Part shown: positions 1 through 64,000 of the stretch, one piece after another
Numbering within the stretch: position 1 is the first letter of the stretch
Layout: the number at the start of each line of letters is the position of its first letter
Source: a virus
Taxonomy: Duplodnaviria > Caudoviricetes
Strand: one strand, 5' to 3'
DNA: 64,000 bases
IMG/VR virus record: IMGVR_UViG_3300043093_000048
Coordinates: 1 to 64,000 of that record
Position numbers and translations under genes: made by a program
The notes under the pieces: model-generated
What the model was told of the DNA's origin: nothing
Database searches by the model: none
The model's input: the letters and a program-made list of their open reading frames with translations, nothing else

Positions 1-70
1 TTTATTTAGTTACAAAAATGTGAAAAAAAAAAATCCCCTAAGCCAATATGACTTAGGGAATATATTAAAT

Positions 71-1411
71 TTATTCATATATTTTAATTATAGATTTTAA
101 TATATTTTCTATATTATCAAATTCTGTGTAAGGAATTCTATATAAATCAATATTATCATGTAAATTACAATAATCATCTTTTATTTTATCTCTTAATTGT
201 TGCTCTTTTAAATTATTACCATAAAAAGATTCTTGATAATGTTGTATTCCATCATATTCTATTAAAATTATTTTACCAGAATCATCTTGAAGTTTAAAAT
301 CAAATTTTAATGGTAATTTATATTTACAATCATTAAAACTATACTGCTCTTCAAAATCATATTCTTGATTTTCTAACCATTTACGAATTTTTTCTTCTCC
401 CTTTGAAGATTTACAATAAGGACATCTACAACCTTTAATAAATGTATCTGGCGTAGTTTCATAGATTTTATTACATTTTTTATGAAGTATTTTTATTTTA
501 GTTTTATTATTAATATAATCAGATAATAATATATAATCTTCATTAGATAATTTATTAAATTCATCTTTAAATTCTTTATTTGATTTATAATTTTTATAAC
601 AAATAGGACAAGTTGTGAATTTATGAGGTGTTGTTGTAAATATATTATTACAAATTTTATGTTTAATTTTTATATTTTTATTACTTCCTTCATAATTACT
701 AATAATTTCATAGTCATTAGTAATTTTATTAAAAAATGTAGAATTTTCTTTATTATTTCTTTTAGAATTTTTAATTCTTTTACATTCAGGGCAACCACAA
801 CCATTTAATATATTATGCGGTGATACTTTCCATTCATGATAATTACATTTTGGCGAATTATGCCTATGTAAAATTTTTGTGTCATAAGAAATATATTCAT
901 CGATTAATAAAAATTCTTTTGGAAGTCTTTTTAAATATTCTTTTTTATTAATTTTTTTAACATTTTTATTTCTATTTTTATAAGAACATTTTGGACAAGG
1001 AATTTTAATATTATTTAATATATGATAACAAGACATTTCAAATTCAGTATCACATATAGTATGTTTAAATATAAGCTTACTAGTATTATTTTTATAATTT
1101 TTATAACTATTTTCATTTAAAATATACTCATTATTCCATTTTTTGTTTAATTGAAATTTTATTTCAATTAAACTTTTTCTTTGAGTTTGAATATTTTTTT
1201 CTTTACCACAAACTGGACAACCTGCCTTTGGAATTTTACAAATTAAATTTGCAGGGATCACTTTCCATTCATGATAATTACATTTTGGCGAATTATGCCT
1301 ATGTAAAATTTTTGTTGAATTATTTATATAATTTTCTAGTCTAATATATTCTCCTTTAAATTTTTCATATAATTTTTTATCATACTCTTCATTTGTTAAT
1401 TTATTTCCCAT
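71..1411 (-). CDS. Free-standing putative homing endonuclease: zinc-ribbon repeats plus C-terminal Vsr-like EDxHD nuclease domain
   Basis: Repeated KI..kH..C...W/F......GCPxC units; C-terminal SKGEEKI...FDFKL...LIEYDGIQHY...RDKIKDDYC...LYRIPY; four paralogs in the window. Confidence 0.8.
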   Translation of the reverse strand: MGNKLTNEEYDKKLYEKFKGEYIRLENYINNSTKILHRHNSPKCNYHEWKVIPANLICKIPKAGCPVCGKEKNIQTQRKSLIEIKFQLNKKWNNEYILNENSYKNYKNNTSKLIFKHTICDTEFEMSCYHILNNIKIPCPKCSYKNRNKNVKKINKKEYLKRLPKEFLLIDEYISYDTKILHRHNSPKCNYHEWKVSPHNILNGCGCPECKRIKNSKRNNKENSTFFNKITNDYEIISNYEGSNKNIKIKHKICNNIFTTTPHKFTTCPICYKNYKSNKEFKDEFNKLSNEDYILLSDYINNKTKIKILHKKCNKIYETTPDTFIKGCRCPYCKSSKGEEKIRKWLENQEYDFEEQYSFNDCKYKLPLKFDFKLQDDSGKIILIEYDGIQHYQESFYGNNLKEQQLRDKIKDDYCNLHDNIDLYRIPYTEFDNIENILKSIIKIYE

Positions 1412-1497
1412 ATTTAATACTTACTTTCTTTATTAAAAAAATTCCTTAAGCCAAATAAAAACTTAAGGAATTTTTTAAGATATTAATTTTTATTATA

Positions 1498-2859
1498 TTA
1501 ATAATGTACTACACGACTGTCAATTTCAGATTTCTTTGAATGATTTATAGGTCTAGAACTTGCATCAGTTAAATAGCCACTGATTCTACGAATTACCTGT
1601 TGTTTGCTAGGATCATCATTACCACAATTAGGACAAGTGTAACCTTTCTTCGTTGGTATATGTTCACCTACAAAACCACATTTATAACATCTATCTTCTT
1701 TTACATTGATAGACATATAAGGAATTTTAGATTCATAACTATAATTCCATAAAGGTTCAAGAGCCTTTGGATTATTCTTTAGAGAATTACATTCCATCAT
1801 AGATGTAACACCACCTGGAGTATACTGTGTAAATTCTCCTTCAAAATCAATCTTCTCAAATGCAGTAGCATTCTGCTCAACATCTAAGTGAATTGAATTA
1901 GTATACCAATCTTTATCAGTGATACCTTCAACTTCACCAAATAATTTTTTGTCAGGACCAATAAACTTATTCATTAAATTCTCAGCAGGTGTACCATATA
2001 CACTAAAATACCAAGTACTTTCATCAGACCAAGCTTTAGTAGCTGCATAAAGAACTTTCATAATATTTTTACCTTTTTCAATAATAGCTGGGTTATTAAA
2101 CATCTTTTCATTATAAAGTGCTAAAACTGTTTCATGTAATCCAACATATCCAAGAGATACTGAAGCTCTTTTATTAATAAATACTTTTCCTACTTCTTCA
2201 TCTGGATATAAACTAAATCCTGTAGCACCATAAGCACCTACATTAGCATCACCATAAAGAATTGGTGATACTTTTGCTTTAACATGAATTAAAGAATTTG
2301 CTCTATAAAGTAATCCTTCATGAGCTACATCTAAAACTTCATTAAGCTTTTCAAAGAAATATTTTTCTCTAGTAGAAATTACATCAGATTCATTTCTAGC
2401 TTCTAATGCAATTTTTACTAAATTTATACTTATAACACCCATATTGTTTCTTCCATCATATTCTTCAAGACCTGTTGAAGGATTTACCCAACGATGTAAA
2501 AAGCTACGACAACCCATCGGGGATTTAAAAGAAGAAGATTTTTCAATATCAACTACTCTATGTTCTTCATCTTTATAAACTACTTCACCGCCAGAAACTT
2601 TACAAATATTTTCATAATTTAAAATATCTGGATACATTCTAGTTGAAGAACATTTCATAGCTAAACATCTAATATCATAATTAGGATCTTCTTCATAGAA
2701 GTTAATACCTTTACATTGAATAAATAAAAGCTTTGGAAATACTGGTGTAGATTTATTCTTTCCAATACCTTCAATTCTTATTTTAAGTATAGATTCTTGA
2801 ATCATTCTAGATTCAATTGATGTTCCAAGACCGAATGAGATGCTTACAAATGGTGTTTG
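1498..2859 (-). CDS. nrdD: Anaerobic ribonucleoside-triphosphate reductase, exon 2
   Basis: Frame resumes at CAA ACA CCA TTT (QTPFVSISFGLGT); FPKL, MYPD, MGCRSFL, GRNNMGVISINL, YGTPAE, YTNS, CxxC..CxxC and glycyl-radical loop RRISGYL; spliced protein 800 aa. Confidence 0.95.
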   Translation of the reverse strand, partial: QTPFVSISFGLGTSIESRMIQESILKIRIEGIGKNKSTPVFPKLLFIQCKGINFYEEDPNYDIRCLAMKCSSTRMYPDILNYENICKVSGGEVVYKDEEHRVVDIEKSSSFKSPMGCRSFLHRWVNPSTGLEEYDGRNNMGVISINLVKIALEARNESDVISTREKYFFEKLNEVLDVAHEGLLYRANSLIHVKAKVSPILYGDANVGAYGATGFSLYPDEEVGKVFINKRASVSLGYVGLHETVLALYNEKMFNNPAIIEKGKNIMKVLYAATKAWSDESTWYFSVYGTPAENLMNKFIGPDKKLFGEVEGITDKDWYTNSIHLDVEQNATAFEKIDFEGEFTQYTPGGVTSMMECNSLKNNPKALEPLWNYSYESKIPYMSINVKEDRCYKCGFVGEHIPTKKGYTCPNCGNDDPSKQQVIRRISGYLTDASSRPINHSKKSEIDSRVVHY

Positions 2860-3095
2860 CTTACCAATTTATATTTTCATATAAAAATAGACTATCTCTT
2901 AACCATATTTTTAATATAATTAAAAACTTAGGTTGGTGACACTTCGGTTATGTTATATTAATATAACACAATATAGAATATTTCAATTCTATCCCTACTC
3001 TACTCTCTTTCATATATTGTTATATATGTGATTTCGATAGTCGTTACACTTTTCTATTTTATTAATAAAATAGACTTAGCTCGGTATTAGCATGA

Positions 3096-4049
3096 TTATA
3101 ATATTTTCCATTCAAAATTATTCCAAAAACAATGTCCATTATTTTTTCTTAGTTTAGTTGCTAAATTTCTAGAATTTTCAATTGTTTTTCCAATACTTTT
3201 AGCAGCTTCTCTAATTGATAAAAATAATTCATCTGTTGTTAAATTCATAATTATTTTAGTTCTATTTCCAATTAAATAATCTGGATTTATTTCTAAATTT
3301 TTATTATAAGACCAAATTTCATTATTATAAATAATAAACTCTTTTTCTTTATTTTTAATTTTTTTTAATCTTTTTCTAAGATGTTGAAGATCTTTATTTG
3401 GATAATGATTTTGAATTTCTTTAAAGAAATAATAAGATTTACAAGTAGTGTTATTATAAATTTTATTTTCAGTAAAATAATCATTTATTATTTCACCTTT
3501 TTCATTTACATATCTATATACTTTACTACCAACTGTTTGTCTATCTCCTCTACAAACAGCATATAATTTAGAAGCTGGAATTTTTTCGGTATTGATGCAA
3601 ATAACACCATTTTCATAAATAATATCATCAGTAACATTATAAACCATTTTAGATGCTGGATTTAGTTTTCCAGATTTTCCATACATATGATTTAATGTAC
3701 CAATTTGTTTTTCAGAAATTATTTTTTTACTTTCTTCCGATAATATAAAAGAGGATTGTCCTCCAGTTGTTCTGTTATATCCATAACCAGTATCATCAAA
3801 AGAATTATATTTCTTTATATAAAATTTTTCTAAATTACATAATTCATAAAAATTTTTAGCAGAATCATCAATAATTTCCCATTTAAAATTTTCTCTTCCT
3901 TCTTCATGTAGCATTCTATCAAAATATGTAACTTTTTTATTAGTCCATGCATTTTCATGACCTTTTCTTCGTTCTTTTAAACTTTTTGTTGTAATACCTA
4001 TGTAAATTTTATTATTTTTAATATTTTGAGCTTTATAAACAATTAGCAT
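3096..4049 (-). CDS. Intron-encoded GIY-YIG homing endonuclease
   Basis: IVYKAQN...KIYIGIT...R...H...LEKFYI...GYN, followed by NHMYGK (NUMOD3-like) and SIREAAK (NUMOD1-like) modules; ATG at 4049 has RBS GAAAGGGA; ORF lies between intron P and Q elements. Confidence 0.9.
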   Translation of the reverse strand: MLIVYKAQNIKNNKIYIGITTKSLKERRKGHENAWTNKKVTYFDRMLHEEGRENFKWEIIDDSAKNFYELCNLEKFYIKKYNSFDDTGYGYNRTTGGQSSFILSEESKKIISEKQIGTLNHMYGKSGKLNPASKMVYNVTDDIIYENGVICINTEKIPASKLYAVCRGDRQTVGSKVYRYVNEKGEIINDYFTENKIYNNTTCKSYYFFKEIQNHYPNKDLQHLRKRLKKIKNKEKEFIIYNNEIWSYNKNLEINPDYLIGNRTKIIMNLTTDELFLSIREAAKSIGKTIENSRNLATKLRKNNGHCFWNNFEWKIL

Positions 4050-4083
4050 AATAAATTTCCCTTTCTGTGTATAAAATGTATTA

Positions 4084-4095
4084 TAGCTAATTGTT
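4084..4095 (-). promoter_or_regulatory. AACA-N6-TA promoter motif for intronic GIY-YIG gene
   Basis: AACAATTAGCTA. Confidence 0.5.
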
Positions 4096-4215
4096 ATAAA
4101 ATAAATTATAATTTTAGCTTTCACCGATAGCAGTTATAAAAATAACTACACCCTCATTTTGAGGTTCATCACCTTATTCACTTATATATTTCTATATAAG
4201 GCAGCCAATATGTTA

Positions 4216-5256
4216 ACCGTTAGTCGTGAATAGAGTGTTCACTTGATATTCTAAACATTGAATACCATCATAAACAACCTTTTCAATTTTTTTCATAGCA
4301 TTATCAATAATTTTCTTTTTATCAACTCTTGAAATATTAATATTATTTCCAATACTATGATCAGTAGCTTCTAAATACTTATTAATATTTTCAATGCTAT
4401 CTGTATAAATAGGTAAAATCATTTCATTCCATACTTCGTCAATATCAAAATTACTATCGTCAATATCTTTTTCAAAGTTTATATAATCTTTAATTTTTTC
4501 CTTTAAGATTTTAATATAACTTTTAACTACATATGGAACTAAACCTTCATCAATTCTATTAATAGTTTGTCCACCATATTGAGAACAAGCTACGCCTTGA
4601 ATAATTTGGCTTACTAAAGTACAAGCTACATCAAAAGATTTAGGAGTTTCAATTAATGCATTACCTACAATAAATCCTTTTTCAAGCATAGTTCTATAAT
4701 CAATAAGCATACAATTATACATATTGAATAAAGGTGAATAATCTTCATCATGCCAATGAATATAGTTATTATCTCTATACTTCTGAACTCTAGGTGGAAT
4801 TAAATGAAGATCCTTAGTAATCTCTTTAGCAACCGTTCCTGCTAAAAGATCTCTTTGAACATAAAGCTTATCGGCAGCTTTATTAGCATTTTCTGCAATA
4901 ATATCTGGATCTGTATAATCTAAAAGACCATGAATCTTTTTCACTAAATTAGAACTTCTCATTCTACTAGCATCTCTAGCACCTCTGAATGATGTATATT
5001 CTCTAGCTACTTCAGGATTTTCATCCATAAGAGTAGTTTCTACAGTTCTTTCAATTTCATGAATATCAACTTCATTATCAAAGTTAATATAGATAATGTC
5101 AGATACAGTATTAGTAATATCATATGCAGTGTCTAAATCATCAATTTTATTGAGCTTAGTCATAGCTTTAATAATAGCATTTGTAATTTTATTAGGATCG
5201 AATACCTCTTTTCGACCATCTCTTTTAATTACATACAATTTTTTAATATCTTCCAT
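4216..5256 (-). CDS. nrdD: Anaerobic ribonucleoside-triphosphate reductase, exon 1 (with ATP cone)
   Basis: VIKRDGR..FD..KI..AI ATP cone, ENANK, IHWHD, NCML, QYGGQT, QVNTL. Confidence 0.95.
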
Positions 5257-5298
5257 GTGAATTTCTCCTTTACTAACATAGAAATTTTCAAATTTGAA

Positions 5299-5310
5299 TA
5301 TTATTTTGTT
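5299..5310 (-). promoter_or_regulatory. AACA-N6-TA promoter motif (nrdD)
   Basis: AACAAAATAATA. Confidence 0.55.
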
Positions 5311-5410
5311 ATATCCCTACAAAAATAAAAATCGCCATGTTTTATCTAGAAATTTCATCCATTATAATATCATTTTATAATGGATGATTTAATTCCTAAA
5401 TAAACTAAAA

Positions 5411-7198
5411 TTAATCAAATGATAATGATTCATCATTATATTCAAAGTCACTTTCAAGCTCTTCATCATTATCTGAAGTACTTATATTAGTAAACTTTTT
5501 TCTTTTTCTACTATTACTCATTTCAATAGTTTTTACATTCTGATTAGAATTAGCTATAACATTAATATCATCTTTATCAGGTGAATCTGAAATTCTTTCT
5601 ACTCCAAGAGGTTCTGCATTATCATAATCAGTAGCAATTTTAAAGTTACAGTATCTTGGATCTTTTTCAAAAGGCTGTGCAAAATAATCAATACCACTAT
5701 CACCTCTAGCCATGATACATTTAAATGTCTGATAATAAGTATCTGAATCTTCATCCTTTTCTCTATTAGTAATGATTGTATAATCAGCATTCTCATAAAT
5801 AAGTGAAGATTCACCAACCTGAGAACCACCTAATTTTCTAGCCAAATCTTTCTTTCTATTTGATTTAGCAGATTCAACAACCTTAAGACCATCTCTATTA
5901 AGCTGTGAAGCCGTTAATACTGGAATCTTTCTAATCTTAGAAAAGTTACAAAACTCATTAATTACTTCACCTAATTCATCTCTTTTTTGTTCTGTTCTAT
6001 AAGCTCTTTGAGAATGAATTCTCTTAATATAATCTTGTGCTACAAATATAATTTCTTGATTATCGATTAAAGCATAATTTTCATATAGCTTATCCAATTC
6101 ACCTGTATCTACAGACATATGAGTTCTAAATTCAATTCTTAATGCAATACCAGTCTTTTCAATGGTTTCTTTTTCAATTACATCTAAGATATTGTCAACA
6201 TCTTTATCTGTAATATGATACTTCTTAATAACCTTTCCATTTTTATTCTTTTCAGTAGTATATTTAAAATCAAACTTAATACCTAAATATCTATAAATTC
6301 TTTCAAATGTTTCAATCATACTATTTTCCATAGTGAAATATAAAACAGCAGGTGTCTTTTCAGGATCTTTTAACTGATAATCAACATAATTAGTTACTAT
6401 ATTCATAACAATATTAAGCATTGTACCTGATTTAAAACTCTTTGCAACACCTAATAATAGATAACATCTTTCTTCCTGAAGTCCACCTCCAAGCATTTTA
6501 TCCAATAGCTTATAACCTGTTGGAATTTTATTACCTGGATTATAAATACTTTCAAGGGATTGTCTAATAACTGTCTTAGCGTTATGTCTATCAGTAATAT
6601 TAAATGAATTTAATTTACCATCGGTGTCCATTGAATTAAGATTAAATTTTCTATTCAAATTAATCAAGACTTCTTTAGCTACTGGTAGAATTGTTTCATT
6701 TGTCTTAGGATCTGGATGTTCAAATGTTTCAATAACTTCTTTAAGTATAGGAATATCTTGATAAATACTAATTGAATCTAATTGATTCTGAATGAACTTA
6801 TTCCAATAAATGATTTTCTTTTCATCAAATTCATATTCCTTTGCATGATCAAAAACCATATCAATAGTTGATCTTGGAATCTCTGTTTCATCATTTCTTT
6901 CAATAATAGTTTCTTTAAGTTCACTTATACTATCAACGGTATAATCAATATTAAGATTAAGTATTTCCATCAACAATCTTAAAAGCTGAATAGATGTTAA
7001 TTCATTTTCCTCATTAAATGATTTTTCAATATCAATCATATTAATGTATCTTCTAAGATTAACTAAATTACTAACGGTGATTAAATCATTAATTGTCAAC
7101 GAATAATAAAGAAGCTTTGAAATAGTTGACAATGGTAATTTAATCTTGATTTTTTCCTTTTTAGTATTTTTTGATTTTTTCTTTTCAATATAAGACAT
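5411..7198 (-). CDS. DnaB-like replicative helicase
   Basis: IPTGYKLLDKMLGGGL, Walker A GVAKSFKS, YFTMEN, DYI, PVLTASQLNR, ENAD. Confidence 0.88.
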   Translation of the reverse strand: MSYIEKKKSKNTKKEKIKIKLPLSTISKLLYYSLTINDLITVSNLVNLRRYINMIDIEKSFNEENELTSIQLLRLLMEILNLNIDYTVDSISELKETIIERNDETEIPRSTIDMVFDHAKEYEFDEKKIIYWNKFIQNQLDSISIYQDIPILKEVIETFEHPDPKTNETILPVAKEVLINLNRKFNLNSMDTDGKLNSFNITDRHNAKTVIRQSLESIYNPGNKIPTGYKLLDKMLGGGLQEERCYLLLGVAKSFKSGTMLNIVMNIVTNYVDYQLKDPEKTPAVLYFTMENSMIETFERIYRYLGIKFDFKYTTEKNKNGKVIKKYHITDKDVDNILDVIEKETIEKTGIALRIEFRTHMSVDTGELDKLYENYALIDNQEIIFVAQDYIKRIHSQRAYRTEQKRDELGEVINEFCNFSKIRKIPVLTASQLNRDGLKVVESAKSNRKKDLARKLGGSQVGESSLIYENADYTIITNREKDEDSDTYYQTFKCIMARGDSGIDYFAQPFEKDPRYCNFKIATDYDNAEPLGVERISDSPDKDDINVIANSNQNVKTIEMSNSRKRKKFTNISTSDNDEELESDFEYNDESLSFD

Positions 7199-7225
7199 TT
7201 TGCATTTACCTCCTACAGCAAACTA

Positions 7226-7237
7226 TACTATTGTGTT
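7226..7237 (-). promoter_or_regulatory. AACA-N6-TA promoter motif (helicase)
   Basis: AACACAATAGTA. Confidence 0.55.
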
Positions 7238-7273
7238 ACGTGCGTTTTGAAAATAAAAAACACAGATAGTGCT

Positions 7274-8416
7274 TTAAACACTATCTGCATTAGAAATAAG
7301 TTTATTAATAACTTCAGTAGATACTTTCTTACCAGTTGTTAATTCAATATACTTAGCAATTGATTTATCAATAGGCAATTCTTTTTTAAATAAGAAATTG
7401 AATCTTTCATCCACTACATCTTCTGGAATATCATTATGAGTTTCAATCTTAATATCAGAAGATAATACTCCTTTTAATAAGTCTTTATTATCTTCATCTT
7501 TACTAATAATTACTTTAAGATAATCACAAGTAGTTTTTTCATTCTCAATAAACTCCAATTTTTCTTCAGTAGTTTCAAAGTTATAATCATTAATATTAAT
7601 AATTTTATAGACTGAAGCATTCTTATTCTCATAAAAGATAGCTTCTGTATCTCCAGTTTCAGGATTAATAGTAGTTAATAAGAATCCTTTATCCTCTTGA
7701 TCAGCGAAACTAAATCTTTCAAAAGATCCTACATAAATTATTTTATCTTCATCTTTATAATTCTTTTTATCATGAATATGACCAAATATTGTAAAGTAAT
7801 TACAGATATTATCAAGAGTATCTACTGAATGAACAGATTCATTTCTTCTAAGCTTCTTTTTATCTTCTTCATTTCCTGTAAAAGCTACAAAATCAATCAT
7901 TCCATGACCAAAAATCATGTCATAATTTTCTTCAGGATTGAGAAATTTATTATAATAGCTTGAATAATTTTCAGGATATTCTTCTGGAAGATACAAAATT
8001 GAATAATCGTATACTTTATTCTTACCAAATGGAATACTAATAATTTCAGTTGAAACAGTTCTGAAAATCTTAAATAATGGATATTTTACTTCAAGATGTG
8101 AAAAATTATTAAGTTGGTTATTATCATGGGATTTTGTACCATTGATAATTCTTAAATAGAAATTATATTTCTTAGATAATTCACATAATTCAGTAACAAA
8201 TCTTAATACATAATTAGCAGAAGCTTCTGTCATCTTTATAACTCTATCAAATAAATCCCCCTCTATAACAACCATATTTAAGTGATCATACTCTTTAATG
8301 ATATTTGGAATTTCTTTTAAGAAATTTTCATTCAAATCATTATATAGCTTTTTATCATTCTTCTTACCAAAATGAATATCGGCTATATTCAATACGTTAA
8401 AATTATTATTTTTCAT
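7274..8416 (-). CDS. sbcD: SbcD/Mre11-like metallophosphoesterase nuclease
   Basis: ADIHFG, GDLFD, GTKSHD, FGHG, FGHIH, YVGSFERFSF motifs. Confidence 0.85.
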   Translation of the reverse strand: MKNNNFNVLNIADIHFGKKNDKKLYNDLNENFLKEIPNIIKEYDHLNMVVIEGDLFDRVIKMTEASANYVLRFVTELCELSKKYNFYLRIINGTKSHDNNQLNNFSHLEVKYPLFKIFRTVSTEIISIPFGKNKVYDYSILYLPEEYPENYSSYYNKFLNPEENYDMIFGHGMIDFVAFTGNEEDKKKLRRNESVHSVDTLDNICNYFTIFGHIHDKKNYKDEDKIIYVGSFERFSFADQEDKGFLLTTINPETGDTEAIFYENKNASVYKIININDYNFETTEEKLEFIENEKTTCDYLKVIISKDEDNKDLLKGVLSSDIKIETHNDIPEDVVDERFNFLFKKELPIDKSIAKYIELTTGKKVSTEVINKLISNADSV

Positions 8417-9338
8417 TTTTCAAATTCTCCTTTAAAATATTTTCTATATTATCATAATCAGTATATTTAATCCTGATTAATTTAATATTCTTTTCTTTAC
8501 AATAATTATCCTTGATAGAATCTCTTCTTTGTTGAATTGAAAGATTATCGTACCAAGTTTCATTAAAATGTTGTACGCCATCGTATTCTAATAATACAAA
8601 ATTATTATCATTTAGATTTATTTTAAAATCAAATCGTAATGGGAGTTTATTCTTACAATCTGAAAAAGAAAATTGTGTTTCATAGTTATAATTATTATCA
8701 TCTAACCATTGTTTAATTTTATTTTCTCCTTTAGATGTATTACAAGCAGGACATCTTGTTCCATCATATAGAAAATGCTTTGCAGATATCCAAGATAAAT
8801 TATTACATTTATTATGTCTAATTAATATTTTATCTCTACATTGATTATATTTTGATAATACTTCATACTCATCTCCTACTAATGATTTAACTTCATTTAA
8901 GAATTCTTCATGACTTTTTCTTCGGTTTAATCCAGCTTCTTTTAAAGAGCATTTTGGACATCTATTATTATTCTTTAAAAAATCATGTGCTCTCATTCTA
9001 AAAGTACTTTTACATTTTTTATGATAAAATAAAATTTTATCAGAATTTTTAGTACCATCACTTATGTATTTTGATAGTACTTCATATTCATTTCCTACTA
9101 AATTATATACTTCTTTTATAAAGTCTTCATGACTACGTTTATATCTACCAGAACATTTTGGACACCTGCTATTATTACATAAAAAATTATGAGGTGTTAC
9201 TGAATATTCATAACCACATTTATGTTTGACTTTTAATTTGGTTTTATTATTTATATATTTATCTATAAATTCATATTCATCTCCCACTTTGTCACTAACT
9301 TCTTTTAAGAAGTCTTCATTACTTTTTCTTGCTGGCAT
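8406..9338 (-). CDS. Free-standing zinc-ribbon/EDxHD endonuclease
   Basis: Three H..C...RCPxC repeats plus SKGE...FDF...LEYDGVQHF...RDSIKDNYC; ATG 9338 with GGAGG RBS; overlaps sbcD start. Confidence 0.8.
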   Translation of the reverse strand: MPARKSNEDFLKEVSDKVGDEYEFIDKYINNKTKLKVKHKCGYEYSVTPHNFLCNNSRCPKCSGRYKRSHEDFIKEVYNLVGNEYEVLSKYISDGTKNSDKILFYHKKCKSTFRMRAHDFLKNNNRCPKCSLKEAGLNRRKSHEEFLNEVKSLVGDEYEVLSKYNQCRDKILIRHNKCNNLSWISAKHFLYDGTRCPACNTSKGENKIKQWLDDNNYNYETQFSFSDCKNKLPLRFDFKINLNDNNFVLLEYDGVQHFNETWYDNLSIQQRRDSIKDNYCKEKNIKLIRIKYTDYDNIENILKENLKNEK

Positions 9339-9475
9339 TGTTAAACTATCCTCCAAATAAAAATTTTATAGATTATTAAATTATCTACATTAATATAATA
9401 TATAAATAAATATTTTTATTTAAAATTAATTAAAAATGAATCTTAATACCAATAAAGGTATTAAGATTCATTAAA

Positions 9476-10078
9476 TTATTCATCAATAGTTTCTGTAGAA
9501 CCAGTAAGATCTTTAAGTTCTTCTTTAGCTTTCTGAAGTTCATCATAATTATCGCCTTTAATATCCTTAGTAGATTCATTAAGAATACTATTCTGTTCTT
9601 TAATAAATTCTTCAAGGAATTTAGTCTTATCAGTCTTAATCATAGAATCATAAATACCAGCATCTTTTTCAAACTTCTTCATATTTTTAATTCCATCAGA
9701 TAAAGTTTTCTTCATATTTTCTTCAATAGGAATAACTTTACCATCTTCTGAGTCTAAGTCTACTTGAAGAAAAGCCATATTTCCATAAATTGGAGTACCA
9801 TAAAAACCTACATTATATTCTGTATCAGGATTAAATTGATCATAATCCATAAACATTGTAAATTCATTAAAAGGACTTGGTAAATAACCAGCATTAGCAA
9901 TTTTTCCTGGAATTTCAGTATTACCATCAGTATTTGTAACTAAATCAATGATTTTTAAAAAAGCATCATTAAGACCTGCTTCTGAAGTATTAAAACTAAA
10001 ATCAATATATTCTACATCTTGTTCACCTGGCTTAACAATTCCAATAAAGCCATTATATTCATTGATATTTTCTTCCAT
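9476..10078 (-). CDS. Hypothetical protein
   Basis: Open frame with GGAG RBS; no recognisable motif. Confidence 0.6.
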   Translation of the reverse strand: MEENINEYNGFIGIVKPGEQDVEYIDFSFNTSEAGLNDAFLKIIDLVTNTDGNTEIPGKIANAGYLPSPFNEFTMFMDYDQFNPDTEYNVGFYGTPIYGNMAFLQVDLDSEDGKVIPIEENMKKTLSDGIKNMKKFEKDAGIYDSMIKTDKTKFLEEFIKEQNSILNESTKDIKGDNYDELQKAKEELKDLTGSTETIDE

Positions 10079-10230
10079 AATTAAATACACTCCGTTCTTA
10101 ATATTTTTTATTTTTTTAATTTATATTATATAAAAATTAATTTAACCTCTTTTTATATAATATAGTTTATTTTAAATTTATAAAAAAAAAACTAAATATT
10201 ATATTTTTAAAGAAAGAAGGTTATTTATCT

Positions 10231-10857
10231 ATGAGTTATTTAGATAATATTTATTTAGAAGGTTATTATGATGCTTTAGAAGAAATGGAAGATGACTATT
10301 CTAATGATTATGAAGATGCTTATTTAGAAGGATACTATACAGCTTTAATGGAAACATCAAGAGCAACTAAAGAATTAAAAAAGAAATATAAAGTACCAAG
10401 ATATAGATTTCTTAACGATCGTAATGCTTTTGAAGACAAAAAATTTCGTTTATCCAATGGAAACGATGCTAGAGTTCATAAGGCTACTTCTTCAGATAGA
10501 GGAGTATCAGGAAATCTTTATTCTATAGGTAGTAAATATGGAAAACCTAATTCTACTGAAAAATTTTTACCTGAACTTTACTCAAAACATTATGATAGTA
10601 GAATTGCTACAAAAGGTAAGTATGGCAAAGAAAAAAATTTATGTGATGACAATGACAATATACATAAATTTTATAAAGATGGCAAAAATACAATAGTACA
10701 TGATAGCCAAAAAGAGAAAAAAAAATGGTATGAAGATGACAAAAGAACTAAAAGTAGAGTCACTTTTAAAGATAAAGCTAAAGCAGATTATGGTTTCTAT
10801 GCTTTTAAAACAAAAGATGGTGGTAAATGGAAAAATGAATTTAAATTTAAAAAATAA
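10231..10857 (+). CDS. YLEGYYDAL-tag family protein; acidic N-terminal tag and Lys/Arg-rich core (putative internal head protein)
   Basis: YLEGYYDALEE and YLEGYYTALME followed by a strongly basic region; AACT-N6-TA upstream. Confidence 0.6.
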   Translation: MSYLDNIYLEGYYDALEEMEDDYSNDYEDAYLEGYYTALMETSRATKELKKKYKVPRYRFLNDRNAFEDKKFRLSNGNDARVHKATSSDRGVSGNLYSIGSKYGKPNSTEKFLPELYSKHYDSRIATKGKYGKEKNLCDDNDNIHKFYKDGKNTIVHDSQKEKKKWYEDDKRTKSRVTFKDKAKADYGFYAFKTKDGGKWKNEFKFKK

Positions 10858-10867
10858 ATTTTTAAAC

Positions 10868-10905
10868 CAACCCTTAAGGATATTTGCCTTAAGGGTTTAA
10901 TTTTT
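10868..10905 (+). terminator. Hairpin terminator
   Basis: AACCCTTAAGG...CCTTAAGGGTT followed by a T-rich run. Confidence 0.7.
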
Positions 10906-10917
10906 ATATTATACGAA

Positions 10918-10929
10918 AACAAACTTTTA
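10918..10929 (+). promoter_or_regulatory. AACA-N6-TA promoter motif
   Basis: AACAAACTTTTA upstream of 10961. Confidence 0.55.
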
Positions 10930-10960
10930 TTAGATTACTTAAAAGAGAGGTGTATAAAAC

Positions 10961-11890
10961 ATGAAACGATTAAATGATTCAGCAATTTTTTCTAAGTTAA
11001 TTAATAATACAGAATTAATTAATAAAATGAAGTTAATAGTTTCAAGAAATGGTATAACTTTATTAACTCCAAAAGATTTAGAATCATCTTATTCAGATAT
11101 AAATAGAAGAATTAAATATTCTACAAAAGGTCCTATCATGGATAAAATAGCTAAAGGAATCATTGTTCCTTTTAGAGATGTTAAAACTAAAACTCCAACA
11201 TATCTTCCAACTATTACTGGAAAAGGTGTTAATGGAGATTTTAATATTTATGTAAATCTTGAAAGATATATGAATTCTTCTGGTGAAATTTATCCTAAAA
11301 CTTTCTTTGCTTTATTGCAATGTTGTTTAATGTCTTATGAATTTGCAAAGAAATGGGATACTTATGTAAATAATCTTGATTTTGTTAAAGATGCTAGTTT
11401 TATTTATTCTAGAATGACTACTAAAGTTCTTGATAAAACATTTGCTTTAGATTTAGATACCTTTAATTCAGATTTACTTTCATTCATATTTGCAAAGTTC
11501 TTTATTGTAAATATGTGTGGAAGAGCAGACAATGATTTAAATGATAATATTGCATATAAGTGTTGCTTTAATAAGTCTTCATTAGATTTAATTAAACAAG
11601 AAGAAGAATCTTTAAGTCCTAATAAATATAATTCTTTCTTTGAATTAATAGATGCTCTTAAAGAAATTAAGTCAATTAAATCAATTAATGTAAGATCTTT
11701 TATTGAAAATTTCACTAGAATGTTTGGTGAAGGAAGCCTTTTAGCATTAGATTATTTACCTTCATTTATTCAGTGTGTTACTAGTGCTGCTATAGGTGGC
11801 GGTTTAAATAAAGACTATATGTATGAAAGTGTAGCAGGAAAAATTATTCAGAACTTATATTTAACTATTACAAAGTTAATTTCATATTAA
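10961..11890 (+). CDS. Hypothetical protein, probably late/virion
   Basis: 309-aa ORF with RBS and AACA-N6-TA promoter; directly upstream of the giant ORF. Confidence 0.55.
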   Translation: MKRLNDSAIFSKLINNTELINKMKLIVSRNGITLLTPKDLESSYSDINRRIKYSTKGPIMDKIAKGIIVPFRDVKTKTPTYLPTITGKGVNGDFNIYVNLERYMNSSGEIYPKTFFALLQCCLMSYEFAKKWDTYVNNLDFVKDASFIYSRMTTKVLDKTFALDLDTFNSDLLSFIFAKFFIVNMCGRADNDLNDNIAYKCCFNKSSLDLIKQEEESLSPNKYNSFFELIDALKEIKSIKSINVRSFIENFTRMFGEGSLLALDYLPSFIQCVTSAAIGGGLNKDYMYESVAGKIIQNLYLTITKLISY

Positions 11891-11911
11891 TATATAAAGG
11901 AGGGAAAGATA

Positions 11912-14900
11912 ATGGCTGATAAAAGCGGTATTTTTTCGCTTATAGATGAAAAAAAGTTTAGGTATAACAATACAGATGATGATTATACTTACAAAATTGA
12001 AAAAATTTTTAACTATGAGAATTATCTTTTTGTCCTTTTTAGTAAATTGTATTTAAAAGAAAAAAAAGAAAAAGATGAAGGTGATTCCAACGTTTGGAAT
12101 CACCTTTATTTAATTACAATTGAAAAGAATGGACGAAATATTACTACAAATGATATAGATGATATTTTAGATACTAATGGTAATGAATTATTCAATATTA
12201 TAAAGGATGGAACAGCTAAGTTAGCAGACTTAGAAATTGGTAAATATAAAAATGTATTCTTTATTAATAATGAAAGCTTTGCTGTTAGTATTGTATTAAT
12301 GACTGGTGATGATAAAGAAGCTAATTTATGGGCAAGAATATATAGAAAATTAGAAAATACTGATAAAGTTACTTTTTATAAATTAGATAAAAAAGAAGAT
12401 AAAGGATATAAATTAAATTCTACTAAAGTTACTAATTCAAATGATTATAGTCAATTTGTAACATTTTATACAGATAGTAGAAACTGGGATCAAATGGAAG
12501 TTAATGGTTTTGGTAGAATTGCTTCGAATATACGTAGTTTACAAAATTTACTTATTAATAGTGATAAAATTGAAGATGAAAATGAAAGAAGGTTATTCCC
12601 AGCAAATAAAAAATATTTATATAATTATGAATATTATTTTGATTGGGATAAGACTGGAGATGGCTATGTTTGGAAGTTATTTTATTATAACTCTAGATAT
12701 AGAGATTCTGCTGATACTACTGAATTTGGAAAGACTAATCCTTATAAAACATTTCCATTTAGAGAAAAAAATTATTTTAGCGGATTAGGTTATATTGATA
12801 TAGATGATAAAATCCATTGTTATTATTATCCTGAAAATACTTATATTAATGATACTTATTTTAATTTAGATATAGATGATAATTATCTTCAACCAAATTT
12901 TGATATAGGTGACCCATTAGTTATATTAAATAATTTATATAATTATACAGATAAAGATTTAAATGATAATTTTAAATATAGCACTACTATTAATAGTTTT
13001 TACTTCGTTCAAAATCCTATTTTTTATTTAAATGAAGATAATGATGTAATTATTAAAAATCTTTTTTATGTTAATGATTATAATTATATACATATTTATT
13101 CCTATGCAAATTTTATAGAAACCTCTAATGATTTTAATTATAAAGGAATGATAGAATTAACATCTTATATTAGACTTCAATTAGATATGGACACAAATAA
13201 TTATTATAAAATCGTTACTAATAATAGAAATGGTAATTTAATATTAATAAATACAATTGATTTTAATATAGATAATTTATTTGATTTTTTTAATATAGAT
13301 AGAAGTAAATTTAAATCAATAAACTTTTGTATAATTGATAGTAGATATAAAGAAAAATTGCCAGAAGACTTTAATATTAATAATGATTCAGATAATATAA
13401 TTTTTATTCCATTATTTTTAGAATCTAATAATAATAGTGAAATTATTGATGAAAATATATATACCATTAAGGATTCTAGTAATAGAGAAGTTTTTAAATT
13501 AGTAAATAAATTTAGTGATGAAGTTTTAATAACTTTAAACTATAAAAATCTTCCATATATTTATTCTTATGAAAATAATGAATATCATTTAGCAAGAAAA
13601 TATACTGAAGTTCCATCAATGTATTTTTATGATGAAAATATATCTTATTGGTGTGATAAAAAAAATAAAAAATTTAAAAACTTTTTATCTATTAATAATT
13701 CAAATTATTATGATCAATATGCTTTTTTAAATGATGATTATTATAATGATGCAATTTATGGTTTAATTACATTAAAAGATGGAGGAATTGAATATACTAC
13801 TGAAAATATAACTAAAGATAATGGTTTTATAATAGGTTTAGAAAAAAGTATAGAAAAAGGTACTACTGGTTTTATAGATAAAACTAAAAATTCTTATAAT
13901 ACTGCTTTAACAAATAATTTAAAATGGTCTAGAAACTGTAATTTCTATGATGTAGAAAGTGATTATTTAAAGGATTCAAGAATAATTGGTAATGATGATT
14001 CTTGGTATAATGATATAGACCATCCATATGTTTATAATCAAGATAGTCATGTATTGCATAGTGATTATAGAAATTATGCATTAAATGATTTATTTACTAA
14101 TTTAAATTATTATAAAGAAAATGAAATACCTAATTATGAAAAATTATATGATGAAATGGTTAGTAAATTTAATAAATTAATTAGTGATAAAGATTATTTA
14201 GTTGGAGTTAAAATTCCTAAAAATATTTCAACAATAATAAAAAATAGTGATAAAATAGGAACTTTTAGTGAAGATTTATATCTTGATTTAATGGTATTAC
14301 CTAAAGGTGATACAATAGATACAAATAATTTAGACAAATTATTTAAAATCTTATATTATACACCTTATCAACCTTATATAGTTCCAATAAATAGTTTAGA
14401 TGATGTTCCTTGGATTTCAACTTCTAATAAACCATTAAGATTTATTAGAAATATAAATTATATAAATAGATATATCAATTATTTACATTCATTACAATTT
14501 ATTAGTTTATTTAATATTGATTTTAATGATATTGAAAATTATTTTGATGCTAATTGTTATATAACACAAAAAGATTTTTCAGAATATCTTTTAAATAAAT
14601 TTAATGATGATCTAGGAATAACTTTTAATAATAATCATAATGATTTACCTTCAGATAAAGATTTATATAGTAATTTTTATTATTATAATTCTAATAATAT
14701 TTGGTCATATAATAATTATAAATCAACAGTACCTTTAGGATTCAAAGTTAAAAATTTTAATAATGATGGTTATGATATATATTATGCATATAATTATTGG
14801 ATAAACGATGAAAAATTAAGTTATTCTTTTGATATTAATGAAGAAAAAACAGACTATACTATTAAAGACGATAATGATAATACTTTTTCTGCAAGAATGA

Positions 14901-17900
14901 CAAATAGAATTCAACCAGTAATGTTAAGTTTTGATTATATTTTTGATTATCATTTATATTCTTCTAATTATACAGAAAATGATTATGTAATTAAAGCATT
15001 AACTACTATATTAAGTTTATTATCTGAAAATGAAGAAGAATCTGCGAATAAATTATATAATTTACTTAAAAAATATAAAATCGCAATAAGATTTGTAGTA
15101 CAACAAACACCTCAATTTATAGTAGTATTAGGAATAGATGATAATATTGATGATATTATTTATATTGCTACTGAAAATGGTAGTAGTGTAATTTCAGGGT
15201 TTTCAGGAGATTATGAAACATTTATTAAAAATAAAGACTACAATAAAAATCCAACTTATGTAACTAATACATTTAAATATCATTTTACATATAATATTTT
15301 AAGATATGAAGCTAGTTTAAATAATTTAATTCCCTCTTCTATATCTTCTTTGTCTTTTAGCCATAATAATGATTATAATAAAAATTATAGTAAAGATAAT
15401 TATTATAGTAATCGTGAAATTGAATTAAATTGGACTTATGAGGGAAAAGATTCAAATGACAATCCAATTTATCAAGTTCATTTTCCTACAAAAATTTATA
15501 GTTATTTTGGTAAACGATTAGATAATAATAAAGATAATTATAATTATAATATTTTATTAACTAAAGAACATTATAGAGCTCTTTCAAAATATATTATGAG
15601 AAAAGAAGATAATGACGAACCAATAAGATATTATTTATATAATGAATATTATGAAAATATTAATACTAATATTAAATTTATTCATTGTAATCATTTTATT
15701 AAATTATTTTGTGATGATACTGAAATTAGTGATCTAAATAGTTATCCTAGTGCCAACTTAATATTTCCTATAATTAAAGAAACTAAATATTTTGCAATTA
15801 GTAATAAAGATAAATTAGAAAAAGTTTTTTATAATTGTGATAAAACAGAAATTATAGATGATTCTAATTCTACTAAAAACTTTAATTATATTGAATTAAA
15901 TACTGATACTATTACAAGCTATAATAGAGATAGATTAGATAAAAATCATTATATAAGTTTTGATTTTCATGATATTATTGAAGAAGAAACTACATTAGAT
16001 AAAGTTATAGATGATAATAAATATAATATAAATACTTGTATATTAACATTATCAAGTGATATAGATTATAAAACTGGTGAATTAAAATCTACAGATTTTG
16101 TAAATGAAGAAATTGAATTCACCAATAATGAAAGAACTACAATAGATTATACAAAAGCAGAACCATTAATGGAATTTTTTAGAAAAATGATGAATAATGA
16201 AGAATATGCTTTTGATGAAATTCCAGACGGTTTTAATAATAATTTTGGTATTGAAATTAAACGAAGCTTTTATAATGATTTAATAGGATTTTATTCTAAT
16301 TCAAATATTTGTCCATTATGTATAAGATATAATGATGTAATTAGTGACTTTAGTTTGGAGTCTGAAGATGATCCATCTTGGGAGAGTTTCTTTACAGTTG
16401 ATGATTATGCTTATATTCCTATGAAATATTTATCTAATGAAAGATATGTATTACTAACTGATGATTCGGATAATGATAATACTAAAAAAATTGAAAGACA
16501 GATTTCTGTTTTAAAAAATAATGGTATTGTAGAATTTAATATAGATGGTTTTATTAATGATAGCACTACTTCTGATAAATTAATTAAAATTTATAATTTC
16601 TTAGATGAAGATACTTTAAAACCTATAATGGGATTAAAAGATGTATTTTATGATGAAAATAATAATAAAGTAACTCTAAGTTCAGAAGATGATATCTTAG
16701 ATAATATTTATATTGTAGAATTTAGAATTGATGATAATATTGAAAATATTAATACTAAAGTTTATTTAACAAATAGTGAAATAGAAAAGAATGATGAATA
16801 TACTGATATTCTTAATTTATTAGATAATAAAACTCCTTTCTATAAAATTAATACAGATGTATATGATAATAAATATGAAGAAGTTAATACTAAATATAAA
16901 TTCTATTCTTATTCAGTAAATAATAAAATAGTAATTACTAAGAATGTACCAGAAAATTCATCTACTTCAAATGGTTATTCAGAAATAGTTGCTATTTTAA
17001 AATTTGATGAGGACTTTATTATATGTGGTGATACAAATTATATTATAGCTATTAATAAAAATTATAACTATGAAAATAATACTTATAAAGTTCCTTTATT
17101 AATATTAGATTATAACACAATTATTGAAAAGCTCTTCAATAATTTAGATGATAAATTAGAAGATGATTATAAAGTCTTATTTGAAGATCAATTTGATGAA
17201 AATAAATATTTAATGTTTAAAGATACTTTGATAGAAGATACAACTATAATAGATGATAATAAATCGGATTATTATGATCTTGAAAATCAAACAGTTATTA
17301 CTAGAAATTTAATAGATATTAATTATGCAAAGCTTTATAATATTTATGAATATGAAAATAATACTCGTAAAAAAGAATATCGTTTATTTATTACTATCAA
17401 TGGCAGAGTATTAGTATCTAATGAAATAATTAAATTAAATGATACTGAAGATATTAATCCTTTAATGGTAGATTTTTATACTATTAATGGTAGAGTAAAT
17501 AATATCTATATGGAAGCAATTGATGTTGATAATAATAATTTGCTATGTATAGCTTCTGATAAAAATGAATTATATATTTTTGATAATTTATTTAAAGGAA
17601 GTAATACTTATTCTGGTTATAAATATGAAAATTATATTAATAAAAAATTAACTAAAAATTGCTTAAAGTATATCTATAACTTTAATAATACTCCATTAGA
17701 TAAATCTTCTTTAAATTTAGAAAATATTGAAGATAGAAAAGAATTTTATAGAGAAACATTAACACCTACTATTTTAAATATAGGAAGTAGCGTTGATGAT
17801 ATTACTATTTGTGATAAATATATTAATACTTTAAATACAGAGTTTATTAAGAGTTCAGAAACTAATAAAGTAGAAAAAGTTAATTCAATAAAATACTTTA

Positions 17901-20900
17901 AATTAGCTGATGATTTATCGTTAGATCCAGATATCATTAATGTAGATGGTGATAATAATGATGATAATAATCTATTTGATGATAGTGGTTCTTATTTAAA
18001 ACTTGAATGCTTTAAGAACTATTCAAATAATTTTATTAATGGTGAAAATAATTCAGATATCGATAAATATGTTATGATTAATTTCAGAGTTAATATTGAT
18101 AATAAAGAAATTAATGAAAATGATAGATATTATACTTTAAATTATCAATTATATTCATCTAATGGTGATGAAATAAATGATTATAGCCATAATGGATATT
18201 CTTTAACAAATAATTCAGTTATTTATGAAATGAATAATATTTATAAAAATATTTATATTTATATTCCTAATAATAAACTTAATAGTGATATTAAAGTTAA
18301 TGAAACAGATTTATCTACGAATAATATCTTAACTTATAATTTTCTTATAGATATTAAAAGTTCAGGAGAATTTGATGCAAAATGTCATGTATTCAATAAT
18401 AATTCTACTCATATTTATACATTCCCAATATATCTTAATTATAATATAATAGATAGCTATTTCCCAAATGAAACTATCAGTTATAATTTAACAAATCTTC
18501 CTAAAAAATTAACTACTAGAGATTATTTTGTATGTTCCATAACTAATGATTCTTCTGAAACTATTAATAGACTTTATTATAGATGGAGATATATAGGAAA
18601 TAAACCAAGTGATGATAATTATGATTATTATTTATTATCATTTACAATGAGTGGTTCAGACTCTAATTCCAATAATCCTTATAATATTTCTTATTATATT
18701 TGCTATATTTTAAGAAATTATTTAAGACATACTTTTGATGCAACTAATACTAATTTTGATTTTTCTATTAATAAAATAAATTTTGATAAGGATTATCAAT
18801 GGAATTCAATTAATTTACCATATGGTTATAATAAAGCTAAATTATTTAATGTAATTATAAGAAAGAATCCTGAATCTGATAGTGAAAATTGGTTTGATGA
18901 TATTCTATTAGAAGAAGGAATTAATTATACTACTAATATTAATTTAGAAACTATTAAAACAATTGAAATACCATATGAAAAAATTAAAATAACTTATGAA
19001 GATTATATCAAATTCTTAGAATATGAAGAAAACACACTTGATACGAGTTTACGAATTAACAATGGATTTTTAGTAGAAGCTGCTTATCAACCATCATTAT
19101 ATAATGGTGAGGATAATATTAATAAAGATATAAACTTTATTTATACTAAGAACTTTTATATTCAAGAAGATGATGATGAAAATTATATAACTATTAATAA
19201 AGAAAATCAGGAAAAATTAATGTCTAATGTATTTAAGAATTTTATATTTATACCTAATCATGATTATTATTTCTTAAATGATGAAGGATATGAATATACT
19301 TTATTTAAAAATACTGAAGAACACCATAAACTCTTTACTGTAATAAATAACAATTTTTATAATCCTAATAATACTTCAAATATTTTCTATAATTTTATTA
19401 AATATAAATTTGGATATGAAAATTATGAAGATTATGATAATTATTTATGGAGTTTAATTTTAGATGAAGAAGATATCTTTAATTTCAAATTAAATAAAGA
19501 TGATGCATCATTTACAGTTAAAGATACTTATATGAGAGACAGATGGTGGTTTAAAACTAATAATGATACTAGTATTAAATGGTGGGAAGATTCAAATTAT
19601 AGAAATCTTTGGATTTATGAAAATTATATGCCATTAAATAATACTATATATGATGAAGAGATTAATCTTTATATTAAGGACTCCTTTAATAGTGGTTTAA
19701 ATTATAATATCAATAGTAAAGATATTGGTTTAATTAATTTAACTGAAGATATTTCTAATTTAATTCATTATGGTATTGAAAAACGTTTAATAACTGGTAT
19801 ATATATTGATGGATTAAAATTATTTAATGAGGGATATTATTTTAAAGACTCTTTAAACAATGTTCAGAATATTTTTATTAATCCAACAAATCTTAAGAGC
19901 TATTTCGCTAATACTGAAAAATTCCCATTCTATACAAATTTAATTAGTTTAATATCTACTGCAATTAAACCTTATACTGATTATGATAATTATTTACAAG
20001 AATTACAAGATTATGAAAATGGTTTAATAGATAGTAAACCAGAAAAAGTTGAACAACCAACAAATGATAATCCTACATTTAATATTAAGAATATTTTATC
20101 TAATATTGAAGTAAATACTAATTTTGGTTTAATATCTGAGCAAGAAAAATTAATAGCTTATATAGAAGTAAGAAATTATGATAATGATTCTACAGAAGAC
20201 TCTTATATTTATACTGAACAAAGTAATGTAACTAAAACAGTAGTTGCTTTAAATGATACTGGTGCTTATTATATTAATAATTTAGATGAACCAAATATTG
20301 ATGATGATTTAGCAATTGATAGCACACAATTAACCGATACAGCTACTAAGACTGTATTTACAGATCAATTAACTCTTATATTTGAAGATGAATATTTATA
20401 TAGAATAGTAAATAGTAATGATAGAATTAATATATATATTTCTTATAGAAATGATATTGGTGGTAAATATGCTAGAAGAATTAATCCTAAATTTACTAGA
20501 ATTACTTTAGATGGACAAAATGTAAAATTAGAGATTAAAGGATTCTATAGTTATAAAAATCTAAGTACTATTTATCTAGTTACTGGTGATATTAATAACC
20601 ATAACATGTTCTTTAAGAATATTGATGAAACTATTCAGTATATTGATTTATCTGAAATAAAAACTCAATCTGGAGTTCAATTATTCAAATATTTATCTTA
20701 TGATAATATCGTATCTGCCAATAATGTAGAAATTAACATGAACGGATACATTTTATATCCAGATATAGACTATACTATAATAAATGGCGAGTTTACGACA
20801 TCTACTACCAACTTAGTTATGTTTAGAAACAATATACCTGATACTGGTGATATTAGTGTTGAATTGAACTTAAGACCTGATAATGATTCTAAAATTGTAT

Positions 20901-21727
20901 TTATGTCTAAACAGGCTTATTCAATGACTAAAGAAAATTACAATAATAAAGAACCTGGTAATGATAAAAAGGTTGCTTTATCTAAATATATAACTATGGA
21001 TAATGATAGATATTTATTCTTATCAGCTAGTATGGAAGATAGAGATAGTAAAAAGAAAGAAATTATTAATAAATTTGATCTTTATATCAATAACATGAAA
21101 GTTCCTAATAAATATATTGAAGTGGTAAATTCAAAAACTATTAAACTAAGTAAAAATGAAAAAGATTATGCTATAGATCTTCATAAAACACATATAGCTA
21201 AAAAAGGTTCTAGTGGTTTATATGAAATAACTACCGATTATGATGATACAGAATCTGATAGTTATAGATATTTTGATCCTGAATATGAGAATATAATGAT
21301 TGTATTCCAAAATAAATTTAATCCATATAATTATGAAATTGAAATTGAAAATAAATATTCTAATGGTAATTTCAATTCATTATTGAATAATCTTTTCTTT
21401 AAATTTGAAGATAATGATGGAGTAACTCTTACTAGAACCAATAGTTGTTATACTCCTCCAAATGAAACTGACATATATGATAACTTTGACTGGATTTGTG
21501 GAGAAAATAAAGAAACTAATTTAATTAATAAATTAAGTATTTTAACACAAGATGCAAGAGTATATAATTGTAATAAATCTGATTTAACTGAAAATGTTAT
21601 ATTAGATGGAACAGTTATTGAAAATGATATAATATCTTCAAATATTATTATAGATTGTAATCCAAGTGTAGGATCTAAAGAAGATAACACTATAAATGAA
21701 TCACCAGAATTTAATTTTGATGATTAA
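11912..21727 (+). CDS. Giant 3271-aa Asn/Asp/Tyr-rich protein, probable tail/baseplate structural protein
   Basis: Uninterrupted 9.8-kb ORF with AAGGAGG RBS in a putative late operon near the baseplate gene; function inferred from size and context only. Confidence 0.5.
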   Translation: MADKSGIFSLIDEKKFRYNNTDDDYTYKIEKIFNYENYLFVLFSKLYLKEKKEKDEGDSNVWNHLYLITIEKNGRNITTNDIDDILDTNGNELFNIIKDGTAKLADLEIGKYKNVFFINNESFAVSIVLMTGDDKEANLWARIYRKLENTDKVTFYKLDKKEDKGYKLNSTKVTNSNDYSQFVTFYTDSRNWDQMEVNGFGRIASNIRSLQNLLINSDKIEDENERRLFPANKKYLYNYEYYFDWDKTGDGYVWKLFYYNSRYRDSADTTEFGKTNPYKTFPFREKNYFSGLGYIDIDDKIHCYYYPENTYINDTYFNLDIDDNYLQPNFDIGDPLVILNNLYNYTDKDLNDNFKYSTTINSFYFVQNPIFYLNEDNDVIIKNLFYVNDYNYIHIYSYANFIETSNDFNYKGMIELTSYIRLQLDMDTNNYYKIVTNNRNGNLILINTIDFNIDNLFDFFNIDRSKFKSINFCIIDSRYKEKLPEDFNINNDSDNIIFIPLFLESNNNSEIIDENIYTIKDSSNREVFKLVNKFSDEVLITLNYKNLPYIYSYENNEYHLARKYTEVPSMYFYDENISYWCDKKNKKFKNFLSINNSNYYDQYAFLNDDYYNDAIYGLITLKDGGIEYTTENITKDNGFIIGLEKSIEKGTTGFIDKTKNSYNTALTNNLKWSRNCNFYDVESDYLKDSRIIGNDDSWYNDIDHPYVYNQDSHVLHSDYRNYALNDLFTNLNYYKENEIPNYEKLYDEMVSKFNKLISDKDYLVGVKIPKNISTIIKNSDKIGTFSEDLYLDLMVLPKGDTIDTNNLDKLFKILYYTPYQPYIVPINSLDDVPWISTSNKPLRFIRNINYINRYINYLHSLQFISLFNIDFNDIENYFDANCYITQKDFSEYLLNKFNDDLGITFNNNHNDLPSDKDLYSNFYYYNSNNIWSYNNYKSTVPLGFKVKNFNNDGYDIYYAYNYWINDEKLSYSFDINEEKTDYTIKDDNDNTFSARMTNRIQPVMLSFDYIFDYHLYSSNYTENDYVIKALTTILSLLSENEEESANKLYNLLKKYKIAIRFVVQQTPQFIVVLGIDDNIDDIIYIATENGSSVISGFSGDYETFIKNKDYNKNPTYVTNTFKYHFTYNILRYEASLNNLIPSSISSLSFSHNNDYNKNYSKDNYYSNREIELNWTYEGKDSNDNPIYQVHFPTKIYSYFGKRLDNNKDNYNYNILLTKEHYRALSKYIMRKEDNDEPIRYYLYNEYYENINTNIKFIHCNHFIKLFCDDTEISDLNSYPSANLIFPIIKETKYFAISNKDKLEKVFYNCDKTEIIDDSNSTKNFNYIELNTDTITSYNRDRLDKNHYISFDFHDIIEEETTLDKVIDDNKYNINTCILTLSSDIDYKTGELKSTDFVNEEIEFTNNERTTIDYTKAEPLMEFFRKMMNNEEYAFDEIPDGFNNNFGIEIKRSFYNDLIGFYSNSNICPLCIRYNDVISDFSLESEDDPSWESFFTVDDYAYIPMKYLSNERYVLLTDDSDNDNTKKIERQISVLKNNGIVEFNIDGFINDSTTSDKLIKIYNFLDEDTLKPIMGLKDVFYDENNNKVTLSSEDDILDNIYIVEFRIDDNIENINTKVYLTNSEIEKNDEYTDILNLLDNKTPFYKINTDVYDNKYEEVNTKYKFYSYSVNNKIVITKNVPENSSTSNGYSEIVAILKFDEDFIICGDTNYIIAINKNYNYENNTYKVPLLILDYNTIIEKLFNNLDDKLEDDYKVLFEDQFDENKYLMFKDTLIEDTTIIDDNKSDYYDLENQTVITRNLIDINYAKLYNIYEYENNTRKKEYRLFITINGRVLVSNEIIKLNDTEDINPLMVDFYTINGRVNNIYMEAIDVDNNNLLCIASDKNELYIFDNLFKGSNTYSGYKYENYINKKLTKNCLKYIYNFNNTPLDKSSLNLENIEDRKEFYRETLTPTILNIGSSVDDITICDKYINTLNTEFIKSSETNKVEKVNSIKYFKLADDLSLDPDIINVDGDNNDDNNLFDDSGSYLKLECFKNYSNNFINGENNSDIDKYVMINFRVNIDNKEINENDRYYTLNYQLYSSNGDEINDYSHNGYSLTNNSVIYEMNNIYKNIYIYIPNNKLNSDIKVNETDLSTNNILTYNFLIDIKSSGEFDAKCHVFNNNSTHIYTFPIYLNYNIIDSYFPNETISYNLTNLPKKLTTRDYFVCSITNDSSETINRLYYRWRYIGNKPSDDNYDYYLLSFTMSGSDSNSNNPYNISYYICYILRNYLRHTFDATNTNFDFSINKINFDKDYQWNSINLPYGYNKAKLFNVIIRKNPESDSENWFDDILLEEGINYTTNINLETIKTIEIPYEKIKITYEDYIKFLEYEENTLDTSLRINNGFLVEAAYQPSLYNGEDNINKDINFIYTKNFYIQEDDDENYITINKENQEKLMSNVFKNFIFIPNHDYYFLNDEGYEYTLFKNTEEHHKLFTVINNNFYNPNNTSNIFYNFIKYKFGYENYEDYDNYLWSLILDEEDIFNFKLNKDDASFTVKDTYMRDRWWFKTNNDTSIKWWEDSNYRNLWIYENYMPLNNTIYDEEINLYIKDSFNSGLNYNINSKDIGLINLTEDISNLIHYGIEKRLITGIYIDGLKLFNEGYYFKDSLNNVQNIFINPTNLKSYFANTEKFPFYTNLISLISTAIKPYTDYDNYLQELQDYENGLIDSKPEKVEQPTNDNPTFNIKNILSNIEVNTNFGLISEQEKLIAYIEVRNYDNDSTEDSYIYTEQSNVTKTVVALNDTGAYYINNLDEPNIDDDLAIDSTQLTDTATKTVFTDQLTLIFEDEYLYRIVNSNDRINIYISYRNDIGGKYARRINPKFTRITLDGQNVKLEIKGFYSYKNLSTIYLVTGDINNHNMFFKNIDETIQYIDLSEIKTQSGVQLFKYLSYDNIVSANNVEINMNGYILYPDIDYTIINGEFTTSTTNLVMFRNNIPDTGDISVELNLRPDNDSKIVFMSKQAYSMTKENYNNKEPGNDKKVALSKYITMDNDRYLFLSASMEDRDSKKKEIINKFDLYINNMKVPNKYIEVVNSKTIKLSKNEKDYAIDLHKTHIAKKGSSGLYEITTDYDDTESDSYRYFDPEYENIMIVFQNKFNPYNYEIEIENKYSNGNFNSLLNNLFFKFEDNDGVTLTRTNSCYTPPNETDIYDNFDWICGENKETNLINKLSILTQDARVYNCNKSDLTENVILDGTVIENDIISSNIIIDCNPSVGSKEDNTINESPEFNFDD

Positions 21728-21766
21728 AAAAAATCCCCTAAGACTTTTTATAGTCTTAGGGGTTAT
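21727..21766. terminator. Probable bidirectional terminator between convergent genes
   Basis: CCCCTAAGACT...AGTCTTAGGGG preceded by an A tract. Confidence 0.75.
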
Positions 21767-21768
21767 TA

Positions 21769-22701
21769 TTAAATAGAAACCTCTTCTAGAGGAATCATAT
21801 CTTCCTTCTTAGTTTCATCAGTAATACTAACTTCATTAGTAGGTGTGAAAGTCCAAGGAAGTGTAATATTTTCAATAGATTCCTTATTAAAATAAGCCTT
21901 ATGATCATTCTCATTTACAAAGATCTTTGAATGAATATCAAAATAATCTGTAAATGTTTCTTCATTTTCAGTATTCTTATATACAACCTTTAGAATTCTA
22001 GTGCAACGAATATTAACAAACATATCAGTAATTTCATGATCTTCAAGTTCAAGATACTCCTTAATCTTATCATTTCTACTAATTTCTTCATAAGCAATCC
22101 AATCTTTTTCAGAAATATCAAGATCAGTAATCGCAGTAATTGGAATATTACCAAGAATACTTGAAACTAAATTCATAGTAAAACGAAGTGTTTCATTAGT
22201 ATGTGCCTGAGATGAAATAAGTCTTACAATCTGGCTTACATCGCTACTAAGAATTGTCATCTGTGTTAAGAACTTTTCAAGTTCTTCAGAATCTTCTTTA
22301 TAAATTTCTTCATTAAGTTCCTTTAGTCTGTTTAATTCATAATTACCAAAGATTTCCTGATCCATAAGCTTTCTATTACCTGGAATGATAAGCTTAATAA
22401 AATTAGGATGATTTTCATCATTATTAATAAAATCATAAACTCTGATAGTAAAATAATCATCTGAAAATTCATAAGAATTCTTAAGCTGTTCAATAAGATC
22501 TTCTACTGTAGATTCAAGATCAATCTTATAATCATATTTACCATCCTTAGTTTCATAAGTCCAAAAATCATTAAATCTTTCAAAGAATAAAAAATCACCT
22601 TTTGCATTTGGTTTAATATAAATAGCTGAAAGATCTTTTAATTTAACTGACTTAAGTTTTTCATCATAAGAATTATAACAGTCTTTAACAATATCAAACA
22701 T
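21769..22701 (-). CDS. Hypothetical acidic protein
   Basis: ORF with GGAGG RBS. Confidence 0.6.
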   Translation of the reverse strand: MFDIVKDCYNSYDEKLKSVKLKDLSAIYIKPNAKGDFLFFERFNDFWTYETKDGKYDYKIDLESTVEDLIEQLKNSYEFSDDYFTIRVYDFINNDENHPNFIKLIIPGNRKLMDQEIFGNYELNRLKELNEEIYKEDSEELEKFLTQMTILSSDVSQIVRLISSQAHTNETLRFTMNLVSSILGNIPITAITDLDISEKDWIAYEEISRNDKIKEYLELEDHEITDMFVNIRCTRILKVVYKNTENEETFTDYFDIHSKIFVNENDHKAYFNKESIENITLPWTFTPTNEVSITDETKKEDMIPLEEVSI

Positions 22702-22882
22702 ATAAATTTCCTCCACTTTAAAAATTTTATATTTTTTAGTTATTATTAAAATTTATTTTTTATAAAAAGAATTTTTTTGGGTTTAATTATAACTCATACT
22801 AAAAATTCCCTATTTAATATTATTTTATTTTATAAATTTAAATTTTAAAATATATAATAAAAATAAAAAAATTATAAAATTC

Positions 22883-22894
22883 AACATATGAATA
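22883..22894 (+). promoter_or_regulatory. AACA-N6-TA promoter motif (baseplate gene)
   Basis: AACATATGAATA. Confidence 0.55.
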
Positions 22895-22923
22895 TAATTT
22901 TATACAGAAAAGAGGTTAAATAA

Positions 22924-25900
22924 ATGGGATCATTGAATACTAGTTCAGTATCAAGTGGTGATTATGCTGATATGCGAACTTCTGTAGCATCTGTAAGTAG
23001 TAATAAAGTTCTTTTAGATAATATATCAAATGTATATAATTTTGAAAATATAATTCAATTACCTATGCATTTTTTAAGAAAATATGAAAATATAATTAAA
23101 GCTAATTTAATGGATTATAAAATTTCAGAAAATAGATTTTATAGACCAGAATATGTTTCTTATGATTTATATGGAACTACCGATTTATGGTATTTAATAT
23201 TATTCTGTAATGATTTAAGAAGTCCTATGGAATTAAATTTTACAGATATTAAAGTACCAAATAGTATTTATACTCTTGAAATAATTAATAAATTAAAAAC
23301 AATTGATAATATTACTTCAAGTCATGATAATCCAATATATATTTATAGAAGTCTTTTAAAAGATCTTAATTCTTCTTCAGATAAAGTAATAGATACAGAT
23401 AATTCTTTTATAACTAATACAACTATTCAATTTGAAGATAATATTGATGAATTTAAAGATTGTTATTTTAAAATTAATAGAAAAGATCTATCAAGAGATA
23501 AATATGCTGAAATAAATACAAATAATTTTTATGAATCTGCAGTTAATTTTGGATTTAGACCTGATATTGAGATTTATAAGTCTTTAGGTATTAATGATAA
23601 TGAAAGTCATAATATGTATACGATTAAGAATTTAAAATCAGATACAACTTATTATTTTTTAAAGAGATATTGTGGTAAAATGAATCTTTCAATTGAATCT
23701 AAAGATAGTAATCTTAAATATCATCAAAATATATTAACTAATGAAGAAGTTAATATGTCTCCAGTTATATTAACTTATGATTTAAGAGAAGCAACTTTAG
23801 CTCCAGAATATTTAGTTGAAAATTTAGTATTAAATCATGAAGGTAAAATTTATGAACCTGAAATAATTACTGATAGTGATGGTAATGAATGCTATGGATT
23901 TAATATAAATAGCAAAAGATATGAAATTTTCTTTGATGGTACAGCTTATTATATTGTATTAGAAGAAGATAAACTAAAGAATACAAAGACTATTGAATTA
24001 TTAGAGAATAAAGATGAAATAGATGGTAAACAAATAAACACTTATCATTCTATGAATGAATGGATATTAAATGATAAAGATTCAGTATTAATTAAATTAG
24101 ATGAAGATTCTGAAGATTTATATTTTAATGAAGAATATTATTATAAGGATGGTCAATATGTTTATTCAATTATGTATGATAATGATAATATGCCAAGTGA
24201 TGGCTCTAATACTAGAAATATAGTTTATCGTATTGATATCAATCGTGATTTACAATCAAATACTAATAAATTAAAGAATTATGAATTCTTAGGATTTGAA
24301 TTAAATGTTAGTTGTAAGTTAGAAGGATATTATAATGAAAGTACTAATAGATCTTTAGATAATATTGATTTTTCTCCTTTACAAATAACTTTAGTAAGTA
24401 ATGATTTAGATGATGATGGAGAAAATATTAAATATACTTTTTCTTATCCTTATGGAGTAGCTCCTGCTGAAGTAACTAATTATGAAGAAAATTTTATAGA
24501 TCAATATCTTGATAACGATGAATATGATGAACAACCTAAACTATACAAATTTAAAAGAATAGTTCCTATCATTAAAGATTTTGAAAGCAAAGAAAGACTA
24601 GATATTAAAGAAATATTAGTTTCTACTTATATTAATAATAACAATGATGAAGAAAGTTTTATTGGTAAATTAATTGTATCTTGTGGAACTTTAAAAATAT
24701 TTGGATTAGATTACAAAGATTTAGTTACTGAATTTATGACACCTGAAATGTCTAGTGATTATTCTGATTATTATTTATATTATGATTATAGTTTAAAAAA
24801 TACTAAATATGCTTCAAATAATAATGAAACTAATTATTTTGAACCATATGTTTTTGAAGGAAATACAAATCTTTTAGAAATATTAAGTGATGATATTAAT
24901 TTAAATTATCTATATAGAAATAATTTAAATAATATAAAAGATTATACAACTTTAAGTTCAATAGATAATTCTGAAAGTGATTTAACTGATATTAAAACTT
25001 ATACAATTAATTTGAATAAAACAAAAGAAGAACATTACTTCTTAGAAGGTTTAGGGGCTTCTGATTACCTTAATTATACTTTGTATAAAAAAGATGGAAG
25101 CCTTTTTGATTTAGCAGATAATTATATCTTAGAACTTAAATTAGAAACTTATCTATCTGGTGATACTAATAAAGAGTCTTATAGATATTTTAAAGATAAT
25201 AGAATTTTATTAAATGGTTATACACTAAATCATGAAAAAAATATTCATAGTGATATTCACAAAATGTGTTTAAATCAAAATATTGAATTTTTATTTAATA
25301 AACAGAATGATAATTATTATATGATAAAACTAAGTGAAGAACAATTAACTACTAATAATTCATCTAGTAAAAAGAATAGTAATTCTTCATATATTAATGA
25401 AAATTTATATTTAGATAATTTTAATTCTTATTCATTCTCTGTTAACACTGCTGAAAATGGAGATTCTAATAAAAAATATTATAGTAAATTCAAAAATTGG
25501 TATATAGATGAACAAACAGCAGAATTTTCTAAGAAAATTATTTATACACATTCTAATAATAGATTTTATACTTATCCTGATGGATTATATAAAGTTCTTT
25601 CTGGAGAAGGTACTGATAATTATCAATATTATAAATACGTAGATAATGTTTCAATTAATACTTATCCAATTTTACAAACTAAAGTTTTTAATAGCAATTA
25701 TTTAAATTCTGCAACTAATATTACAGACTCTAATAGATATAATGATAATAAATCAAATTATTATATAAATGTAAAGCATAAAATTTATATTAAAATTAAA
25801 AAAATTAATACTAGTTTTTATATTTATTATAAATTTAATGAAGAAGATGATTATAAAAAATTACATAGCTTTGATGATTTCTATAAATCTATTAATAATG

Positions 25901-25977
25901 GAACATTAGGATTAAAATTCTTAAATACAATACCTTATAATAAAATTGAATTTCTTAGTTATAAAATTGGAAAATAA
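22924..25977 (+). CDS. Baseplate wedge-like protein (N-terminal T4 gp53/LysM-like domain) with long C-terminal extension
   Basis: YRPEYVSYDLYGTTDLWYLILFCN...P..L....IKVP resembles the gp53-type motif; late promoter at 22883. Confidence 0.65.
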   Translation: MGSLNTSSVSSGDYADMRTSVASVSSNKVLLDNISNVYNFENIIQLPMHFLRKYENIIKANLMDYKISENRFYRPEYVSYDLYGTTDLWYLILFCNDLRSPMELNFTDIKVPNSIYTLEIINKLKTIDNITSSHDNPIYIYRSLLKDLNSSSDKVIDTDNSFITNTTIQFEDNIDEFKDCYFKINRKDLSRDKYAEINTNNFYESAVNFGFRPDIEIYKSLGINDNESHNMYTIKNLKSDTTYYFLKRYCGKMNLSIESKDSNLKYHQNILTNEEVNMSPVILTYDLREATLAPEYLVENLVLNHEGKIYEPEIITDSDGNECYGFNINSKRYEIFFDGTAYYIVLEEDKLKNTKTIELLENKDEIDGKQINTYHSMNEWILNDKDSVLIKLDEDSEDLYFNEEYYYKDGQYVYSIMYDNDNMPSDGSNTRNIVYRIDINRDLQSNTNKLKNYEFLGFELNVSCKLEGYYNESTNRSLDNIDFSPLQITLVSNDLDDDGENIKYTFSYPYGVAPAEVTNYEENFIDQYLDNDEYDEQPKLYKFKRIVPIIKDFESKERLDIKEILVSTYINNNNDEESFIGKLIVSCGTLKIFGLDYKDLVTEFMTPEMSSDYSDYYLYYDYSLKNTKYASNNNETNYFEPYVFEGNTNLLEILSDDINLNYLYRNNLNNIKDYTTLSSIDNSESDLTDIKTYTINLNKTKEEHYFLEGLGASDYLNYTLYKKDGSLFDLADNYILELKLETYLSGDTNKESYRYFKDNRILLNGYTLNHEKNIHSDIHKMCLNQNIEFLFNKQNDNYYMIKLSEEQLTTNNSSSKKNSNSSYINENLYLDNFNSYSFSVNTAENGDSNKKYYSKFKNWYIDEQTAEFSKKIIYTHSNNRFYTYPDGLYKVLSGEGTDNYQYYKYVDNVSINTYPILQTKVFNSNYLNSATNITDSNRYNDNKSNYYINVKHKIYIKIKKINTSFYIYYKFNEEDDYKKLHSFDDFYKSINNGTLGLKFLNTIPYNKIEFLSYKIGK

Positions 25978-26123
25978 AATTATATGATGATATATCTTTA
26001 AGATATATCATCATTTTTATTTTAATTTATTATTTAAAATATATATTATATTTGTGTTGGAATTAAATTCTAACATAAATATATCAATGTAAGGAATGCT
26101 TTTAAATATTAGAAAGGACAATT

Positions 26124-27101
26124 ATGAATTTTGAGAATCTAAAAGCAACTTTAAACAAATATTTCAAGAATAAAAAGGTATTGAAATATATTATATGTGG
26201 AATCATTATGACAATAGTCATTATCGCATTATCAGTGACTTTTGTTTGTATGTCATTTGAAAATGTTGACAGTGGAGAGAATAACACATATATTGATTAT
26301 ATTGCCGAAAATGACAATATTATTACATCAAAAGTTGAAGAGACTACTATTGCTTTAGTAACTTCTAAAACAACAGAAAGTACTACAACTACTACTACAA
26401 CAGAAATTTCTTCTACTACAGAAAAAGAAACAACTACTACTGTAGAAGAAACTAAACCTGCAACAACAACTTCTACATCTACTAAGACTACAGAAGAAAC
26501 TACTGTTACTACATCACAAGTAGTAACAACAACTACAGTAGTTACTAAGTCTAATGAAGATATCGCTAAAGAAGTTATTAATGGTTTATGGGGAACTGGT
26601 GATGAAAGAAAATCTAAGCTAACTGCTGCTGGATATGATTATTCTACTATTCAATCAATAGTTGATGAAAGTATGAACAAATACACAACAACCATTGAAT
26701 CAAATAATAGTAATAATACATCATCTGCTTCAAGTTCCACTTCTTCTTATGGTATGAGTTATGTTAAGAATTTCTCAAGAGGAACTTACTATGCTTATGG
26801 TGGTTCTAGATACGGTGGTTCTGGTAGAAGTTTAATTGACTGCTCTTATGGTAATGGAACTGTTAAAGGTTCAATAGCTTCTTCCTATTTATACAATAAT
26901 TATGGGTACAACTATAATGGGAAAAGAACTATGGTATATTTAGAGATAAGTGGCTATCCATCAATGTCTGGTTATTATTATTTGGATGATTCAGATGCTG
27001 GAAATTCTAATGTAATTGACTTCTTCTATTATTATGGAAGTAATTGTCAATTTAGAAATCAGGGAGTAGTTTCAGTTGACTGTTATATAGTAAATTATTA
27101 A
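26124..27101 (+). CDS. Membrane-anchored protein: TM helix, Thr-rich linker, Cpl-7 (CW_7) cell-wall-binding repeat, 3D/DPBB-like C-terminal domain
   Basis: TM IICGIIMTIVIIALSVTFV; KSNEDIAKEVINGLWGTGDERKSKLTAAGYDYSTIQSIV = CW_7; TYY...YYLDD...VIDFF resembles a 3D domain. Confidence 0.7.
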   Translation: MNFENLKATLNKYFKNKKVLKYIICGIIMTIVIIALSVTFVCMSFENVDSGENNTYIDYIAENDNIITSKVEETTIALVTSKTTESTTTTTTTEISSTTEKETTTTVEETKPATTTSTSTKTTEETTVTTSQVVTTTTVVTKSNEDIAKEVINGLWGTGDERKSKLTAAGYDYSTIQSIVDESMNKYTTTIESNNSNNTSSASSSTSSYGMSYVKNFSRGTYYAYGGSRYGGSGRSLIDCSYGNGTVKGSIASSYLYNNYGYNYNGKRTMVYLEISGYPSMSGYYYLDDSDAGNSNVIDFFYYYGSNCQFRNQGVVSVDCYIVNY

Positions 27102-27388
27102 AATATTAATAAAGTCAGAAATAAAATTAAAAGAACATATTGAAATATAGTTGGCGAATTGCATAATACGAAATGCAAAATTTAAATCGCCTTCAATAAT
27201 GTTTAAAACTTCCTTTATTATCATTGATATTATTTATTCAAACGAGAGAAAATTTAATATGTTCAATATAAATTGTTGGTATGCTTAATAATTAATTAAG
27301 TATACCAATTTTTTTTGTCTATTTTTGGATAATTTCTGGATTTAATTTTAAATTCACAATCAACATAAAATTGTGAATCAGATTTTAT

Positions 27389-27464
27389 GTGTCATTAACT
27401 CAGTTGGTAGAGTAACGCCCTTTTAAGGCGTGAGCCAAGGGTTCAAATCCCTTATGACACACCA
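27389..27464 (+). tRNA. tRNA-Lys(UUU)
   Basis: Acceptor GTGTCAT/ATGACAC, anticodon stem ACGCC/GGCGT with loop CTTTTAA, TTCAAAT T-loop, encoded CCA. Confidence 0.95.
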
Positions 27465-27657
27465 AATTTAAGTTTAAATTATAATTATAAACAATTTTTT
27501 TATAATTATAATTTATTCTTTTCCGTTAAAGGTTGAAATTCCTATTATTATTAACCTCCTATAATAATAATGAAATGGTAATTAAATAATCTACCTCTAC
27601 GTGGTATTACTAGAAGATTCTTTTTAATAAGAATACTAAAAGATTATTAATATATAT

Positions 27658-27733
27658 TCTTCCATAGCTCAGTCGGTAGAGCAATCGGCTGTTAACCGAT
27701 TTGTCGTTGGTTCGAGTCCAACTGGGAGAGCCA
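27658..27733 (+). tRNA. tRNA-Asn(GUU)
   Basis: Acceptor TCTTCCA/TGGGAGA, ATCGG-CTGTTAA-CCGAT, GTTGG-TTCGAGT-CCAAC, CCA. Confidence 0.95.
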
Positions 27734-27736
27734 AAT

Positions 27737-28114
27737 GCTGGTATGATGGAATAGGCAGACATAGCGGACTTAAAATTGAAAATTGAGATTTGATATAGGA
27801 ATATATCATCTAAAGGCAGCTAAACGGTTTTAGTTAAATAAGTACTAACTGAAGTTTTTATTGTTGGTAACGAATACACTGATATATCTAAGAAATACTA
27901 CGGTCCTGAAATAATGGATAGCAGTTAATACCGTGCCAAAAACTATTATATAATAGTTTGTGCGTAGAGACTTTATACTGCCCATCCAGAACGGATGTTG
28001 ATAAAGTCCAGACTACAAAATATTTTATTTATAAAATATGTTACGAAAGTAATAGTGGTAAGAAAATCCGCTGATAGCAATATCGTATCGGTTCAAGTCC
28101 GATTACCAGCACCA
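27737..28114 (+). tRNA. trnL: tRNA-Leu(UAA), split by a group I intron (exons 27737-27771 and 28063-28114)
   Basis: Acceptor GCTGGTA/TACCAGC, anticodon stem GCGGA/TCCGC, spliced loop CTT^AAAA, long variable arm, ATCGG-TTCAAGT-CCGAT, ACCA. Confidence 0.92.
27772..28062 (+). mobile_element. ORF-less group I intron in the tRNA-Leu anticodon (291 nt)
   Basis: P1 CUU/AA paired to UUGAG with U-G at the splice site; P3 GGCAG/CUGCC; P4 ACGGU/ACCGU; P7 GACUUU/AAAGUC; P8 CAUCC/GGAUG; terminal G (GGUAAG). Confidence 0.9.
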
Positions 28115-28243
28115 AGCTTTTTAATATATATTTAATTATATATTAAAAAGTATAGCTGAAGTTTGTAAATAGCAGTAATAACATCCTTTTTATGGCAATG
28201 CCAAAAAGCTAAGATTGTCGTGAAGATAAGCTTAGCTTTTATA

Positions 28244-28289
28244 TGAAGGCTATGGGTGTAGTCCGTTCGACTCGGAAAGCCTTCAACCT
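28244..28289 (+). ncRNA. tRNA-like minihelix (acceptor stem plus T-arm only)
   Basis: TGAAGGCT/AGCCTTCA stem enclosing TCCG-TTCGACT-CGGA; no D or anticodon arm; ends ACCT. Confidence 0.4.
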
Positions 28290-28802
28290 CCGATTTTTTT
28301 TATTCTTTGAGTGCGATATGGGAATAATCCTCCGTTCCTAACAACGACCTTTCTGCGGTGATTTATGTGGATATGATAAGTTCGGATTTGTAAAGTGTGT
28401 TAAACGAATAAAAATTTTTGATTTTTCTCCTTTTTAGGGGATTTATTATCGGAAAATAAATCCCCTAACTTTTTAAACAGATATGTTTTAAATTAGTTAA
28501 TAGCTAATTTAATTCTCCAATATTTTCTAAAATAAAAAATTAGTAAGCGATGTGTAACCATAGTAGTTTTTTCATTGTTGGACCTCCAGATATGTATATG
28601 AATGTATAAGGGAATTTATAATATTATTATTATTATAATTTTTTTTTTTTGTCTAAAGGTAGTTTTGCTAATTTTCTACCTTTAGAAATTTTTATTGCTT
28701 AAGTAATTTAATGATACTAAGCTATCATAATAATGGTAGCAACGTATAGGGAAGTTATCACTAAGGATAACGTACTATTCATTGTGGGTTATGAATAGAC
28801 AA

Positions 28803-28881
28803 GGCGGTGTAATCCAATTGGTTGAGATAGATTAAAATTTACTAGAGTCTTTATGTTGGTTCAAGTCCAGCCACCGCCCCA
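28803..28881 (+). pseudogene. Atypical or pseudo-tRNA with enlarged anticodon loop
   Basis: GGCGGTG/CACCGCC acceptor, D-arm with TGG, GTTGG-TTCAAGT-CCAGC T-arm and CCA, but anticodon arm is about 3 nt too long (12-nt loop AAAATTTACTAG). Confidence 0.65.
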
Positions 28882-28887
28882 AATTAA

Positions 28888-28963
28888 TGTCGGATCGGCA
28901 AGTGGTAAGCCAGCAGGTTTTGATCCTGCCATTCCGTAGGTTCGAATCCTACTCCGACAACCA
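28888..28963 (+). tRNA. tRNA-Gln(UUG)
   Basis: TGTCGGA/TCCGACA, GCAGG-TTTTGAT-CCTGC, GTAGG-TTCGAAT-CCTAC, CCA. Confidence 0.95.
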
Positions 28964-28989
28964 AATTATTTCATAGAAAGGATTTTAAA

Positions 28990-30093
28990 ATGAGTAAAAA
29001 ACTTACCAACGAAGAATATCAAACTCGTCTTAATGAAATCTATGAAGAAAACGAATATATAGTCTTAGAGGAATATAAATCCTCTAAGACAAAAATTTTT
29101 CATCTTCATACTAAATGTAATAAAAAATTTAAATCAACACCATATAATCTATTAATTAATAAATGTACCTGTCCAAATTGTAATAATATTAAAAAACATA
29201 ATAAAAGTAATACAGAAGAGTTTAAACAAAAAGTATATAATTTATATAATAATGAATATACTGTTTTAGGTGATTATATTAATAATAAAACTAAAATTAA
29301 AATGCTTCATAATAAATGTAATACCGAATTTGAAATAGCTCCTAATAATTTTTTATTAGGAAGAAAATGTCCTAAGTGTTCTAAAAGATTAAGAAAAAAT
29401 ACTGAAATAGTTAAAAAAGAAATATATGATTTATATAATGATGAATATACTTTATTAAGTGAATATATCAATGATAAAACTAAAATTAAAATTAAGCATA
29501 ATAAATGTAATAATGATTTTGAAGTTAAACCAAGTTATTTTTTAAAAGAAAATGGTACAAGATGTCCTTATTGTTTTGGATCTAAAAAGAAAACTACTGA
29601 AGAATATAAGAAAGAAGTATATAACAAAGTAAAAGATGAATATACTGTATTAGGAGAATATATTAATACAAATACTAAAATATTACATAGACATAATAAA
29701 TGTAATAAAGAATATTTAGTATCTCCTAATAAATTTTTAAATTATAATCGAAGGTGTCCTTATTGTAAATCTTCTAAAGGTGAAGAGAAAATAAGAGAAT
29801 GGTTATTAGAAAATAATATTGTATTTGAAGAACAATATTCATTTTCAGATTGTAAGAATATTAATCCTCTTAAATTTGATTTTAAAATTAATATAAATAA
29901 TTCATTTATATTATTAGAATATGATGGTATACAACATTTTGAAAATACATTTTATACTGATGATTTTGAAAAACAGAAAATAAGAGATAATATTAAAAAT
30001 CAATATTGCGAAAATAATGATTATAAATTAATACGTATTTCTTATAAAGATTATAATAATATAGTTTCTATATTAAATAAATTAATAAAATAA
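28990..30093 (+). CDS. Free-standing zinc-ribbon/EDxHD endonuclease
   Basis: Four HNKC...CPxC repeats plus SKGEEKI...LEYDGIQHF...RDNIKNQYC; immediately downstream of tRNA-Gln. Confidence 0.8.
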   Translation: MSKKLTNEEYQTRLNEIYEENEYIVLEEYKSSKTKIFHLHTKCNKKFKSTPYNLLINKCTCPNCNNIKKHNKSNTEEFKQKVYNLYNNEYTVLGDYINNKTKIKMLHNKCNTEFEIAPNNFLLGRKCPKCSKRLRKNTEIVKKEIYDLYNDEYTLLSEYINDKTKIKIKHNKCNNDFEVKPSYFLKENGTRCPYCFGSKKKTTEEYKKEVYNKVKDEYTVLGEYINTNTKILHRHNKCNKEYLVSPNKFLNYNRRCPYCKSSKGEEKIREWLLENNIVFEEQYSFSDCKNINPLKFDFKININNSFILLEYDGIQHFENTFYTDDFEKQKIRDNIKNQYCENNDYKLIRISYKDYNNIVSILNKLIK

Positions 30094-30144
30094 TAAAATA
30101 AATTCCAATAGAGATTAATCTCTATTGGAAAATTTTTAATTATT

Positions 30145-30624
30145 TTACTTAGCTTTCTTTCTAAGCTCACTCATGATTCTCTTTCTGTCATTAGGCTTTA
30201 ATCTTTCATATAACTGTAATAATTCCATTGTATCGGCTTCAAAAGTTCTTGCACCTGGTAAAAAGCTATTCTTTCTATATAATACACCATTTGTAGAACC
30301 ATAAGTACCCTTAAGTAAACCACCCTTAATAGTATTACCCTTATCTAAATAATATTTAGTAGCAGCAATTCTATCTGGTGAGTCACCTACACCTATATTA
30401 GCTTTAATATCACCAACGAAATCTCCACCACCAATCATTGGAAAAGGATTAGCCTGAATTTCCATTTCATTTAAAGCATCATAATAACCTTCTAAATAAG
30501 CATCATCATAATCATCTTCAAAGTCTACACCATCATCATCATAATCATAAATGTCTAAGTCTTCTTCAGATTCTGATAAAGCATCATAATAACCTTCTAA
30601 ATAAGCATCATCTAAATAACTCAT
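30145..30624 (-). CDS. YLEGYYDAL-tag family protein
   Basis: AYLEGYYDAL twice; 5' region nearly identical in DNA to the gene at 10231. Confidence 0.6.
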   Translation of the reverse strand: MSYLDDAYLEGYYDALSESEEDLDIYDYDDDGVDFEDDYDDAYLEGYYDALNEMEIQANPFPMIGGGDFVGDIKANIGVGDSPDRIAATKYYLDKGNTIKGGLLKGTYGSTNGVLYRKNSFLPGARTFEADTMELLQLYERLKPNDRKRIMSELRKKAK

Positions 30625-30796
30625 AGATAAATAACCTTCTTTCTTTTAAAAATATAATATTTAGTTTTTATTTTTAAGTATATATTATTACGGTGTATTA
30701 TTGAAAAGATAATTAAAAGAGAGGTGAAAATTCATATCTTTTTAAATAATACAATAAAAAATTATTTATTATTTATTTAAATGGAGGAATTTATTT

Positions 30797-31960
30797 ATGA
30801 AATTTTCAGAAGTTAAAGAGATGGTTCTTAATGTTACTTTGGCTGGTTATGTACCTTTTATTCGTGGTCTTCATGGTATTGGAAAGTCTGAAATGATTGA
30901 GTTAATTGCTAATCAAATTTCTGATATTAAAGGAAAAGATGTAACACTTCATACAGTTGATATGTCACATATTAAAGAAGGTGAATTGACTGGTATGCCA
31001 ATTACTGGAAAAGATCCTGAAACAGGTTGTCTTATTAATAGTTACACTACTTATAATCTATTCAATGATGTAATTAGAGAAAGTAATGAAGGATTAATTC
31101 CTATTATTTTCTTTGATGAAGTTAATAGAGCTGATAGAGTAGTATTTAATGAATTAATGCCAATCATCTTGAATAAGAGAGTACAGGAAATCTATCTTCC
31201 AGATGAAACTATCATTATTACTGCAGGAAACCCAGAAGATGTTAGTAAGTATAAAGGTGCTACTGATGATTATTCAGTACTTCCTATGGACCCAGCTCTT
31301 AAAGACAGATTCTTTATCTTTGAATTAGATGTTGATCCAATTGAATGGCTTAATTGGGCGAATGATACTAATGAAGATAATGAGAAAAATATTGACACTG
31401 ATGTCATTGAATTTATTACAGAATACCCAAATATGCTTCATTTCTTAAGTGAAGCAGAAATTAATCCAACTCCTAGAGCGTGGAAAATGTTTTCAGATGT
31501 TTATACAAGAATTAAAAATAATGGAAAGGATTTTAATGATTATAAAGAATCAATCTTTATTTTAGGTGGTTCTAAAATTGGAAGTGATACTACTATTAAT
31601 TTTGTAAGATTCCTTTCAGAAAACAATAATCCAATTTTAAAGGCTAAAGACTTCTTCGGTGTAAATGATGAAACTTTTGATCGTAATATTAAAAAGCTTG
31701 TTGCTGATACACCTACAAGACAGTATATGTCAATGAAGTATTCAACTGAATATTACATCGAAAAACTTGAAGCACTTAAGACAAAGAAAAAGGAAAAAGA
31801 AAATCTTGTAGACACTTATATGAAAATTCTATGGTCCATGCCAAAAGATATTCTTATTGGAACTCTTAAGGAATTAATGACAAATAATAAAAAGGCTTTG
31901 AATGAAATTACAAAAAGAGATCCTAAGAAGATTATTGAAGTACAGAAATATCTTGTTTAA
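30797..31960 (+). CDS. MoxR-like AAA+ ATPase
   Basis: Walker A GLHGIGKS, Walker B IIFFDEVNRA, TAGNP, MDPALKDRF, PTPRAW. Confidence 0.88.
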   Translation: MKFSEVKEMVLNVTLAGYVPFIRGLHGIGKSEMIELIANQISDIKGKDVTLHTVDMSHIKEGELTGMPITGKDPETGCLINSYTTYNLFNDVIRESNEGLIPIIFFDEVNRADRVVFNELMPIILNKRVQEIYLPDETIIITAGNPEDVSKYKGATDDYSVLPMDPALKDRFFIFELDVDPIEWLNWANDTNEDNEKNIDTDVIEFITEYPNMLHFLSEAEINPTPRAWKMFSDVYTRIKNNGKDFNDYKESIFILGGSKIGSDTTINFVRFLSENNNPILKAKDFFGVNDETFDRNIKKLVADTPTRQYMSMKYSTEYYIEKLEALKTKKKEKENLVDTYMKILWSMPKDILIGTLKELMTNNKKALNEITKRDPKKIIEVQKYLV

Positions 31961-32043
31961 TTTAATTTTAATTAAAAACTAAAAATAAATGTAATGCTAT
32001 ATTAAATAGCATTACATTTTTTATTTTAAAGGAGAAGAATAAT

Positions 32044-33414
32044 ATGGAAGAAAATAAAAAATATACAGTAAAAGAACTTAATGAAAAAGTATATAATCAC
32101 GTTTCAAAATATAAAGAAATAGTGGATAAAAATACTGAAATAAACCCAAATAATTATTATTCATTAATTGGTTCTTTTAATCGTCATCATACAAAAATTG
32201 AAGGCTATATGGAAACTTTTGAAGATAGACTTAAACGTCTTAAAGAGACTAAGATTGATTTTAATTATTATGAAGAACAACTTCATAATTATAAAAAATT
32301 TTTTGAAAAATTAAATGAAGATAATATACAACCAACAGATGAAGAAATATATGGTTATATAGTTTGGTTCTTTCTTTCAATTTATCCAATAGACAATGAT
32401 ATACAAAAAATTAAAATAAATGGAAAAACTGTTAAAAATTATATAAATGGAAGTATAGATTATATACAATATAAAAATATACCAAAAGATAAATATCAAA
32501 CTCCTGAAGTTAAAAAAATTATAGATGATTTTTTAGATAGTTTAAAGACAATGATTAAAGATGGTACTCCAGAAGAATTATTTCTTATATTTAATTTTGA
32601 TTTAGACGAAAGAAAAAATAGATATATTGAAGGAAGATATTATCCAACAAAATATGACATTAATTTTAAAAAAAGTTCTATATTTAATGATGAAATTGCA
32701 ATTTATATATTCAAGTATTTAAAAGAAAATATTAATTTATTTTCAGATGAAATAGTTATAAAATATCTTTTCTATACTGAAAAAGAAGCGTTTTTTCTAA
32801 AAGAATGTTATGGTTATTTTATTTTTGATGTTGACGAAAATGAAACTTCAACAATTCATAGAGATTTATATTTAACAAGACCAGACTTTGTTAATTACGA
32901 ATTTATAATTGGCTTATTGAAAAGAGATATTAATAAAAGTATTTTAAAAAATTATAATTTTTATATTTCTGATAGATTGGGCACAATAGAAAAACGTTAT
33001 AAATATTTTATTGAAAATATTTATATTTGGTATCCGTTATTTATGTATGACAGATTTTATAAAGAAAAAACAATGTTTTCTCTTTATGATAAAGAAAGGA
33101 CTGATAAATTAGAAAAAGAAATAAATAAACTTTTTATAAAAACGTATAGAGTTTGTTTAAGACATAAAAAGACTATGAAAAGAATATTAAATTATAGAAT
33201 AAATTACGCTACTAAAATTGAATTTGTTAAGGAAAAAACATATTATCCTGAAACAGATTGGTTGTTTTCTAATAAATCTATAAAAAATAGATATTTAATG
33301 CTTTTGTTAATAGTAAAAAAAATTATGATAAAACAATCAGATAAAGGAATAGATGTTTGTAAGAAATATGGAATAACTCAAAATAACTTTACAAATATTT
33401 TATTTGATTTATAA
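32044..33414 (+). CDS. Hypothetical protein in MoxR/VWA locus
   Basis: ORF with AAGGAG RBS; C-terminus KYGITQNNFTNILFDL. Confidence 0.6.
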   Translation: MEENKKYTVKELNEKVYNHVSKYKEIVDKNTEINPNNYYSLIGSFNRHHTKIEGYMETFEDRLKRLKETKIDFNYYEEQLHNYKKFFEKLNEDNIQPTDEEIYGYIVWFFLSIYPIDNDIQKIKINGKTVKNYINGSIDYIQYKNIPKDKYQTPEVKKIIDDFLDSLKTMIKDGTPEELFLIFNFDLDERKNRYIEGRYYPTKYDINFKKSSIFNDEIAIYIFKYLKENINLFSDEIVIKYLFYTEKEAFFLKECYGYFIFDVDENETSTIHRDLYLTRPDFVNYEFIIGLLKRDINKSILKNYNFYISDRLGTIEKRYKYFIENIYIWYPLFMYDRFYKEKTMFSLYDKERTDKLEKEINKLFIKTYRVCLRHKKTMKRILNYRINYATKIEFVKEKTYYPETDWLFSNKSIKNRYLMLLLIVKKIMIKQSDKGIDVCKKYGITQNNFTNILFDL

Positions 33415-33488
33415 TTTAAATTATAATTTGGGTGATGGATATATTAATATATCCATCATCTAATATTTTTTATAAAGGAGTATAAAGT

Positions 33489-34463
33489 ATGTTAAAAGAT
33501 TATATTGAAATGGTGACAAAAAGCCAGTCAGATAGAAAATTAGGAGAAAATATTAAATTTATTTTTACTAATATTAAAGATAAAAGAGAATATGAACTCA
33601 ATATTTTCTCTTTTACAAAAAATAATGAAATATTTCGTGATTATATAATTTCAAAATTATTATCATTTTGTAATACTAAAATAAGACCGTATGAATATAT
33701 TGAGCTATTAGATATGTTTATTAATTTTCTTAATAATAATCGTGAAAATTATTATAAAAAACCTTATACTGATTTACCATTACTTCAACAGGAAATGCTT
33801 ACTGAAAAGGAATTATATAATATTCTATTAACTCAAAAAATTTATTATGATTTATCAACTATTTTAAACCATGATTTAACATTAGAACAACAAAAAGAAA
33901 AAATTCTTTTTGACTTAGAAGCTATAGATGAAAAAGATCTTTATGATAATATTGATTTGTATGATCCAGAAATTGTTAATGATTTATTTTGTATTTTTAA
34001 TAGCTATGAGATGGATATTCCATATAATAGTATAAATAGAATTATTAAAAAAAATAATGATATATATAATAATTGTATACCATATATATTTAGTTATATA
34101 TTACCATCACTTCATATGATAAATAATTTCATGGGAATATATTTTACTAATGAAGAAGAGTATGAAAATATTACTAAACTTATTCATGAAAAGTTTAAAG
34201 AGTTATTAACTGCAGCTAAAGAATTCTATATTTATAATTATAAGTATTTAAAGACATGGATTAATAACTTTATTAGAAATCGTCAAAATGATTGCAGCCA
34301 TGAAATTATATTAAATACATCTAATGTATTTAATTATCATAATCTTAATACAATTGTATATAAATATATTGTAAATTGGGTTAAAGATTTGACTGACAAA
34401 GATAATAAAGATTATTATGGTATTAGTGATAATAATATCACAAATATTTTAATGGAAATATAA
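33489..34463 (+). CDS. Hypothetical protein in MoxR/VWA locus
   Basis: ORF with AAGGAG RBS; C-terminus YYGISDNNITNILMEI. Confidence 0.6.
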   Translation: MLKDYIEMVTKSQSDRKLGENIKFIFTNIKDKREYELNIFSFTKNNEIFRDYIISKLLSFCNTKIRPYEYIELLDMFINFLNNNRENYYKKPYTDLPLLQQEMLTEKELYNILLTQKIYYDLSTILNHDLTLEQQKEKILFDLEAIDEKDLYDNIDLYDPEIVNDLFCIFNSYEMDIPYNSINRIIKKNNDIYNNCIPYIFSYILPSLHMINNFMGIYFTNEEEYENITKLIHEKFKELLTAAKEFYIYNYKYLKTWINNFIRNRQNDCSHEIILNTSNVFNYHNLNTIVYKYIVNWVKDLTDKDNKDYYGISDNNITNILMEI

Positions 34464-34538
34464 ATTTAAAAATATATATTATATTAGTGGAAGAAAAATC
34501 TTCCACTAATATTTTTTATTAAAAAGGAGTAATGTAAA

Positions 34539-36008
34539 ATGATTAATATCGCAAATAACAAAGAGTTTAATACTTTATTTAAAAAGATTAAACAGTCAAT
34601 AACAGAAGAAGGAGTTGAATATAGTTCTTTAGAGAATGATATGATTGAATTGTTTAATAATATGATAGCAGCAATAGAACTTGGAAAAGGTGATGAAGCT
34701 TTTGTAGGAATGTTTCTTCCAAAGATTAATAGAGTTTATGATTTCTCAGAACCATTTATTGCAGGAATTGCAATAATTAATGAAACTATAACTCTTAAAA
34801 TTAATCCACTATTATTCTTTAATATGTGTGATAGTTATGAAGACTTTGTAGTGGTTATTACGCATGAAATTTATCATTTGGTATTTAAGCATCTTAATAA
34901 AGAAAGAATGTTACCTAATCATAAGATTGATAATATATCTAAAGATATTTCTGTAAATCAATATATTAATTTTAGTTATGCTTGTTCTACTTTAAGAGAT
35001 GGTTGTTGTAAATTAGCAGATATTCAAGAATTAAATCCTGAACCTAAAAGAGAAAATGAATATTATTATGATTTAATAATTAATTCTAAAAATATCTTTA
35101 ATGATGGAAATGAAGAAAATAATAATGAAGATAAAAAGCTTAAAAATATGCTTAATGATTTAAAAGATCTAAAAGATAAATTAAATAATAATGACTTAAG
35201 TGAAGAAGAAAAAGAACAAATCGAAAATGATATTAAAGAATTAAAAGAAGAAATTAAAGATTATATTAAAGAACATTATAAAATAATGGATATTGATTAT
35301 TCAAATAATTCTTCTAATTCAGATGAAATAATTCTTAATGATTTAGTTGAAAGTACTCTTTCTGAAGCTAAAGAAAAAGGAAAGATTCCATCAAAAATTA
35401 AAGATACAATAGATGATCTTTATTATAAAAAGCCAATTATCAGTTGGAAGAAAGAATTAAGAAATATTGTTGGTAGTGTTCCTTGTCCGTATAAGAAAAC
35501 CATGAGAGTAAAAAATAGAAGACAACCTAGAAGAGCTGATCTTCTTGGAAAGGTAAATGATAGAAAGATTAGAATAGCTATTTGTATTGATACATCAGGT
35601 TCTGTTTCTAATGAAGAATTAAAATATTTCTTTAATGAATTATTTAATATTGTTAAAGATTATAATACTGAAATTACTTTAATTCAATGTGATAGTAGAG
35701 TTAACTCAGTAGATATTATTACTAATAAAAGAGATGTAAGCAAAATTGCTATTACTGGTAGAGGAGGAACTTGTTTTACACCTGCTTTTGAATATATTAA
35801 AGAAAATATTCCTAAGTATAAACAGCCAAACGTAATTATATATTTTACTGATGGTTGGGGTGAATCTACTATTAATCTTAAATATAAACCTATGGGAGAA
35901 ATTATGTGGGTTTTAACGGGAAATACTCATAATACATTATCTGTTAAAACTCCTGAATTTATTAAAAAGGTAAGACTTCTTAATATCGAAGGTAAAAAAT
36001 ATATTTAA
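34539..36008 (+). CDS. DUF2201-type putative metallopeptidase plus VWA domain (MoxR partner)
   Basis: HEIYH (HExxH), D.SVNQ, MIDAS DTSGS, IQCD, GRGGT.F.PAF, YFTDG. Confidence 0.88.
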   Translation: MINIANNKEFNTLFKKIKQSITEEGVEYSSLENDMIELFNNMIAAIELGKGDEAFVGMFLPKINRVYDFSEPFIAGIAIINETITLKINPLLFFNMCDSYEDFVVVITHEIYHLVFKHLNKERMLPNHKIDNISKDISVNQYINFSYACSTLRDGCCKLADIQELNPEPKRENEYYYDLIINSKNIFNDGNEENNNEDKKLKNMLNDLKDLKDKLNNNDLSEEEKEQIENDIKELKEEIKDYIKEHYKIMDIDYSNNSSNSDEIILNDLVESTLSEAKEKGKIPSKIKDTIDDLYYKKPIISWKKELRNIVGSVPCPYKKTMRVKNRRQPRRADLLGKVNDRKIRIAICIDTSGSVSNEELKYFFNELFNIVKDYNTEITLIQCDSRVNSVDIITNKRDVSKIAITGRGGTCFTPAFEYIKENIPKYKQPNVIIYFTDGWGESTINLKYKPMGEIMWVLTGNTHNTLSVKTPEFIKKVRLLNIEGKKYI

Positions 36009-36074
36009 ACTAATTATTAATATAAGACGAAGTTTAGCAATAGTTGGACTAAGTGTTTTATATTATTGAAAATT

Positions 36075-36116
36075 AAAACAGTATACCAAAATAATTTGGT
36101 ATACTGTTTTTTTTTT
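36075..36116. terminator. Probable bidirectional terminator
   Basis: AAAACAGTATACCAAA...TTTGGTATACTGTTTT plus T tract. Confidence 0.75.
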
Positions 36117-37323
36117 ACCCACTAATATAATCGTCTATATTAATCTTTTTTAAGTGAACCGTACTATCATGGAAAGCTTTCATGCTACTATTTAAGATAA
36201 TACCACCTATTTCAGTAGTAAGTAATCCTATATTTTTACTTCCCATTTTATAATAATAATTTCCAGCACATTTATTACAAATTTTATCTCCTTTACAGAA
36301 TAATGGAGATCTCATCTTTACTAATTTATTAATATACTTTGATTTATTTTCATTATTTAATTCAACTAGTTGACCAGTTGTTGGATCTTTTATATAACGG
36401 AATTTAAATTTATTAAATATATCTTCAGTAAGTACAAATTCATAAAATAATTTAGTTCCACAATCAGAATTTTCTTCATCAAGAACTGATGACTGAAAAC
36501 TTGTAGTCATAATTTTATTTTGATAACCACCTTTTTGTGTTTCAACTGCTTTATTATATGTACCAGAAATACTCATATCACAATAATATTTAAACTCTTC
36601 TGGTTTAATTCCTTCATCTAGATTACTTGTAGATATATAACTTTCATTTGTAACGAAGTCTTTTACTGCTCCACGCATAATACTTGTATTTTTATAGTTA
36701 TTATCGAAACTACCACGACAACCACTATCATAAATTTGCATAGCAGGGCTATCTTTATATTCTTCTTTAGCTATATTTAATAATTCATTTTCAATTTTAG
36801 AAGTTACTACTAAATCACCATTTTTTATAGCTGTATCATTTTCTTTAATTAATTCTTTCTTACGTTTTTCTACTTTAGGATTAGTTATAATAAAATCAGC
36901 TGATAATGATGAATTAATAAATTTACCACAATAAAAACCAAACCAATTGACTTTATCTAAAAAGTCTCTAACTTCTTGCATATCAAGTTTATCTTCAGTA
37001 AATTTATCAATAATTTCACCTAATAATCCATTAATATTTTTACCAAAGGCTTTATTTTGATAACCAATCAATTTTCCTATATTTTCACTAAGTATTAATA
37101 AATTAAATATATATCTACCTACCGTAGTAGGCTCAGCTTTTTTATTATAAAGTTTTTCAGCAGGAAGAACAAAATAATCTTGTGGACAAAATTTAGGTTT
37201 TTTATTTTTAGTAAATGCAAAAAAATCTTCTAATAAAGGACCATTAACATCATCAGAAGTTAATTGTAATAATAATTTAATTTCTTCTTCACCAAGAGAT
37301 CTTCCTTTAATAACTTTTTCCAT
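36115..37323 (-). CDS. Multisubunit phage RNA polymerase beta-prime subunit, C-terminal fragment
   Basis: TTVGR, SGCRGS (SGARG-like), bridge helix KAVETQKGGY, DCGT, RSPLFC...C..C.G, trigger loop IG...IG.....SMKAFH. Confidence 0.85.
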   Translation of the reverse strand: MEKVIKGRSLGEEEIKLLLQLTSDDVNGPLLEDFFAFTKNKKPKFCPQDYFVLPAEKLYNKKAEPTTVGRYIFNLLILSENIGKLIGYQNKAFGKNINGLLGEIIDKFTEDKLDMQEVRDFLDKVNWFGFYCGKFINSSLSADFIITNPKVEKRKKELIKENDTAIKNGDLVVTSKIENELLNIAKEEYKDSPAMQIYDSGCRGSFDNNYKNTSIMRGAVKDFVTNESYISTSNLDEGIKPEEFKYYCDMSISGTYNKAVETQKGGYQNKIMTTSFQSSVLDEENSDCGTKLFYEFVLTEDIFNKFKFRYIKDPTTGQLVELNNENKSKYINKLVKMRSPLFCKGDKICNKCAGNYYYKMGSKNIGLLTTEIGGIILNSSMKAFHDSTVHLKKINIDDYISG

Positions 37324-37482
37324 ATAATATTCTCTCCTTTCAAAATTTAATAATTAATAGTTGTATGTCATATTTAAGTATATAACTTTAAAAAAGAGAT
37401 TTTTTATATTAAAATAAAATTAACATAAAAATGGTATAAGGATTTAATCCTTATACCATTTTTAATTAAAATCTATTAAAAA

Positions 37483-39198
37483 TTATAAACCATAATAATC
37501 TTCATAATAATCTTCGAAATAATCCATATCCATTTCTTCATACATTTCTGTATAATATCTAATTTCTTCCATATCATATTCATCAATATCATCAAAAGAT
37601 TCATAAATAGCTTCATAGAACTGTTCATTAAATTCTAATAAATCAGAATAATCATAATCTTCACAATAATAACCTAAAGATTCCTTTAATGATTTCTTTG
37701 CTTTTTGCATTGCTTTCCATTCTTCATAAGAAACCTTAGATCTCTTTCTAGGATTTTCAGCTACCCATTTTTCATATTGCTTCTTGTCATAAACTTTCTT
37801 ACCAGCAACAATACCTGTAGTAATAGCTGCTGCACCTGCTGCACCTGCTATCATTGCACCAGTATGTTTATTACCTGATTTTTCATCAGTTTTATTCTCA
37901 GTGCTTTTAGCAACTTTATTTGATGGAAGATTTGTATCAGTCTTAGGTGTAGGAGCGGAAGGTGTAGGAGCGGAAGGTGTAGGAGCGGAAGGTGTAGGAG
38001 CAGGAGTAGTCTTCTTTGGCTCTTCTGCAGCAGCAATAGCTCTACTATTAATTCTTTCAGCTTCCTCTCTTGTTTTAGTTTCAACACCTTTAAGAATTGG
38101 TGATGTTCTTCCTTCAGCATTTCTCTTTGCAACAACTTGATTACCAGCATCTTGACCTGGATTACCATTTCTTCTATTTTCTTTTTTCTGTCCTAAAACT
38201 TCTCCAGAAAATTCATCTCTTTTAGTTGATATATTATTTTTACTTCTGTTATAATGATCTGCTTTAGTTTCAGCTGTTTTTATTTTCTGTTTATTTCCAG
38301 ATTTTTTAGCACCTTCTAAGTTAGTATTAGCTTGTTTACTTCTATTCTCTTTAAATTCAGCAAGCTCTCCTGAATGAGTACTTGTTTGATTTGCATGTGT
38401 AATTGGTTTACCCTTTGGAGTATGTGTTGTTTGAGCTTTAATTCTATCTTCTAATGCCTTTTCTGGATCTTTTTCTCTATTTGAATTCTTTTGTTGTAAT
38501 CTTTGCTGTTGATCTTGATTTTTTTTCTTTGCTGCTTCTACTTCATCTCTTGTCATTCCAGTAGCTGCTGCAATTTTTGAAGTAGCTTTACCATTGGCAA
38601 TCATTTCTCTTTTCTTAGCAGCATCTCTTGACTGTTGAGTTGTTGCAGTGCTTCTTTCATCTGAATCTTTATTAAATTTATCTAAAGCAGCAGCTGCCTG
38701 TCTTTTTGATACATTTTTAAATTGATTGTCATAAACTTGTCTGCTTTGTGCACCAAAGCTAGCCATACTATTTTTATCCTTATCATGTTTTGTAGCATAG
38801 TAATCTTTTTTAACAGAAGCAGCACCAGTTAATTGGTTTCTTTGTTTATGTAAGTTAGCTAATTCTTTTTTTTCATAATCAGTTTTATTTTTTTTACGTT
38901 GTAATCTTTTAATTTCATCATCTAAGTCAGTTACTCTTTCATCAGTACCTGCTGCAGCATTTAAACGGTCAGTTAATGCATTTTCTGTTAAATAATCAAA
39001 TGCTTCTGAATAATAATCATAGAGTGCGTCATACATGCCTGCAATTGCAGCATCTTCATAAAAAGCATCTTCATAGAAATAATCATTTAAATCATCAGAA
39101 TATTCTGGATCATAATTTTCTATTAAATAATCATATGCTTCATTGTATATATATTCTTCATTTAATAAATATTCATATTCTTCATCGATATAAAACAT
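37483..39198 (-). CDS. Acidic-tagged basic protein (both termini Tyr/Asp/Glu-rich), putative internal head protein
   Basis: Acidic N-terminus to YLTE, K/Q/N-rich core, PTPSA repeats, Gly/Ala hydrophobic segment, acidic tail after SLKE. Confidence 0.6.
   Translation of the reverse strand: MFYIDEEYEYLLNEEYIYNEAYDYLIENYDPEYSDDLNDYFYEDAFYEDAAIAGMYDALYDYYSEAFDYLTENALTDRLNAAAGTDERVTDLDDEIKRLQRKKNKTDYEKKELANLHKQRNQLTGAASVKKDYYATKHDKDKNSMASFGAQSRQVYDNQFKNVSKRQAAAALDKFNKDSDERSTATTQQSRDAAKKREMIANGKATSKIAAATGMTRDEVEAAKKKNQDQQQRLQQKNSNREKDPEKALEDRIKAQTTHTPKGKPITHANQTSTHSGELAEFKENRSKQANTNLEGAKKSGNKQKIKTAETKADHYNRSKNNISTKRDEFSGEVLGQKKENRRNGNPGQDAGNQVVAKRNAEGRTSPILKGVETKTREEAERINSRAIAAAEEPKKTTPAPTPSAPTPSAPTPSAPTPKTDTNLPSNKVAKSTENKTDEKSGNKHTGAMIAGAAGAAAITTGIVAGKKVYDKKQYEKWVAENPRKRSKVSYEEWKAMQKAKKSLKESLGYYCEDYDYSDLLEFNEQFYEAIYESFDDIDEYDMEEIRYYTEMYEEMDMDYFEDYYEDYYGL
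37946..38001 (-). repeat. 15-bp coding tandem repeat (PTPSA)
   Basis: (GGTGTAGGAGCGGAA)x3 plus partial on + strand. Confidence 0.9.
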
Positions 39199-39224
39199 AT
39201 TTAAAAACCTTCTTTTTTATTATT

Positions 39225-39875
39225 TTAAAATAATTCTAAAATTTCACTTACTGAATATCCCTCATCTACAAGACTTTCAATAATTATCATATCCTGATAA
39301 TCATCAGTATATCCAGATTCAAGATAATATTCTTCCTTTAATGGCTTTCCATTAGCAACCCACTGCTTATAAGAAACCTTAGAACGTTTTCTTGGATCTG
39401 CTTCTTGCCATGCTTTATAATGTTTTTTATCAATAAGTGTTTTAGCACCTACAGCTAAACCTGCAACTGCTGCTGTACCACCAGCTACAGCTATGCCTGT
39501 TTTTAAATTTTTATTTTGTCTATTTGCTTTTTCTAATTCTTGTTTAGTATAATTATGATCAGATCTTTCAAAACCTAATCTCTGTCTTAATTTTTCATTT
39601 GTATTTTCTAAGTTATTAATTCTCTTCTTTCTTGCTGCTGCAATAAGTTCAGTTTTCTTTTTTTGTGTAAGTTTACCAACTTCACCATCTTTAGAATACT
39701 TAGGATTCTTATTTTTACTAACTGGTTGTTCGACTGGTCTCCAGCCATTTTCATCCATTGTTTGTCTAACCATATCGTCAGTCCAGCCCTTTTTTTTCAT
39801 TTCTCGTTTGTAACGATTTGATTCTAAAAGTGCATCACAATATCCTTCTAAATAAATATCATCATAATAATACAT
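39225..39875 (-). CDS. YLEGY-tag family protein, paralog of 37483-39198
   Basis: MYYYDDIYLEGYCDALLE; shares Gly/Ala segment plus KK.Y..W...PRKRSKVSY..W; acidic tail after PLKE; ATG 39875 with AAGGAG RBS. Confidence 0.6.
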   Translation of the reverse strand: MYYYDDIYLEGYCDALLESNRYKREMKKKGWTDDMVRQTMDENGWRPVEQPVSKNKNPKYSKDGEVGKLTQKKKTELIAAARKKRINNLENTNEKLRQRLGFERSDHNYTKQELEKANRQNKNLKTGIAVAGGTAAVAGLAVGAKTLIDKKHYKAWQEADPRKRSKVSYKQWVANGKPLKEEYYLESGYTDDYQDMIIIESLVDEGYSVSEILELF

Positions 39876-40117
39876 AATAAAAAGAACTCCTTTCTTTTCC
39901 AATTCAAAAAAAAAAAAAAATATTTATAATTATTTGTTTTATTTATATATTATATAATTGAAGGAGGTAACAATTTATTTTAAAAAATTATAAAAATTTT
40001 GTCTTTCAATAAAAAAGAAACGAGATAAAAAATAATTATCATAAAAATTTAATATTATTATAATAATTTATAATAATATTAAAAATATTTAAATCAAATT
40101 TTATCGGAGGTTAAAAT

Positions 40118-42895
40118 ATGAGAATAACTTATATCAAACTTGAAAATTTCTTAGGAATCTATGCTGGTATGAAAAGAACCACTTTAGAAATTGATTTTAA
40201 GAATAATAAAAATAAAATAATTATTCTTAACGCAGCTAATGGAAAAGGTAAAACTACACTTTTATCAATGTTGCAACCGTTGAGAGAAACATTAGATTGC
40301 AGAAAGGATATCGTAATTCCAGGTGAATTAGGTCATAAAGTTGTAGATTTAATTCATAATGATATTGAATATCATATCGAACATTTCTATGGAAAAAAGA
40401 ATAAATCATTTATATCTAAAAATGGAGAAGAATTAAATGAAAATGGTAATATTAAATCCTTTAATCAAATAGCTAAAGAAGAATTAGGTATTGATGAAGA
40501 ATATTTTAAAATTGGTAGAATAGGTTCTAATGTATCTAATTTTATTGATCTAAAAGCTACTGATAGGAAAAAGTATATAACTGAATTTATTCCAAGCATT
40601 GATGAATATTTAGAAGCTTTTGATGTTATTAAAGATAAGTATACATCATTTAATTCACAGATTAAATTTATTAAAAATACTATTGAAAAATATTCTGGTC
40701 TTAAAGAATTAGATGAAATCAAAACTTATATAACTCAATTAAATAATCAATATAATGATTTCCAGAAAAGATATATTGAAGTTAAATCTAAGATTAATAG
40801 TTTAGAAGATTCTAAAAAGAATTTAGAAGATACTATTAAAAATTATATTAATGATAACACTCAGTTTATTATTAAAGATTTTGATTCAGATTTAAATGAT
40901 ATAACATTTTCTATTGATAACTTAGTAACTGAAAAAGAAGAAGAAGTTAATAGATTAGTTAATATGCAGAATAATTTTATTATAAGTTATAAAATTCATG
41001 TAGAAGAAAATATTGAAGATTATATTAAGACTTTAGAAAGAAAGTTTATAGCTAGAAAAGCTAAACTTGAATCTGAAATTGAAAATATTAATGATTTAAT
41101 ATTATCTTTAGAAACTACTAAAATTGATTGCTTAAATAAAATTGAATATTATACTAATAAGCTAGAATCTGTTAAGGAAAATGATTTATCTCCAGAGCAA
41201 GCTGAAGAAATTTCTAAGGAAATTGAAAGAACCAATAATGAATTAGCTTTAGCTAAAAATAATTTAACTATTTATGAAAGTAAATTTGATAAAGATGTTT
41301 TAGATGAATTATTAGAATTTTATAAGTCACATACTTTCATAGATGGAAAAGAAATTATAGATAGTTATGATGTTCTTAAAGATAATTATTCAGAGCAAAC
41401 ATTCAATAATTATTATGATTATATTGAAAGTCATGAAACTCTTAGCTTAAATAGTTTAAATAATAAATATAATACTTTAAATGAAGAATTAAATAATATT
41501 AATAAACAGCTTAGTGAAATTGATGGAAGACTTTCTTATGTAGATGAAACTCTGCCAAAAAGATCTGAAAAGTGTAATGATGATAATTGTAGTTTTATTA
41601 AATCAGCTTTAGAGATTCAAAAGAAAGATGTTCCTCTTAGAGAGAAACTAGAAGCTAGAGTAAATGTTATTAATTCTGATATAGAAGAACTATTATCTAA
41701 GATTAATAGTATTTCAGAATATATTGAAATTGATAATAGAGTTAAAACTCTAGAAAGTTATATCAAGCAATATATGCCAAATTATTTTGTTGAAAAGATT
41801 CTTAGTAAAAAATTATTAATCAATAATAATACAACACTTTTAGAAGATATTGGTATTTTTACAATAGAAAAGATTATTAATATTAATAAAAATATTGAAG
41901 AATTAAATAACTATATTAATAAAATTACAACACAATTAGAAAACTTTAAGATTTCTAAAACTCTTATTGATGAGTATTCTGAACAGCTAAAAAATTATAA
42001 AGAAATTTTAAATGAAAGCGAAAATAATCTTAAAGAGAATAAAGAGACTTTAAAAGATTTAACACTAAAATTAAATGATTCTGAAAAAAGAATTTCTATT
42101 TGTAATGAATATTATACTATTAATGAAGAATTAACTAAAACTACTGAAGAATATAATGATATTTTAGATATTCATAAACATTTATTTGATTTATTAACAA
42201 ATTATAGTGAATTTAAAAAGACAAATAATGTTGACGAACTTAATAATGATTTAATCACATTTAAAAGAAATATTGACGAGATTAAGATTAAATTAGATGA
42301 AAATAATACTGCTGTAAAAATTATTGAAGATAATATAAATAAACTTTCAGAGATTGAAGTAATTTATAATGATGTTTTATTAATTAAAGATGCTTTAGAT
42401 CCTAAGAAAGGTATTCCAGTAGTATTTGCTAATGAGTATCTTAAAAGTATTGCAACTAATACTAATAAATTATTAAAAATTGCTTATGGTGAAAAATTTA
42501 AAATTCGTTTTAATATAACATCTACTGACTTTCTTGTTGAAGTATATAAAAATGATGGAACATTTCTTACAGATATTAAACAAGCATCTCAGGGTGAAAC
42601 TTCACTTACAAATGTTTCATTAAGTTTAGCAATGTTAGAATGTATGATTAAAAAGTATAATATCATTTATCTTGATGAAGTTGATTGTACTCTTTCAACT
42701 GAAAATAGAAAATTATTTATTGAGTTATTAGAAAAACAGATTGATGAATTAAATATTGAACAATGTTTTGTAATTTCTCATAATAATGAATTTTATGATA
42801 AGAATATTGACTTAATTCTTCTTGAAGGTCATGATTGTCCTTTAGATGATAAAGAATTTATGCAAGGTAAAAATGTAATTTTAAATTTAGAATAA
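40118..42895 (+). CDS. sbcC: SbcC/Rad50-like SMC ATPase
   Basis: IKLENF, Walker A NGKGKTT, long coiled coil, central Cys pair, signature ASQGE, Walker B IYLDE, ISH. Confidence 0.9.
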   Translation: MRITYIKLENFLGIYAGMKRTTLEIDFKNNKNKIIILNAANGKGKTTLLSMLQPLRETLDCRKDIVIPGELGHKVVDLIHNDIEYHIEHFYGKKNKSFISKNGEELNENGNIKSFNQIAKEELGIDEEYFKIGRIGSNVSNFIDLKATDRKKYITEFIPSIDEYLEAFDVIKDKYTSFNSQIKFIKNTIEKYSGLKELDEIKTYITQLNNQYNDFQKRYIEVKSKINSLEDSKKNLEDTIKNYINDNTQFIIKDFDSDLNDITFSIDNLVTEKEEEVNRLVNMQNNFIISYKIHVEENIEDYIKTLERKFIARKAKLESEIENINDLILSLETTKIDCLNKIEYYTNKLESVKENDLSPEQAEEISKEIERTNNELALAKNNLTIYESKFDKDVLDELLEFYKSHTFIDGKEIIDSYDVLKDNYSEQTFNNYYDYIESHETLSLNSLNNKYNTLNEELNNINKQLSEIDGRLSYVDETLPKRSEKCNDDNCSFIKSALEIQKKDVPLREKLEARVNVINSDIEELLSKINSISEYIEIDNRVKTLESYIKQYMPNYFVEKILSKKLLINNNTTLLEDIGIFTIEKIININKNIEELNNYINKITTQLENFKISKTLIDEYSEQLKNYKEILNESENNLKENKETLKDLTLKLNDSEKRISICNEYYTINEELTKTTEEYNDILDIHKHLFDLLTNYSEFKKTNNVDELNNDLITFKRNIDEIKIKLDENNTAVKIIEDNINKLSEIEVIYNDVLLIKDALDPKKGIPVVFANEYLKSIATNTNKLLKIAYGEKFKIRFNITSTDFLVEVYKNDGTFLTDIKQASQGETSLTNVSLSLAMLECMIKKYNIIYLDEVDCTLSTENRKLFIELLEKQIDELNIEQCFVISHNNEFYDKNIDLILLEGHDCPLDDKEFMQGKNVILNLE

Positions 42896-42918
42896 ACTTA
42901 TTTAAAAATTGAATAAAT

Positions 42919-42960
42919 ATAGAGATTAGGAAATAAATTCCTAATCTCTATATTTTTTTT
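42919..42960. terminator. Probable bidirectional terminator (sbcC/infA)
   Basis: ATAGAGATTAGGAA...TTCCTAATCTCTAT plus T tract. Confidence 0.75.
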
Positions 42961-43202
42961 TAGTTATTTCTCCATACAATAATTCCTGCTTTAGTATCAT
43001 AAGGAGAGATTTCCACTTCAACAGAATCTTCTTCTGTAATCTGAATTTTATTCATTCTAAGCTTACCAGATAAAGAACAAATTACTTCAGCATTAAGGTC
43101 ATCTAGAATTACCTTAAACTTAGTACCTGGAAGACAAGAATCAACAATTCCTGTTGCAGTGATATGTTCTTCTTTAACATACTTGTTTTTAATTTTTTTC
43201 AT
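42960..43202 (-). CDS. infA: Translation initiation factor IF-1
   Basis: KEEHI...G.V...LP...FKV.L......C.LSGKLRMNKI.I...D.VEVEISPYD...G.I.WR. Confidence 0.92.
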   Translation of the reverse strand: MKKIKNKYVKEEHITATGIVDSCLPGTKFKVILDDLNAEVICSLSGKLRMNKIQITEEDSVEVEISPYDTKAGIIVWRNN

Positions 43203-43241
43203 AAGTTATTACTCCTATTGAAAATGTTGTTGTTTATATTT

Positions 43242-43718
43242 TTAATACTGATTATTTAAATACTTGTTGTCATATGAATTTTTTGAAAATGGCGGTGGAG
43301 TTGTCATTTGATTTGTATTCCAAGCATAGAAATCCTGTTCATATCTTTGAGGTTTTTCATATACTTGATAATCATCTTCAATCTTTCTTCCATACATATC
43401 ATGATTAATAGAAATTGGATGATCTTCATCTATCTTAATATAATCATGAATATCACAAGTATCAAATTCTTCTTTACTCATACCTCTATCAACTATTGGA
43501 GGAGTTATTAGAATAGATTTTTCACCAGATACAATTGCATCAACAATTATATCAAATGTTTGTGCTACTACACCATAATTAGGAGATTCAAAAATACAAA
43601 TTCCTTCATTGCGAGTAGTTCCAATTAATTTAAATATAGGTGCTTCTTCTTTAATTTTAACACCATAAATATCATGAGCAAATTTAGCATTAGTATCGTT
43701 TCTAATTACTGTAATCAT
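43242..43718 (-). CDS. Hypothetical protein
   Basis: ORF; N-terminus weakly resembles that of 43724-45496 (ND...YG..IK). Confidence 0.55.
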   Translation of the reverse strand: MITVIRNDTNAKFAHDIYGVKIKEEAPIFKLIGTTRNEGICIFESPNYGVVAQTFDIIVDAIVSGEKSILITPPIVDRGMSKEEFDTCDIHDYIKIDEDHPISINHDMYGRKIEDDYQVYEKPQRYEQDFYAWNTNQMTTPPPFSKNSYDNKYLNNQY

Positions 43719-43723
43719 AATAA

Positions 43724-45496
43724 TTAACCCCCGATATCTTCAGTTTCCTCAGTCTTAGAAGAAGTTTCATCTGTTACTTCAGAGGAACTATTAGAATCTG
43801 TTGTTTCTTCAACAATTTCTTCTACAGAATCGGTAGTAGTAACATCTTCTTCTTTAATAATAATTCTATCAGTAGCGGAAGGAGTCTTTAAAGGTTTACC
43901 ATCGACTTCAATTACCTTAACAAACTGATCTGAAATTGCAATACTATCATTGTAACTATCAGATACCCAAGTACAGAAGCCATGTTTATAATTATCATCA
44001 GGAATTGCAATAAAGTAAACAGTAATTAAAGGTGTAGTTTTATCATCTTTAGAATAAACTTTTAATTCATAAACATGATTTTCAATAGCTTGCCATGCAA
44101 TTTCATCATGAATAAAGCTATTTAAATTTCTAATTACTTGATTAGTTACTGAAAGATCTTCAATAGTTGCAGAATATTCATTCTTAGCAAAGTTTTCAAT
44201 ATTAACAGAAACTACATACTTCATATCAATATTTAAATCTCTATTATCAACTTCTTCATGACCTTCAGAAGCTTCATTATTAAAATTAACACCAGACTTA
44301 GCAAATCTCATATCATAACGACCATTAAGTCTTACAGCATTAACATAATATCTAACACCATTATCTTGAACTGTAAATGTAGTCTGAGGAATAGTTTTAT
44401 CTAATTCAAACCAAGTACCATCAATTGTATCTTCCTTATAATACCAATTAAAGTCTTCTACTAACTTATAGAACTTATCAGGAATCATAAAGAAACTCCA
44501 TTCGCCTGCAATATCCATATTTGTCTTAAATGTAGCATCTGGTAAAATACAATCTAATACACCTTTCTTAACTACAATATTGTCTCTAGGATTCATATTA
44601 GTAAATGTAGAATGATAATTCTTAGAAAGCATTACTCTTAAAGCACTAGGTGAAATTTCTTTAATATTAGAAATAACAGATTCACCCATTGCAAAACCAC
44701 CATTACCATAGTAAACAATAATCTTTTCTCTAACTGGAGGTGGAACTACTGGAAAAATAAATGGCTTATCTTCTTTCTTTGGTTCTGGAACTACATGAAT
44801 TTTATTATTAAAGATTTCTTCATTATAATAAGGATAATCATAGGGATTAATAGGAGTCATAGATGGTTTATTATCACTAGTAAAACTCATAATTTCTCCA
44901 TCTCTCTTAGGCTGTTTATTATAATCAATTTCATCTATTTCATTATAATATGGTGGATTATCATAATAATGTTTAGGTTCTCTAGTATATCTAGGTTCTT
45001 TAGAAATATTATCAAATACATCATAAAAAGGATTTGTTCTAGGATCATTAATATATCTAGGATCAATATCAGAATCTGGAATATTTTCTATAGAACTATC
45101 ATTCTTATTAATTTTATAATAATCTTTCTTAGGTTGAGTTTCATTATTATCAAAAGAATAATTTTCTTTCTTTAATGGTGTATCAGGAATTCTAGAAAGA
45201 TCTATATATCTATAATCTTTAGAACATAATTCAATAAAATTATTTAAGAATACTTCAGCTTTATTCTTATCCTTAGCTTGATAACAAGTAACAGACTGAG
45301 ATAACTCTGGATTAGTAAATAAAACTACTTCATAAAAAATCTTATCAATAAAACGTGGATCTCTAGGCACTGGAATATTATGAATTGCCTTTGGAGAATA
45401 AGGATATGTATTCTTACGCTGTTTTATTCTTGCACCATAAACAGTAAAAATACCAATATCATTTTTATAGCATGTTACGCTAAATGGATGATTCAT
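43724..45496 (-). CDS. Hypothetical protein with Pro/Tyr-rich linker and acidic tail
   Basis: 590-aa ORF with AAGGA RBS. Confidence 0.6.
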   Translation of the reverse strand: MNHPFSVTCYKNDIGIFTVYGARIKQRKNTYPYSPKAIHNIPVPRDPRFIDKIFYEVVLFTNPELSQSVTCYQAKDKNKAEVFLNNFIELCSKDYRYIDLSRIPDTPLKKENYSFDNNETQPKKDYYKINKNDSSIENIPDSDIDPRYINDPRTNPFYDVFDNISKEPRYTREPKHYYDNPPYYNEIDEIDYNKQPKRDGEIMSFTSDNKPSMTPINPYDYPYYNEEIFNNKIHVVPEPKKEDKPFIFPVVPPPVREKIIVYYGNGGFAMGESVISNIKEISPSALRVMLSKNYHSTFTNMNPRDNIVVKKGVLDCILPDATFKTNMDIAGEWSFFMIPDKFYKLVEDFNWYYKEDTIDGTWFELDKTIPQTTFTVQDNGVRYYVNAVRLNGRYDMRFAKSGVNFNNEASEGHEEVDNRDLNIDMKYVVSVNIENFAKNEYSATIEDLSVTNQVIRNLNSFIHDEIAWQAIENHVYELKVYSKDDKTTPLITVYFIAIPDDNYKHGFCTWVSDSYNDSIAISDQFVKVIEVDGKPLKTPSATDRIIIKEEDVTTTDSVEEIVEETTDSNSSSEVTDETSSKTEETEDIGG

Positions 45497-45526
45497 AAAT
45501 TATCATTCCTTTCTTTTTAATAAATT

Positions 45527-46768
45527 TTATCTATATTTTGCTGGCATACGAATAGCAGGAGTTAATGGCATTGTATACATAAGATTAATAGACTCCTTAA
45601 ATGTTACAGGCGTACCATCAGCTCTATATCCAACAGTTCCTGATTTAACATTTCCTGAGAGAGGTTTACCATTTTTATCATAAATAATTGGATTACCATT
45701 ATCATCTTTTTCAGGTCTTGTTGCAGATGGTTTATTAGTTGTTGATGTTTGAGCAGCAGCTTGTTGTGTATTACCATTGCCATTAGCAGGTGTAGTTTGT
45801 GTTGGTTGAGGTGTTTGGGTATTACCATTACCAGCAGGAGCAGCAGCTTGTTGTGTATTACCATTGCCATTAGCAGGTGTAGTTTGTGTTGGTTGAGGTG
45901 TTTGGGTATTACCATTACCAGCAGGAGCAGCAGCTTGTTGTGTATTACCATTGCCATTAGCAGGTGTAGTTTGTGTTGGTTGAGGTGTTTGGGTATTACC
46001 ATTACCAGCAGGAGCAGCAGCAGGAGCTTCTGGTTGACCTTTAGCCTTTCCTTGCTTCTTTTTTTCTTTCTCTTCTTCTCTTTTCGCTCTATTTTCTTGC
46101 ATTCTAGCTTGTCCAGCAACAATTCTTTGTCCTCTTTCACTATTGGCATCAACTACTATATCATTACCATCTTTATCTTTTTTATTAAGTATAATATTAT
46201 CAGTACCAGTTAAGTTTTCTCCTTTTTTAACAGCTTTTTTAGCAGTTTTCTTATCACCAACAGACATAACAGCATCGCCCATTACATTATCAGAACCTAT
46301 AGTTCTAGTTCTTGAAGCACCATTATATTGTTGTTGAGCTATTTCTGAATTTCTTGAAGTATTTCTAATATTTTTAATAGCACCACCAATACCACCAGAT
46401 TGCTGCATAAAGTTACTTGCATTTTGTTTAAAGTTTTTAAAACCACCAGTTTCTGCACCTGTAGCTTTAGCGTTAGAGTTTACAGAGTTAATAGTTTTCT
46501 TAGCCATAGAGCCTGCAGCTACAGCGCCACCTACCAATGCAGCGCCACCTAATAATTTTTTAAAGAAACCTTCATTAAGCATAATATTTTGTAAATATTC
46601 TGATTCACTTAAAGGCTCATAACCATTTTCTTCACAACTTTCTAAGTAATAATTATATGACTCTAATATATAACTTTCACACATTGAAATTGTTTTTTGA
46701 TCATTTGGATCATCTATATCACATTGTGATAGTCTTTCAACACATTCAGCTAAAAGATATAATTTCAT
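45527..46768 (-). CDS. Acidic-leader protein with Gly/Ala segment and 29-aa repeats, putative internal head/ejected protein
   Basis: Acidic leader ending MLNE-G, LLGGAALVGGAVAAG, repeats, FKE-S near C-terminus; AACA-N6-TA promoter. Confidence 0.55.
   Translation of the reverse strand: MKLYLLAECVERLSQCDIDDPNDQKTISMCESYILESYNYYLESCEENGYEPLSESEYLQNIMLNEGFFKKLLGGAALVGGAVAAGSMAKKTINSVNSNAKATGAETGGFKNFKQNASNFMQQSGGIGGAIKNIRNTSRNSEIAQQQYNGASRTRTIGSDNVMGDAVMSVGDKKTAKKAVKKGENLTGTDNIILNKKDKDGNDIVVDANSERGQRIVAGQARMQENRAKREEEKEKKKQGKAKGQPEAPAAAPAGNGNTQTPQPTQTTPANGNGNTQQAAAPAGNGNTQTPQPTQTTPANGNGNTQQAAAPAGNGNTQTPQPTQTTPANGNGNTQQAAAQTSTTNKPSATRPEKDDNGNPIIYDKNGKPLSGNVKSGTVGYRADGTPVTFKESINLMYTMPLTPAIRMPAKYR
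45751..46021 (-). repeat. 87-bp coding tandem repeat x3 (AAAPAGNGNTQTPQPTQTTPANGNGNTQQ)
   Basis: Unit starts at 45751, 45838 and 45925. Confidence 0.95.
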
Positions 46769-46815
46769 AAAATTTCACCTTCTCTAATAATTTATTAAGT
46801 TAAATATACTTAGTA

Positions 46816-46827
46816 TAAGAATTTGTT
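46816..46827 (-). promoter_or_regulatory. AACA-N6-TA promoter motif
   Basis: AACAAATTCTTA upstream of 46768. Confidence 0.55.
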
Positions 46828-46876
46828 AAGGATTAATAAAAAATCAGTTTGTTCATAAAACAAACTGATTTTTAAC

Positions 46877-48010
46877 TTAATTATTTGCATATCTTTCTAA
46901 AGTAGGTAATAAAATTCTTTTTAATTGTAGTTGATTCTTACCATCTAAAACACAACCTGAAGCAAATGGATGACCGCCACCGCCATATATAGAAGCTATT
47001 TTGGTTAAATCAATATCATCATAAACTCTTCTAAAATTAATACTTCCATATTTAAAAGATACATTGATTATATATTTAATATTAAATCTTGTATATATTT
47101 TTTTATTAATAATATCATTTTTAAGCATATCACAAATTAAAGAAACATTATCATCACTTCTAATAATAATATATTGAATATCTGGATGAGTAAAACCATC
47201 TTCATCAATATGATCAAGAACTATTGAGGTATTTAATACTCTATTATATTCTTTATTAATACTTTCTAATGTTTCATTAATAATAGTTTTTTCAGTTTTA
47301 TTAAATGAAAAAACTATACTTTCCTTTTGCACTTGCATTAAAAAGAACTTAGTTCTTTGCATATGTGAAAATAATAGATTTAAATCTCTAGCCATTAAAT
47401 TATTATTATTTTTCCATTCAAATGTATCCCAGTCATTAACATTTTTTAAATAACTTTCTAACCAAGCTTTTTGATCATTTAATTTAGCATGTTCAAGACC
47501 TAATGTTGTATTAGTCCATTCAATTGATTGTCTATTAGCACAAAAGTTATATAATTGTAAACTAGCACAATTGGTCATATCATTAAAATATTCTATCTTA
47601 TCAAATAAAGTAAATATTTTATCTCTAAATGTTTTTTCACTATCTGCATGATGATCAATAAAAAATATCTTTTTAAATATACTTGAATAACCTTTATTAG
47701 GAGAATTTAAAAGAGTAGTAAATTTTTTAAAAGGATTTAATATATAATCTTCTAGATCTTTTCCTTTAAAGTTTAAATCAGTTATAAATAAATAATCATA
47801 AATTTTAGCACCATATTCATTATCAATATCAAAGAATTCTTTAATCTTATCATAATCATTATAACTAATAAAGTCATAATTAAAATTAATATTTTTTGTA
47901 TTATAAAATTTTTTAAATACTAATCCACAACTAACTCCATCTAGATCATTATGAGTAAACACTTTAACTCTAATAGTTGATATATTAGAGATAGTTTCTA
48001 TATCCCTCAT
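46877..48010 (-). CDS. DHH/DHHA1 phosphoesterase
   Basis: THNDLDG, ITDL, IDHH, GGGGHPFASG; ATG 48010 with GGAGG RBS. Confidence 0.88.
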   Translation of the reverse strand: MRDIETISNISTIRVKVFTHNDLDGVSCGLVFKKFYNTKNINFNYDFISYNDYDKIKEFFDIDNEYGAKIYDYLFITDLNFKGKDLEDYILNPFKKFTTLLNSPNKGYSSIFKKIFFIDHHADSEKTFRDKIFTLFDKIEYFNDMTNCASLQLYNFCANRQSIEWTNTTLGLEHAKLNDQKAWLESYLKNVNDWDTFEWKNNNNLMARDLNLLFSHMQRTKFFLMQVQKESIVFSFNKTEKTIINETLESINKEYNRVLNTSIVLDHIDEDGFTHPDIQYIIIRSDDNVSLICDMLKNDIINKKIYTRFNIKYIINVSFKYGSINFRRVYDDIDLTKIASIYGGGGHPFASGCVLDGKNQLQLKRILLPTLERYANN

Positions 48011-48779
48011 ATTCAAGTCCTCCTGTATTATATAAAGAATTTGAATCAGATCCATTGAAAAATGGTTTATCAAATAATTCAACCGAAGTAGGTTTATCAA
48101 CAGCTCTGACTACATCTTCTATTTTTAGAATACAAGTTTGTTTCCTTATACCTAAATTAATAAATCCATTATTTTCAAAAAATCTAATTTTTGATTCTTC
48201 AGAAATATCTATTTCAGCCATATTAGCGGATAAACTAGTTTTAGCCATCTTTAATAAATCTTTAGCAAATCCTAAACCACTATATTGTGAACTAACATCA
48301 AATTTAGTAATAATATTATTACCATTTCTACTTTCTACTTCTACTTCTGCTATTTGATTATTAAAATTATCAAAAAATTTATAACCTTTAATTTTAATTC
48401 TATTAGACTTAGTAGTTCCACTATTATCATTATAATAACTATTATAAGATGATTCATAACTTCTTCTATTAAAATCCAATAATTGCATAGGTTTCATACA
48501 TTCTTCAAAAGAAGAAATTTTATTAGCAGTTTTATTAAGAGAAAACTGTCTTCCAGCAGATAATTGTTTAGCTTTAACTCTTGCAATTCCATTTTTTGTC
48601 ATACCACTATATTTACCTGAATTTGTTGATACTCTATTACTTGCTGATGGTGAAACTTCATATCCGCCTCTAGTTTTTGTTGGTCCGTTCACACCTGTAG
48701 ATGTATGAACTGTTCTAACTCTTTTTATCTTAAACTTTGGACCTTCATTATATAATCTAAAACCAAAATCATTATACAT
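47985..48779 (-). CDS. Protein with C-terminal GNAT acetyltransferase-like domain
   Basis: FDVSSQYSGLGFAKDLL (motif A-like) and IRFFENNGF; short leader ending LYNE-G; late promoter. Confidence 0.6.
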   Translation of the reverse strand: MYNDFGFRLYNEGPKFKIKRVRTVHTSTGVNGPTKTRGGYEVSPSASNRVSTNSGKYSGMTKNGIARVKAKQLSAGRQFSLNKTANKISSFEECMKPMQLLDFNRRSYESSYNSYYNDNSGTTKSNRIKIKGYKFFDNFNNQIAEVEVESRNGNNIITKFDVSSQYSGLGFAKDLLKMAKTSLSANMAEIDISEESKIRFFENNGFINLGIRKQTCILKIEDVVRAVDKPTSVELFDKPFFNGSDSNSLYNTGGLEYEGYRNYL

Positions 48780-48810
48780 TTTATAATCATCTCCCTTTTT
48801 TAAATATTAA

Positions 48811-48822
48811 TAACCTAATGTT
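48811..48822 (-). promoter_or_regulatory. AACA-N6-TA promoter motif
   Basis: AACATTAGGTTA upstream of 48779. Confidence 0.55.
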
Positions 48823-48913
48823 TTTTAATATAAACTTATTAATTATTATATTTTTTAAAATTAAATTTAATAATTAATATTATATTATTAGGTTTTTAAA
48901 GGAGGTAAATTAA

Positions 48914-49588
48914 ATGAAATTAATGACTATGAAGCAATTTTTACAAAATCCTTCAGGAAGTTATTCTGCAAGTTTTGCAAGAAGAGACCTTATCATAGCT
49001 AATTTAGAAGATAGATTTTATAAATTATATAAAAAAAGAAAAAGTGATTTTAAAGTTAAAATCTTTAGAGGAACTAATAAAAATGATTATTTCTTTTATA
49101 TTCAAGTTCCTAGTGAAAAATATGATAAAATTAATTATGATGTTGTTATACAATTTCTTCCAGTAGATATGAATTCTTTATCATCTACTACAATAGATAA
49201 GTATGCAATTAAAGTATTTAGTAATAGTTTGAATTTTACGTTTACATACTGCTACTGGTACAATCAAGATGATATAGTTGTAACACAGTTAAAAGATAAA
49301 TTTTCTCCAAAAGCTCTTAAAGATAAACCTGTCGTTAAAAATAATGAAGGTATTTATGGATTTGAGAAATCTTGTTATTTTGCTATGTTATATATAAAAT
49401 ATAATGAATTAAATAAAAAAGTAAATATAAATAAAGCTTTAGATACTACAATGACTATTCAAAAATTAAAACCAACAATAAAAAGTGCTAATTCTAAAAT
49501 TATTGAATATAACATGACTAAAAAAGCTAATGGTGATGAAAATAAGAAGAAAAAGCAAACATTAACTAATCAACCATTTAAGCTCTAA
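48914..49588 (+). CDS. Hypothetical protein
   Basis: ORF with GGAGGT RBS and TATATTAT upstream. Confidence 0.6.
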   Translation: MKLMTMKQFLQNPSGSYSASFARRDLIIANLEDRFYKLYKKRKSDFKVKIFRGTNKNDYFFYIQVPSEKYDKINYDVVIQFLPVDMNSLSSTTIDKYAIKVFSNSLNFTFTYCYWYNQDDIVVTQLKDKFSPKALKDKPVVKNNEGIYGFEKSCYFAMLYIKYNELNKKVNINKALDTTMTIQKLKPTIKSANSKIIEYNMTKKANGDENKKKKQTLTNQPFKL

Positions 49589-49598
49589 GGAGAAAATA

Positions 49599-50516
49599 TT
49601 GAAAAAACTAAATTATGAAGATGTTAGAAATTATATTAATTCTACAGGAGAAACTTTAATCTCTAAAGAATATATCAATTATAATTTTAAATTAAATATT
49701 AAATGTAATAAATGTGGTAATATATACGGTATGAATTTAACTAATTTTAAAAAAGGAAAACGTTGTAATAAATGTGCTAAGAACTTAAGAATAAAAAAGA
49801 TGAAACTAAATTATGAAGATGTTAAATCTTTTATAAACTCTACAGGAGAAACTTTAATCTCAACTGAATATAATAATTGTAAAGAAAAATTAAATATTAA
49901 ATGTAATAAATGTGGTAATATTTATTCTATTAGATTTTGTAATTTTAAACAGGGTAATAGATGTAATAAATGTTCTATCAAAGAAAGAAATGATAATAAT
50001 AAACTTCTTTATGAAGATGTTAGAAATTATATTAATTCCACAGGAGAAGAATTAATTTCTAAAGAATATAAAGGTTGTAAAACTTCTTTACAAGTTAAAT
50101 GTAAAAAATGTAATAAAATTTATAAAGTTCGTTTTAATGATTTTAAACAAGGAAATAGATGTTCTTATTGTAAAGCTTCAAAAGGTGAAGAACGAATTAG
50201 AACATGGCTTGAAAATAATCATTATACTTTTGAAGAACAATATAAATTTGATGATTGTAAATATAAACGTTATTTGCCATTTGATTTTAAATTAGAAGAT
50301 AAGAATGGTAAAATAATTTTAATAGAATATGATGGAATACAACATTATCAAGAATCTTTTTATGGTAATAATTTAAAAGAACAGAAAAAGAGAGATTCCA
50401 TCAAAGACGATTATTGTAATTCACATGATAATATTGATTTATATAGAATTCCTTATACGGAATTTAATAACATAGATTCTATTCTTAAAGATATTTTTAA
50501 TAAATATATATTATAA
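49599..50516 (+). CDS. Free-standing zinc-ribbon/EDxHD endonuclease
   Basis: Three YEDV..INSTGE.LIS...KC.KC...GNRC..C repeats; C-terminal domain nearly identical to that of 71-1411. Confidence 0.8.
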   Translation: MKKLNYEDVRNYINSTGETLISKEYINYNFKLNIKCNKCGNIYGMNLTNFKKGKRCNKCAKNLRIKKMKLNYEDVKSFINSTGETLISTEYNNCKEKLNIKCNKCGNIYSIRFCNFKQGNRCNKCSIKERNDNNKLLYEDVRNYINSTGEELISKEYKGCKTSLQVKCKKCNKIYKVRFNDFKQGNRCSYCKASKGEERIRTWLENNHYTFEEQYKFDDCKYKRYLPFDFKLEDKNGKIILIEYDGIQHYQESFYGNNLKEQKKRDSIKDDYCNSHDNIDLYRIPYTEFNNIDSILKDIFNKYIL

Positions 50517-50570
50517 ATATGTCTTTGAGGACAAAATATATTTTAAAAGTTTTTTATAGGAGGAAAACTA

Positions 50571-52070
50571 ATGGCAACTAAAGGATTGACTAATGAGGAA
50601 TTAATCGAAAAGTACGACCAACCATTAACTAAAAATGAGGAGGGCATGTATGAATTTGCTGTATATGACCAAGAGAGTCATTGTATTATCATTAAATTCG
50701 ATAAGATATTTAATAGAGATAGTATAAAACAGCATAACATTTTCAAGATACAGCATAAAAGATATTATTCAGAAGGAACAGCTAATAGCTCAACTAAGCC
50801 AATGTTACCAACAATCTGTAATGATATTAATTATGTAATGAATCAAAATAATGATTCAATTAGATCTTATGCTTTATTTAGTACTAAAATAGCTCTTAAA
50901 GATAAGAAACCATATGAATTAGAAACGTTTAAAGAAGATGTTTACAAATTTATTGATGATATCAAAGTAGATATTGTAAATTACGTAGAAAGTAATTATG
51001 AACTTGATTTATCTGAAACTAATGAAAAGATTAATACAGATCTTCAAGTTACTGATGAAATGAATAAAATTTTCGTTGAATCAGCAGTAGCAATGAGAAT
51101 TGTTATTCCAATTATTTGTGACTATACTTTAAATAATAAAATTGATGGAATATTCTATGATATTTTTAGAACTATAATGATTAAATTCACGCAGCTAAAT
51201 GAAGAAAAGAATAATCCTTTAACAAAATTAAGATCAGTAGTTCGTTCAAGAGTTGAACAGACAAAATATGCTAATAAAAAGATTTGGAAGTTTATTAGTA
51301 ATTATACTACTGATATGAAATTAATTTGTGAAGAATTTAATGTACAATTAATTGAAAGTATTATTCCAAAGTTAGATATTAATAGATCTGCGATTAAATA
51401 TATTGACGTAGTCTTAAGAAAAAAGCTTGACTTTGCATTTACATTTAATTTTACGTTTGAGTTTAGACCATTAAGAAATCTTGAAAATGATGATGATACT
51501 GATGAAAGAGATAGACTTAATGAAACAATCTTCACAAATAGAAAGAATGAAGGACAATTAGTTCTTAATAAGTTAACTATTAAACAACATATCAGTCAGT
51601 ATATTTATGATAATGATATTACTGATGATATTATTGATGAATTTAAAACTAATGTTCTTAAGAATAAGAATCTTAATAATATTCAAAATTATTTCTTATT
51701 CATAACATTTGGAAAGATCTTTGAAGTAAATGTTGCAACTGAAAAAGATCGTGTAATACTTCTTCATGAATTAATCCATGATTTAGAAGAAGATGGATTT
51801 ATTGAACTTCCAAAGATTCTTAAATCAACAGTTGAAAATGAAATTGACATTAGAAACAAAGTTGGTGGAAAGAAGCTTAAGAGTCAAGATGGATTTTTAA
51901 AGATTATTAAAAAGTATGAAGATGTTGTAGATATTATTGATAATGATAATTTTATCATTAAGATGATTTCATTCAAAAATTATAGATATCTCGATGACGA
52001 AGATAATCAGATTATTATTAATCCTAATAATTATGAAAGAGAAGTAATTAGCTTTATTCTAGCACTTTAA
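50571..52070 (+). CDS. Hypothetical protein; possible promoter-specificity (phiKZ gp68/AR9 gp226-like) RNAP subunit
   Basis: 499 aa, apparently helical; size and context fit, similarity recalled only loosely, so tentative. Confidence 0.3.
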   Translation: MATKGLTNEELIEKYDQPLTKNEEGMYEFAVYDQESHCIIIKFDKIFNRDSIKQHNIFKIQHKRYYSEGTANSSTKPMLPTICNDINYVMNQNNDSIRSYALFSTKIALKDKKPYELETFKEDVYKFIDDIKVDIVNYVESNYELDLSETNEKINTDLQVTDEMNKIFVESAVAMRIVIPIICDYTLNNKIDGIFYDIFRTIMIKFTQLNEEKNNPLTKLRSVVRSRVEQTKYANKKIWKFISNYTTDMKLICEEFNVQLIESIIPKLDINRSAIKYIDVVLRKKLDFAFTFNFTFEFRPLRNLENDDDTDERDRLNETIFTNRKNEGQLVLNKLTIKQHISQYIYDNDITDDIIDEFKTNVLKNKNLNNIQNYFLFITFGKIFEVNVATEKDRVILLHELIHDLEEDGFIELPKILKSTVENEIDIRNKVGGKKLKSQDGFLKIIKKYEDVVDIIDNDNFIIKMISFKNYRYLDDEDNQIIINPNNYEREVISFILAL

Positions 52071-52142
52071 TTTTAATAAATATTCCTTAAGGTTTTATAA
52101 ATAAAAACCTTAAGGAATAAATTTTTATATGGAGGTGAAAAA

Positions 52143-53177
52143 ATGATAAATAATAATTATGATTTTACAGTATATGAATATTTAAAAAAGAATATTAAAC
52201 TATGTTATTTAACTACTGATAAATCTGAAACTTATATAAGATGTCCTTATTGTGGTGATAGTACAAATCTTAATCATGCTCATTTATATATTAATAATCA
52301 ACCACCATTTAAATACTTTTGTCAAAAATGTTCTGTAACAGGAATTGTTGATAATAAGTTCTTAAGAGATATTGATTTATATGATCCTGAAGTTATTAAT
52401 TATGTAGTTCAAAGTAAAAATAATTATATTAAAAATCTTAATAAAAAATATGGTAATAACTTCTTAGAAATATTTAATAAAAATTTTGATGTATTACCAA
52501 ACCAATATAATAAAAAAGAATTAGAAAAAATAAAATATATTAATAATAGACTAGGTATAAATATTAATGAAGAAAGTCTTATAGAAAAATATAAGATAAT
52601 CTTAAATATTGAAGACTTCTTTAACAATAATAAACTTCAAATGAATCAATTCTATAAGAAAAATTTATCTAAGTTAGAAAATAATTATGTAGGATTCTTA
52701 TTAAATGATAATAATATGATTTGCTTTAGAGATATTACTGGTAAACAAAATGAAAGATATATTAATAAAAAAATATATAGTGAGAATATATTGCAAAGTA
52801 GAAAATTCTATACTATAGGAAATGAAATAAATCTTTCAAGAGAAGTTTATAATATTTATTTAGCCGAAGGAATCTTTGACATATTAGGTATATTTAATCA
52901 TTTATATGATTGTAAACAAAATGATAATGACTTATTTATATCATGTAATGGAAAATCTTATAACTTTGTATTAAAATATCTTCAAACATTAGGAATTCTT
53001 AATTGTAATATTAATATATTTTCTGATAAAGATGTTTCAAAGAAAAAGATAATTGAACTATTACATGGAAATTATCTTACAAAATTTAATGGTGTTACTT
53101 TATATTATAATAATATTGGAAAGGATTATGGTGTTACTAAATTGGAAATAGAATTATCCAATCCAATTGAAATTTAG
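52143..53177 (+). CDS. DNA primase (T4 gp61-like)
   Basis: Zn finger RCPYCGDS...CQKC; TOPRIM LAEGIFD and FSDKD. Confidence 0.85.
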   Translation: MINNNYDFTVYEYLKKNIKLCYLTTDKSETYIRCPYCGDSTNLNHAHLYINNQPPFKYFCQKCSVTGIVDNKFLRDIDLYDPEVINYVVQSKNNYIKNLNKKYGNNFLEIFNKNFDVLPNQYNKKELEKIKYINNRLGININEESLIEKYKIILNIEDFFNNNKLQMNQFYKKNLSKLENNYVGFLLNDNNMICFRDITGKQNERYINKKIYSENILQSRKFYTIGNEINLSREVYNIYLAEGIFDILGIFNHLYDCKQNDNDLFISCNGKSYNFVLKYLQTLGILNCNINIFSDKDVSKKKIIELLHGNYLTKFNGVTLYYNNIGKDYGVTKLEIELSNPIEI

Positions 53178-53189
53178 GAGGAAATATAA

Positions 53190-54284
53190 ATGATTGAAAA
53201 TATAGAAAAAATTCTAAATGCTAAGAAAATCCGTTATGAATATATGGATAATTTATTTAGAAAATATAAGAGTGTATTAGCTGAAGGTTCTGTAATAAAT
53301 ATATTTATAGACTTAGCTTCTACAATCAAACAATTATATAACCCTGAAAGCATTAAAGGACTTTCAGGTATTGTAAATAAAAAGGATAAATATGCAATAT
53401 CTTCTATATTATTGAATATGATTGGACATTATAGACATTACTTTGCAAGTAGACATAGATGTTATACTAATATAATATTCATGTATAATTCAAAGATTGA
53501 TAATCAGATTAAAGATATTAATCCAGATTATAAAAAGACTTATTATGAAAAAAGATTCTTACTAGATAATCCAGTATTTAGTGATTTAAATCTATTATTA
53601 AAGGATAATTATAAGATGATGAAAACAATTATTGAATATCTACCAAATGTTTCTTTTGCAGATAGTTCATATTGTGATTATCGTAGTATATTTCCTTTTA
53701 TGATTGAAAAAGAAGAATTTAAAAATAATCTAAATATTATATTAACTACAGATAAACAAATGTATCAGAATACTTTACTAGGAGAAACTATTATATTAGA
53801 ACCTAGAGGAGATAAATCTCGCATTATTACTTCTAATTATATTATTAAGATTTTATTAGGTAAAAGTAAAACTATTGAAAAACATCCTGATTATTTAACA
53901 ATTAATCCAGAAAATGTTATATTAATTGAAAGTCTTATATCCCATAAAGATTTAGATACAACTGGTATAAAGAACTTTAGTTATTTAAAAGCAGTAGCTT
54001 TTTTATGTAAAAATAATATTGATATTAATAAAATTATATTTAATATTGCTTCTATTAATGAATTATTTAAAGATATTTTAACTGAAGAAGAGTTAAATAA
54101 AGTTATTGAAAATTTTAAAATATATAATAACTTTTATTTAGCTTCAAAATATGAAAATGATTTAAATATTATGTATCCATCATTTATAAAGTCTATTAAT
54201 GATTATTCAGAATTAAAGAAAGTTAATGAAACTTTATATTCTAAAAATCCATTAACATTAGATTTCTTCTTTGATGGGGAATAA
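53190..54284 (+). CDS. Divergent 5'-3' exonuclease/flap endonuclease (T4 RNase H-like)
   Basis: IFIDL, IILTTDKQMYQ (cf. IxTxDKDxxQ), GIKNFSYLKA (H3TH-like); follows primase. Confidence 0.45.
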   Translation: MIENIEKILNAKKIRYEYMDNLFRKYKSVLAEGSVINIFIDLASTIKQLYNPESIKGLSGIVNKKDKYAISSILLNMIGHYRHYFASRHRCYTNIIFMYNSKIDNQIKDINPDYKKTYYEKRFLLDNPVFSDLNLLLKDNYKMMKTIIEYLPNVSFADSSYCDYRSIFPFMIEKEEFKNNLNIILTTDKQMYQNTLLGETIILEPRGDKSRIITSNYIIKILLGKSKTIEKHPDYLTINPENVILIESLISHKDLDTTGIKNFSYLKAVAFLCKNNIDINKIIFNIASINELFKDILTEEELNKVIENFKIYNNFYLASKYENDLNIMYPSFIKSINDYSELKKVNETLYSKNPLTLDFFFDGE

Positions 54285-54339
54285 AATTTTAAATTTTATA
54301 AATAATAATTAATTATTAATTTTCAAGGAGGAATCTATT

Positions 54340-54681
54340 ATGATTATTAAAAGTGGTAAATTGTATCGACATTTTAAAGGCGGTATTTATAAGGTAGTCT
54401 GTGTTGGATACCATTCAGAAACTAATGAAAAGATGGTAGTTTATAAGGATATTGAATCTAATAAAGTTTGTATTAGACCTTATGACATGTTTACTTCTGA
54501 TGTAGATAAGGAAAAGTATCCTAATGTAAAACAGAAGAAGAGATTTGAAAGAATCAAGAAAAGCCGTAAGCTAACAAAAAAATTCCGTGATCATTCTTGT
54601 TCTGATTTTGATATTTCGGAAAATTCTAATAAGAAATTTTATGAATCAGGAATTCAGGATGGTAAAAATCTCCTAAAGTGA
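54340..54681 (+). CDS. DUF1653 family protein
   Basis: YRHFKG..Y.V....HSET.E.MVVY......RPYDMF.S.VDKEKYP...Q..RF. Confidence 0.9.
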   Translation: MIIKSGKLYRHFKGGIYKVVCVGYHSETNEKMVVYKDIESNKVCIRPYDMFTSDVDKEKYPNVKQKKRFERIKKSRKLTKKFRDHSCSDFDISENSNKKFYESGIQDGKNLLK

Positions 54682-54792
54682 TTTAATAAAAATGACCCAT
54701 AAGAGTCAAGAACTCTTATGGGTTATATATATAAAAACATTCTTAGGAGGAATAACTTATATAAATTAATGTTATTATAAAGGAGAAATATT

Positions 54793-55077
54793 ATGATAAT
54801 TAAGTATAAAATGATTGATACTGATATAAAGGACATTGAAAAGGTTATGAGTTATATTAATACAGATATTGATAATCTTTATCTAGTTCAGGGAGTTAAA
54901 GATAAAAGCTTAGAAACATATAAGGTTTTCTTAAAAGAAAATGATCTTGAATATTGTAGAAATTTCTCTGGATATTCATTTGTAAAATATAAAGGAGATA
55001 GTTACTTAGTAAGTAAAGACTTCTTAAATGATTTTCAAATAATTGACAGATTACTTAAAAGAAACTATGTGGGGTGA
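54793..55077 (+). CDS. Hypothetical protein
   Basis: ORF with AAGGAG RBS overlapping nrdG start. Confidence 0.55.
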   Translation: MIIKYKMIDTDIKDIEKVMSYINTDIDNLYLVQGVKDKSLETYKVFLKENDLEYCRNFSGYSFVKYKGDSYLVSKDFLNDFQIIDRLLKRNYVG

Positions 55078-55592
55078 GAAACATGAACTATTCTAAAATT
55101 TATTATACAGATGTTATTAATGGAGATGGACTAAGAGTATCTCTATTCGTTAGTGGATGTACAATTCATTGTAAAGGTTGTTTTAATGAAGATGCTTGGG
55201 AGTTTAATTCTGGAAGAGTCTTTACAGATTTTGAAAAAGATTTAATTTTGGACCAAGTATTTAATACTAAAATTTATTACAGTGGAATTTCATTACTTGG
55301 TGGAGAACCATTAGATAATATTATAGGTTTATTACCATTAATGGAAGAATTTAGATTAAGAAATTTAACTGACAATAAGAATGTATGGATTTGGACTGGC
55401 TATACTTTAGAACAGATTGAAGAGAATCCTAATATGAAAAATTTCTTATTAAAATATTGTAATAAAGCAGTTATTGGACCTTTTATTGAAGAACAAAAGG
55501 ATTTAAACCTAAAATTTAGAGGTAGTAAAAATCAAAAAGTTTATACTATTGATAAAGAAAATAAAACATTTTTAGCTGATAACAATTATTAA
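55074..55592 (+). CDS. nrdG: Anaerobic RNR activating radical-SAM enzyme
   Basis: DVINGDGLRVSLFVSGCTIHCKGCFN, LGGEP, WTGY, FRGSKNQ. Confidence 0.95.
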   Translation: MRNMNYSKIYYTDVINGDGLRVSLFVSGCTIHCKGCFNEDAWEFNSGRVFTDFEKDLILDQVFNTKIYYSGISLLGGEPLDNIIGLLPLMEEFRLRNLTDNKNVWIWTGYTLEQIEENPNMKNFLLKYCNKAVIGPFIEEQKDLNLKFRGSKNQKVYTIDKENKTFLADNNY

Positions 55593-55645
55593 ATTTATAT
55601 TATATCAATGTATAAAAATAAATTATTTTGGAGGAATTTTATATA

Positions 55646-56203
55646 ATGAGTAATATTATGAGAGATATTTATGTGACACACGGTGATAAGACAATTAAAT
55701 TTGGTACATATCTTTTCAAAAGTGAAAGTTATGATGAAAATGTTAATAAGCTACTTTTAAGTAATCAGCTTTCTGTTGAAGGCTTTTTAAAATATATAGA
55801 GAATGAAGAAACTCAGAAGATTATTAAAACTAAAGTAGATCAAACTGGTAATTCAGCTTTATATGATAAATTAAAAGATGAAATTAAAACTAAAGTTATT
55901 AATTATTTTCATAAATATAGAAATAGAATCTTTAAAGAAAGTTATAGATACCAAAAAGTAAGATTTGAAAGAAATTTTCCTTTTGAGAAATATACTTACT
56001 ATATTGATTATTGTCGTTATTATACTGAAAGATCTCTTCCAGAAAACTTTAAGATTTTAATTCCTGCTAATAGTTTTTATTACCTTAAAGTCACTGATGG
56101 AATTGTTAATAAAGTAATTCGTAAATATTCAAGTGATAGAAATAATTATAGAGAATATACTCCTCTAAGTGACAATCTTGAATATTTTAAAGTTGCTTAT
56201 TAA
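55646..56203 (+). CDS. Hypothetical protein
   Basis: ATG 55646 with GGAGG RBS; TATATTAT upstream. Confidence 0.55.
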   Translation: MSNIMRDIYVTHGDKTIKFGTYLFKSESYDENVNKLLLSNQLSVEGFLKYIENEETQKIIKTKVDQTGNSALYDKLKDEIKTKVINYFHKYRNRIFKESYRYQKVRFERNFPFEKYTYYIDYCRYYTERSLPENFKILIPANSFYYLKVTDGIVNKVIRKYSSDRNNYREYTPLSDNLEYFKVAY

Positions 56204-56209
56204 TTTAAA

Positions 56210-56254
56210 TAAAGAGAATAGCTAAATAAATAGCTATTCTCTTTATTTTTTTTT
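56210..56254. terminator. Probable bidirectional terminator
   Basis: AAAGAGAATAGCTA...TAGCTATTCTCTTT plus T tract. Confidence 0.7.
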
Positions 56255-56877
56255 TAGGCTTTAATAATAGATTCATCAAATTCATTATTATTCATATCTA
56301 TTAATTTATTATAATTCTCTTTAATATCTTCTGAAATATAACCTTCATATTTATTTACAAAAGCATTTATATCTCCAAATATACTTTCTAATTTAATAAA
56401 TATTTTTCCAGCATGAACTAATTCATGAGCAGTCTTTGATAATTTTACTAGACCAACTTGATTTAATTCATGAAGCTTTAATACTTCATAAGCAATATCT
56501 AAAGAAGTAAAATTTTCATTATTCATTAATCTTTTATTAATACAAATTTCTACAATATCATAAAGAGTAAAAGGATAATGATGAAATTCAAATGTAACTC
56601 CATCAATACTATCTGAAAGATTTCCAAATATAGCACAATTATGTATACCTATTTCATTATTTAAATGACCTATATAGGTTTTATATTCATTAGACATTCT
56701 TATTTGTCTTTCAATATTCTTTATAAACATTTTCATTTCTTTACTATCAGACCATTGATTAAAATAAAAACTTCCAATAATATTTTTACTATCACCTTTT
56801 CTGGCAATTACTACATCATTATCTTTATTCATAGAAATTATATTATTAACCTCATTAGGTTTATTAATCTGTTTCAT
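56254..56877 (-). CDS. Hypothetical protein with HNH-like His pattern
   Basis: C.....FEFHHYP....LVKLSKTAHELVH; ATG 56877 with AAGGAG RBS. Confidence 0.45.
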   Translation of the reverse strand: MKQINKPNEVNNIISMNKDNDVVIARKGDSKNIIGSFYFNQWSDSKEMKMFIKNIERQIRMSNEYKTYIGHLNNEIGIHNCAIFGNLSDSIDGVTFEFHHYPFTLYDIVEICINKRLMNNENFTSLDIAYEVLKLHELNQVGLVKLSKTAHELVHAGKIFIKLESIFGDINAFVNKYEGYISEDIKENYNKLIDMNNNEFDESIIKA

Positions 56878-56937
56878 TTTGTATGCTCCTTTATATAAAA
56901 TTAAGAGAATGACTAATAATTTAGTCATTCTCCTTTT

Positions 56938-57247
56938 TTAGAATCTATACTTAAAATAATTATCCATATTACTAACCACAGAATTCTTTAAGAATAATTT
57001 AAGAGTTTCATTACCTTCTTTAATTGAAAGTAATTTATTAGCTCTATCTACTTCTACATTTGAATAATCTTCATTAATATTAAAATTAAGAGATTCACAA
57101 ATAGCATTAATTCTTCTATCTTCCTTAGTTACATATTCTGCTAAATCAGCCATATTAAAATTAATAAGACCTTCATTAAGCACATTATTATCATATGACT
57201 CAGAAATAGTTCTAGTCATATAAGCTTTATCATGTGATGGAATAGTT
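56938..57247 (-). CDS. Prohead protease, exon 2
   Basis: A ACT ATT CCA TCA CAT completes DWV-TIPSHDKAY; tail rich in I/L-x-E sites. Confidence 0.85.
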
Positions 57248-57596
57248 CATTACCATCATTATTCTTCACATAAGTTCGTTAATCTTATGCAGTTCTCTTA
57301 TGAACTTCTCTAGTTTTATTTATATCTAGAGTTGAGACTATATCTTCATAGAAAATATTTCTATGCTCCCCATTTCGATTTAATCAGGAATTACTGAATT
57401 ATTACTTCATACCTGAACCACTTGGCTCTACTCTACTCTCTTCTTCAATTATTCTTTAAGAATAATTTATGATTTCGATAGTCGTTGAACGTTACAAAAA
57501 AAAACTTCTTATAAAAAGAAGCTTTTTTGTCTTCGCTGCTGATTATCCTTATATAAAGGAGTTTCCAGCAATTAAAGGAGTTTATACTGAGCAACA

Positions 57597-58715
57597 TTAT
57601 TCTTCGATTATTTCATAATTTTCATTTAAATATTTGTCTAAATTTTTAATATAATCTTCATCGTAGGAAAGTCTTAAAAGATCTTTATTATTTTCTTTAC
57701 ACCAATCATTTTTCATTTTATCATGTTTTTGAGTTAAAGATAATTTATTTTCATCTTTATACCAACCAGCTTCAAAATGTTGTTTTCCATCATATTCAAT
57801 AAGTAAATCATATTCAGTTAAGTAAAAATCAAATCTTAATAAATATTTATCTTTACAAGTAGAAAAAGTTTTTTCTTGAATATAATTTATATAATTATTT
57901 TCTAAATATTCTTTTATTTCCTTAACCGCTTTAGATTCTGAATTATGTAAATTACAACAAGGACATCTATTTCCTCCTAAGAAGTGAGTTGGTGTCATTT
58001 CAAATATATAATGATTACAATTATTACTATTATGTTGAAATTTTATTTTAGAGCTATTATTAATATAATCACTTATTACTATATATTCATCTTTAACTAA
58101 ATCATATACTTCTTTTTTAAACTTTTCAGTAGTTTTTAAGTGTGTTCCAAAACAATAAGGACATCTTCTACCACTTGAAAATGATTTTGGCTCTACATAA
58201 TAAATATTATTACATTTTTTATGACGTAATTTTACTTTAGTCTTACAATTAATATAATTACTTAATAATTCATAATCATCACCAATTTCTTTACTAAATG
58301 AATCAGTAGTTTTCTTTTTAAGCTTAGAACAATTAGGACATCTATGATTTTGATGTAAAAATTTAAAAGGTTTCATTTCAAATTCAGTATTACATTTATT
58401 ATGTTTCATTTTAATTTTATCATTAGTTGTTTTATATTCACCTAATACTTCATATTCATTTCCTACTAAATTATATATTTCTTTTTTAAATCCTTCAGTA
58501 GTTTTCTTAGGTGTTCCAAAACAATAAGGACATCTTCTACCTCTTAAAAAATCATTAGGTCTAGTTTCAAATTCAGTATTACATTTATTATGTTTCATTT
58601 TAATCTTAATTTTATTACTAACATATTCACCTAATACTTCATATTCATTTCCTACTAAATTATATATTTCTTTTACAAATTCTTTTTGTGTTTTTCTTTG
58701 TTGACAATAAGCCAT
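57597..58715 (-). CDS. Intron-encoded zinc-ribbon/EDxHD homing endonuclease
   Basis: Four H..C...RCPxC repeats; FDFYL...LIEYDGKQHF...HDKMKNDWC. Confidence 0.85.
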   Translation of the reverse strand: MAYCQQRKTQKEFVKEIYNLVGNEYEVLGEYVSNKIKIKMKHNKCNTEFETRPNDFLRGRRCPYCFGTPKKTTEGFKKEIYNLVGNEYEVLGEYKTTNDKIKMKHNKCNTEFEMKPFKFLHQNHRCPNCSKLKKKTTDSFSKEIGDDYELLSNYINCKTKVKLRHKKCNNIYYVEPKSFSSGRRCPYCFGTHLKTTEKFKKEVYDLVKDEYIVISDYINNSSKIKFQHNSNNCNHYIFEMTPTHFLGGNRCPCCNLHNSESKAVKEIKEYLENNYINYIQEKTFSTCKDKYLLRFDFYLTEYDLLIEYDGKQHFEAGWYKDENKLSLTQKHDKMKNDWCKENNKDLLRLSYDEDYIKNLDKYLNENYEIIEE

Positions 58716-58738
58716 ATTAAACACTTCCTTTCACGAAT

Positions 58739-58746
58739 ATAATATA
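58739..58746 (-). promoter_or_regulatory. TATATTAT early-type motif inside the protease intron, upstream of the endonuclease
   Basis: CGTATATATTATATTCG about 25 nt before the ATG. Confidence 0.45.
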
Positions 58747-58799
58747 TACGTAAAAGTTTAAACTAAAATTATTTTTTTAACCATCGATAATAACTTCAT

Positions 58800-59290
58800 A
58801 CCCAGTCATATGCCACAATCATTAATGGTCCATATACACGGTTATATTGTCCTTCTTGCTTAATAACATTTCCAAGTGCTCTCATAGAAAATGAAACACG
58901 AGAGCCTTGTCTAATCAATCCTCTCATGTCATAGCCTGTAGCTGTTTGTGCAGTTTCTACAATACCTTTTAAGAGGTTTCCTTCCCAACTAAGAGAAGTT
59001 ACAATATGACTAATATTTGTTTGATCTATATAAGACTGGCGGTGAATATCACTACTGAGCGGATGCCCTGCTTCGCCGAAAAAACATTTATTAGCAATTT
59101 TTTCTTTTACAGTTGGATTATTTAAAGCATCAGATAAAACATCTTTACCATAAATACGTTTATTTCTATTTGGAGCATCAGCTTCTTGAAGTATTGCTTC
59201 AAATGTAATTGATTTATTATCATCTGCTAAAATAGAAGGTGTAGAAGAATTAAATTCTTCACAAACAATAAATCCTTCACTATTATTCAT
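58800..59290 (-). CDS. Prohead core protease (T4 gp21-like), exon 1; spliced product 266 aa
   Basis: LQEAD..NRNKRIY, GEAGHP (His), SHI, SFSMRALG (Ser), AYDWV (Asp). Confidence 0.9.
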
Positions 59291-59319
59291 TATTTATCAA
59301 TCCTTTCATTAATAAAATA

Positions 59320-59331
59320 TAATACACTGTT
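59320..59331 (-). promoter_or_regulatory. AACA-N6-TA promoter motif (prohead protease)
   Basis: AACAGTGTATTA. Confidence 0.6.
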
Positions 59332-59421
59332 TCTTTATATAATATTTTAATGCAAAAAAAAAATAAAGTCATAAGGAAGAGATTTACTCTTCCTTATGAC
59401 CATTTAAATTAAATATGATTA

Positions 59422-60195
59422 TTATAATAAATTACAAACACTAAGAACTTCTGTTTTATTAGGATAATAACAATTTTTAATTCTTTCAAAGAATTTAATA
59501 ATATTATAATCCTTATCATCTAATATTACAGCATTACCACTATCTTTTTCAATAAAATTGAATTGATATGTATTATTATTAGAATCATATGAAATAGATA
59601 AATTAGTATAAAATGTTAATGTTGTTTGACCTAAACCATCTGGTCTAATAATATCATCTGGTGTTAATGGTCTATTTTTTAAATCTTTTTTCTTAATATC
59701 AGAATATTCTTTACTGTAAACAGGAGCAGGAACTAATAAATCAAAATGATAATTATATACTAAATCAAGTATACCATTATTCATATCTAATTTAGAACGA
59801 TTATAACTACCTCCAATAATTTTTCCAATAAACTGTTCCTTAGTTGAAAAAGCATATTTACCAAAATAAACTTGTCTAATATTAAGATCAAAAACTGCTA
59901 GTTTTAAAGCAATTTCATTAATAGTTTTTTGTACTTCAATAGGATTGGTATTAATTTTTTCTTTTTCAAAAATATTAATAATCATCTTTTTATAATTACT
60001 ATAATTACTAATTTCTGGATTCTTAATAGAAGCATGATAAAACATTTTTCCATTAAAATTCTTTAAATCAAGATTAATACTTTCTTCTAGTTTTTCTTTA
60101 TTATTTAAAGCTTTAGAAGAATCTTTTAAGTAATTTTCATATTCCTTAAAAAGTAAAAAACCATCCGTACAAATTGAATTTCTTGTCATTGACAT
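59422..60195 (-). CDS. Hypothetical protein
   Basis: ORF with AAGGAG RBS; TATATTAT upstream. Confidence 0.55.
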   Translation of the reverse strand: MSMTRNSICTDGFLLFKEYENYLKDSSKALNNKEKLEESINLDLKNFNGKMFYHASIKNPEISNYSNYKKMIINIFEKEKINTNPIEVQKTINEIALKLAVFDLNIRQVYFGKYAFSTKEQFIGKIIGGSYNRSKLDMNNGILDLVYNYHFDLLVPAPVYSKEYSDIKKKDLKNRPLTPDDIIRPDGLGQTTLTFYTNLSISYDSNNNTYQFNFIEKDSGNAVILDDKDYNIIKFFERIKNCYYPNKTEVLSVCNLL

Positions 60196-60302
60196 AAAAA
60201 TAATCTCCTTTATAATAAAAATAATTTGATAAATTTAATAAATATTTATCACAACTATAATATATACTTAAAAACTTTTTATTATAAGAAATAATAAAAG
60301 AG

Positions 60303-61229
60303 GTGATAACTTTGGATTATAAAACATTTTTAAATGAATCATGTAAAGATATTCAAACAGCAAGAAAATTTGTTTCTGAAGTTGGAAAATTAGCTAAAAA
60401 ATATGATGCTAATTATTTTATAGTAACTGATGGAGCTTCTGGAATTAATAATAGTGGAAATCCAGCTGTTAAAAATGCTAGAGAATGTCATATAAAATGG
60501 GAAAAAGAAAATGGTGGAGATCCTTATGAAGATTGGGGAAAAAATGAATCATATGATGAATTATATAATGAAACATTAGAAACTTCTGTAACAAGACCTT
60601 TTCTTTCTAAAGATGTAACACTTTATCATGGTTCTAAGATAAAATATAAAAATGACGTAATAGATCCTAGATTTGGTGCTATTAATATTGGCACTAAATT
60701 ATCGAGTCCTAGATATTCTTCTTGGTGGACGACAGATAAAATTTTCCCATTATTCAGTTCAGCACAAACAGTATTAAGAAAATTATTATGTAAATATATA
60801 GATAATAAAGAAGATTTTGAAAAAGCTTATGTTCTTGATTTTAAAAATAGAAAATTTTATATTAATCAAAAATATAAAGATTTAATTGATTGGAATTTTT
60901 CTAGTGAAAATTATCTATATCAAGTTACTGTTCCAAGAAGAATTGTTGGAAGAGGACATAATATAGAAATTGATGAATATACTTTAGATCAGCCAATTAA
61001 AGCTGATAAAGTTAAATTAATTAAATTAAAAGATTTAAAACCTTTTATAGAATTTAAAGATGAATCTTTTATTATATTAAAAATTAAAGAATTTGAAAGT
61101 AGTCATGCTACTTATAAGCCAACAGTTATGGATAAAATGATTTATTATAGTAATGATGAAATGAGAAAAATTAGAAAAGATTATAGAAAGAAATTTGGTT
61201 ATTTAACTGATGGAGAATTTAAATATTAA
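60303..61229 (+). CDS. Putative head-packaged protein with ADP-ribosyltransferase-like motifs
   Basis: FLNE-S and LYNE-T sites; TLYHGS...SWWTTD...YLYQV...DEY pattern; likely start TTG 60312. Confidence 0.4.
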   Translation: MITLDYKTFLNESCKDIQTARKFVSEVGKLAKKYDANYFIVTDGASGINNSGNPAVKNARECHIKWEKENGGDPYEDWGKNESYDELYNETLETSVTRPFLSKDVTLYHGSKIKYKNDVIDPRFGAINIGTKLSSPRYSSWWTTDKIFPLFSSAQTVLRKLLCKYIDNKEDFEKAYVLDFKNRKFYINQKYKDLIDWNFSSENYLYQVTVPRRIVGRGHNIEIDEYTLDQPIKADKVKLIKLKDLKPFIEFKDESFIILKIKEFESSHATYKPTVMDKMIYYSNDEMRKIRKDYRKKFGYLTDGEFKY

Positions 61230-61285
61230 AAAAATCGTATATAGGATATACCTATATACGATTTATATTTTATTTTAAAATAAAC

Positions 61286-61939
61286 TTAGATATCATAACC
61301 GTTATCTAAATAAGCCATATAATAGCCTTCTAAATAAGCTTCAGTTTCATCGTCATCATCATAATAATCATCTTCATAATCATAATCATCATAATCTTCA
61401 TCATAATAATCATAATCATCATAATCTTCATCATAATAATCATAATCATCATAACCCATATCTTCTAAAGCTGCATAGAAACCTTCAAGATAAGCTTCTT
61501 TAAGTGCTGGTTCTTTACTTGATACTTCCTTAAATTTTGCACAATTCTTTCTATAAGATGAACCACTTATTTTATTAGCTCCAATAGTTCCACCTGCAGC
61601 AACAGCACCAGTAACAGCAGCACCAGCAGCAGCAACAGCTAATTTATTATATTTTTTAGCTAAAGCTGCATACTTTGCTTTTTCTTCCTTATTCTTTGTC
61701 TGTTCTGCTAATTTCTTATACTTATTTGCCTGTTGTTTAAGCATAGCTGCACTTGTTGCACCTGCAGTTGCAGCAGTAACTCCGCTACCTACAGTAATTT
61801 TTCCTGCTTTACTACCAGTAGCTTTCCACACTGCTTTAGCTCTATTTTTTTTCTTTGCAATTTTGCCACCTTCAATTGCCACCTCATCATAAGTTGGTTG
61901 ATCTGCGGCTTCAGCTAAAACCATATCTAAATAATTCAT
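61286..61939 (-). CDS. YLEGYY-tag family protein (C-terminal tag), Gly/Ala helical-hairpin core
   Basis: VLAE-A leader; YKKLA...KN..EKAKY..L.KKY core; AYLEGFYAALE, DYDYYDED repeats, AYLEGYY. Confidence 0.65.
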   Translation of the reverse strand: MNYLDMVLAEAADQPTYDEVAIEGGKIAKKKNRAKAVWKATGSKAGKITVGSGVTAATAGATSAAMLKQQANKYKKLAEQTKNKEEKAKYAALAKKYNKLAVAAAGAAVTGAVAAGGTIGANKISGSSYRKNCAKFKEVSSKEPALKEAYLEGFYAALEDMGYDDYDYYDEDYDDYDYYDEDYDDYDYEDDYYDDDDETEAYLEGYYMAYLDNGYDI

Positions 61940-61983
61940 ATTATTACCTACTTTCTTTTTAAATTAAAATTAATAAATATTTG

Positions 61984-62511
61984 TTAATATTCTAAATATT
62001 CTATTTCTTCAAGAGCATCATAATATCCTTCTAAAAAATCTTCTGTAAGCTTAGTTTTAGCAGCAGAAGGACAATTTTTTTTAGCAATTTTAGCTTGTTT
62101 AATAGCTCTATTATTAATTCTTTTAGCATCGATATAAGGTGTATATTCTGTTGATGCTCTAGCTGCTGTAATTGCTCCAGCACCTAATGCTAAATGCTTA
62201 TATTTTTTTGCCATAGCTTCATACTTTTTTCTTTCATTTTCATTTTTTGCTTGTTTTGCTAATTTCTTATATTCTCTATATTTTACAGCTGCTAAAGCAG
62301 TGGCTGTTCCACTAATAGCAGATTTATTAGCAACTCTAGAAAGTCTTCTGGCTCTATCGTTATTAAAAGTTTCTTTATTTATTTCATTAGAGAATTTTGC
62401 CACTTTTCCTAAAGCAATTTTTTGTTCATATTTTTTCTTAATTGGATCATTCGTTTTAAGAGCATAATTTTTTGAACTTTCATTTAAATTATATAATTCT
62501 AAATAATTCAT
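61984..62511 (-). CDS. YLEGYY-tag family protein, paralog
   Basis: NLNE-S leader; same core; ends DFLEGYYDALEEIEYLEY. Confidence 0.65.
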   Translation of the reverse strand: MNYLELYNLNESSKNYALKTNDPIKKKYEQKIALGKVAKFSNEINKETFNNDRARRLSRVANKSAISGTATALAAVKYREYKKLAKQAKNENERKKYEAMAKKYKHLALGAGAITAARASTEYTPYIDAKRINNRAIKQAKIAKKNCPSAAKTKLTEDFLEGYYDALEEIEYLEY

Positions 62512-62534
62512 ATTAATCACTACCTTCTTTTTTA

Positions 62535-63038
62535 TTAATATTCTAAATATTCTATTTCTTCAAGAGCATCATAATAACCTTTCAAATAAGATTCTTCTAA
62601 AGGAACTACATTACCAGCATCAGTACGATATGTTAATTTTCTTTGTAAATCTGAATATTGTTTTCTACTTTTTCTAGTAGCACCATTAATACCTTTATCT
62701 ACAGCATGACTACCAATAGCAACTCCTGCACCAGCAACACTTGATATTTTTAAGGCTCTAATTCTTTTTTCATATTTTTTTACTAAAGCTTCATATTTTG
62801 CTTTTTCTTTCTTATTTTTTGTTTCTGATGCTAATTTTTTATATTTGTTATATTCTCTTTTTGCAGTAACAAGATCAATAGCACTAATTGCAGCTAAACT
62901 GCCACCAAAAATTTTGCCAGGCTTTGAATACATTTTTTGTTTGTCATTTAATTTTTCAAGTTTAATATTTTTACGACCAACTTTATGAAATTCATCAAAT
63001 TCTTTTTTATTTTTTTCTCTAAATTCTTTATAACTCAT
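62535..63038 (-). CDS. YLEGYY-tag family protein, paralog
   Basis: Same core; ends SYLKGYYDALEEIEYLEY, with 3' end identical in DNA to that of the 61984 gene. Confidence 0.65.
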   Translation of the reverse strand: MSYKEFREKNKKEFDEFHKVGRKNIKLEKLNDKQKMYSKPGKIFGGSLAAISAIDLVTAKREYNKYKKLASETKNKKEKAKYEALVKKYEKRIRALKISSVAGAGVAIGSHAVDKGINGATRKSRKQYSDLQRKLTYRTDAGNVVPLEESYLKGYYDALEEIEYLEY

Positions 63039-63075
63039 TATAATAAAATTCTCCTTTCGTTATAATTATTATTTA

Positions 63076-63107
63076 TATCTATTTGTTTTTTTGTCAACAT
63101 ACACTTA
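63076..63107. promoter_or_regulatory. Back-to-back divergent AACA-N6-TA motifs
   Basis: AACAAATAGATA (-, 63076-63087) and AACATACACTTA (+, 63096-63107). Confidence 0.6.
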
Positions 63108-63134
63108 TACATTTTATAAAAAGAGGTGAATAAA

Positions 63135-64000
63135 ATGTCAGAATTATCTAATAAACAAAGAAATTCTTTAAATAAAAATACATTTGGAATTCCTTCTTTA
63201 AGAAAATATCCATTAAATGATAAAGATCATGTACAAAAAGCAATACAGATGTTTCATCATTGTCCTATAGAATATAAAAGAGAATTAGCTCATAATATTA
63301 ATAAAAATGCTAAAAAATATAATATTACTATTTCTCAAAATTCTCCTATTTATAATTATTTAAATGAAAGTGAACAAGTTGAAATAGATTTAATGAATGA
63401 TATTTATTTATTAGAAGAAGATTTATATTATAATGAAGCTTTTGGAATGAATGAAGATGAAGCTAGAGGTACAGTAGACACTGCAATGCAATTATGGAAA
63501 AAGAGAAAAAAATTTGTACAAAATAATAAAGATAAACAAAGATTAGTTACTGATATTAGAAACGAAAAACTATCTTTAAGTTCTTTACAAACTAGAAATG
63601 ATTATTTATCTATTATACAAAGAGCAAAATCTACTGTAAATACTATGAGTAAAAAATTATCCACTGGAGAGTATCAAGATGCTAAAACAATCAAAGGAAA
63701 AGGATATAATGCTGGTGTAAATGGCGCAGCTAAAACTGTTGGAAAATTAGCAGGTACAGTGGCAGCAGGTGTAGCAGTCGGTGCAGTTGCTGGAGGAGCT
63801 TTAGGTAAAAGATCTGCTAATAATAAAGGTAATGGTAGAGTTGTAAGTACTATGAAAAAAACTACAGGAGCGGTTGCAGGAGCTGTAGCTCTAGGAACTG
63901 TTGGTTCAATGGTTGGTAAAGGAATGGTTGTTTCAGATAATTTTAAGAAAAATAATACTAGACATAGAGATGATCCAGTTAGAAAACAAGCAGATCGTTA
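63135..64000 (+). CDS. Partial ORF (runs off window): N-terminal DUF6582-like domain, acidic linker, Gly/Ala-rich segments
   Basis: Not in ORF track; MSELSNKQRNSLNKNTFGIPSLRKYPLNDKDHVQKAI; YLNE-S and YYNE-A sites; AGAGGTG RBS and AACA-N6-TA at 63096. Confidence 0.7.
   Translation, partial: MSELSNKQRNSLNKNTFGIPSLRKYPLNDKDHVQKAIQMFHHCPIEYKRELAHNINKNAKKYNITISQNSPIYNYLNESEQVEIDLMNDIYLLEEDLYYNEAFGMNEDEARGTVDTAMQLWKKRKKFVQNNKDKQRLVTDIRNEKLSLSSLQTRNDYLSIIQRAKSTVNTMSKKLSTGEYQDAKTIKGKGYNAGVNGAAKTVGKLAGTVAAGVAVGAVAGGALGKRSANNKGNGRVVSTMKKTTGAVAGAVALGTVGSMVGKGMVVSDNFKKNNTRHRDDPVRKQADR

What the first reader, a model, noticed from the sequence alone, without database searches (positions are those of the whole stretch)
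10231..64000. Candidate portable capsid-loading tag system: acidic YLEGYYDALEE tags fused to unrelated cargo and bounded by protease-type sites
Seen: six scattered genes (10231, 30624, 39875, 61939, 62511, 63038) carry the motif YL(E/K)G(Y/F)(Y/C)xAL(E), at the N-terminus in three and the C-terminus in three. Five more (39198, 46768, 48779, 60303, 63135) have acidic or short leaders or linkers. In all of them the acidic part meets the cargo at hydrophobic-x-Glu (ALME-T, ALNE-M, ALLE-S, YLTE-N, MLNE-G, LYNE-G, FLNE-S, VLAE-A, NLNE-S; C-side SLKE-S, PLKE-E, ALKE-A, KLTE-D, PLEE-S). Most have AAC(A/T)-N6-TA directly upstream, and the protease's own tail has the same sites. Known: T4 gp21 cleaves L/I-x-E and removes the capsid-targeting propeptide of internal proteins; phiKZ gp175 also cleaves after Glu. 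Inference: a position-independent tag recruits diverse proteins into the prohead (and may neutralise their basic cores) and is then clipped, leaving ejected effectors. A tag usable at either end is not something I recognise as described.
Basis: partly seen in the sequence, partly recalled or inferred. Interest (0 to 1): 0.85.

Follow-up and report, generated by a model that had tools for sequence, protein, structure and literature searches.

The report
Movable acidic tag on phage proteins
An uncultured 265-kb phage related to Bacillus phage AR9 puts the same 11-residue acidic peptide (YLEGYYDALxE) on either end, both ends or the middle of about 18 small, very basic late proteins; it is most likely a longer, movable version of the phage T4 label that loads proteins into the head and is then cut off, but nothing shows packaging or cutting yet.

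Summary
[YF]L[EK]G[YF]Y.AL.E occurs 9 times in 6 window genes and 24 times in 18 genes of the 265-kb genome. It is absent from reversed and shuffled controls and is conserved at protein level. It sits at N-termini, C-termini, both ends or between modules. One cargo family carries it N-terminally in some members and C-terminally in another.

Cargo cores are basic (pI 9.4-10.2 against a proteome median of 6.0), and many have Gly/Ala-zipper segments. Nine of 15 tag genes have an AR9-type late promoter; most of the rest lie directly downstream of another tag gene. Three lie beside a T4 gp21-type head protease.

The motif ends in L-x-E. Where cargo lies upstream, a second [LIVM]-x-E sits 1-2 residues before the motif (19/27 against 3/54 copies).

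The best reading, at about 50%, is a T4-CTS-like prohead-loading tag excised by the protease. Packaging and cleavage are untested.

Of the "five more" genes, three (39198, 46768, 63135) are credible relatives and two (48779, 60303) are at chance level.

This scan has noted CTS-like tags on other phage DNA before, once including C-terminal copies.

I class it as a new variant of a known kind. Interest 0.58.

The parts
10231..10857 (+). Tagged gene, 208 aa. It has two N-terminal tag copies (10252-10284 and 10321-10353), the second ending ALME|T, then a basic cargo of pI 9.9. A late-promoter-like AACTAAATATTA lies at 10190-10201.
30145..30624 (-). Tagged gene, 159 aa. It has two N-terminal tag copies (30571-30603 and 30466-30498) separated by an acidic Tyr-rich linker. 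ALNE|M is followed by the NPFP-IGGGD cargo domain. Its promoter, 5'UTR and tag DNA are near-identical to those of 10231, and the similarity stops right after AL.E.
39225..39875 (-). Tagged gene, 216 aa from the ATG at 39875. It has one N-terminal copy (39822-39854, YLEGYCDALLE|S), a basic core with a Gly/Ala zipper, and a degenerate acidic C-terminus (PLKEE-YYLESGY).
37483..39198 (-). 571-aa protein directly downstream of 39225-39875 on the same strand. Both ends are strongly acidic and aromatic with degenerate tag remnants (AIAGMYDAL; SLKE-SLGYY). The core is basic, with a Gly/Ala zipper and the same DPRKRSKVSY box as 39225. It is a probable diverged family member.
   Evidence: no HMM hit
61286..61939 (-). 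Tagged gene, 217 aa. It has a T4-CTS-like N-terminus MNYLDMVLAE|A and a basic Gly/Ala-zipper core. ALKE|A is followed by two C-terminal tag copies (61460-61492 and 61304-61336) joined by a D/E/Y linker. Compared with the G002 orthologue, the ends are conserved and the core has diverged.
61984..62511 (-). Tagged gene, 175 aa. The N-terminus is MNYLELYNLNE|S and the core is basic. KLTE|D is followed by a C-terminal tag (62005-62037). It is a paralogue of 62535-63038 and 61286-61939.
   Evidence: (D9)
62535..63038 (-). Tagged gene, 167 aa. The core is basic, and PLEE|S is followed by a C-terminal tag (62556-62588). It is the first of three tandem tag genes on the protease strand. A late-promoter-like site lies at 63076-63087.
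58796..59290 (-). Head maturation protease, exon 1 (residues 1-164). It is T4 gp21-type and has a late-promoter-like site upstream.
56938..57243 (-). Protease exon 2, the C-terminal tail containing VLNE|G, ICE, INE and IKE. It is separated from exon 1 by an intervening sequence that carries the HNH endonuclease gene 57597-58724.
45527..46768 (-). 413-aa protein. A 65-residue acidic leader ends in MLNE|G and is followed directly by the Gly/Ala zipper LLGGAALVGGAVAAG. It has no canonical tag and is a candidate relative only.
63126..64000 (+). 321-aa protein that runs to 64091, divergent from the tag-gene trio. It has an acidic linker (YLNE|S ... LYYNE|A) and a Gly/Ala zipper. It has no canonical tag and is a candidate relative only.

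Best explanation
YLEGYYDALxE is a modular acidic peptide, predicted helical at low confidence, whose spacing would suit an amphipathic helix. It marks a set of small, very basic late proteins for incorporation into the assembling head core. It is then cut out by the phage's T4 gp21-type prohead protease at the L-x-E that ends the motif and, when cargo lies upstream, at a second L-x-E placed 1-2 residues before it.

Shown:
- The motif is real, conserved at protein level and lineage-specific.
- It works as an evolutionary module at N-terminal, C-terminal and internal positions.
- Its cargos are basic.
- Its genes carry AR9-type late promoters or lie directly downstream of genes that do.
- Several of its genes sit next to head genes.
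- Its junction sites follow the polarity that cleavage would need.

Inferred:
- Binding of the tag to a prohead core or shell partner.
- Cleavage by the protease.
- Retention of the basic, often Gly/Ala-zipper, mature proteins with the DNA.
- Their ejection into the host.
For: 1. The motif is significant and selected at protein level.

2. It is modular. 10231 and 30624 share promoter, 5'UTR and tag DNA that ends at AL.E, followed by unrelated cargo. The NPFP cargo family has N-terminal tags in window 30145-30624 and in P0012-14. Its member P0017 has a C-terminal tag preceded by KLKE|S, with hhalign probability 95% and E 3.9e-8. In G001, L029 places the tags between two modules, and P0020 strings four tags between modules.

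3. Junction polarity. [LIVM]-x-E ends 1-2 residues before the motif in 19/27 copies that follow cargo, against 3/54 other copies (Fisher 1.5e-9; stricter version 13/22 against 2/31). N-terminal and inner copies have Y-[ED]-D there instead. The background for [LIVMF]-x-E is 0.023 per residue.

4. The protease is gp21-type (PHROG 207/3014; tblastn; PDB 5JBL). T4 gp21 cuts after L/I-x-E, and the T4 CTS MKTYQEFIAE is cut this way (PMC9026906; PMC8442874). The capsid protein N-terminal region keeps [LI]-x-E at about residues 23 and 85 in this phage, AR9 and LPJP1.

5. Cargo pI is 9.4-10.2 in 15/16 proteins, against a proteome median of 6.0, and tags carry a net charge of -4 to -30. T4 internal proteins are likewise described as highly basic (PMC8442874).

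6. Late class. AACA-N6-TA is the AR9 late promoter (PMC5312081). It peaks at -45 to -36 here, precedes the protease, virion and baseplate genes, and precedes 9/15 tag genes. Of the AR9-type early-promoter elements, none lies in the usual 50-200 nt position before a tag gene; one palindromic half-match sits 108 nt upstream of 146721-147260, which also has a late site.

7. Context. Three tag genes lie about 2-4 kb upstream of the protease on the same strand. They lie within about 400 nt of it in G002 and about 3 kb from it in G001. Gly/Ala-zipper relatives flank the capsid gene.

8. C-tagged proteins also begin with CTS-like leaders (MNYLDMVLAE|A, MNYLELYNLNE|S, MDYSYFLEE|D). M-x-Y starts occur in 10/15 tag genes against 8/208 others. 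Between orthologues the ends are conserved and the core is free to vary.

9. Precedent. SPN3US gp47 loses a propeptide to expose a transmembrane N-terminus and is inferred to be an ejection protein (PMC5694885).
Against: - There is no proteomic, structural or genetic evidence that any tagged protein is in the virion or is cut.
- No tag or cargo homologue was found in cultured relatives with virion proteomes (AR9, LPJP1).
- The downstream L-x-E is equally conserved in C-terminal copies, where cutting would remove only 2-7 residues (22/29 against 19/24). It may therefore be a structural part of the helix and not a cleavage site.
- The copies are related by paralogy and orthology, so the Fisher values overstate independence.
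- Some junctions lack the site (YCDL, KKRA, and AMND in G001).
- AlphaFold models of the tags have low confidence.
- The cleavage specificity of AR9-group proteases has not been measured.
- The Gly/Ala segments could be membrane anchors of non-virion late proteins.
Confidence: 0.5

Rival explanations
1. The tag is a non-cleaved assembly or interaction module. The tag helices bind one another or a common partner and, together with the basic cores and the hyper-acidic 65395-66420 protein, form a head-internal body or coacervate-like core. The tag stays on the mature protein.
For: The tags are multivalent, with tandem, both-end and four-tag proteins. Acidic Tyr-rich linkers resemble the D/E/Y runs of the scaffold-like protein 65395-66420. 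The downstream L-x-E is conserved irrespective of position, as expected for a helix face. Some junctions carry Asp and not Glu.
Against: The cargo-side [LIVM]-x-E polarity (19/27 against 3/54) has no obvious role in a pure binding module. The switch from Y-x-D to L-x-E occurs exactly where a cut would be needed. The phage encodes a gp21-type protease.
Confidence: 0.2
2. The tag addresses late proteins to a destination other than the head interior. Candidates are a membrane complex (lysis, superinfection exclusion, an assembly site) or the tail and baseplate giants. The Gly/Ala zipper would act as a membrane anchor.
For: Gly/Ala-rich hydrophobic segments occur in 8 tagged proteins and also in two giant tail-type proteins. 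10231-10857 sits in front of a virion structural gene and a 3271-aa giant. Late promoters also drive lysis genes in AR9 (PMC5312081).
Against: The genes cluster with the protease, the capsid gene and a late-promoter RNA polymerase subunit gene, and not with lysis genes. The tag resembles a CTS and has L-x-E junctions. The NPFP and other cargos lack hydrophobic segments.
Confidence: 0.15
3. The tag is an intramolecular masking or chaperoning propeptide only. The acidic tag neutralises the basic, DNA- or membrane-active core until maturation and has no targeting role.
For: Tag and cargo charges oppose each other, and in some proteins they nearly cancel, giving a full-length pI of 4.3-4.9 for 30145, 61286 and 146306.
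Against: Simple charge masking would not need an 11-residue motif that is nearly invariant across unrelated cargos. In most proteins a single tag (-4 to -8) cannot offset +11 to +23.
Confidence: 0.1
4. The pattern is a chance similarity or a recombination-spread DNA repeat with no function.
For: Some copies share flanking DNA. LEGYYDAL alone occurs by chance and in LacI-type regulators across metagenomes.
Against: Controls gave 0 matches. Shuffled proteins score at most 4.4 bits, against 16.5-30.7 for real copies. Synonymous codon variation accompanies an invariant Gly and Ala. The motif is conserved in relatives whose protease is 82-89% identical, while the protein cores diverge.
Confidence: 0.02

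Closest known systems
Phage T4 capsid targeting sequence (CTS, MKTYQEFIAE) of IPI/IPII/IPIII and Alt, removed by protease gp21 at L/I-x-E
   Same: Both are short conserved peptides on otherwise unrelated, highly basic proteins, and both end in L-x-E. Both phages have a gp21-type protease. In both, the tag ends are conserved while the cargo diverges, and promoter-plus-tag behaves as an evolutionary cassette. The N-termini of C-tagged proteins (MNYLDMVLAE|A) resemble the T4 CTS in length and layout.
   Different: The motif differs in sequence and is longer. It is often present in tandem with acidic Tyr-rich linkers. It occurs at C-termini, at both ends and between modules, with a second L-x-E on the cargo side. 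The host phage belongs to the AR9 group and is not T4-like. No sequence homology to the T4 CTS can be shown. Function is untested here.
Long N-terminal propeptides of head and ejection proteins in phiKZ, 201phi2-1 and SPN3US (S80 proteases gp175/gp245)
   Same: These are giant phages with two RNA polymerases and many processed inner-head proteins. The paralogues gp53 and gp54 share identical N-termini. gp47 exposes a transmembrane segment after processing.
   Different: Those propeptides are 20-254 residues long and N-terminal only, except for the protease's own tail. The reported sites include SQE and ALE, with the wider S/A/G-x-E rule recalled from memory. No short repeated motif has been described there.
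C-terminal processing of T4 Alt and gp21
   Same: It shows that a gp21-type protease can remove C-terminal pieces from packaged proteins (PMC9026906).
   Different: No conserved C-terminal targeting motif is known there, and a targeting role of those C-termini has not been shown.
Encapsulin cargo-loading peptides
   Same: These are short terminal peptides that load diverse cargo into an HK97-fold shell. They are mostly C-terminal and N-terminal in some systems.
   Different: They are not removed by a protease, their sequences are unrelated, and the shells are bacterial nanocompartments, not phage heads.

Membership tests
T4-type CTS / prohead-protease propeptide system | The genome encodes a gp21-family (S77-type) prohead protease. 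| tested here: met
   PHROG 207/3014/31489. tblastn matches to AR9-group and T4-like proteases. PDB 5JBL, E 1.6e-4. The two exons were mapped.
T4-type CTS / prohead-protease propeptide system | The same short peptide occurs on otherwise unrelated proteins. | tested here: met
   24 copies in 18 genes. The cargos include the NPFP domain, Gly/Ala-zipper basics, cargoA, and RibD_C in G001.
T4-type CTS / prohead-protease propeptide system | The peptide sits at the extreme N-terminus. | tested here: not met
   About half of the copies are C-terminal or internal. N-terminal copies and CTS-like M-x-Y leaders do exist.
T4-type CTS / prohead-protease propeptide system | The peptide ends in the protease site L/I-x-E at the junction with cargo. 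| tested here: met
   Downstream [LIVMF]-x-E occurs in 41/53 copies. Upstream [LIVM]-x-E occurs in 19/27 cargo-facing copies against 3/54 others.
T4-type CTS / prohead-protease propeptide system | The cargo is packaged in the head and the peptide is removed. | not testable with these tools
   The phage is uncultured and has no proteome. No homologues were found in AR9 or LPJP1.
T4-type CTS / prohead-protease propeptide system | The genes are expressed late together with head genes. | tested here: inconclusive
   Late-promoter-like AACA-N6-TA lies at -45 to -36 before 9/15 tag genes and before head genes. No early-promoter element lies in the usual position before a tag gene. This is an inference from the AR9 consensus (PMC5312081).
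phiKZ/SPN3US-type propeptides (S80 protease, S/A/G-x-E) | Cleavage motif with a small residue at P3 (S/A/G-x-E). | tested here: not met
   P3 is Leu or Ile in the motif and at the upstream junctions.
Double-glycine leader / C39 peptidase system (considered because the genome has a split C39 domain) | The leader ends in GG at the cargo junction. | tested here: not met
   Junctions read AL.E. Only the NPFP cargo has an IGGG box, and it lies 10-15 residues inside the cargo.

The most novel reading that the evidence does not exclude
The tag is an excisable, position-independent and multi-copy head-loading label. One 11-residue helix, bracketed by protease sites on whichever side faces cargo, would let this phage lineage load single proteins tagged at either end. 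It would also load 'beads-on-a-string' precursors that the head protease cuts into several basic, membrane-active (Gly/Ala-zipper) proteins ejected with the DNA.
Probability: 0.35. Interest if true: 0.75.

Novelty: new variant of a known kind. Interest (0 to 1): 0.58.

Why it matters
If the tag works as proposed, capsid targeting by a gp21-type system would not be tied to the N-terminus. It could be built as a cassette cut out on both sides. This would explain how giant phages acquire and reshuffle dozens of inner-head or ejected proteins. It also gives a concrete, testable list of predicted cleavage sites for an AR9-group protease whose specificity is unknown. It would give a compact tag for loading foreign proteins into large phage heads from either end. 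It also flags a class of very basic Gly/Ala-zipper proteins as candidate ejection proteins of phages that infect anaerobic Firmicutes-type hosts.

Tried and rejected
- PHROGs and Pfam on all tagged proteins gave no significant family.
- tblastn of a tagged protein against 50,697 phage records gave no match.
- The tag HMM and the NPFP cargo profile found nothing in AR9, LPJP1 or two more distant jumbo contigs.
- blastp of the protease neighbourhood against the AR9 and LPJP1 neighbourhoods matched only the protease, an endonuclease and one weak DNA-polymerase hit.
- AlphaFold of 30145-30624 gave helical tags at low confidence and a moderately confident cargo domain with no PDB fold match. The Atlas hits to HTH proteins had TM about 0.5 on a poor model and were not used.
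- AlphaFold of the both-ends-tagged 139136-139630 was uninformative, with pLDDT 48.
- No PDB chain carries the motif.
- A search for long proteins carrying the double tag found none.
- The idea that an AAA ATPase is paired with the NPFP protein was dropped: the two 387-aa neighbours showed no shared family.
- A double-glycine/C39 leader reading was rejected, because the junctions do not end in GG.
- A type VII YxxxD/E signal was considered and rejected on spacing.
- The metagenome DNA scan was mostly chance or LacI-type RLEGYYDAL; about 19 true AT-rich hits were kept.

Full report
**What the window is.** It is the first 64 kb of a 265,109-bp virus record rated 100% complete, with 24.8% G+C. 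PHROG annotation shows a jumbo phage with split RNA polymerase subunits, many genes interrupted by homing-endonuclease inserts, virion and baseplate genes and a head maturation protease. The protease's first exon is 54% identical to that of Listeria phage LPJP1. It is about 51% identical to those of Staphylococcus jumbo phages and 48% to Bacillus phages AR9 and PBS1. It also matches hundreds of T4-like phages and the T4 gp21 structure 5JBL. Exon 2 lies at 57243-56938, beyond an insert that carries an HNH endonuclease gene.

**The observation.**
- Genome-wide, a degenerate DNA pattern gives 14 matches against 0 for its reversed control.
- Protein patterns and an HMM give 24 copies in 18 genes.
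- Real scores are 16.5-30.7 bits, against a maximum of 4.4 in five-fold shuffled proteins.
- The invariant Gly uses all four codons and the Ala uses three. Selection therefore acts on the peptide, not on a DNA repeat.
- Some proteins carry the tag at both ends (139136-139630 and 263761-264237). Two carry it internally.

**Distribution.** The tag is found in two related uncultured phages: G001 (305 kb, protease 82% identical, 15 HMM hits) and G002 (protease 89% identical). It also occurs on a handful of AT-rich metagenome contigs. It is absent from AR9, LPJP1 and a more distant jumbo contig. In 5.8 billion protein clusters, only seven in the near-length range share the double tag. It is a lineage-specific invention.

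**Modularity.**
- 10231 and 30624 share nearly identical DNA from the promoter through the 5'UTR, the start codon and both tag copies. The similarity stops right after AL.E, where unrelated cargo begins.
- A profile of the NPFP-IGGGD cargo was searched against 1.84 billion representatives. It found members with N-terminal tags (P0012-14).
- It also found one member, P0017, with the same cargo and the tag at the C-terminus, preceded by KLKE|S. hhalign gives 95% probability and E 3.9e-8 over the cargo.
- In G001 the same cargo is fused behind a basic Gly-zipper module, with two tags between them (L029).
- 'CargoA' has a C-terminal tag in G000 258195-258824. It has tags on both sides in L049 and L118, and the order tag-cargoA-tag-zipper in P0016.
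- P0020 strings four tags between modules.
- G001 also tags a RibD_C-type reductase domain (Pfam E 1.5e-17).
- Position independence is therefore demonstrated at the evolutionary level.

**What the cargos are.**
- Fifteen of 16 cargo cores have pI 9.4-10.2, against a proteome median of 6.0. Only 9% of all proteins exceed pI 9.5.
- Tag blocks carry a net charge of -4 to -30.
- Eight tagged proteins contain a Gly/Ala-rich hydrophobic 'zipper'.
- The same segment occurs in 37483-39198, 45527-46768, 63126-64091 and two proteins next to the capsid gene (89922-91280 and 91320-93239). It also occurs in 166952-168127 and in two giant tail-type proteins.
- No family, fold or named homologue was found for any cargo.

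**Expression class and context.**
- The AR9 late promoter is AACA-N6-TA/G and the early promoter is AAATATATATTAT-N6-G (PMC5312081).
- Here AAC[AT]-N6-TA peaks at -45 to -36 from start codons. It precedes the protease, a virion structural gene, a baseplate gene and 9 of 15 tag genes. Most of the remaining tag genes follow another tag gene on the same strand.
- The full early element occurs 16 times, all on the + strand. Its 11-nt core occurs 26 times on + and twice on -.
- Most core matches lie 50-200 nt before + strand genes, none of which is a tag gene. The only nearby match is a palindromic half-match 108 nt upstream of 146721-147260, which also has a late site.
- Three tag genes lie about 2-4 kb upstream of the protease on the same strand. 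This neighbourhood is kept in G002 (within about 400 nt) and loosely in G001 (about 3 kb).

**The cleavage question.**
- T4 gp21 cuts after L/I-x-E. In the CTS MKTYQEFIAE, residues 4 and 7 target and residues 8 and 10 direct processing. Asp at position 10 blocks cutting but not targeting (PMC9026906; PMC8442874).
- The tag ends in [LI]-x-E in 41 of 53 copies. This holds equally for N- and C-terminal copies, so by itself it could be part of the helix.
- The more telling result concerns the other flank. In 81 copies from 57 distinct proteins, [LIVM]-x-E ends 1-2 residues before the motif in 19 of 27 copies that follow cargo. It does so in only 3 of 54 copies that do not (Fisher 1.5e-9).
- N-terminal and inner copies have Y-[ED]-D at that place. 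The switch from Y-x-D to L-x-E appears exactly where a cut would be needed to free upstream cargo.
- The copies are not independent, but at least seven unrelated cargo contexts show the pattern.
- C-tagged proteins also start with CTS-like leaders (MNYLDMVLAE|A, MNYLELYNLNE|S, MDYSYFLEE|D, MNYHDFILE|N). M-x-Y starts occur in 10/15 tag genes against 8/208 others.
- Between orthologues the first 12 residues (11/12 identical) and the tags are conserved, while the core is about 15-20% identical.
- The capsid protein keeps [LI]-x-E at about residues 23 and 85 in this phage, AR9 and LPJP1.
- The sites in the protease tail are real but not above chance.

**Comparison with known systems.**
- T4 loads IPI-III and Alt through an N-terminal CTS. 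Alt and gp21 also lose C-terminal pieces.
- In SPN3US all substrates have N-terminal propeptides of 20-254 residues, except the protease's own tail. The paralogues gp53 and gp54 share identical N-termini. gp47 exposes a transmembrane N-terminus after processing and is inferred to be ejected.
- Predicted cleavage of 45527-46768 at MLNE|G would likewise leave a Gly/Ala zipper at the new N-terminus.
- AR9 gp114, annotated 'virion protein', and LPJP1 proteins next to the protease share the layout of acidic N-terminus, hydrophobic segment and basic coil, but show no sequence similarity.
- The present system is thus CTS-like in logic. It differs in motif, copy number, position and two-sided junctions, and it sits in an AR9-group phage and not a T4-like one.
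- Earlier notes of this scan describe CTS-like tags in other phages, one with C-terminal copies. Those notes were not tested here and are not used as evidence.

**Verdict.**
- The main rivals are a non-cleaved assembly module (0.2), a non-head destination (0.15) and charge masking alone (0.1).
- Two of the 'five more' genes (47985-48779 and 60303-61229) should be dropped.
- The class is a new variant of a known kind.

Noticed in passing
window 56938-59290 (-): The head protease gene is split after residue 164. The insert carries an HNH endonuclease gene (57597-58724). AR9 and several Staphylococcus jumbo phages have a split at a similar place.
   Followed up: partly
window 1498-5256 (-): The NrdD-like anaerobic ribonucleotide reductase is in two pieces (4213-5256 and 1498-2805). 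A GIY-YIG-type homing endonuclease gene (3096-4124) lies between them.
   Followed up: no
whole genome; in the window at 14775, 26039, 34472 and 50504 (+): The AR9 early-promoter consensus AAATATATATTAT occurs 16 times, all on the + strand. The shorter core ATATATATTAT occurs 26 times on + and twice on -, and most copies lie 50-200 nt before + strand genes. This phage appears to share both of AR9's promoter types.
   Followed up: partly
window 45751-46021: Three perfect 87-nt tandem repeats lie inside 45527-46768 and encode a Gln/Thr/Pro/Asn-rich unit. A (APTPS)x4 repeat lies in 37483-39198 at 37945-38004.
   Followed up: no
G000 65395-66420 (+) (L043:1395-2420): A 341-aa hyper-acidic D/E/Y-rich protein lies just beyond the window. 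It resembles the acidic AR9 gp115 and LPJP1 protein 139 in composition, and its DDYDYDYDDYDYY runs resemble the tag linkers. It is a candidate scaffold.
   Followed up: partly
G000 91320-93239 (-): A 639-aa protein with N-terminal Gly/Ala-zipper repeats and a C-terminal HEIGH zincin motif, like AR9 gp117 ('zincin protease', motif HEIGHKV), lies two genes upstream of the capsid gene.
   Followed up: no
L103:1558-1713 (+) and L055: A 51-aa ORF with EYLEGYYDALDEEY lies in 48% G+C gut-metagenome contigs with recombination and replication-type genes. It is unrelated to the AT-rich jumbo clade and may be coincidence.
   Followed up: partly
metagenome loci L053, L085, L091, L095, L102, L108, L110, L120: RLEGYYDAL recurs in LacI-type regulator-like ORFs, so LEGYYDAL alone is not diagnostic. 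The preceding Y/F and the AT-rich context are needed.
   Followed up: yes
window 27389-28963: Three tRNA genes (Lys-TTT, Asn-GTT, Gln-TTG). The Asn tRNA is 95% identical to one in Ruminococcus phage phiRM10.
   Followed up: no
window 57219-57120 (protease tail) and G000 146721-147260, 150521-150853: The stretch Y-(D)-N-(N)-VLNE occurs in the protease tail (ESYDNNVLNEG). It also occurs just after the tag in two tagged proteins (MNEDYNVLNEV, MNEDYSVLNEV). It may be a preferred cleavage context.
   Followed up: no

Follow-up and report, generated by a model that had tools for sequence, protein, structure and literature searches.

A predicted mobile group I intron splits the head-maturation protease gene of an uncultured jumbo phage

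The window analyzed here, a stretch of 64,000 nucleotides, belongs to the 265-kb genome of an uncultured AR9/PBS1-like jumbo phage, which has a GC content of 24.8% and is rated complete by CheckV. On the minus strand of this window lies a head-maturation protease gene that is split in two, with an endonuclease gene and a group I ribozyme core between its halves (Table 1). One terminator-like hairpin directly follows the protease stop codon and another closes the gene upstream, and thus the split protease gene looks like its own transcription unit.

Table 1. Features of the split protease locus
Feature	Position	Strand	Remarks
Terminator-like hairpin, upstream	59401-59367	-	Closes the gene upstream of the protease gene
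Late-promoter-like AACA-N6-TA	59320-59331	-	Before protease gene; predicted start A59320, 30 nt before ATG
Protease exon 1	59290-58800	-	164 codons; ends ...AYDW plus GT of Val codon
P1, 5' strand ACUGGGU	58806-58800	-	Splice site after U58800
Group I intron	58799-57248	-	1552 nt; bounds from intron-less alleles, 5' U.G pair and terminal G
TGA stop of unspliced RNA	58796-58798	-	Intron bases 2-4
P1 extension, 5' strand GUUAUU.UCGAU	58783-58794	-	From two-strand fold
Early-promoter-like TATATATTAT-N6-G	58732-58748	-	Before endonuclease gene; predicted start G58732
Predicted homing endonuclease gene	58715-57597	-	372 codons plus TAA
P1 extension, 3' strand	57596-57608	-	Overlaps last endonuclease codons and stop codon
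Internal guide sequence	57586-57595	-	GUU 57595-57593 forms P10 with exon 2 AAC; GCUCAGU 57592-57586 forms P1
Ribozyme core P3-P9.2, including P7.1/P7.2	57248-57582	-	Rfam Intron_gpI, 43.3 bits, E 7e-10
P3	57580-57575 with 57371-57366	-	Hand-drawn structure
P7	57483-57478 with 57341-57336	-	Hand-drawn structure
Protease exon 2	57247-56938	-	A of Val codon, 102 codons TIPSHDKAYMT...YRF, then TAA
Terminator-like hairpin, downstream	56903-56934	-	Directly after protease stop codon

Exon 1 matches the Pfam family Peptidase_S77 (PF03420; 46.7 bits against a cut-off of 27, E 3.4e-12) as well as the PHROG head maturation protease family. It carries His (GEAGHP), Ser (SFSMR) and Asp (YDWV) motifs that align to the structure of T4 gp21 (5JBL), whose catalytic triad is His/Ser/Asp (PMC5694885). 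Specifically, the Asp of YDWV is aligned with the Asp of the T4 motif DAVWGPS, and the Ser falls one column off the T4 Ser in the HMMER alignment. Exon 2 aligns with the C-terminal part of four intron-less homologues (P0002, P0004, P0005 and P0010), in which the Pfam S77 match reaches profile position 194-196 of 198. Direct reading gives GAC TGG GT at the 3' end of exon 1 and AACTATTCCATCACAT at the start of exon 2, and therefore the joined reading is D-W-V-T-I-P-S-H. Joining restores the host frame exactly and yields a 266-residue protein collinear with the intron-less homologues; the database searches themselves covered the single exons and the natural intron-less homologues. By these alignments, a T4 gp21-type (S77) prohead protease gene is interrupted inside the Val codon that follows the predicted catalytic Asp.

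A first-pass annotation of this DNA had placed the insertion just after the catalytic Asp, proposed that removal of 57248-58799 restores DWV-TIPSH and joins two open reading frames, and predicted that unspliced RNA stops at a TGA right after DWV. All of its sequence observations were confirmed at the positions it gave, and comparison with related phages bears out this reading. Five intron-less alleles carry an uninterrupted ...YDWV-TIPSH..., which indicates that the predicted junction TGGGT^AACTATT is correct, and intron-less protease homologues with 82-89% identity are continuous across it. Unspliced RNA would read GTA and then TGA (58798-58796), so that translation ends right after DWV. When spliced, RNA-derived copies were sought in JGI metagenomes with a degenerate junction pattern, the three matches were all intron-less DNA alleles from other lineages, and no full-length product in the protein collection exceeded 90% identity to exon 1 of the studied phage. 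The contigs with P0006, P0007, P0012 and P0013 end within or just past exon 1 and contributed no intron sequence.

The first-pass annotation had also proposed a group I intron whose guide sequence lies across the endonuclease open reading frame, with an Infernal group I model as a check. This check succeeded in part. Searched alone, the core of the window matches Rfam RF00028, and this is the only form of search in which the match was obtained; its score remains below the gathering score of 50, and no intron was reported by Rfam in a 3.3-kb region or by a gathering-threshold search of the whole window. Two alleles of the same intron that lack the open reading frame, 383 and 379 nt long, pass the Rfam threshold with 56.3 bits (L007) and 75 bits (L001). 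The L007 protease is 99% identical to that of the studied phage. Its intron core is 92.6% identical to that of the window, with all pairings kept and the differences located in the peripheral P6a.

The two strands of P1 are complementary over 7 bp while standing 1208 nt apart, and a U58800.G57592 pair forms at the splice site. In L001 and L010, the exon reads GAU and the guide GCUCAAU, such that a C-G pair becomes U-A by a compensating change. P10 covaries likewise, with GUG facing CAC in L001 and L004, GUU facing AAC or GAC in the others, and two of four pairs changing on both sides. The terminal G57248 is conserved in all six versions. A two-strand fold of the long-range P1 together with its extension yields -19 kcal/mol, and in L007, which has no open reading frame, a 13-bp hairpin forms at this position. 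No alternative guide sequence was found by eye near the 5' end of the intron, and no P2 is evident. The 1.2 kb between the 5' splice site and the guide sequence could slow folding.

A hand-drawn group I structure has 94.3% of its cells paired in an alignment of five homologues, with 21 pairs changed on both sides, compared with approximately 40% and two to four double-sided changes in slid controls. An RNAalifold consensus was rejected because it mispaired the guide sequence and P3, an error that we attribute to the absence of exon 1 from the alignment and to the P3/P7 pseudoknot. From the 5' strand of P7 to the 3' strand of P3 there are approximately 105 nt, which form two hairpins (P7.1 and P7.2) with five and three double-sided changes. 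Judged from these hairpins, the intron is a member of subgroup IA2, the phage type. In sequence comparison, the intron-less alleles, the P1 and P10 covariation, and the Rfam core exceed what chance would be expected to yield.

The open reading frame within the intron is predicted to encode four tandem 63-residue zinc-finger modules followed by a C-terminal nuclease domain of the EDxHD/Vsr-like type. It matches Pfam DUF4379 and PHROG 559 (E 5e-95), and it has a weak sequence-only match to Pfam DUF559 (E 0.027). Sequence searches of the PDB and NCBIfam returned nothing for this protein, and therefore a fold search was needed. An AlphaFold2 model of the C-terminal domain (pLDDT 85.5) has as its best Foldseek match the homing endonuclease I-Bth0305I (3R3P; probability 1.00, TM 0.51/0.65, E only 6.7e-3), followed by the Vsr entries 1CW0 and 1VSR. 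Residues D51, E62, D64, H68, D87 and K90 are invariant across 18 paralogues, and the genome holds approximately 20 related endonuclease copies. On the strength of the modeled fold, the predicted enzyme is a homing endonuclease of the I-Bth0305I type.

Comparison with the ORF-less and intron-less alleles indicates that the endonuclease gene, within an insert of 1175 nt, now stands where an extended P1 hairpin had its tip and occupies the terminal loop, in agreement with the earlier suggestion that it lies inside P1. L004 and L002 carry orthologous genes in this loop, with 48% and 39% identity, respectively. Related phages offer at this one site an empty site, the intron alone, the intron with an endonuclease, and the intron with a decayed endonuclease gene. 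A hairpin able to hide the ribosome-binding site of the endonuclease gene is strong in L004, weak in the studied phage and absent in L002.

Two classes of promoter-like motif accompany the split gene, as the first-pass annotation had observed, and both recur genome-wide and match consensus sequences of phage AR9. The AR9 late consensus is AACA-(6N)-TA/G and the early consensus is AAATATATATTAT-(6N)-G (PMC5312081). The motif before the protease gene matches the former. Upstream of the endonuclease gene, where TATATTAT is found at 58746-58739, the motif agrees with the latter in its conserved core, TATATATTAT-(6N)-G, and has a flank of ACG versus AAA in the consensus, a deviation at two upstream positions. 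For the virion polymerase of AR9, a single upstream change of this kind is reported to be able to abolish activity (PMC5312081).

Across the genome, the extended early-type motif TATATTATA-N3-4-RTG occurs 24 times, versus once in a reversed-sequence control; at 13 of these sites, a called gene begins no more than 150 nt downstream. Early-type motifs precede the DNA polymerase gene, RNA polymerase subunit genes and other endonuclease genes, including a paralogue at 8406-9338, and copies with upstream deviations are likewise found before genes. The late-type motif AAC[AT]-N3-TATTATA occurs ten times (four in the reversed-sequence control). With genes taken from a crude ATG-only caller, nine of these sites have a gene start 37-100 nt downstream, and for eight the distance is 37-44 nt. 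The remaining site, at 60273 on the plus strand, is followed after 30 nt by a GTG-start open reading frame at 60303. Genes that follow the late-type motif include those for a virion protein, a virion-RNAP-beta-like protein and the protease. These promoter classes are assigned by analogy with AR9, whose protease is only 38% identical. Because the two motif classes recur before different classes of genes and match those of AR9, it is plausible that the endonuclease is timed separately from the protease.

We consider it very probable that the locus holds a mobile IA2-type intron, predicted to splice itself, in an S77 protease gene, equipped with a homing endonuclease gene whose early timing is plausible. 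Early in infection, the virion RNA polymerase would initiate at G58732 within the intron, and the resulting mRNA would encode the endonuclease without containing the 5' splice site. When relatives with an uninterrupted protease gene co-infect the cell, their alleles would be cut by this enzyme and would acquire the intron during repair. Late in infection, the non-virion RNA polymerase would initiate at AACA-N6-TA and transcribe the whole unit. The long-range P1 would form, the RNA would splice itself, and only then could the 266-residue protease be made, whereas RNA that stays unspliced would yield a 164-residue product without the C-terminal 102 residues.

Might there be no intron at all, but a free-standing endonuclease gene between two genes, or a protease composed of two separately translated pieces? 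Many relatives are annotated with products of 164-183 residues, and exon 2 contains an in-frame ATG (ORF 57219-56938). However, no ribosome-binding site precedes this ATG, a full group I core separates the endonuclease gene from exon 2, the intron has its terminal G and covarying P1 and P10 pairings, and ORF-less versions of 379-383 nt occupy exactly the same site, such that we give this reading almost no credence. It is improbable, if less extremely so, that the insertion splices poorly or no longer, leaving the protease gene effectively broken and the phage either defective or reliant on a truncated 164-residue protease. The score of the window copy below the Rfam threshold, the need for P1 to form over 1.2 kb, and the lack of a spliced product on record in the protein collection would all suit a broken gene. 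Yet the core closely resembles that of the threshold-passing, ORF-less L007, with its pairings kept and its differences in P6a, exon 2 is open and conserved, L002 and L004 have retained this architecture, and the genome is rated complete by CheckV.

More serious is the prospect that the intron is real and the endonuclease has no timing of its own. The TATATATTAT-N6-G motif would then be inactive or coincidental, and the enzyme would either arise from late precursor RNA or not be made. AT-rich motifs are common in a genome of such low GC content, the orthologous endonuclease gene of L002 has no early-type motif, and the two deviating upstream positions matter in light of the sensitivity of AR9 to one such change. 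Against this stand the excess of the extended motif over its reversed control and its placement before genes, the deviating copies that precede genes elsewhere, the motif of the paralogue at 8406-9338, and a direct precedent in AR9, gene g190. We therefore regard the absence of separate timing as possible but doubtful, and favor an intron whose endonuclease is expressed early.

The first-pass annotation took it as known that phage group I introns reside mostly in genes for DNA metabolism. This view is dated: for AR9 and for jumbo phages of Staphylococcus, introns in this very gene are already on record, in annotation or in print. AR9 belongs to the same group of phages with two multisubunit RNA polymerases, and its g114 (GenBank KU878088, a CDS joined from two pieces; also in PBS1) has an intron in the same gene family, with 38% identity between the proteases. 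The core of the g114 intron is visibly related to that of the studied intron (AATTGCTGG, GTTCAACGACTATC and GATATAGTCTCAACTCTAG), but the g114 intron is approximately 340 nt long, has no endonuclease gene, and is inserted at the catalytic His motif, between GEAG and HP, rather than at the Asp motif. The closest cultured relatives of the protease, with 45-46% identity, are those of the Staphylococcus jumbo phages MarsHill, Madawaska, Machias and PB50, a group in which the prohead scaffold/protease gene is disrupted by introns (bioRxiv 10.1101/2020.12.14.422802). The PB50 insertion is in the same YDWV motif, but 5 nt upstream (between the YD and WV codons), and is a stripped-down element of approximately 180 nt without an open reading frame; Rfam gave no match to it at E <= 0.01. 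The present locus is thus a clean example and not new in kind, and current understanding is unchanged by it.

The nested endonuclease gene has a counterpart in AR9 g190, an endonuclease gene with an early promoter in an intron of the late gene g189, which encodes a virion RNAP beta subunit (PMC5312081). In both cases an endonuclease gene is nested in the intron of a late gene, which in the studied phage is late by prediction, and the promoter-like motifs of the studied phage match both AR9 consensus sequences. They differ in host gene and in enzyme family (g190 is of the HNH type with an AP2 domain), and the timing was measured in AR9 and is predicted here. I-Bth0305I, an EDxHD-family homing endonuclease from a recA group I intron of Bacillus phage 0305phi8-36 (PMC3239194, PDB 3R3P), likewise comes from an intron of a phage that infects Gram-positive bacteria and targets a functionally critical motif of its host protein, as we predict for the studied enzyme. 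The nuclease domains share only 22% identity, and the N-terminal half of the studied enzyme, with its four tandem treble-clef modules (DUF4379), is unlike I-Bth0305I.

The td, nrdB and nrdD (sunY) introns of phage T4 are the classic phage IA2 introns with endonuclease genes. They share with the studied intron P7.1 and P7.2, a looped-out endonuclease gene, a stop codon shortly downstream of the 5' splice site, and expression of the open reading frame independent of the host gene, which is a prediction in the present case. In T4, the open reading frames are located in P6 or P9.1 loops, whereas here the P1 loop is used. The T4 introns reside in early nucleotide-metabolism genes and carry open reading frames with late promoters; the arrangement in the studied phage is the reverse, with a structural host gene predicted to be late and an early-type motif.

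A further idea, which we consider unlikely, is that the early endonuclease is not only a selfish passenger but also a weapon, and that its translation and the splicing of the protease exclude each other on one RNA. If so, co-infecting relatives without the intron would have their protease gene cut at the Asp codons and could not mature their heads, an effect much like that of gp210, an intron endonuclease of phage PhiPA3 (PMC11620839). With the open reading frame in the P1 loop, its last codons in P1, and a hairpin that can hide the ribosome-binding site in long transcripts, translation and splicing could exclude each other and be separated in time.

The alleles described above capture the full homing cycle at one site in natural populations. 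Together with AR9 and PB50, they indicate that introns have repeatedly entered the head protease genes of jumbo phages at the catalytic His and Asp motifs. The locus also offers a test case for ribozyme folding with 1.2 kb of coding RNA between the 5' splice site and the guide sequence. Finally, the protease of this clade is routinely called as a fragment of 164-183 residues plus an orphan open reading frame of approximately 95 residues, and the two should be joined in annotation.

The prohead protease gene on the minus strand of the window is split into two reading frames separated by an endonuclease ORF (372 codons) and 350 nt of non-coding DNA. The ORF that contains exon 1 matches Pfam Peptidase_S77 (E 3.4e-12) and also PHROG head maturation protease families; in exon 2 the ORF lister calls only the ATG-started part, 57219-56938. 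Excision of 58799-57248 yields a 266-residue protein collinear with intact homologues, in which the S77 profile match extends to position 194-196 of 198. Exon 1 as query retrieves close homologues of two kinds. Full-length proteins of 267-269 residues (P0002, P0004, P0005 and P0010; 82-89% identity) carry an unbroken ...YDWVTIPSH(D/P)KAYMT..., versus nine proteins of 166-183 residues that all stop 2-20 residues past YDWV and differ from one another in their tails. Five relatives (L008, L009, L038, L041 and L042) have uninterrupted DNA alleles that read GACTGGGT, then T or A, then ACTATTCC. These alleles and the four intact proteins bear out the first-pass annotation, according to which splicing 57248-58799 joins the two ORFs to DWV-TIPSH.

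Insertions in the relatives L001/L010, L002/L003, L004, L005/L006 and L007 and in the window occupy exactly the same phosphodiester bond, where U precedes each insertion and G is its last base. This point lies 5 nt past the protease Asp codon. The YDWVTIPS segment of intact homologue P0010 aligns to VDAVWGPS of T4 gp21 (5JBL), whose catalytic triad is His, Ser and Asp (PMC5694885), and the earlier placement of the insertion just after the catalytic Asp is thereby upheld. Homing elements typically target conserved catalytic motifs (PMC3239194).

Coordinates and lengths of features at the protease locus and elsewhere in the genome (G000, the whole genome of the record)
Feature	Sequence	Position or length	Strand	Remark
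Protease ORF, exon 1 part	window	59290-58796	minus	164 residues; ends ...AYDWV then TGA
Exon 2 frame	window	57246 down to 56941	minus	reads TIPSHDKAYMTRT...YRF
Endonuclease ORF	window	58715-57597	minus
P1, exon end	window	58806-58800	minus	ACUGGGU
P1, guide	window	57592-57586	minus	GCUCAGU
Terminator-like hairpins bracketing the split gene	window	59401-59367 and 56934-56903
Insertion lengths (nt)	relatives and window	L001/L010 379, L002/L003 1401, L004 1353, L005/L006 1040, L007 383, window 1552
Example nuclease-domain copies	G000	85003-87888, 122961-123320
Example nuclease-domain copies	window	95-439, 8436-8762, 29752-30045, 50151-50486
R-element matches	G000	223439, 199252, 197770, 144797, 144097, 141129, 123339, 95350, 94082, 57489
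R element only	G000	155203
Group I-like introns	PB50 (L037)	1708-1871 and 2139-2318		~165-180 nt each

When the intron core is searched alone, the Rfam model Intron_gpI matches 57619-57316 with 43.3 bits (E 7e-10), which falls under the curated cut-off of 50 bits; in larger searches Rfam misses this core. The same model gives 56.3 bits for the ORF-less version in L007, a relative with a 99% identical protease and an intron 92.6% identical to that of the window over 353 nt, and 75 bits for the L001 version. A structure drawn by hand on an alignment of five versions comprises P10, P3, P4, P5, P6, P6a, P7 (pseudoknot), P7.1, P7.2, P9, P9.1 and P9.2. In this structure 94.3% of cells are paired, as opposed to 37-43% once the partners have been shifted by 1-3 columns, and 21 pairs are changed on both sides, versus 2-4 in the shifted controls. 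P3 of L005 is fully compensated (CAAUCC/GGAUUG vs CUCCUU/GGGGAG). Judged by these scores and the covarying structure, the insertion is a group I intron, as had been proposed, and the presence of P7.1 and P7.2 places it with the phage IA2 type.

P1 is formed by the end of exon 1 and a guide beyond the endonuclease ORF, with a wobble pair (U58800-G57592) at the splice site. The guide lies 4-5 nt upstream of P3 in every version, and no P2 is evident in the versions compared. In L001/L010 the Asp codon is GAU and the guide GCUCAAU, a compensating change in P1. In P10 the triplet immediately upstream of the guide pairs with the start of exon 2, as GUU/AAC in the window, GUG/CAC in L001 and L004, and GUU/GAC in L005. 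This covariation and the P1 change substantiate the long-range pairing described earlier. In L007, the ~50 nt from splice site to guide fold as a 13-bp hairpin stacked on P1. Relative to this form, the window intron keeps the first 25 and last 351 bases, and 1175 nt replace 22 nt at the hairpin tip. The P1 extension still has its 3′ strand, now made up of the last endonuclease codons, AUA AUC GAA GAA UAA; folding the two distant pieces together as separate strands yields -19 kcal/mol. The phrase "insert inside P1" is therefore accurate.

The endonuclease consists of four tandem 63-residue treble-clef zinc-finger modules (Pfam DUF4379) and a C-terminal domain of 127 residues. The two N-terminal modules (window 58356-58684) are 86% identical in DNA, which reflects a recent internal duplication; in the orthologues of L004 and L002 the modules are fewer or more diverged. 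Eighteen paralogues in the genome share the invariant D, E-x-D-G-x-x-H and D-x-x-K of the C-terminal domain. Its AlphaFold2 model (pLDDT 85.5) most closely resembles the catalytic domain of I-Bth0305I (3R3P; probability 1.00, E-value only 6.7e-3), the founder of the EDxHD family (PMC3239194), with Vsr next. About 20 copies of this EDxHD/Vsr-like nuclease domain occur in the 265-kb genome, including a tandem array of four at 85.0-87.9 kb. L004 (48% identity) and L002 (39%) carry orthologues of the endonuclease in the same loop, L005 has only fragments, and nothing is left in L001 and L007. Together with the empty sites, these versions cover the whole homing cycle.

Two promoter-like motifs recur in the genome. 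The sequence TATATTATA-N3-4-RTG has 24 sites, compared with 1 in a reversed-sequence control, and precedes the genes for DNA polymerase, two RNA-polymerase subunits, two other endonucleases and the intron endonuclease. The sequence AAC(A/T)-N3-TATTATA has 10 sites (control, 4) and stands in front of the genes for the protease, a virion structural protein and a 911-residue RNAP-beta. With gene starts from a crude ATG-only caller, nine of the ten sites lie 37-100 nt before a called gene (eight at 37-44 nt), and the tenth is 30 nt ahead of a GTG-start ORF at 60303. The motifs match the experimentally mapped consensus sequences of Bacillus phage AR9, early AAATATATATTAT-(6N)-G and late AACA-(6N)-TA/G (PMC5312081), the endonuclease's copy deviating at two upstream positions. 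In AR9, moreover, the early-promoter endonuclease gene g190 resides inside an intron of late gene g189, which encodes virion RNAP beta (PMC5312081). Given the recurrence, the match and this precedent, reading the endonuclease as early and the protease as late is a reasonable inference. Overall, the first-pass observation is confirmed, and its interpretation is supported.

A hairpin flanks the promoter-like element of the endonuclease (window 58756-58728 (-); L004:4532-4573), and its 3′ arm holds the ribosome-binding site. In L004 this hairpin has 16 bp and is strong (z -4.9), the window has a weak one (z -1.1), and L002 lacks it. Because the early start predicted at G58732 falls within the 3′ arm, only long (late) transcripts could hide the ribosome-binding site. 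At window 57513-57492 (-), ~90 nt past the endonuclease stop codon, the P6a hairpin is followed by nine U and resembles an intrinsic terminator, which might be an end point of early endonuclease transcripts. U runs also stand 3′ of P6a in L001, L002 and L004, and there is none in L007.

The IMG/VR record, whose first 64 kb make up the window, is 265,109 bp long with a G+C content of 24.8%, is rated complete by CheckV and encodes several RNA-polymerase-beta-like subunits. Among cultured phages, the closest relatives of its head protease occur in Staphylococcus jumbo phages (45-46% identity), in Listeria phage LPJP1, and in AR9 and PBS1 of Bacillus (38%). From these features, the source is an uncultured AR9-like jumbo phage, probably with an AT-rich Gram-positive host. 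The genome holds about 11 related intron cores. For the R element of group I introns, TTCA[AG][AC]GACTA, there are 11 matches, nine with an S element 131-179 nt downstream, which points to about ten IA2-like introns. In a paralogous intron (G000:C1:122475-123580; core 84% identical), the endonuclease domain separates the P4 part of the core from the P6 part and does not lie in P1, and thus endonuclease genes entered related introns at different loops.

Introns in this protease gene are already known from AR9, Staphylococcus phage PB50, and MarsHill, Madawaska and Machias. The AR9 protease gene g114 is deposited as a two-piece join with a related intron core, but its intron lies at GEAG/HP, whereas that of the window lies at the Asp motif YDWV. 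PB50 carries two mini-introns, at GE/AGHP and YD/WV, the second 5 nt upstream of the window's site. Both retain P4, P6 and P7 and little else, and are missed by Rfam at E <= 0.01; GenBank labels the PB50 protease exons 'terminase large subunit' and 'homing endonuclease'. For MarsHill, Madawaska and Machias, the prohead scaffold/protease is listed among intron-disrupted genes (preprint bioRxiv 10.1101/2020.12.14.422802), and fragmented prohead protease genes have been noted in gut jumbo phages (2026 paper).

The next gene past the protease, 56254-56928 (-), is a member of PHROG 12252; a paralogue of it, at 257347-258105, carries a late-type motif. Its longer form overlaps the protease terminator hairpin; translation probably begins not at 56928 but at an internal Met, 56877 (MKQINK...), which has a good ribosome-binding site.
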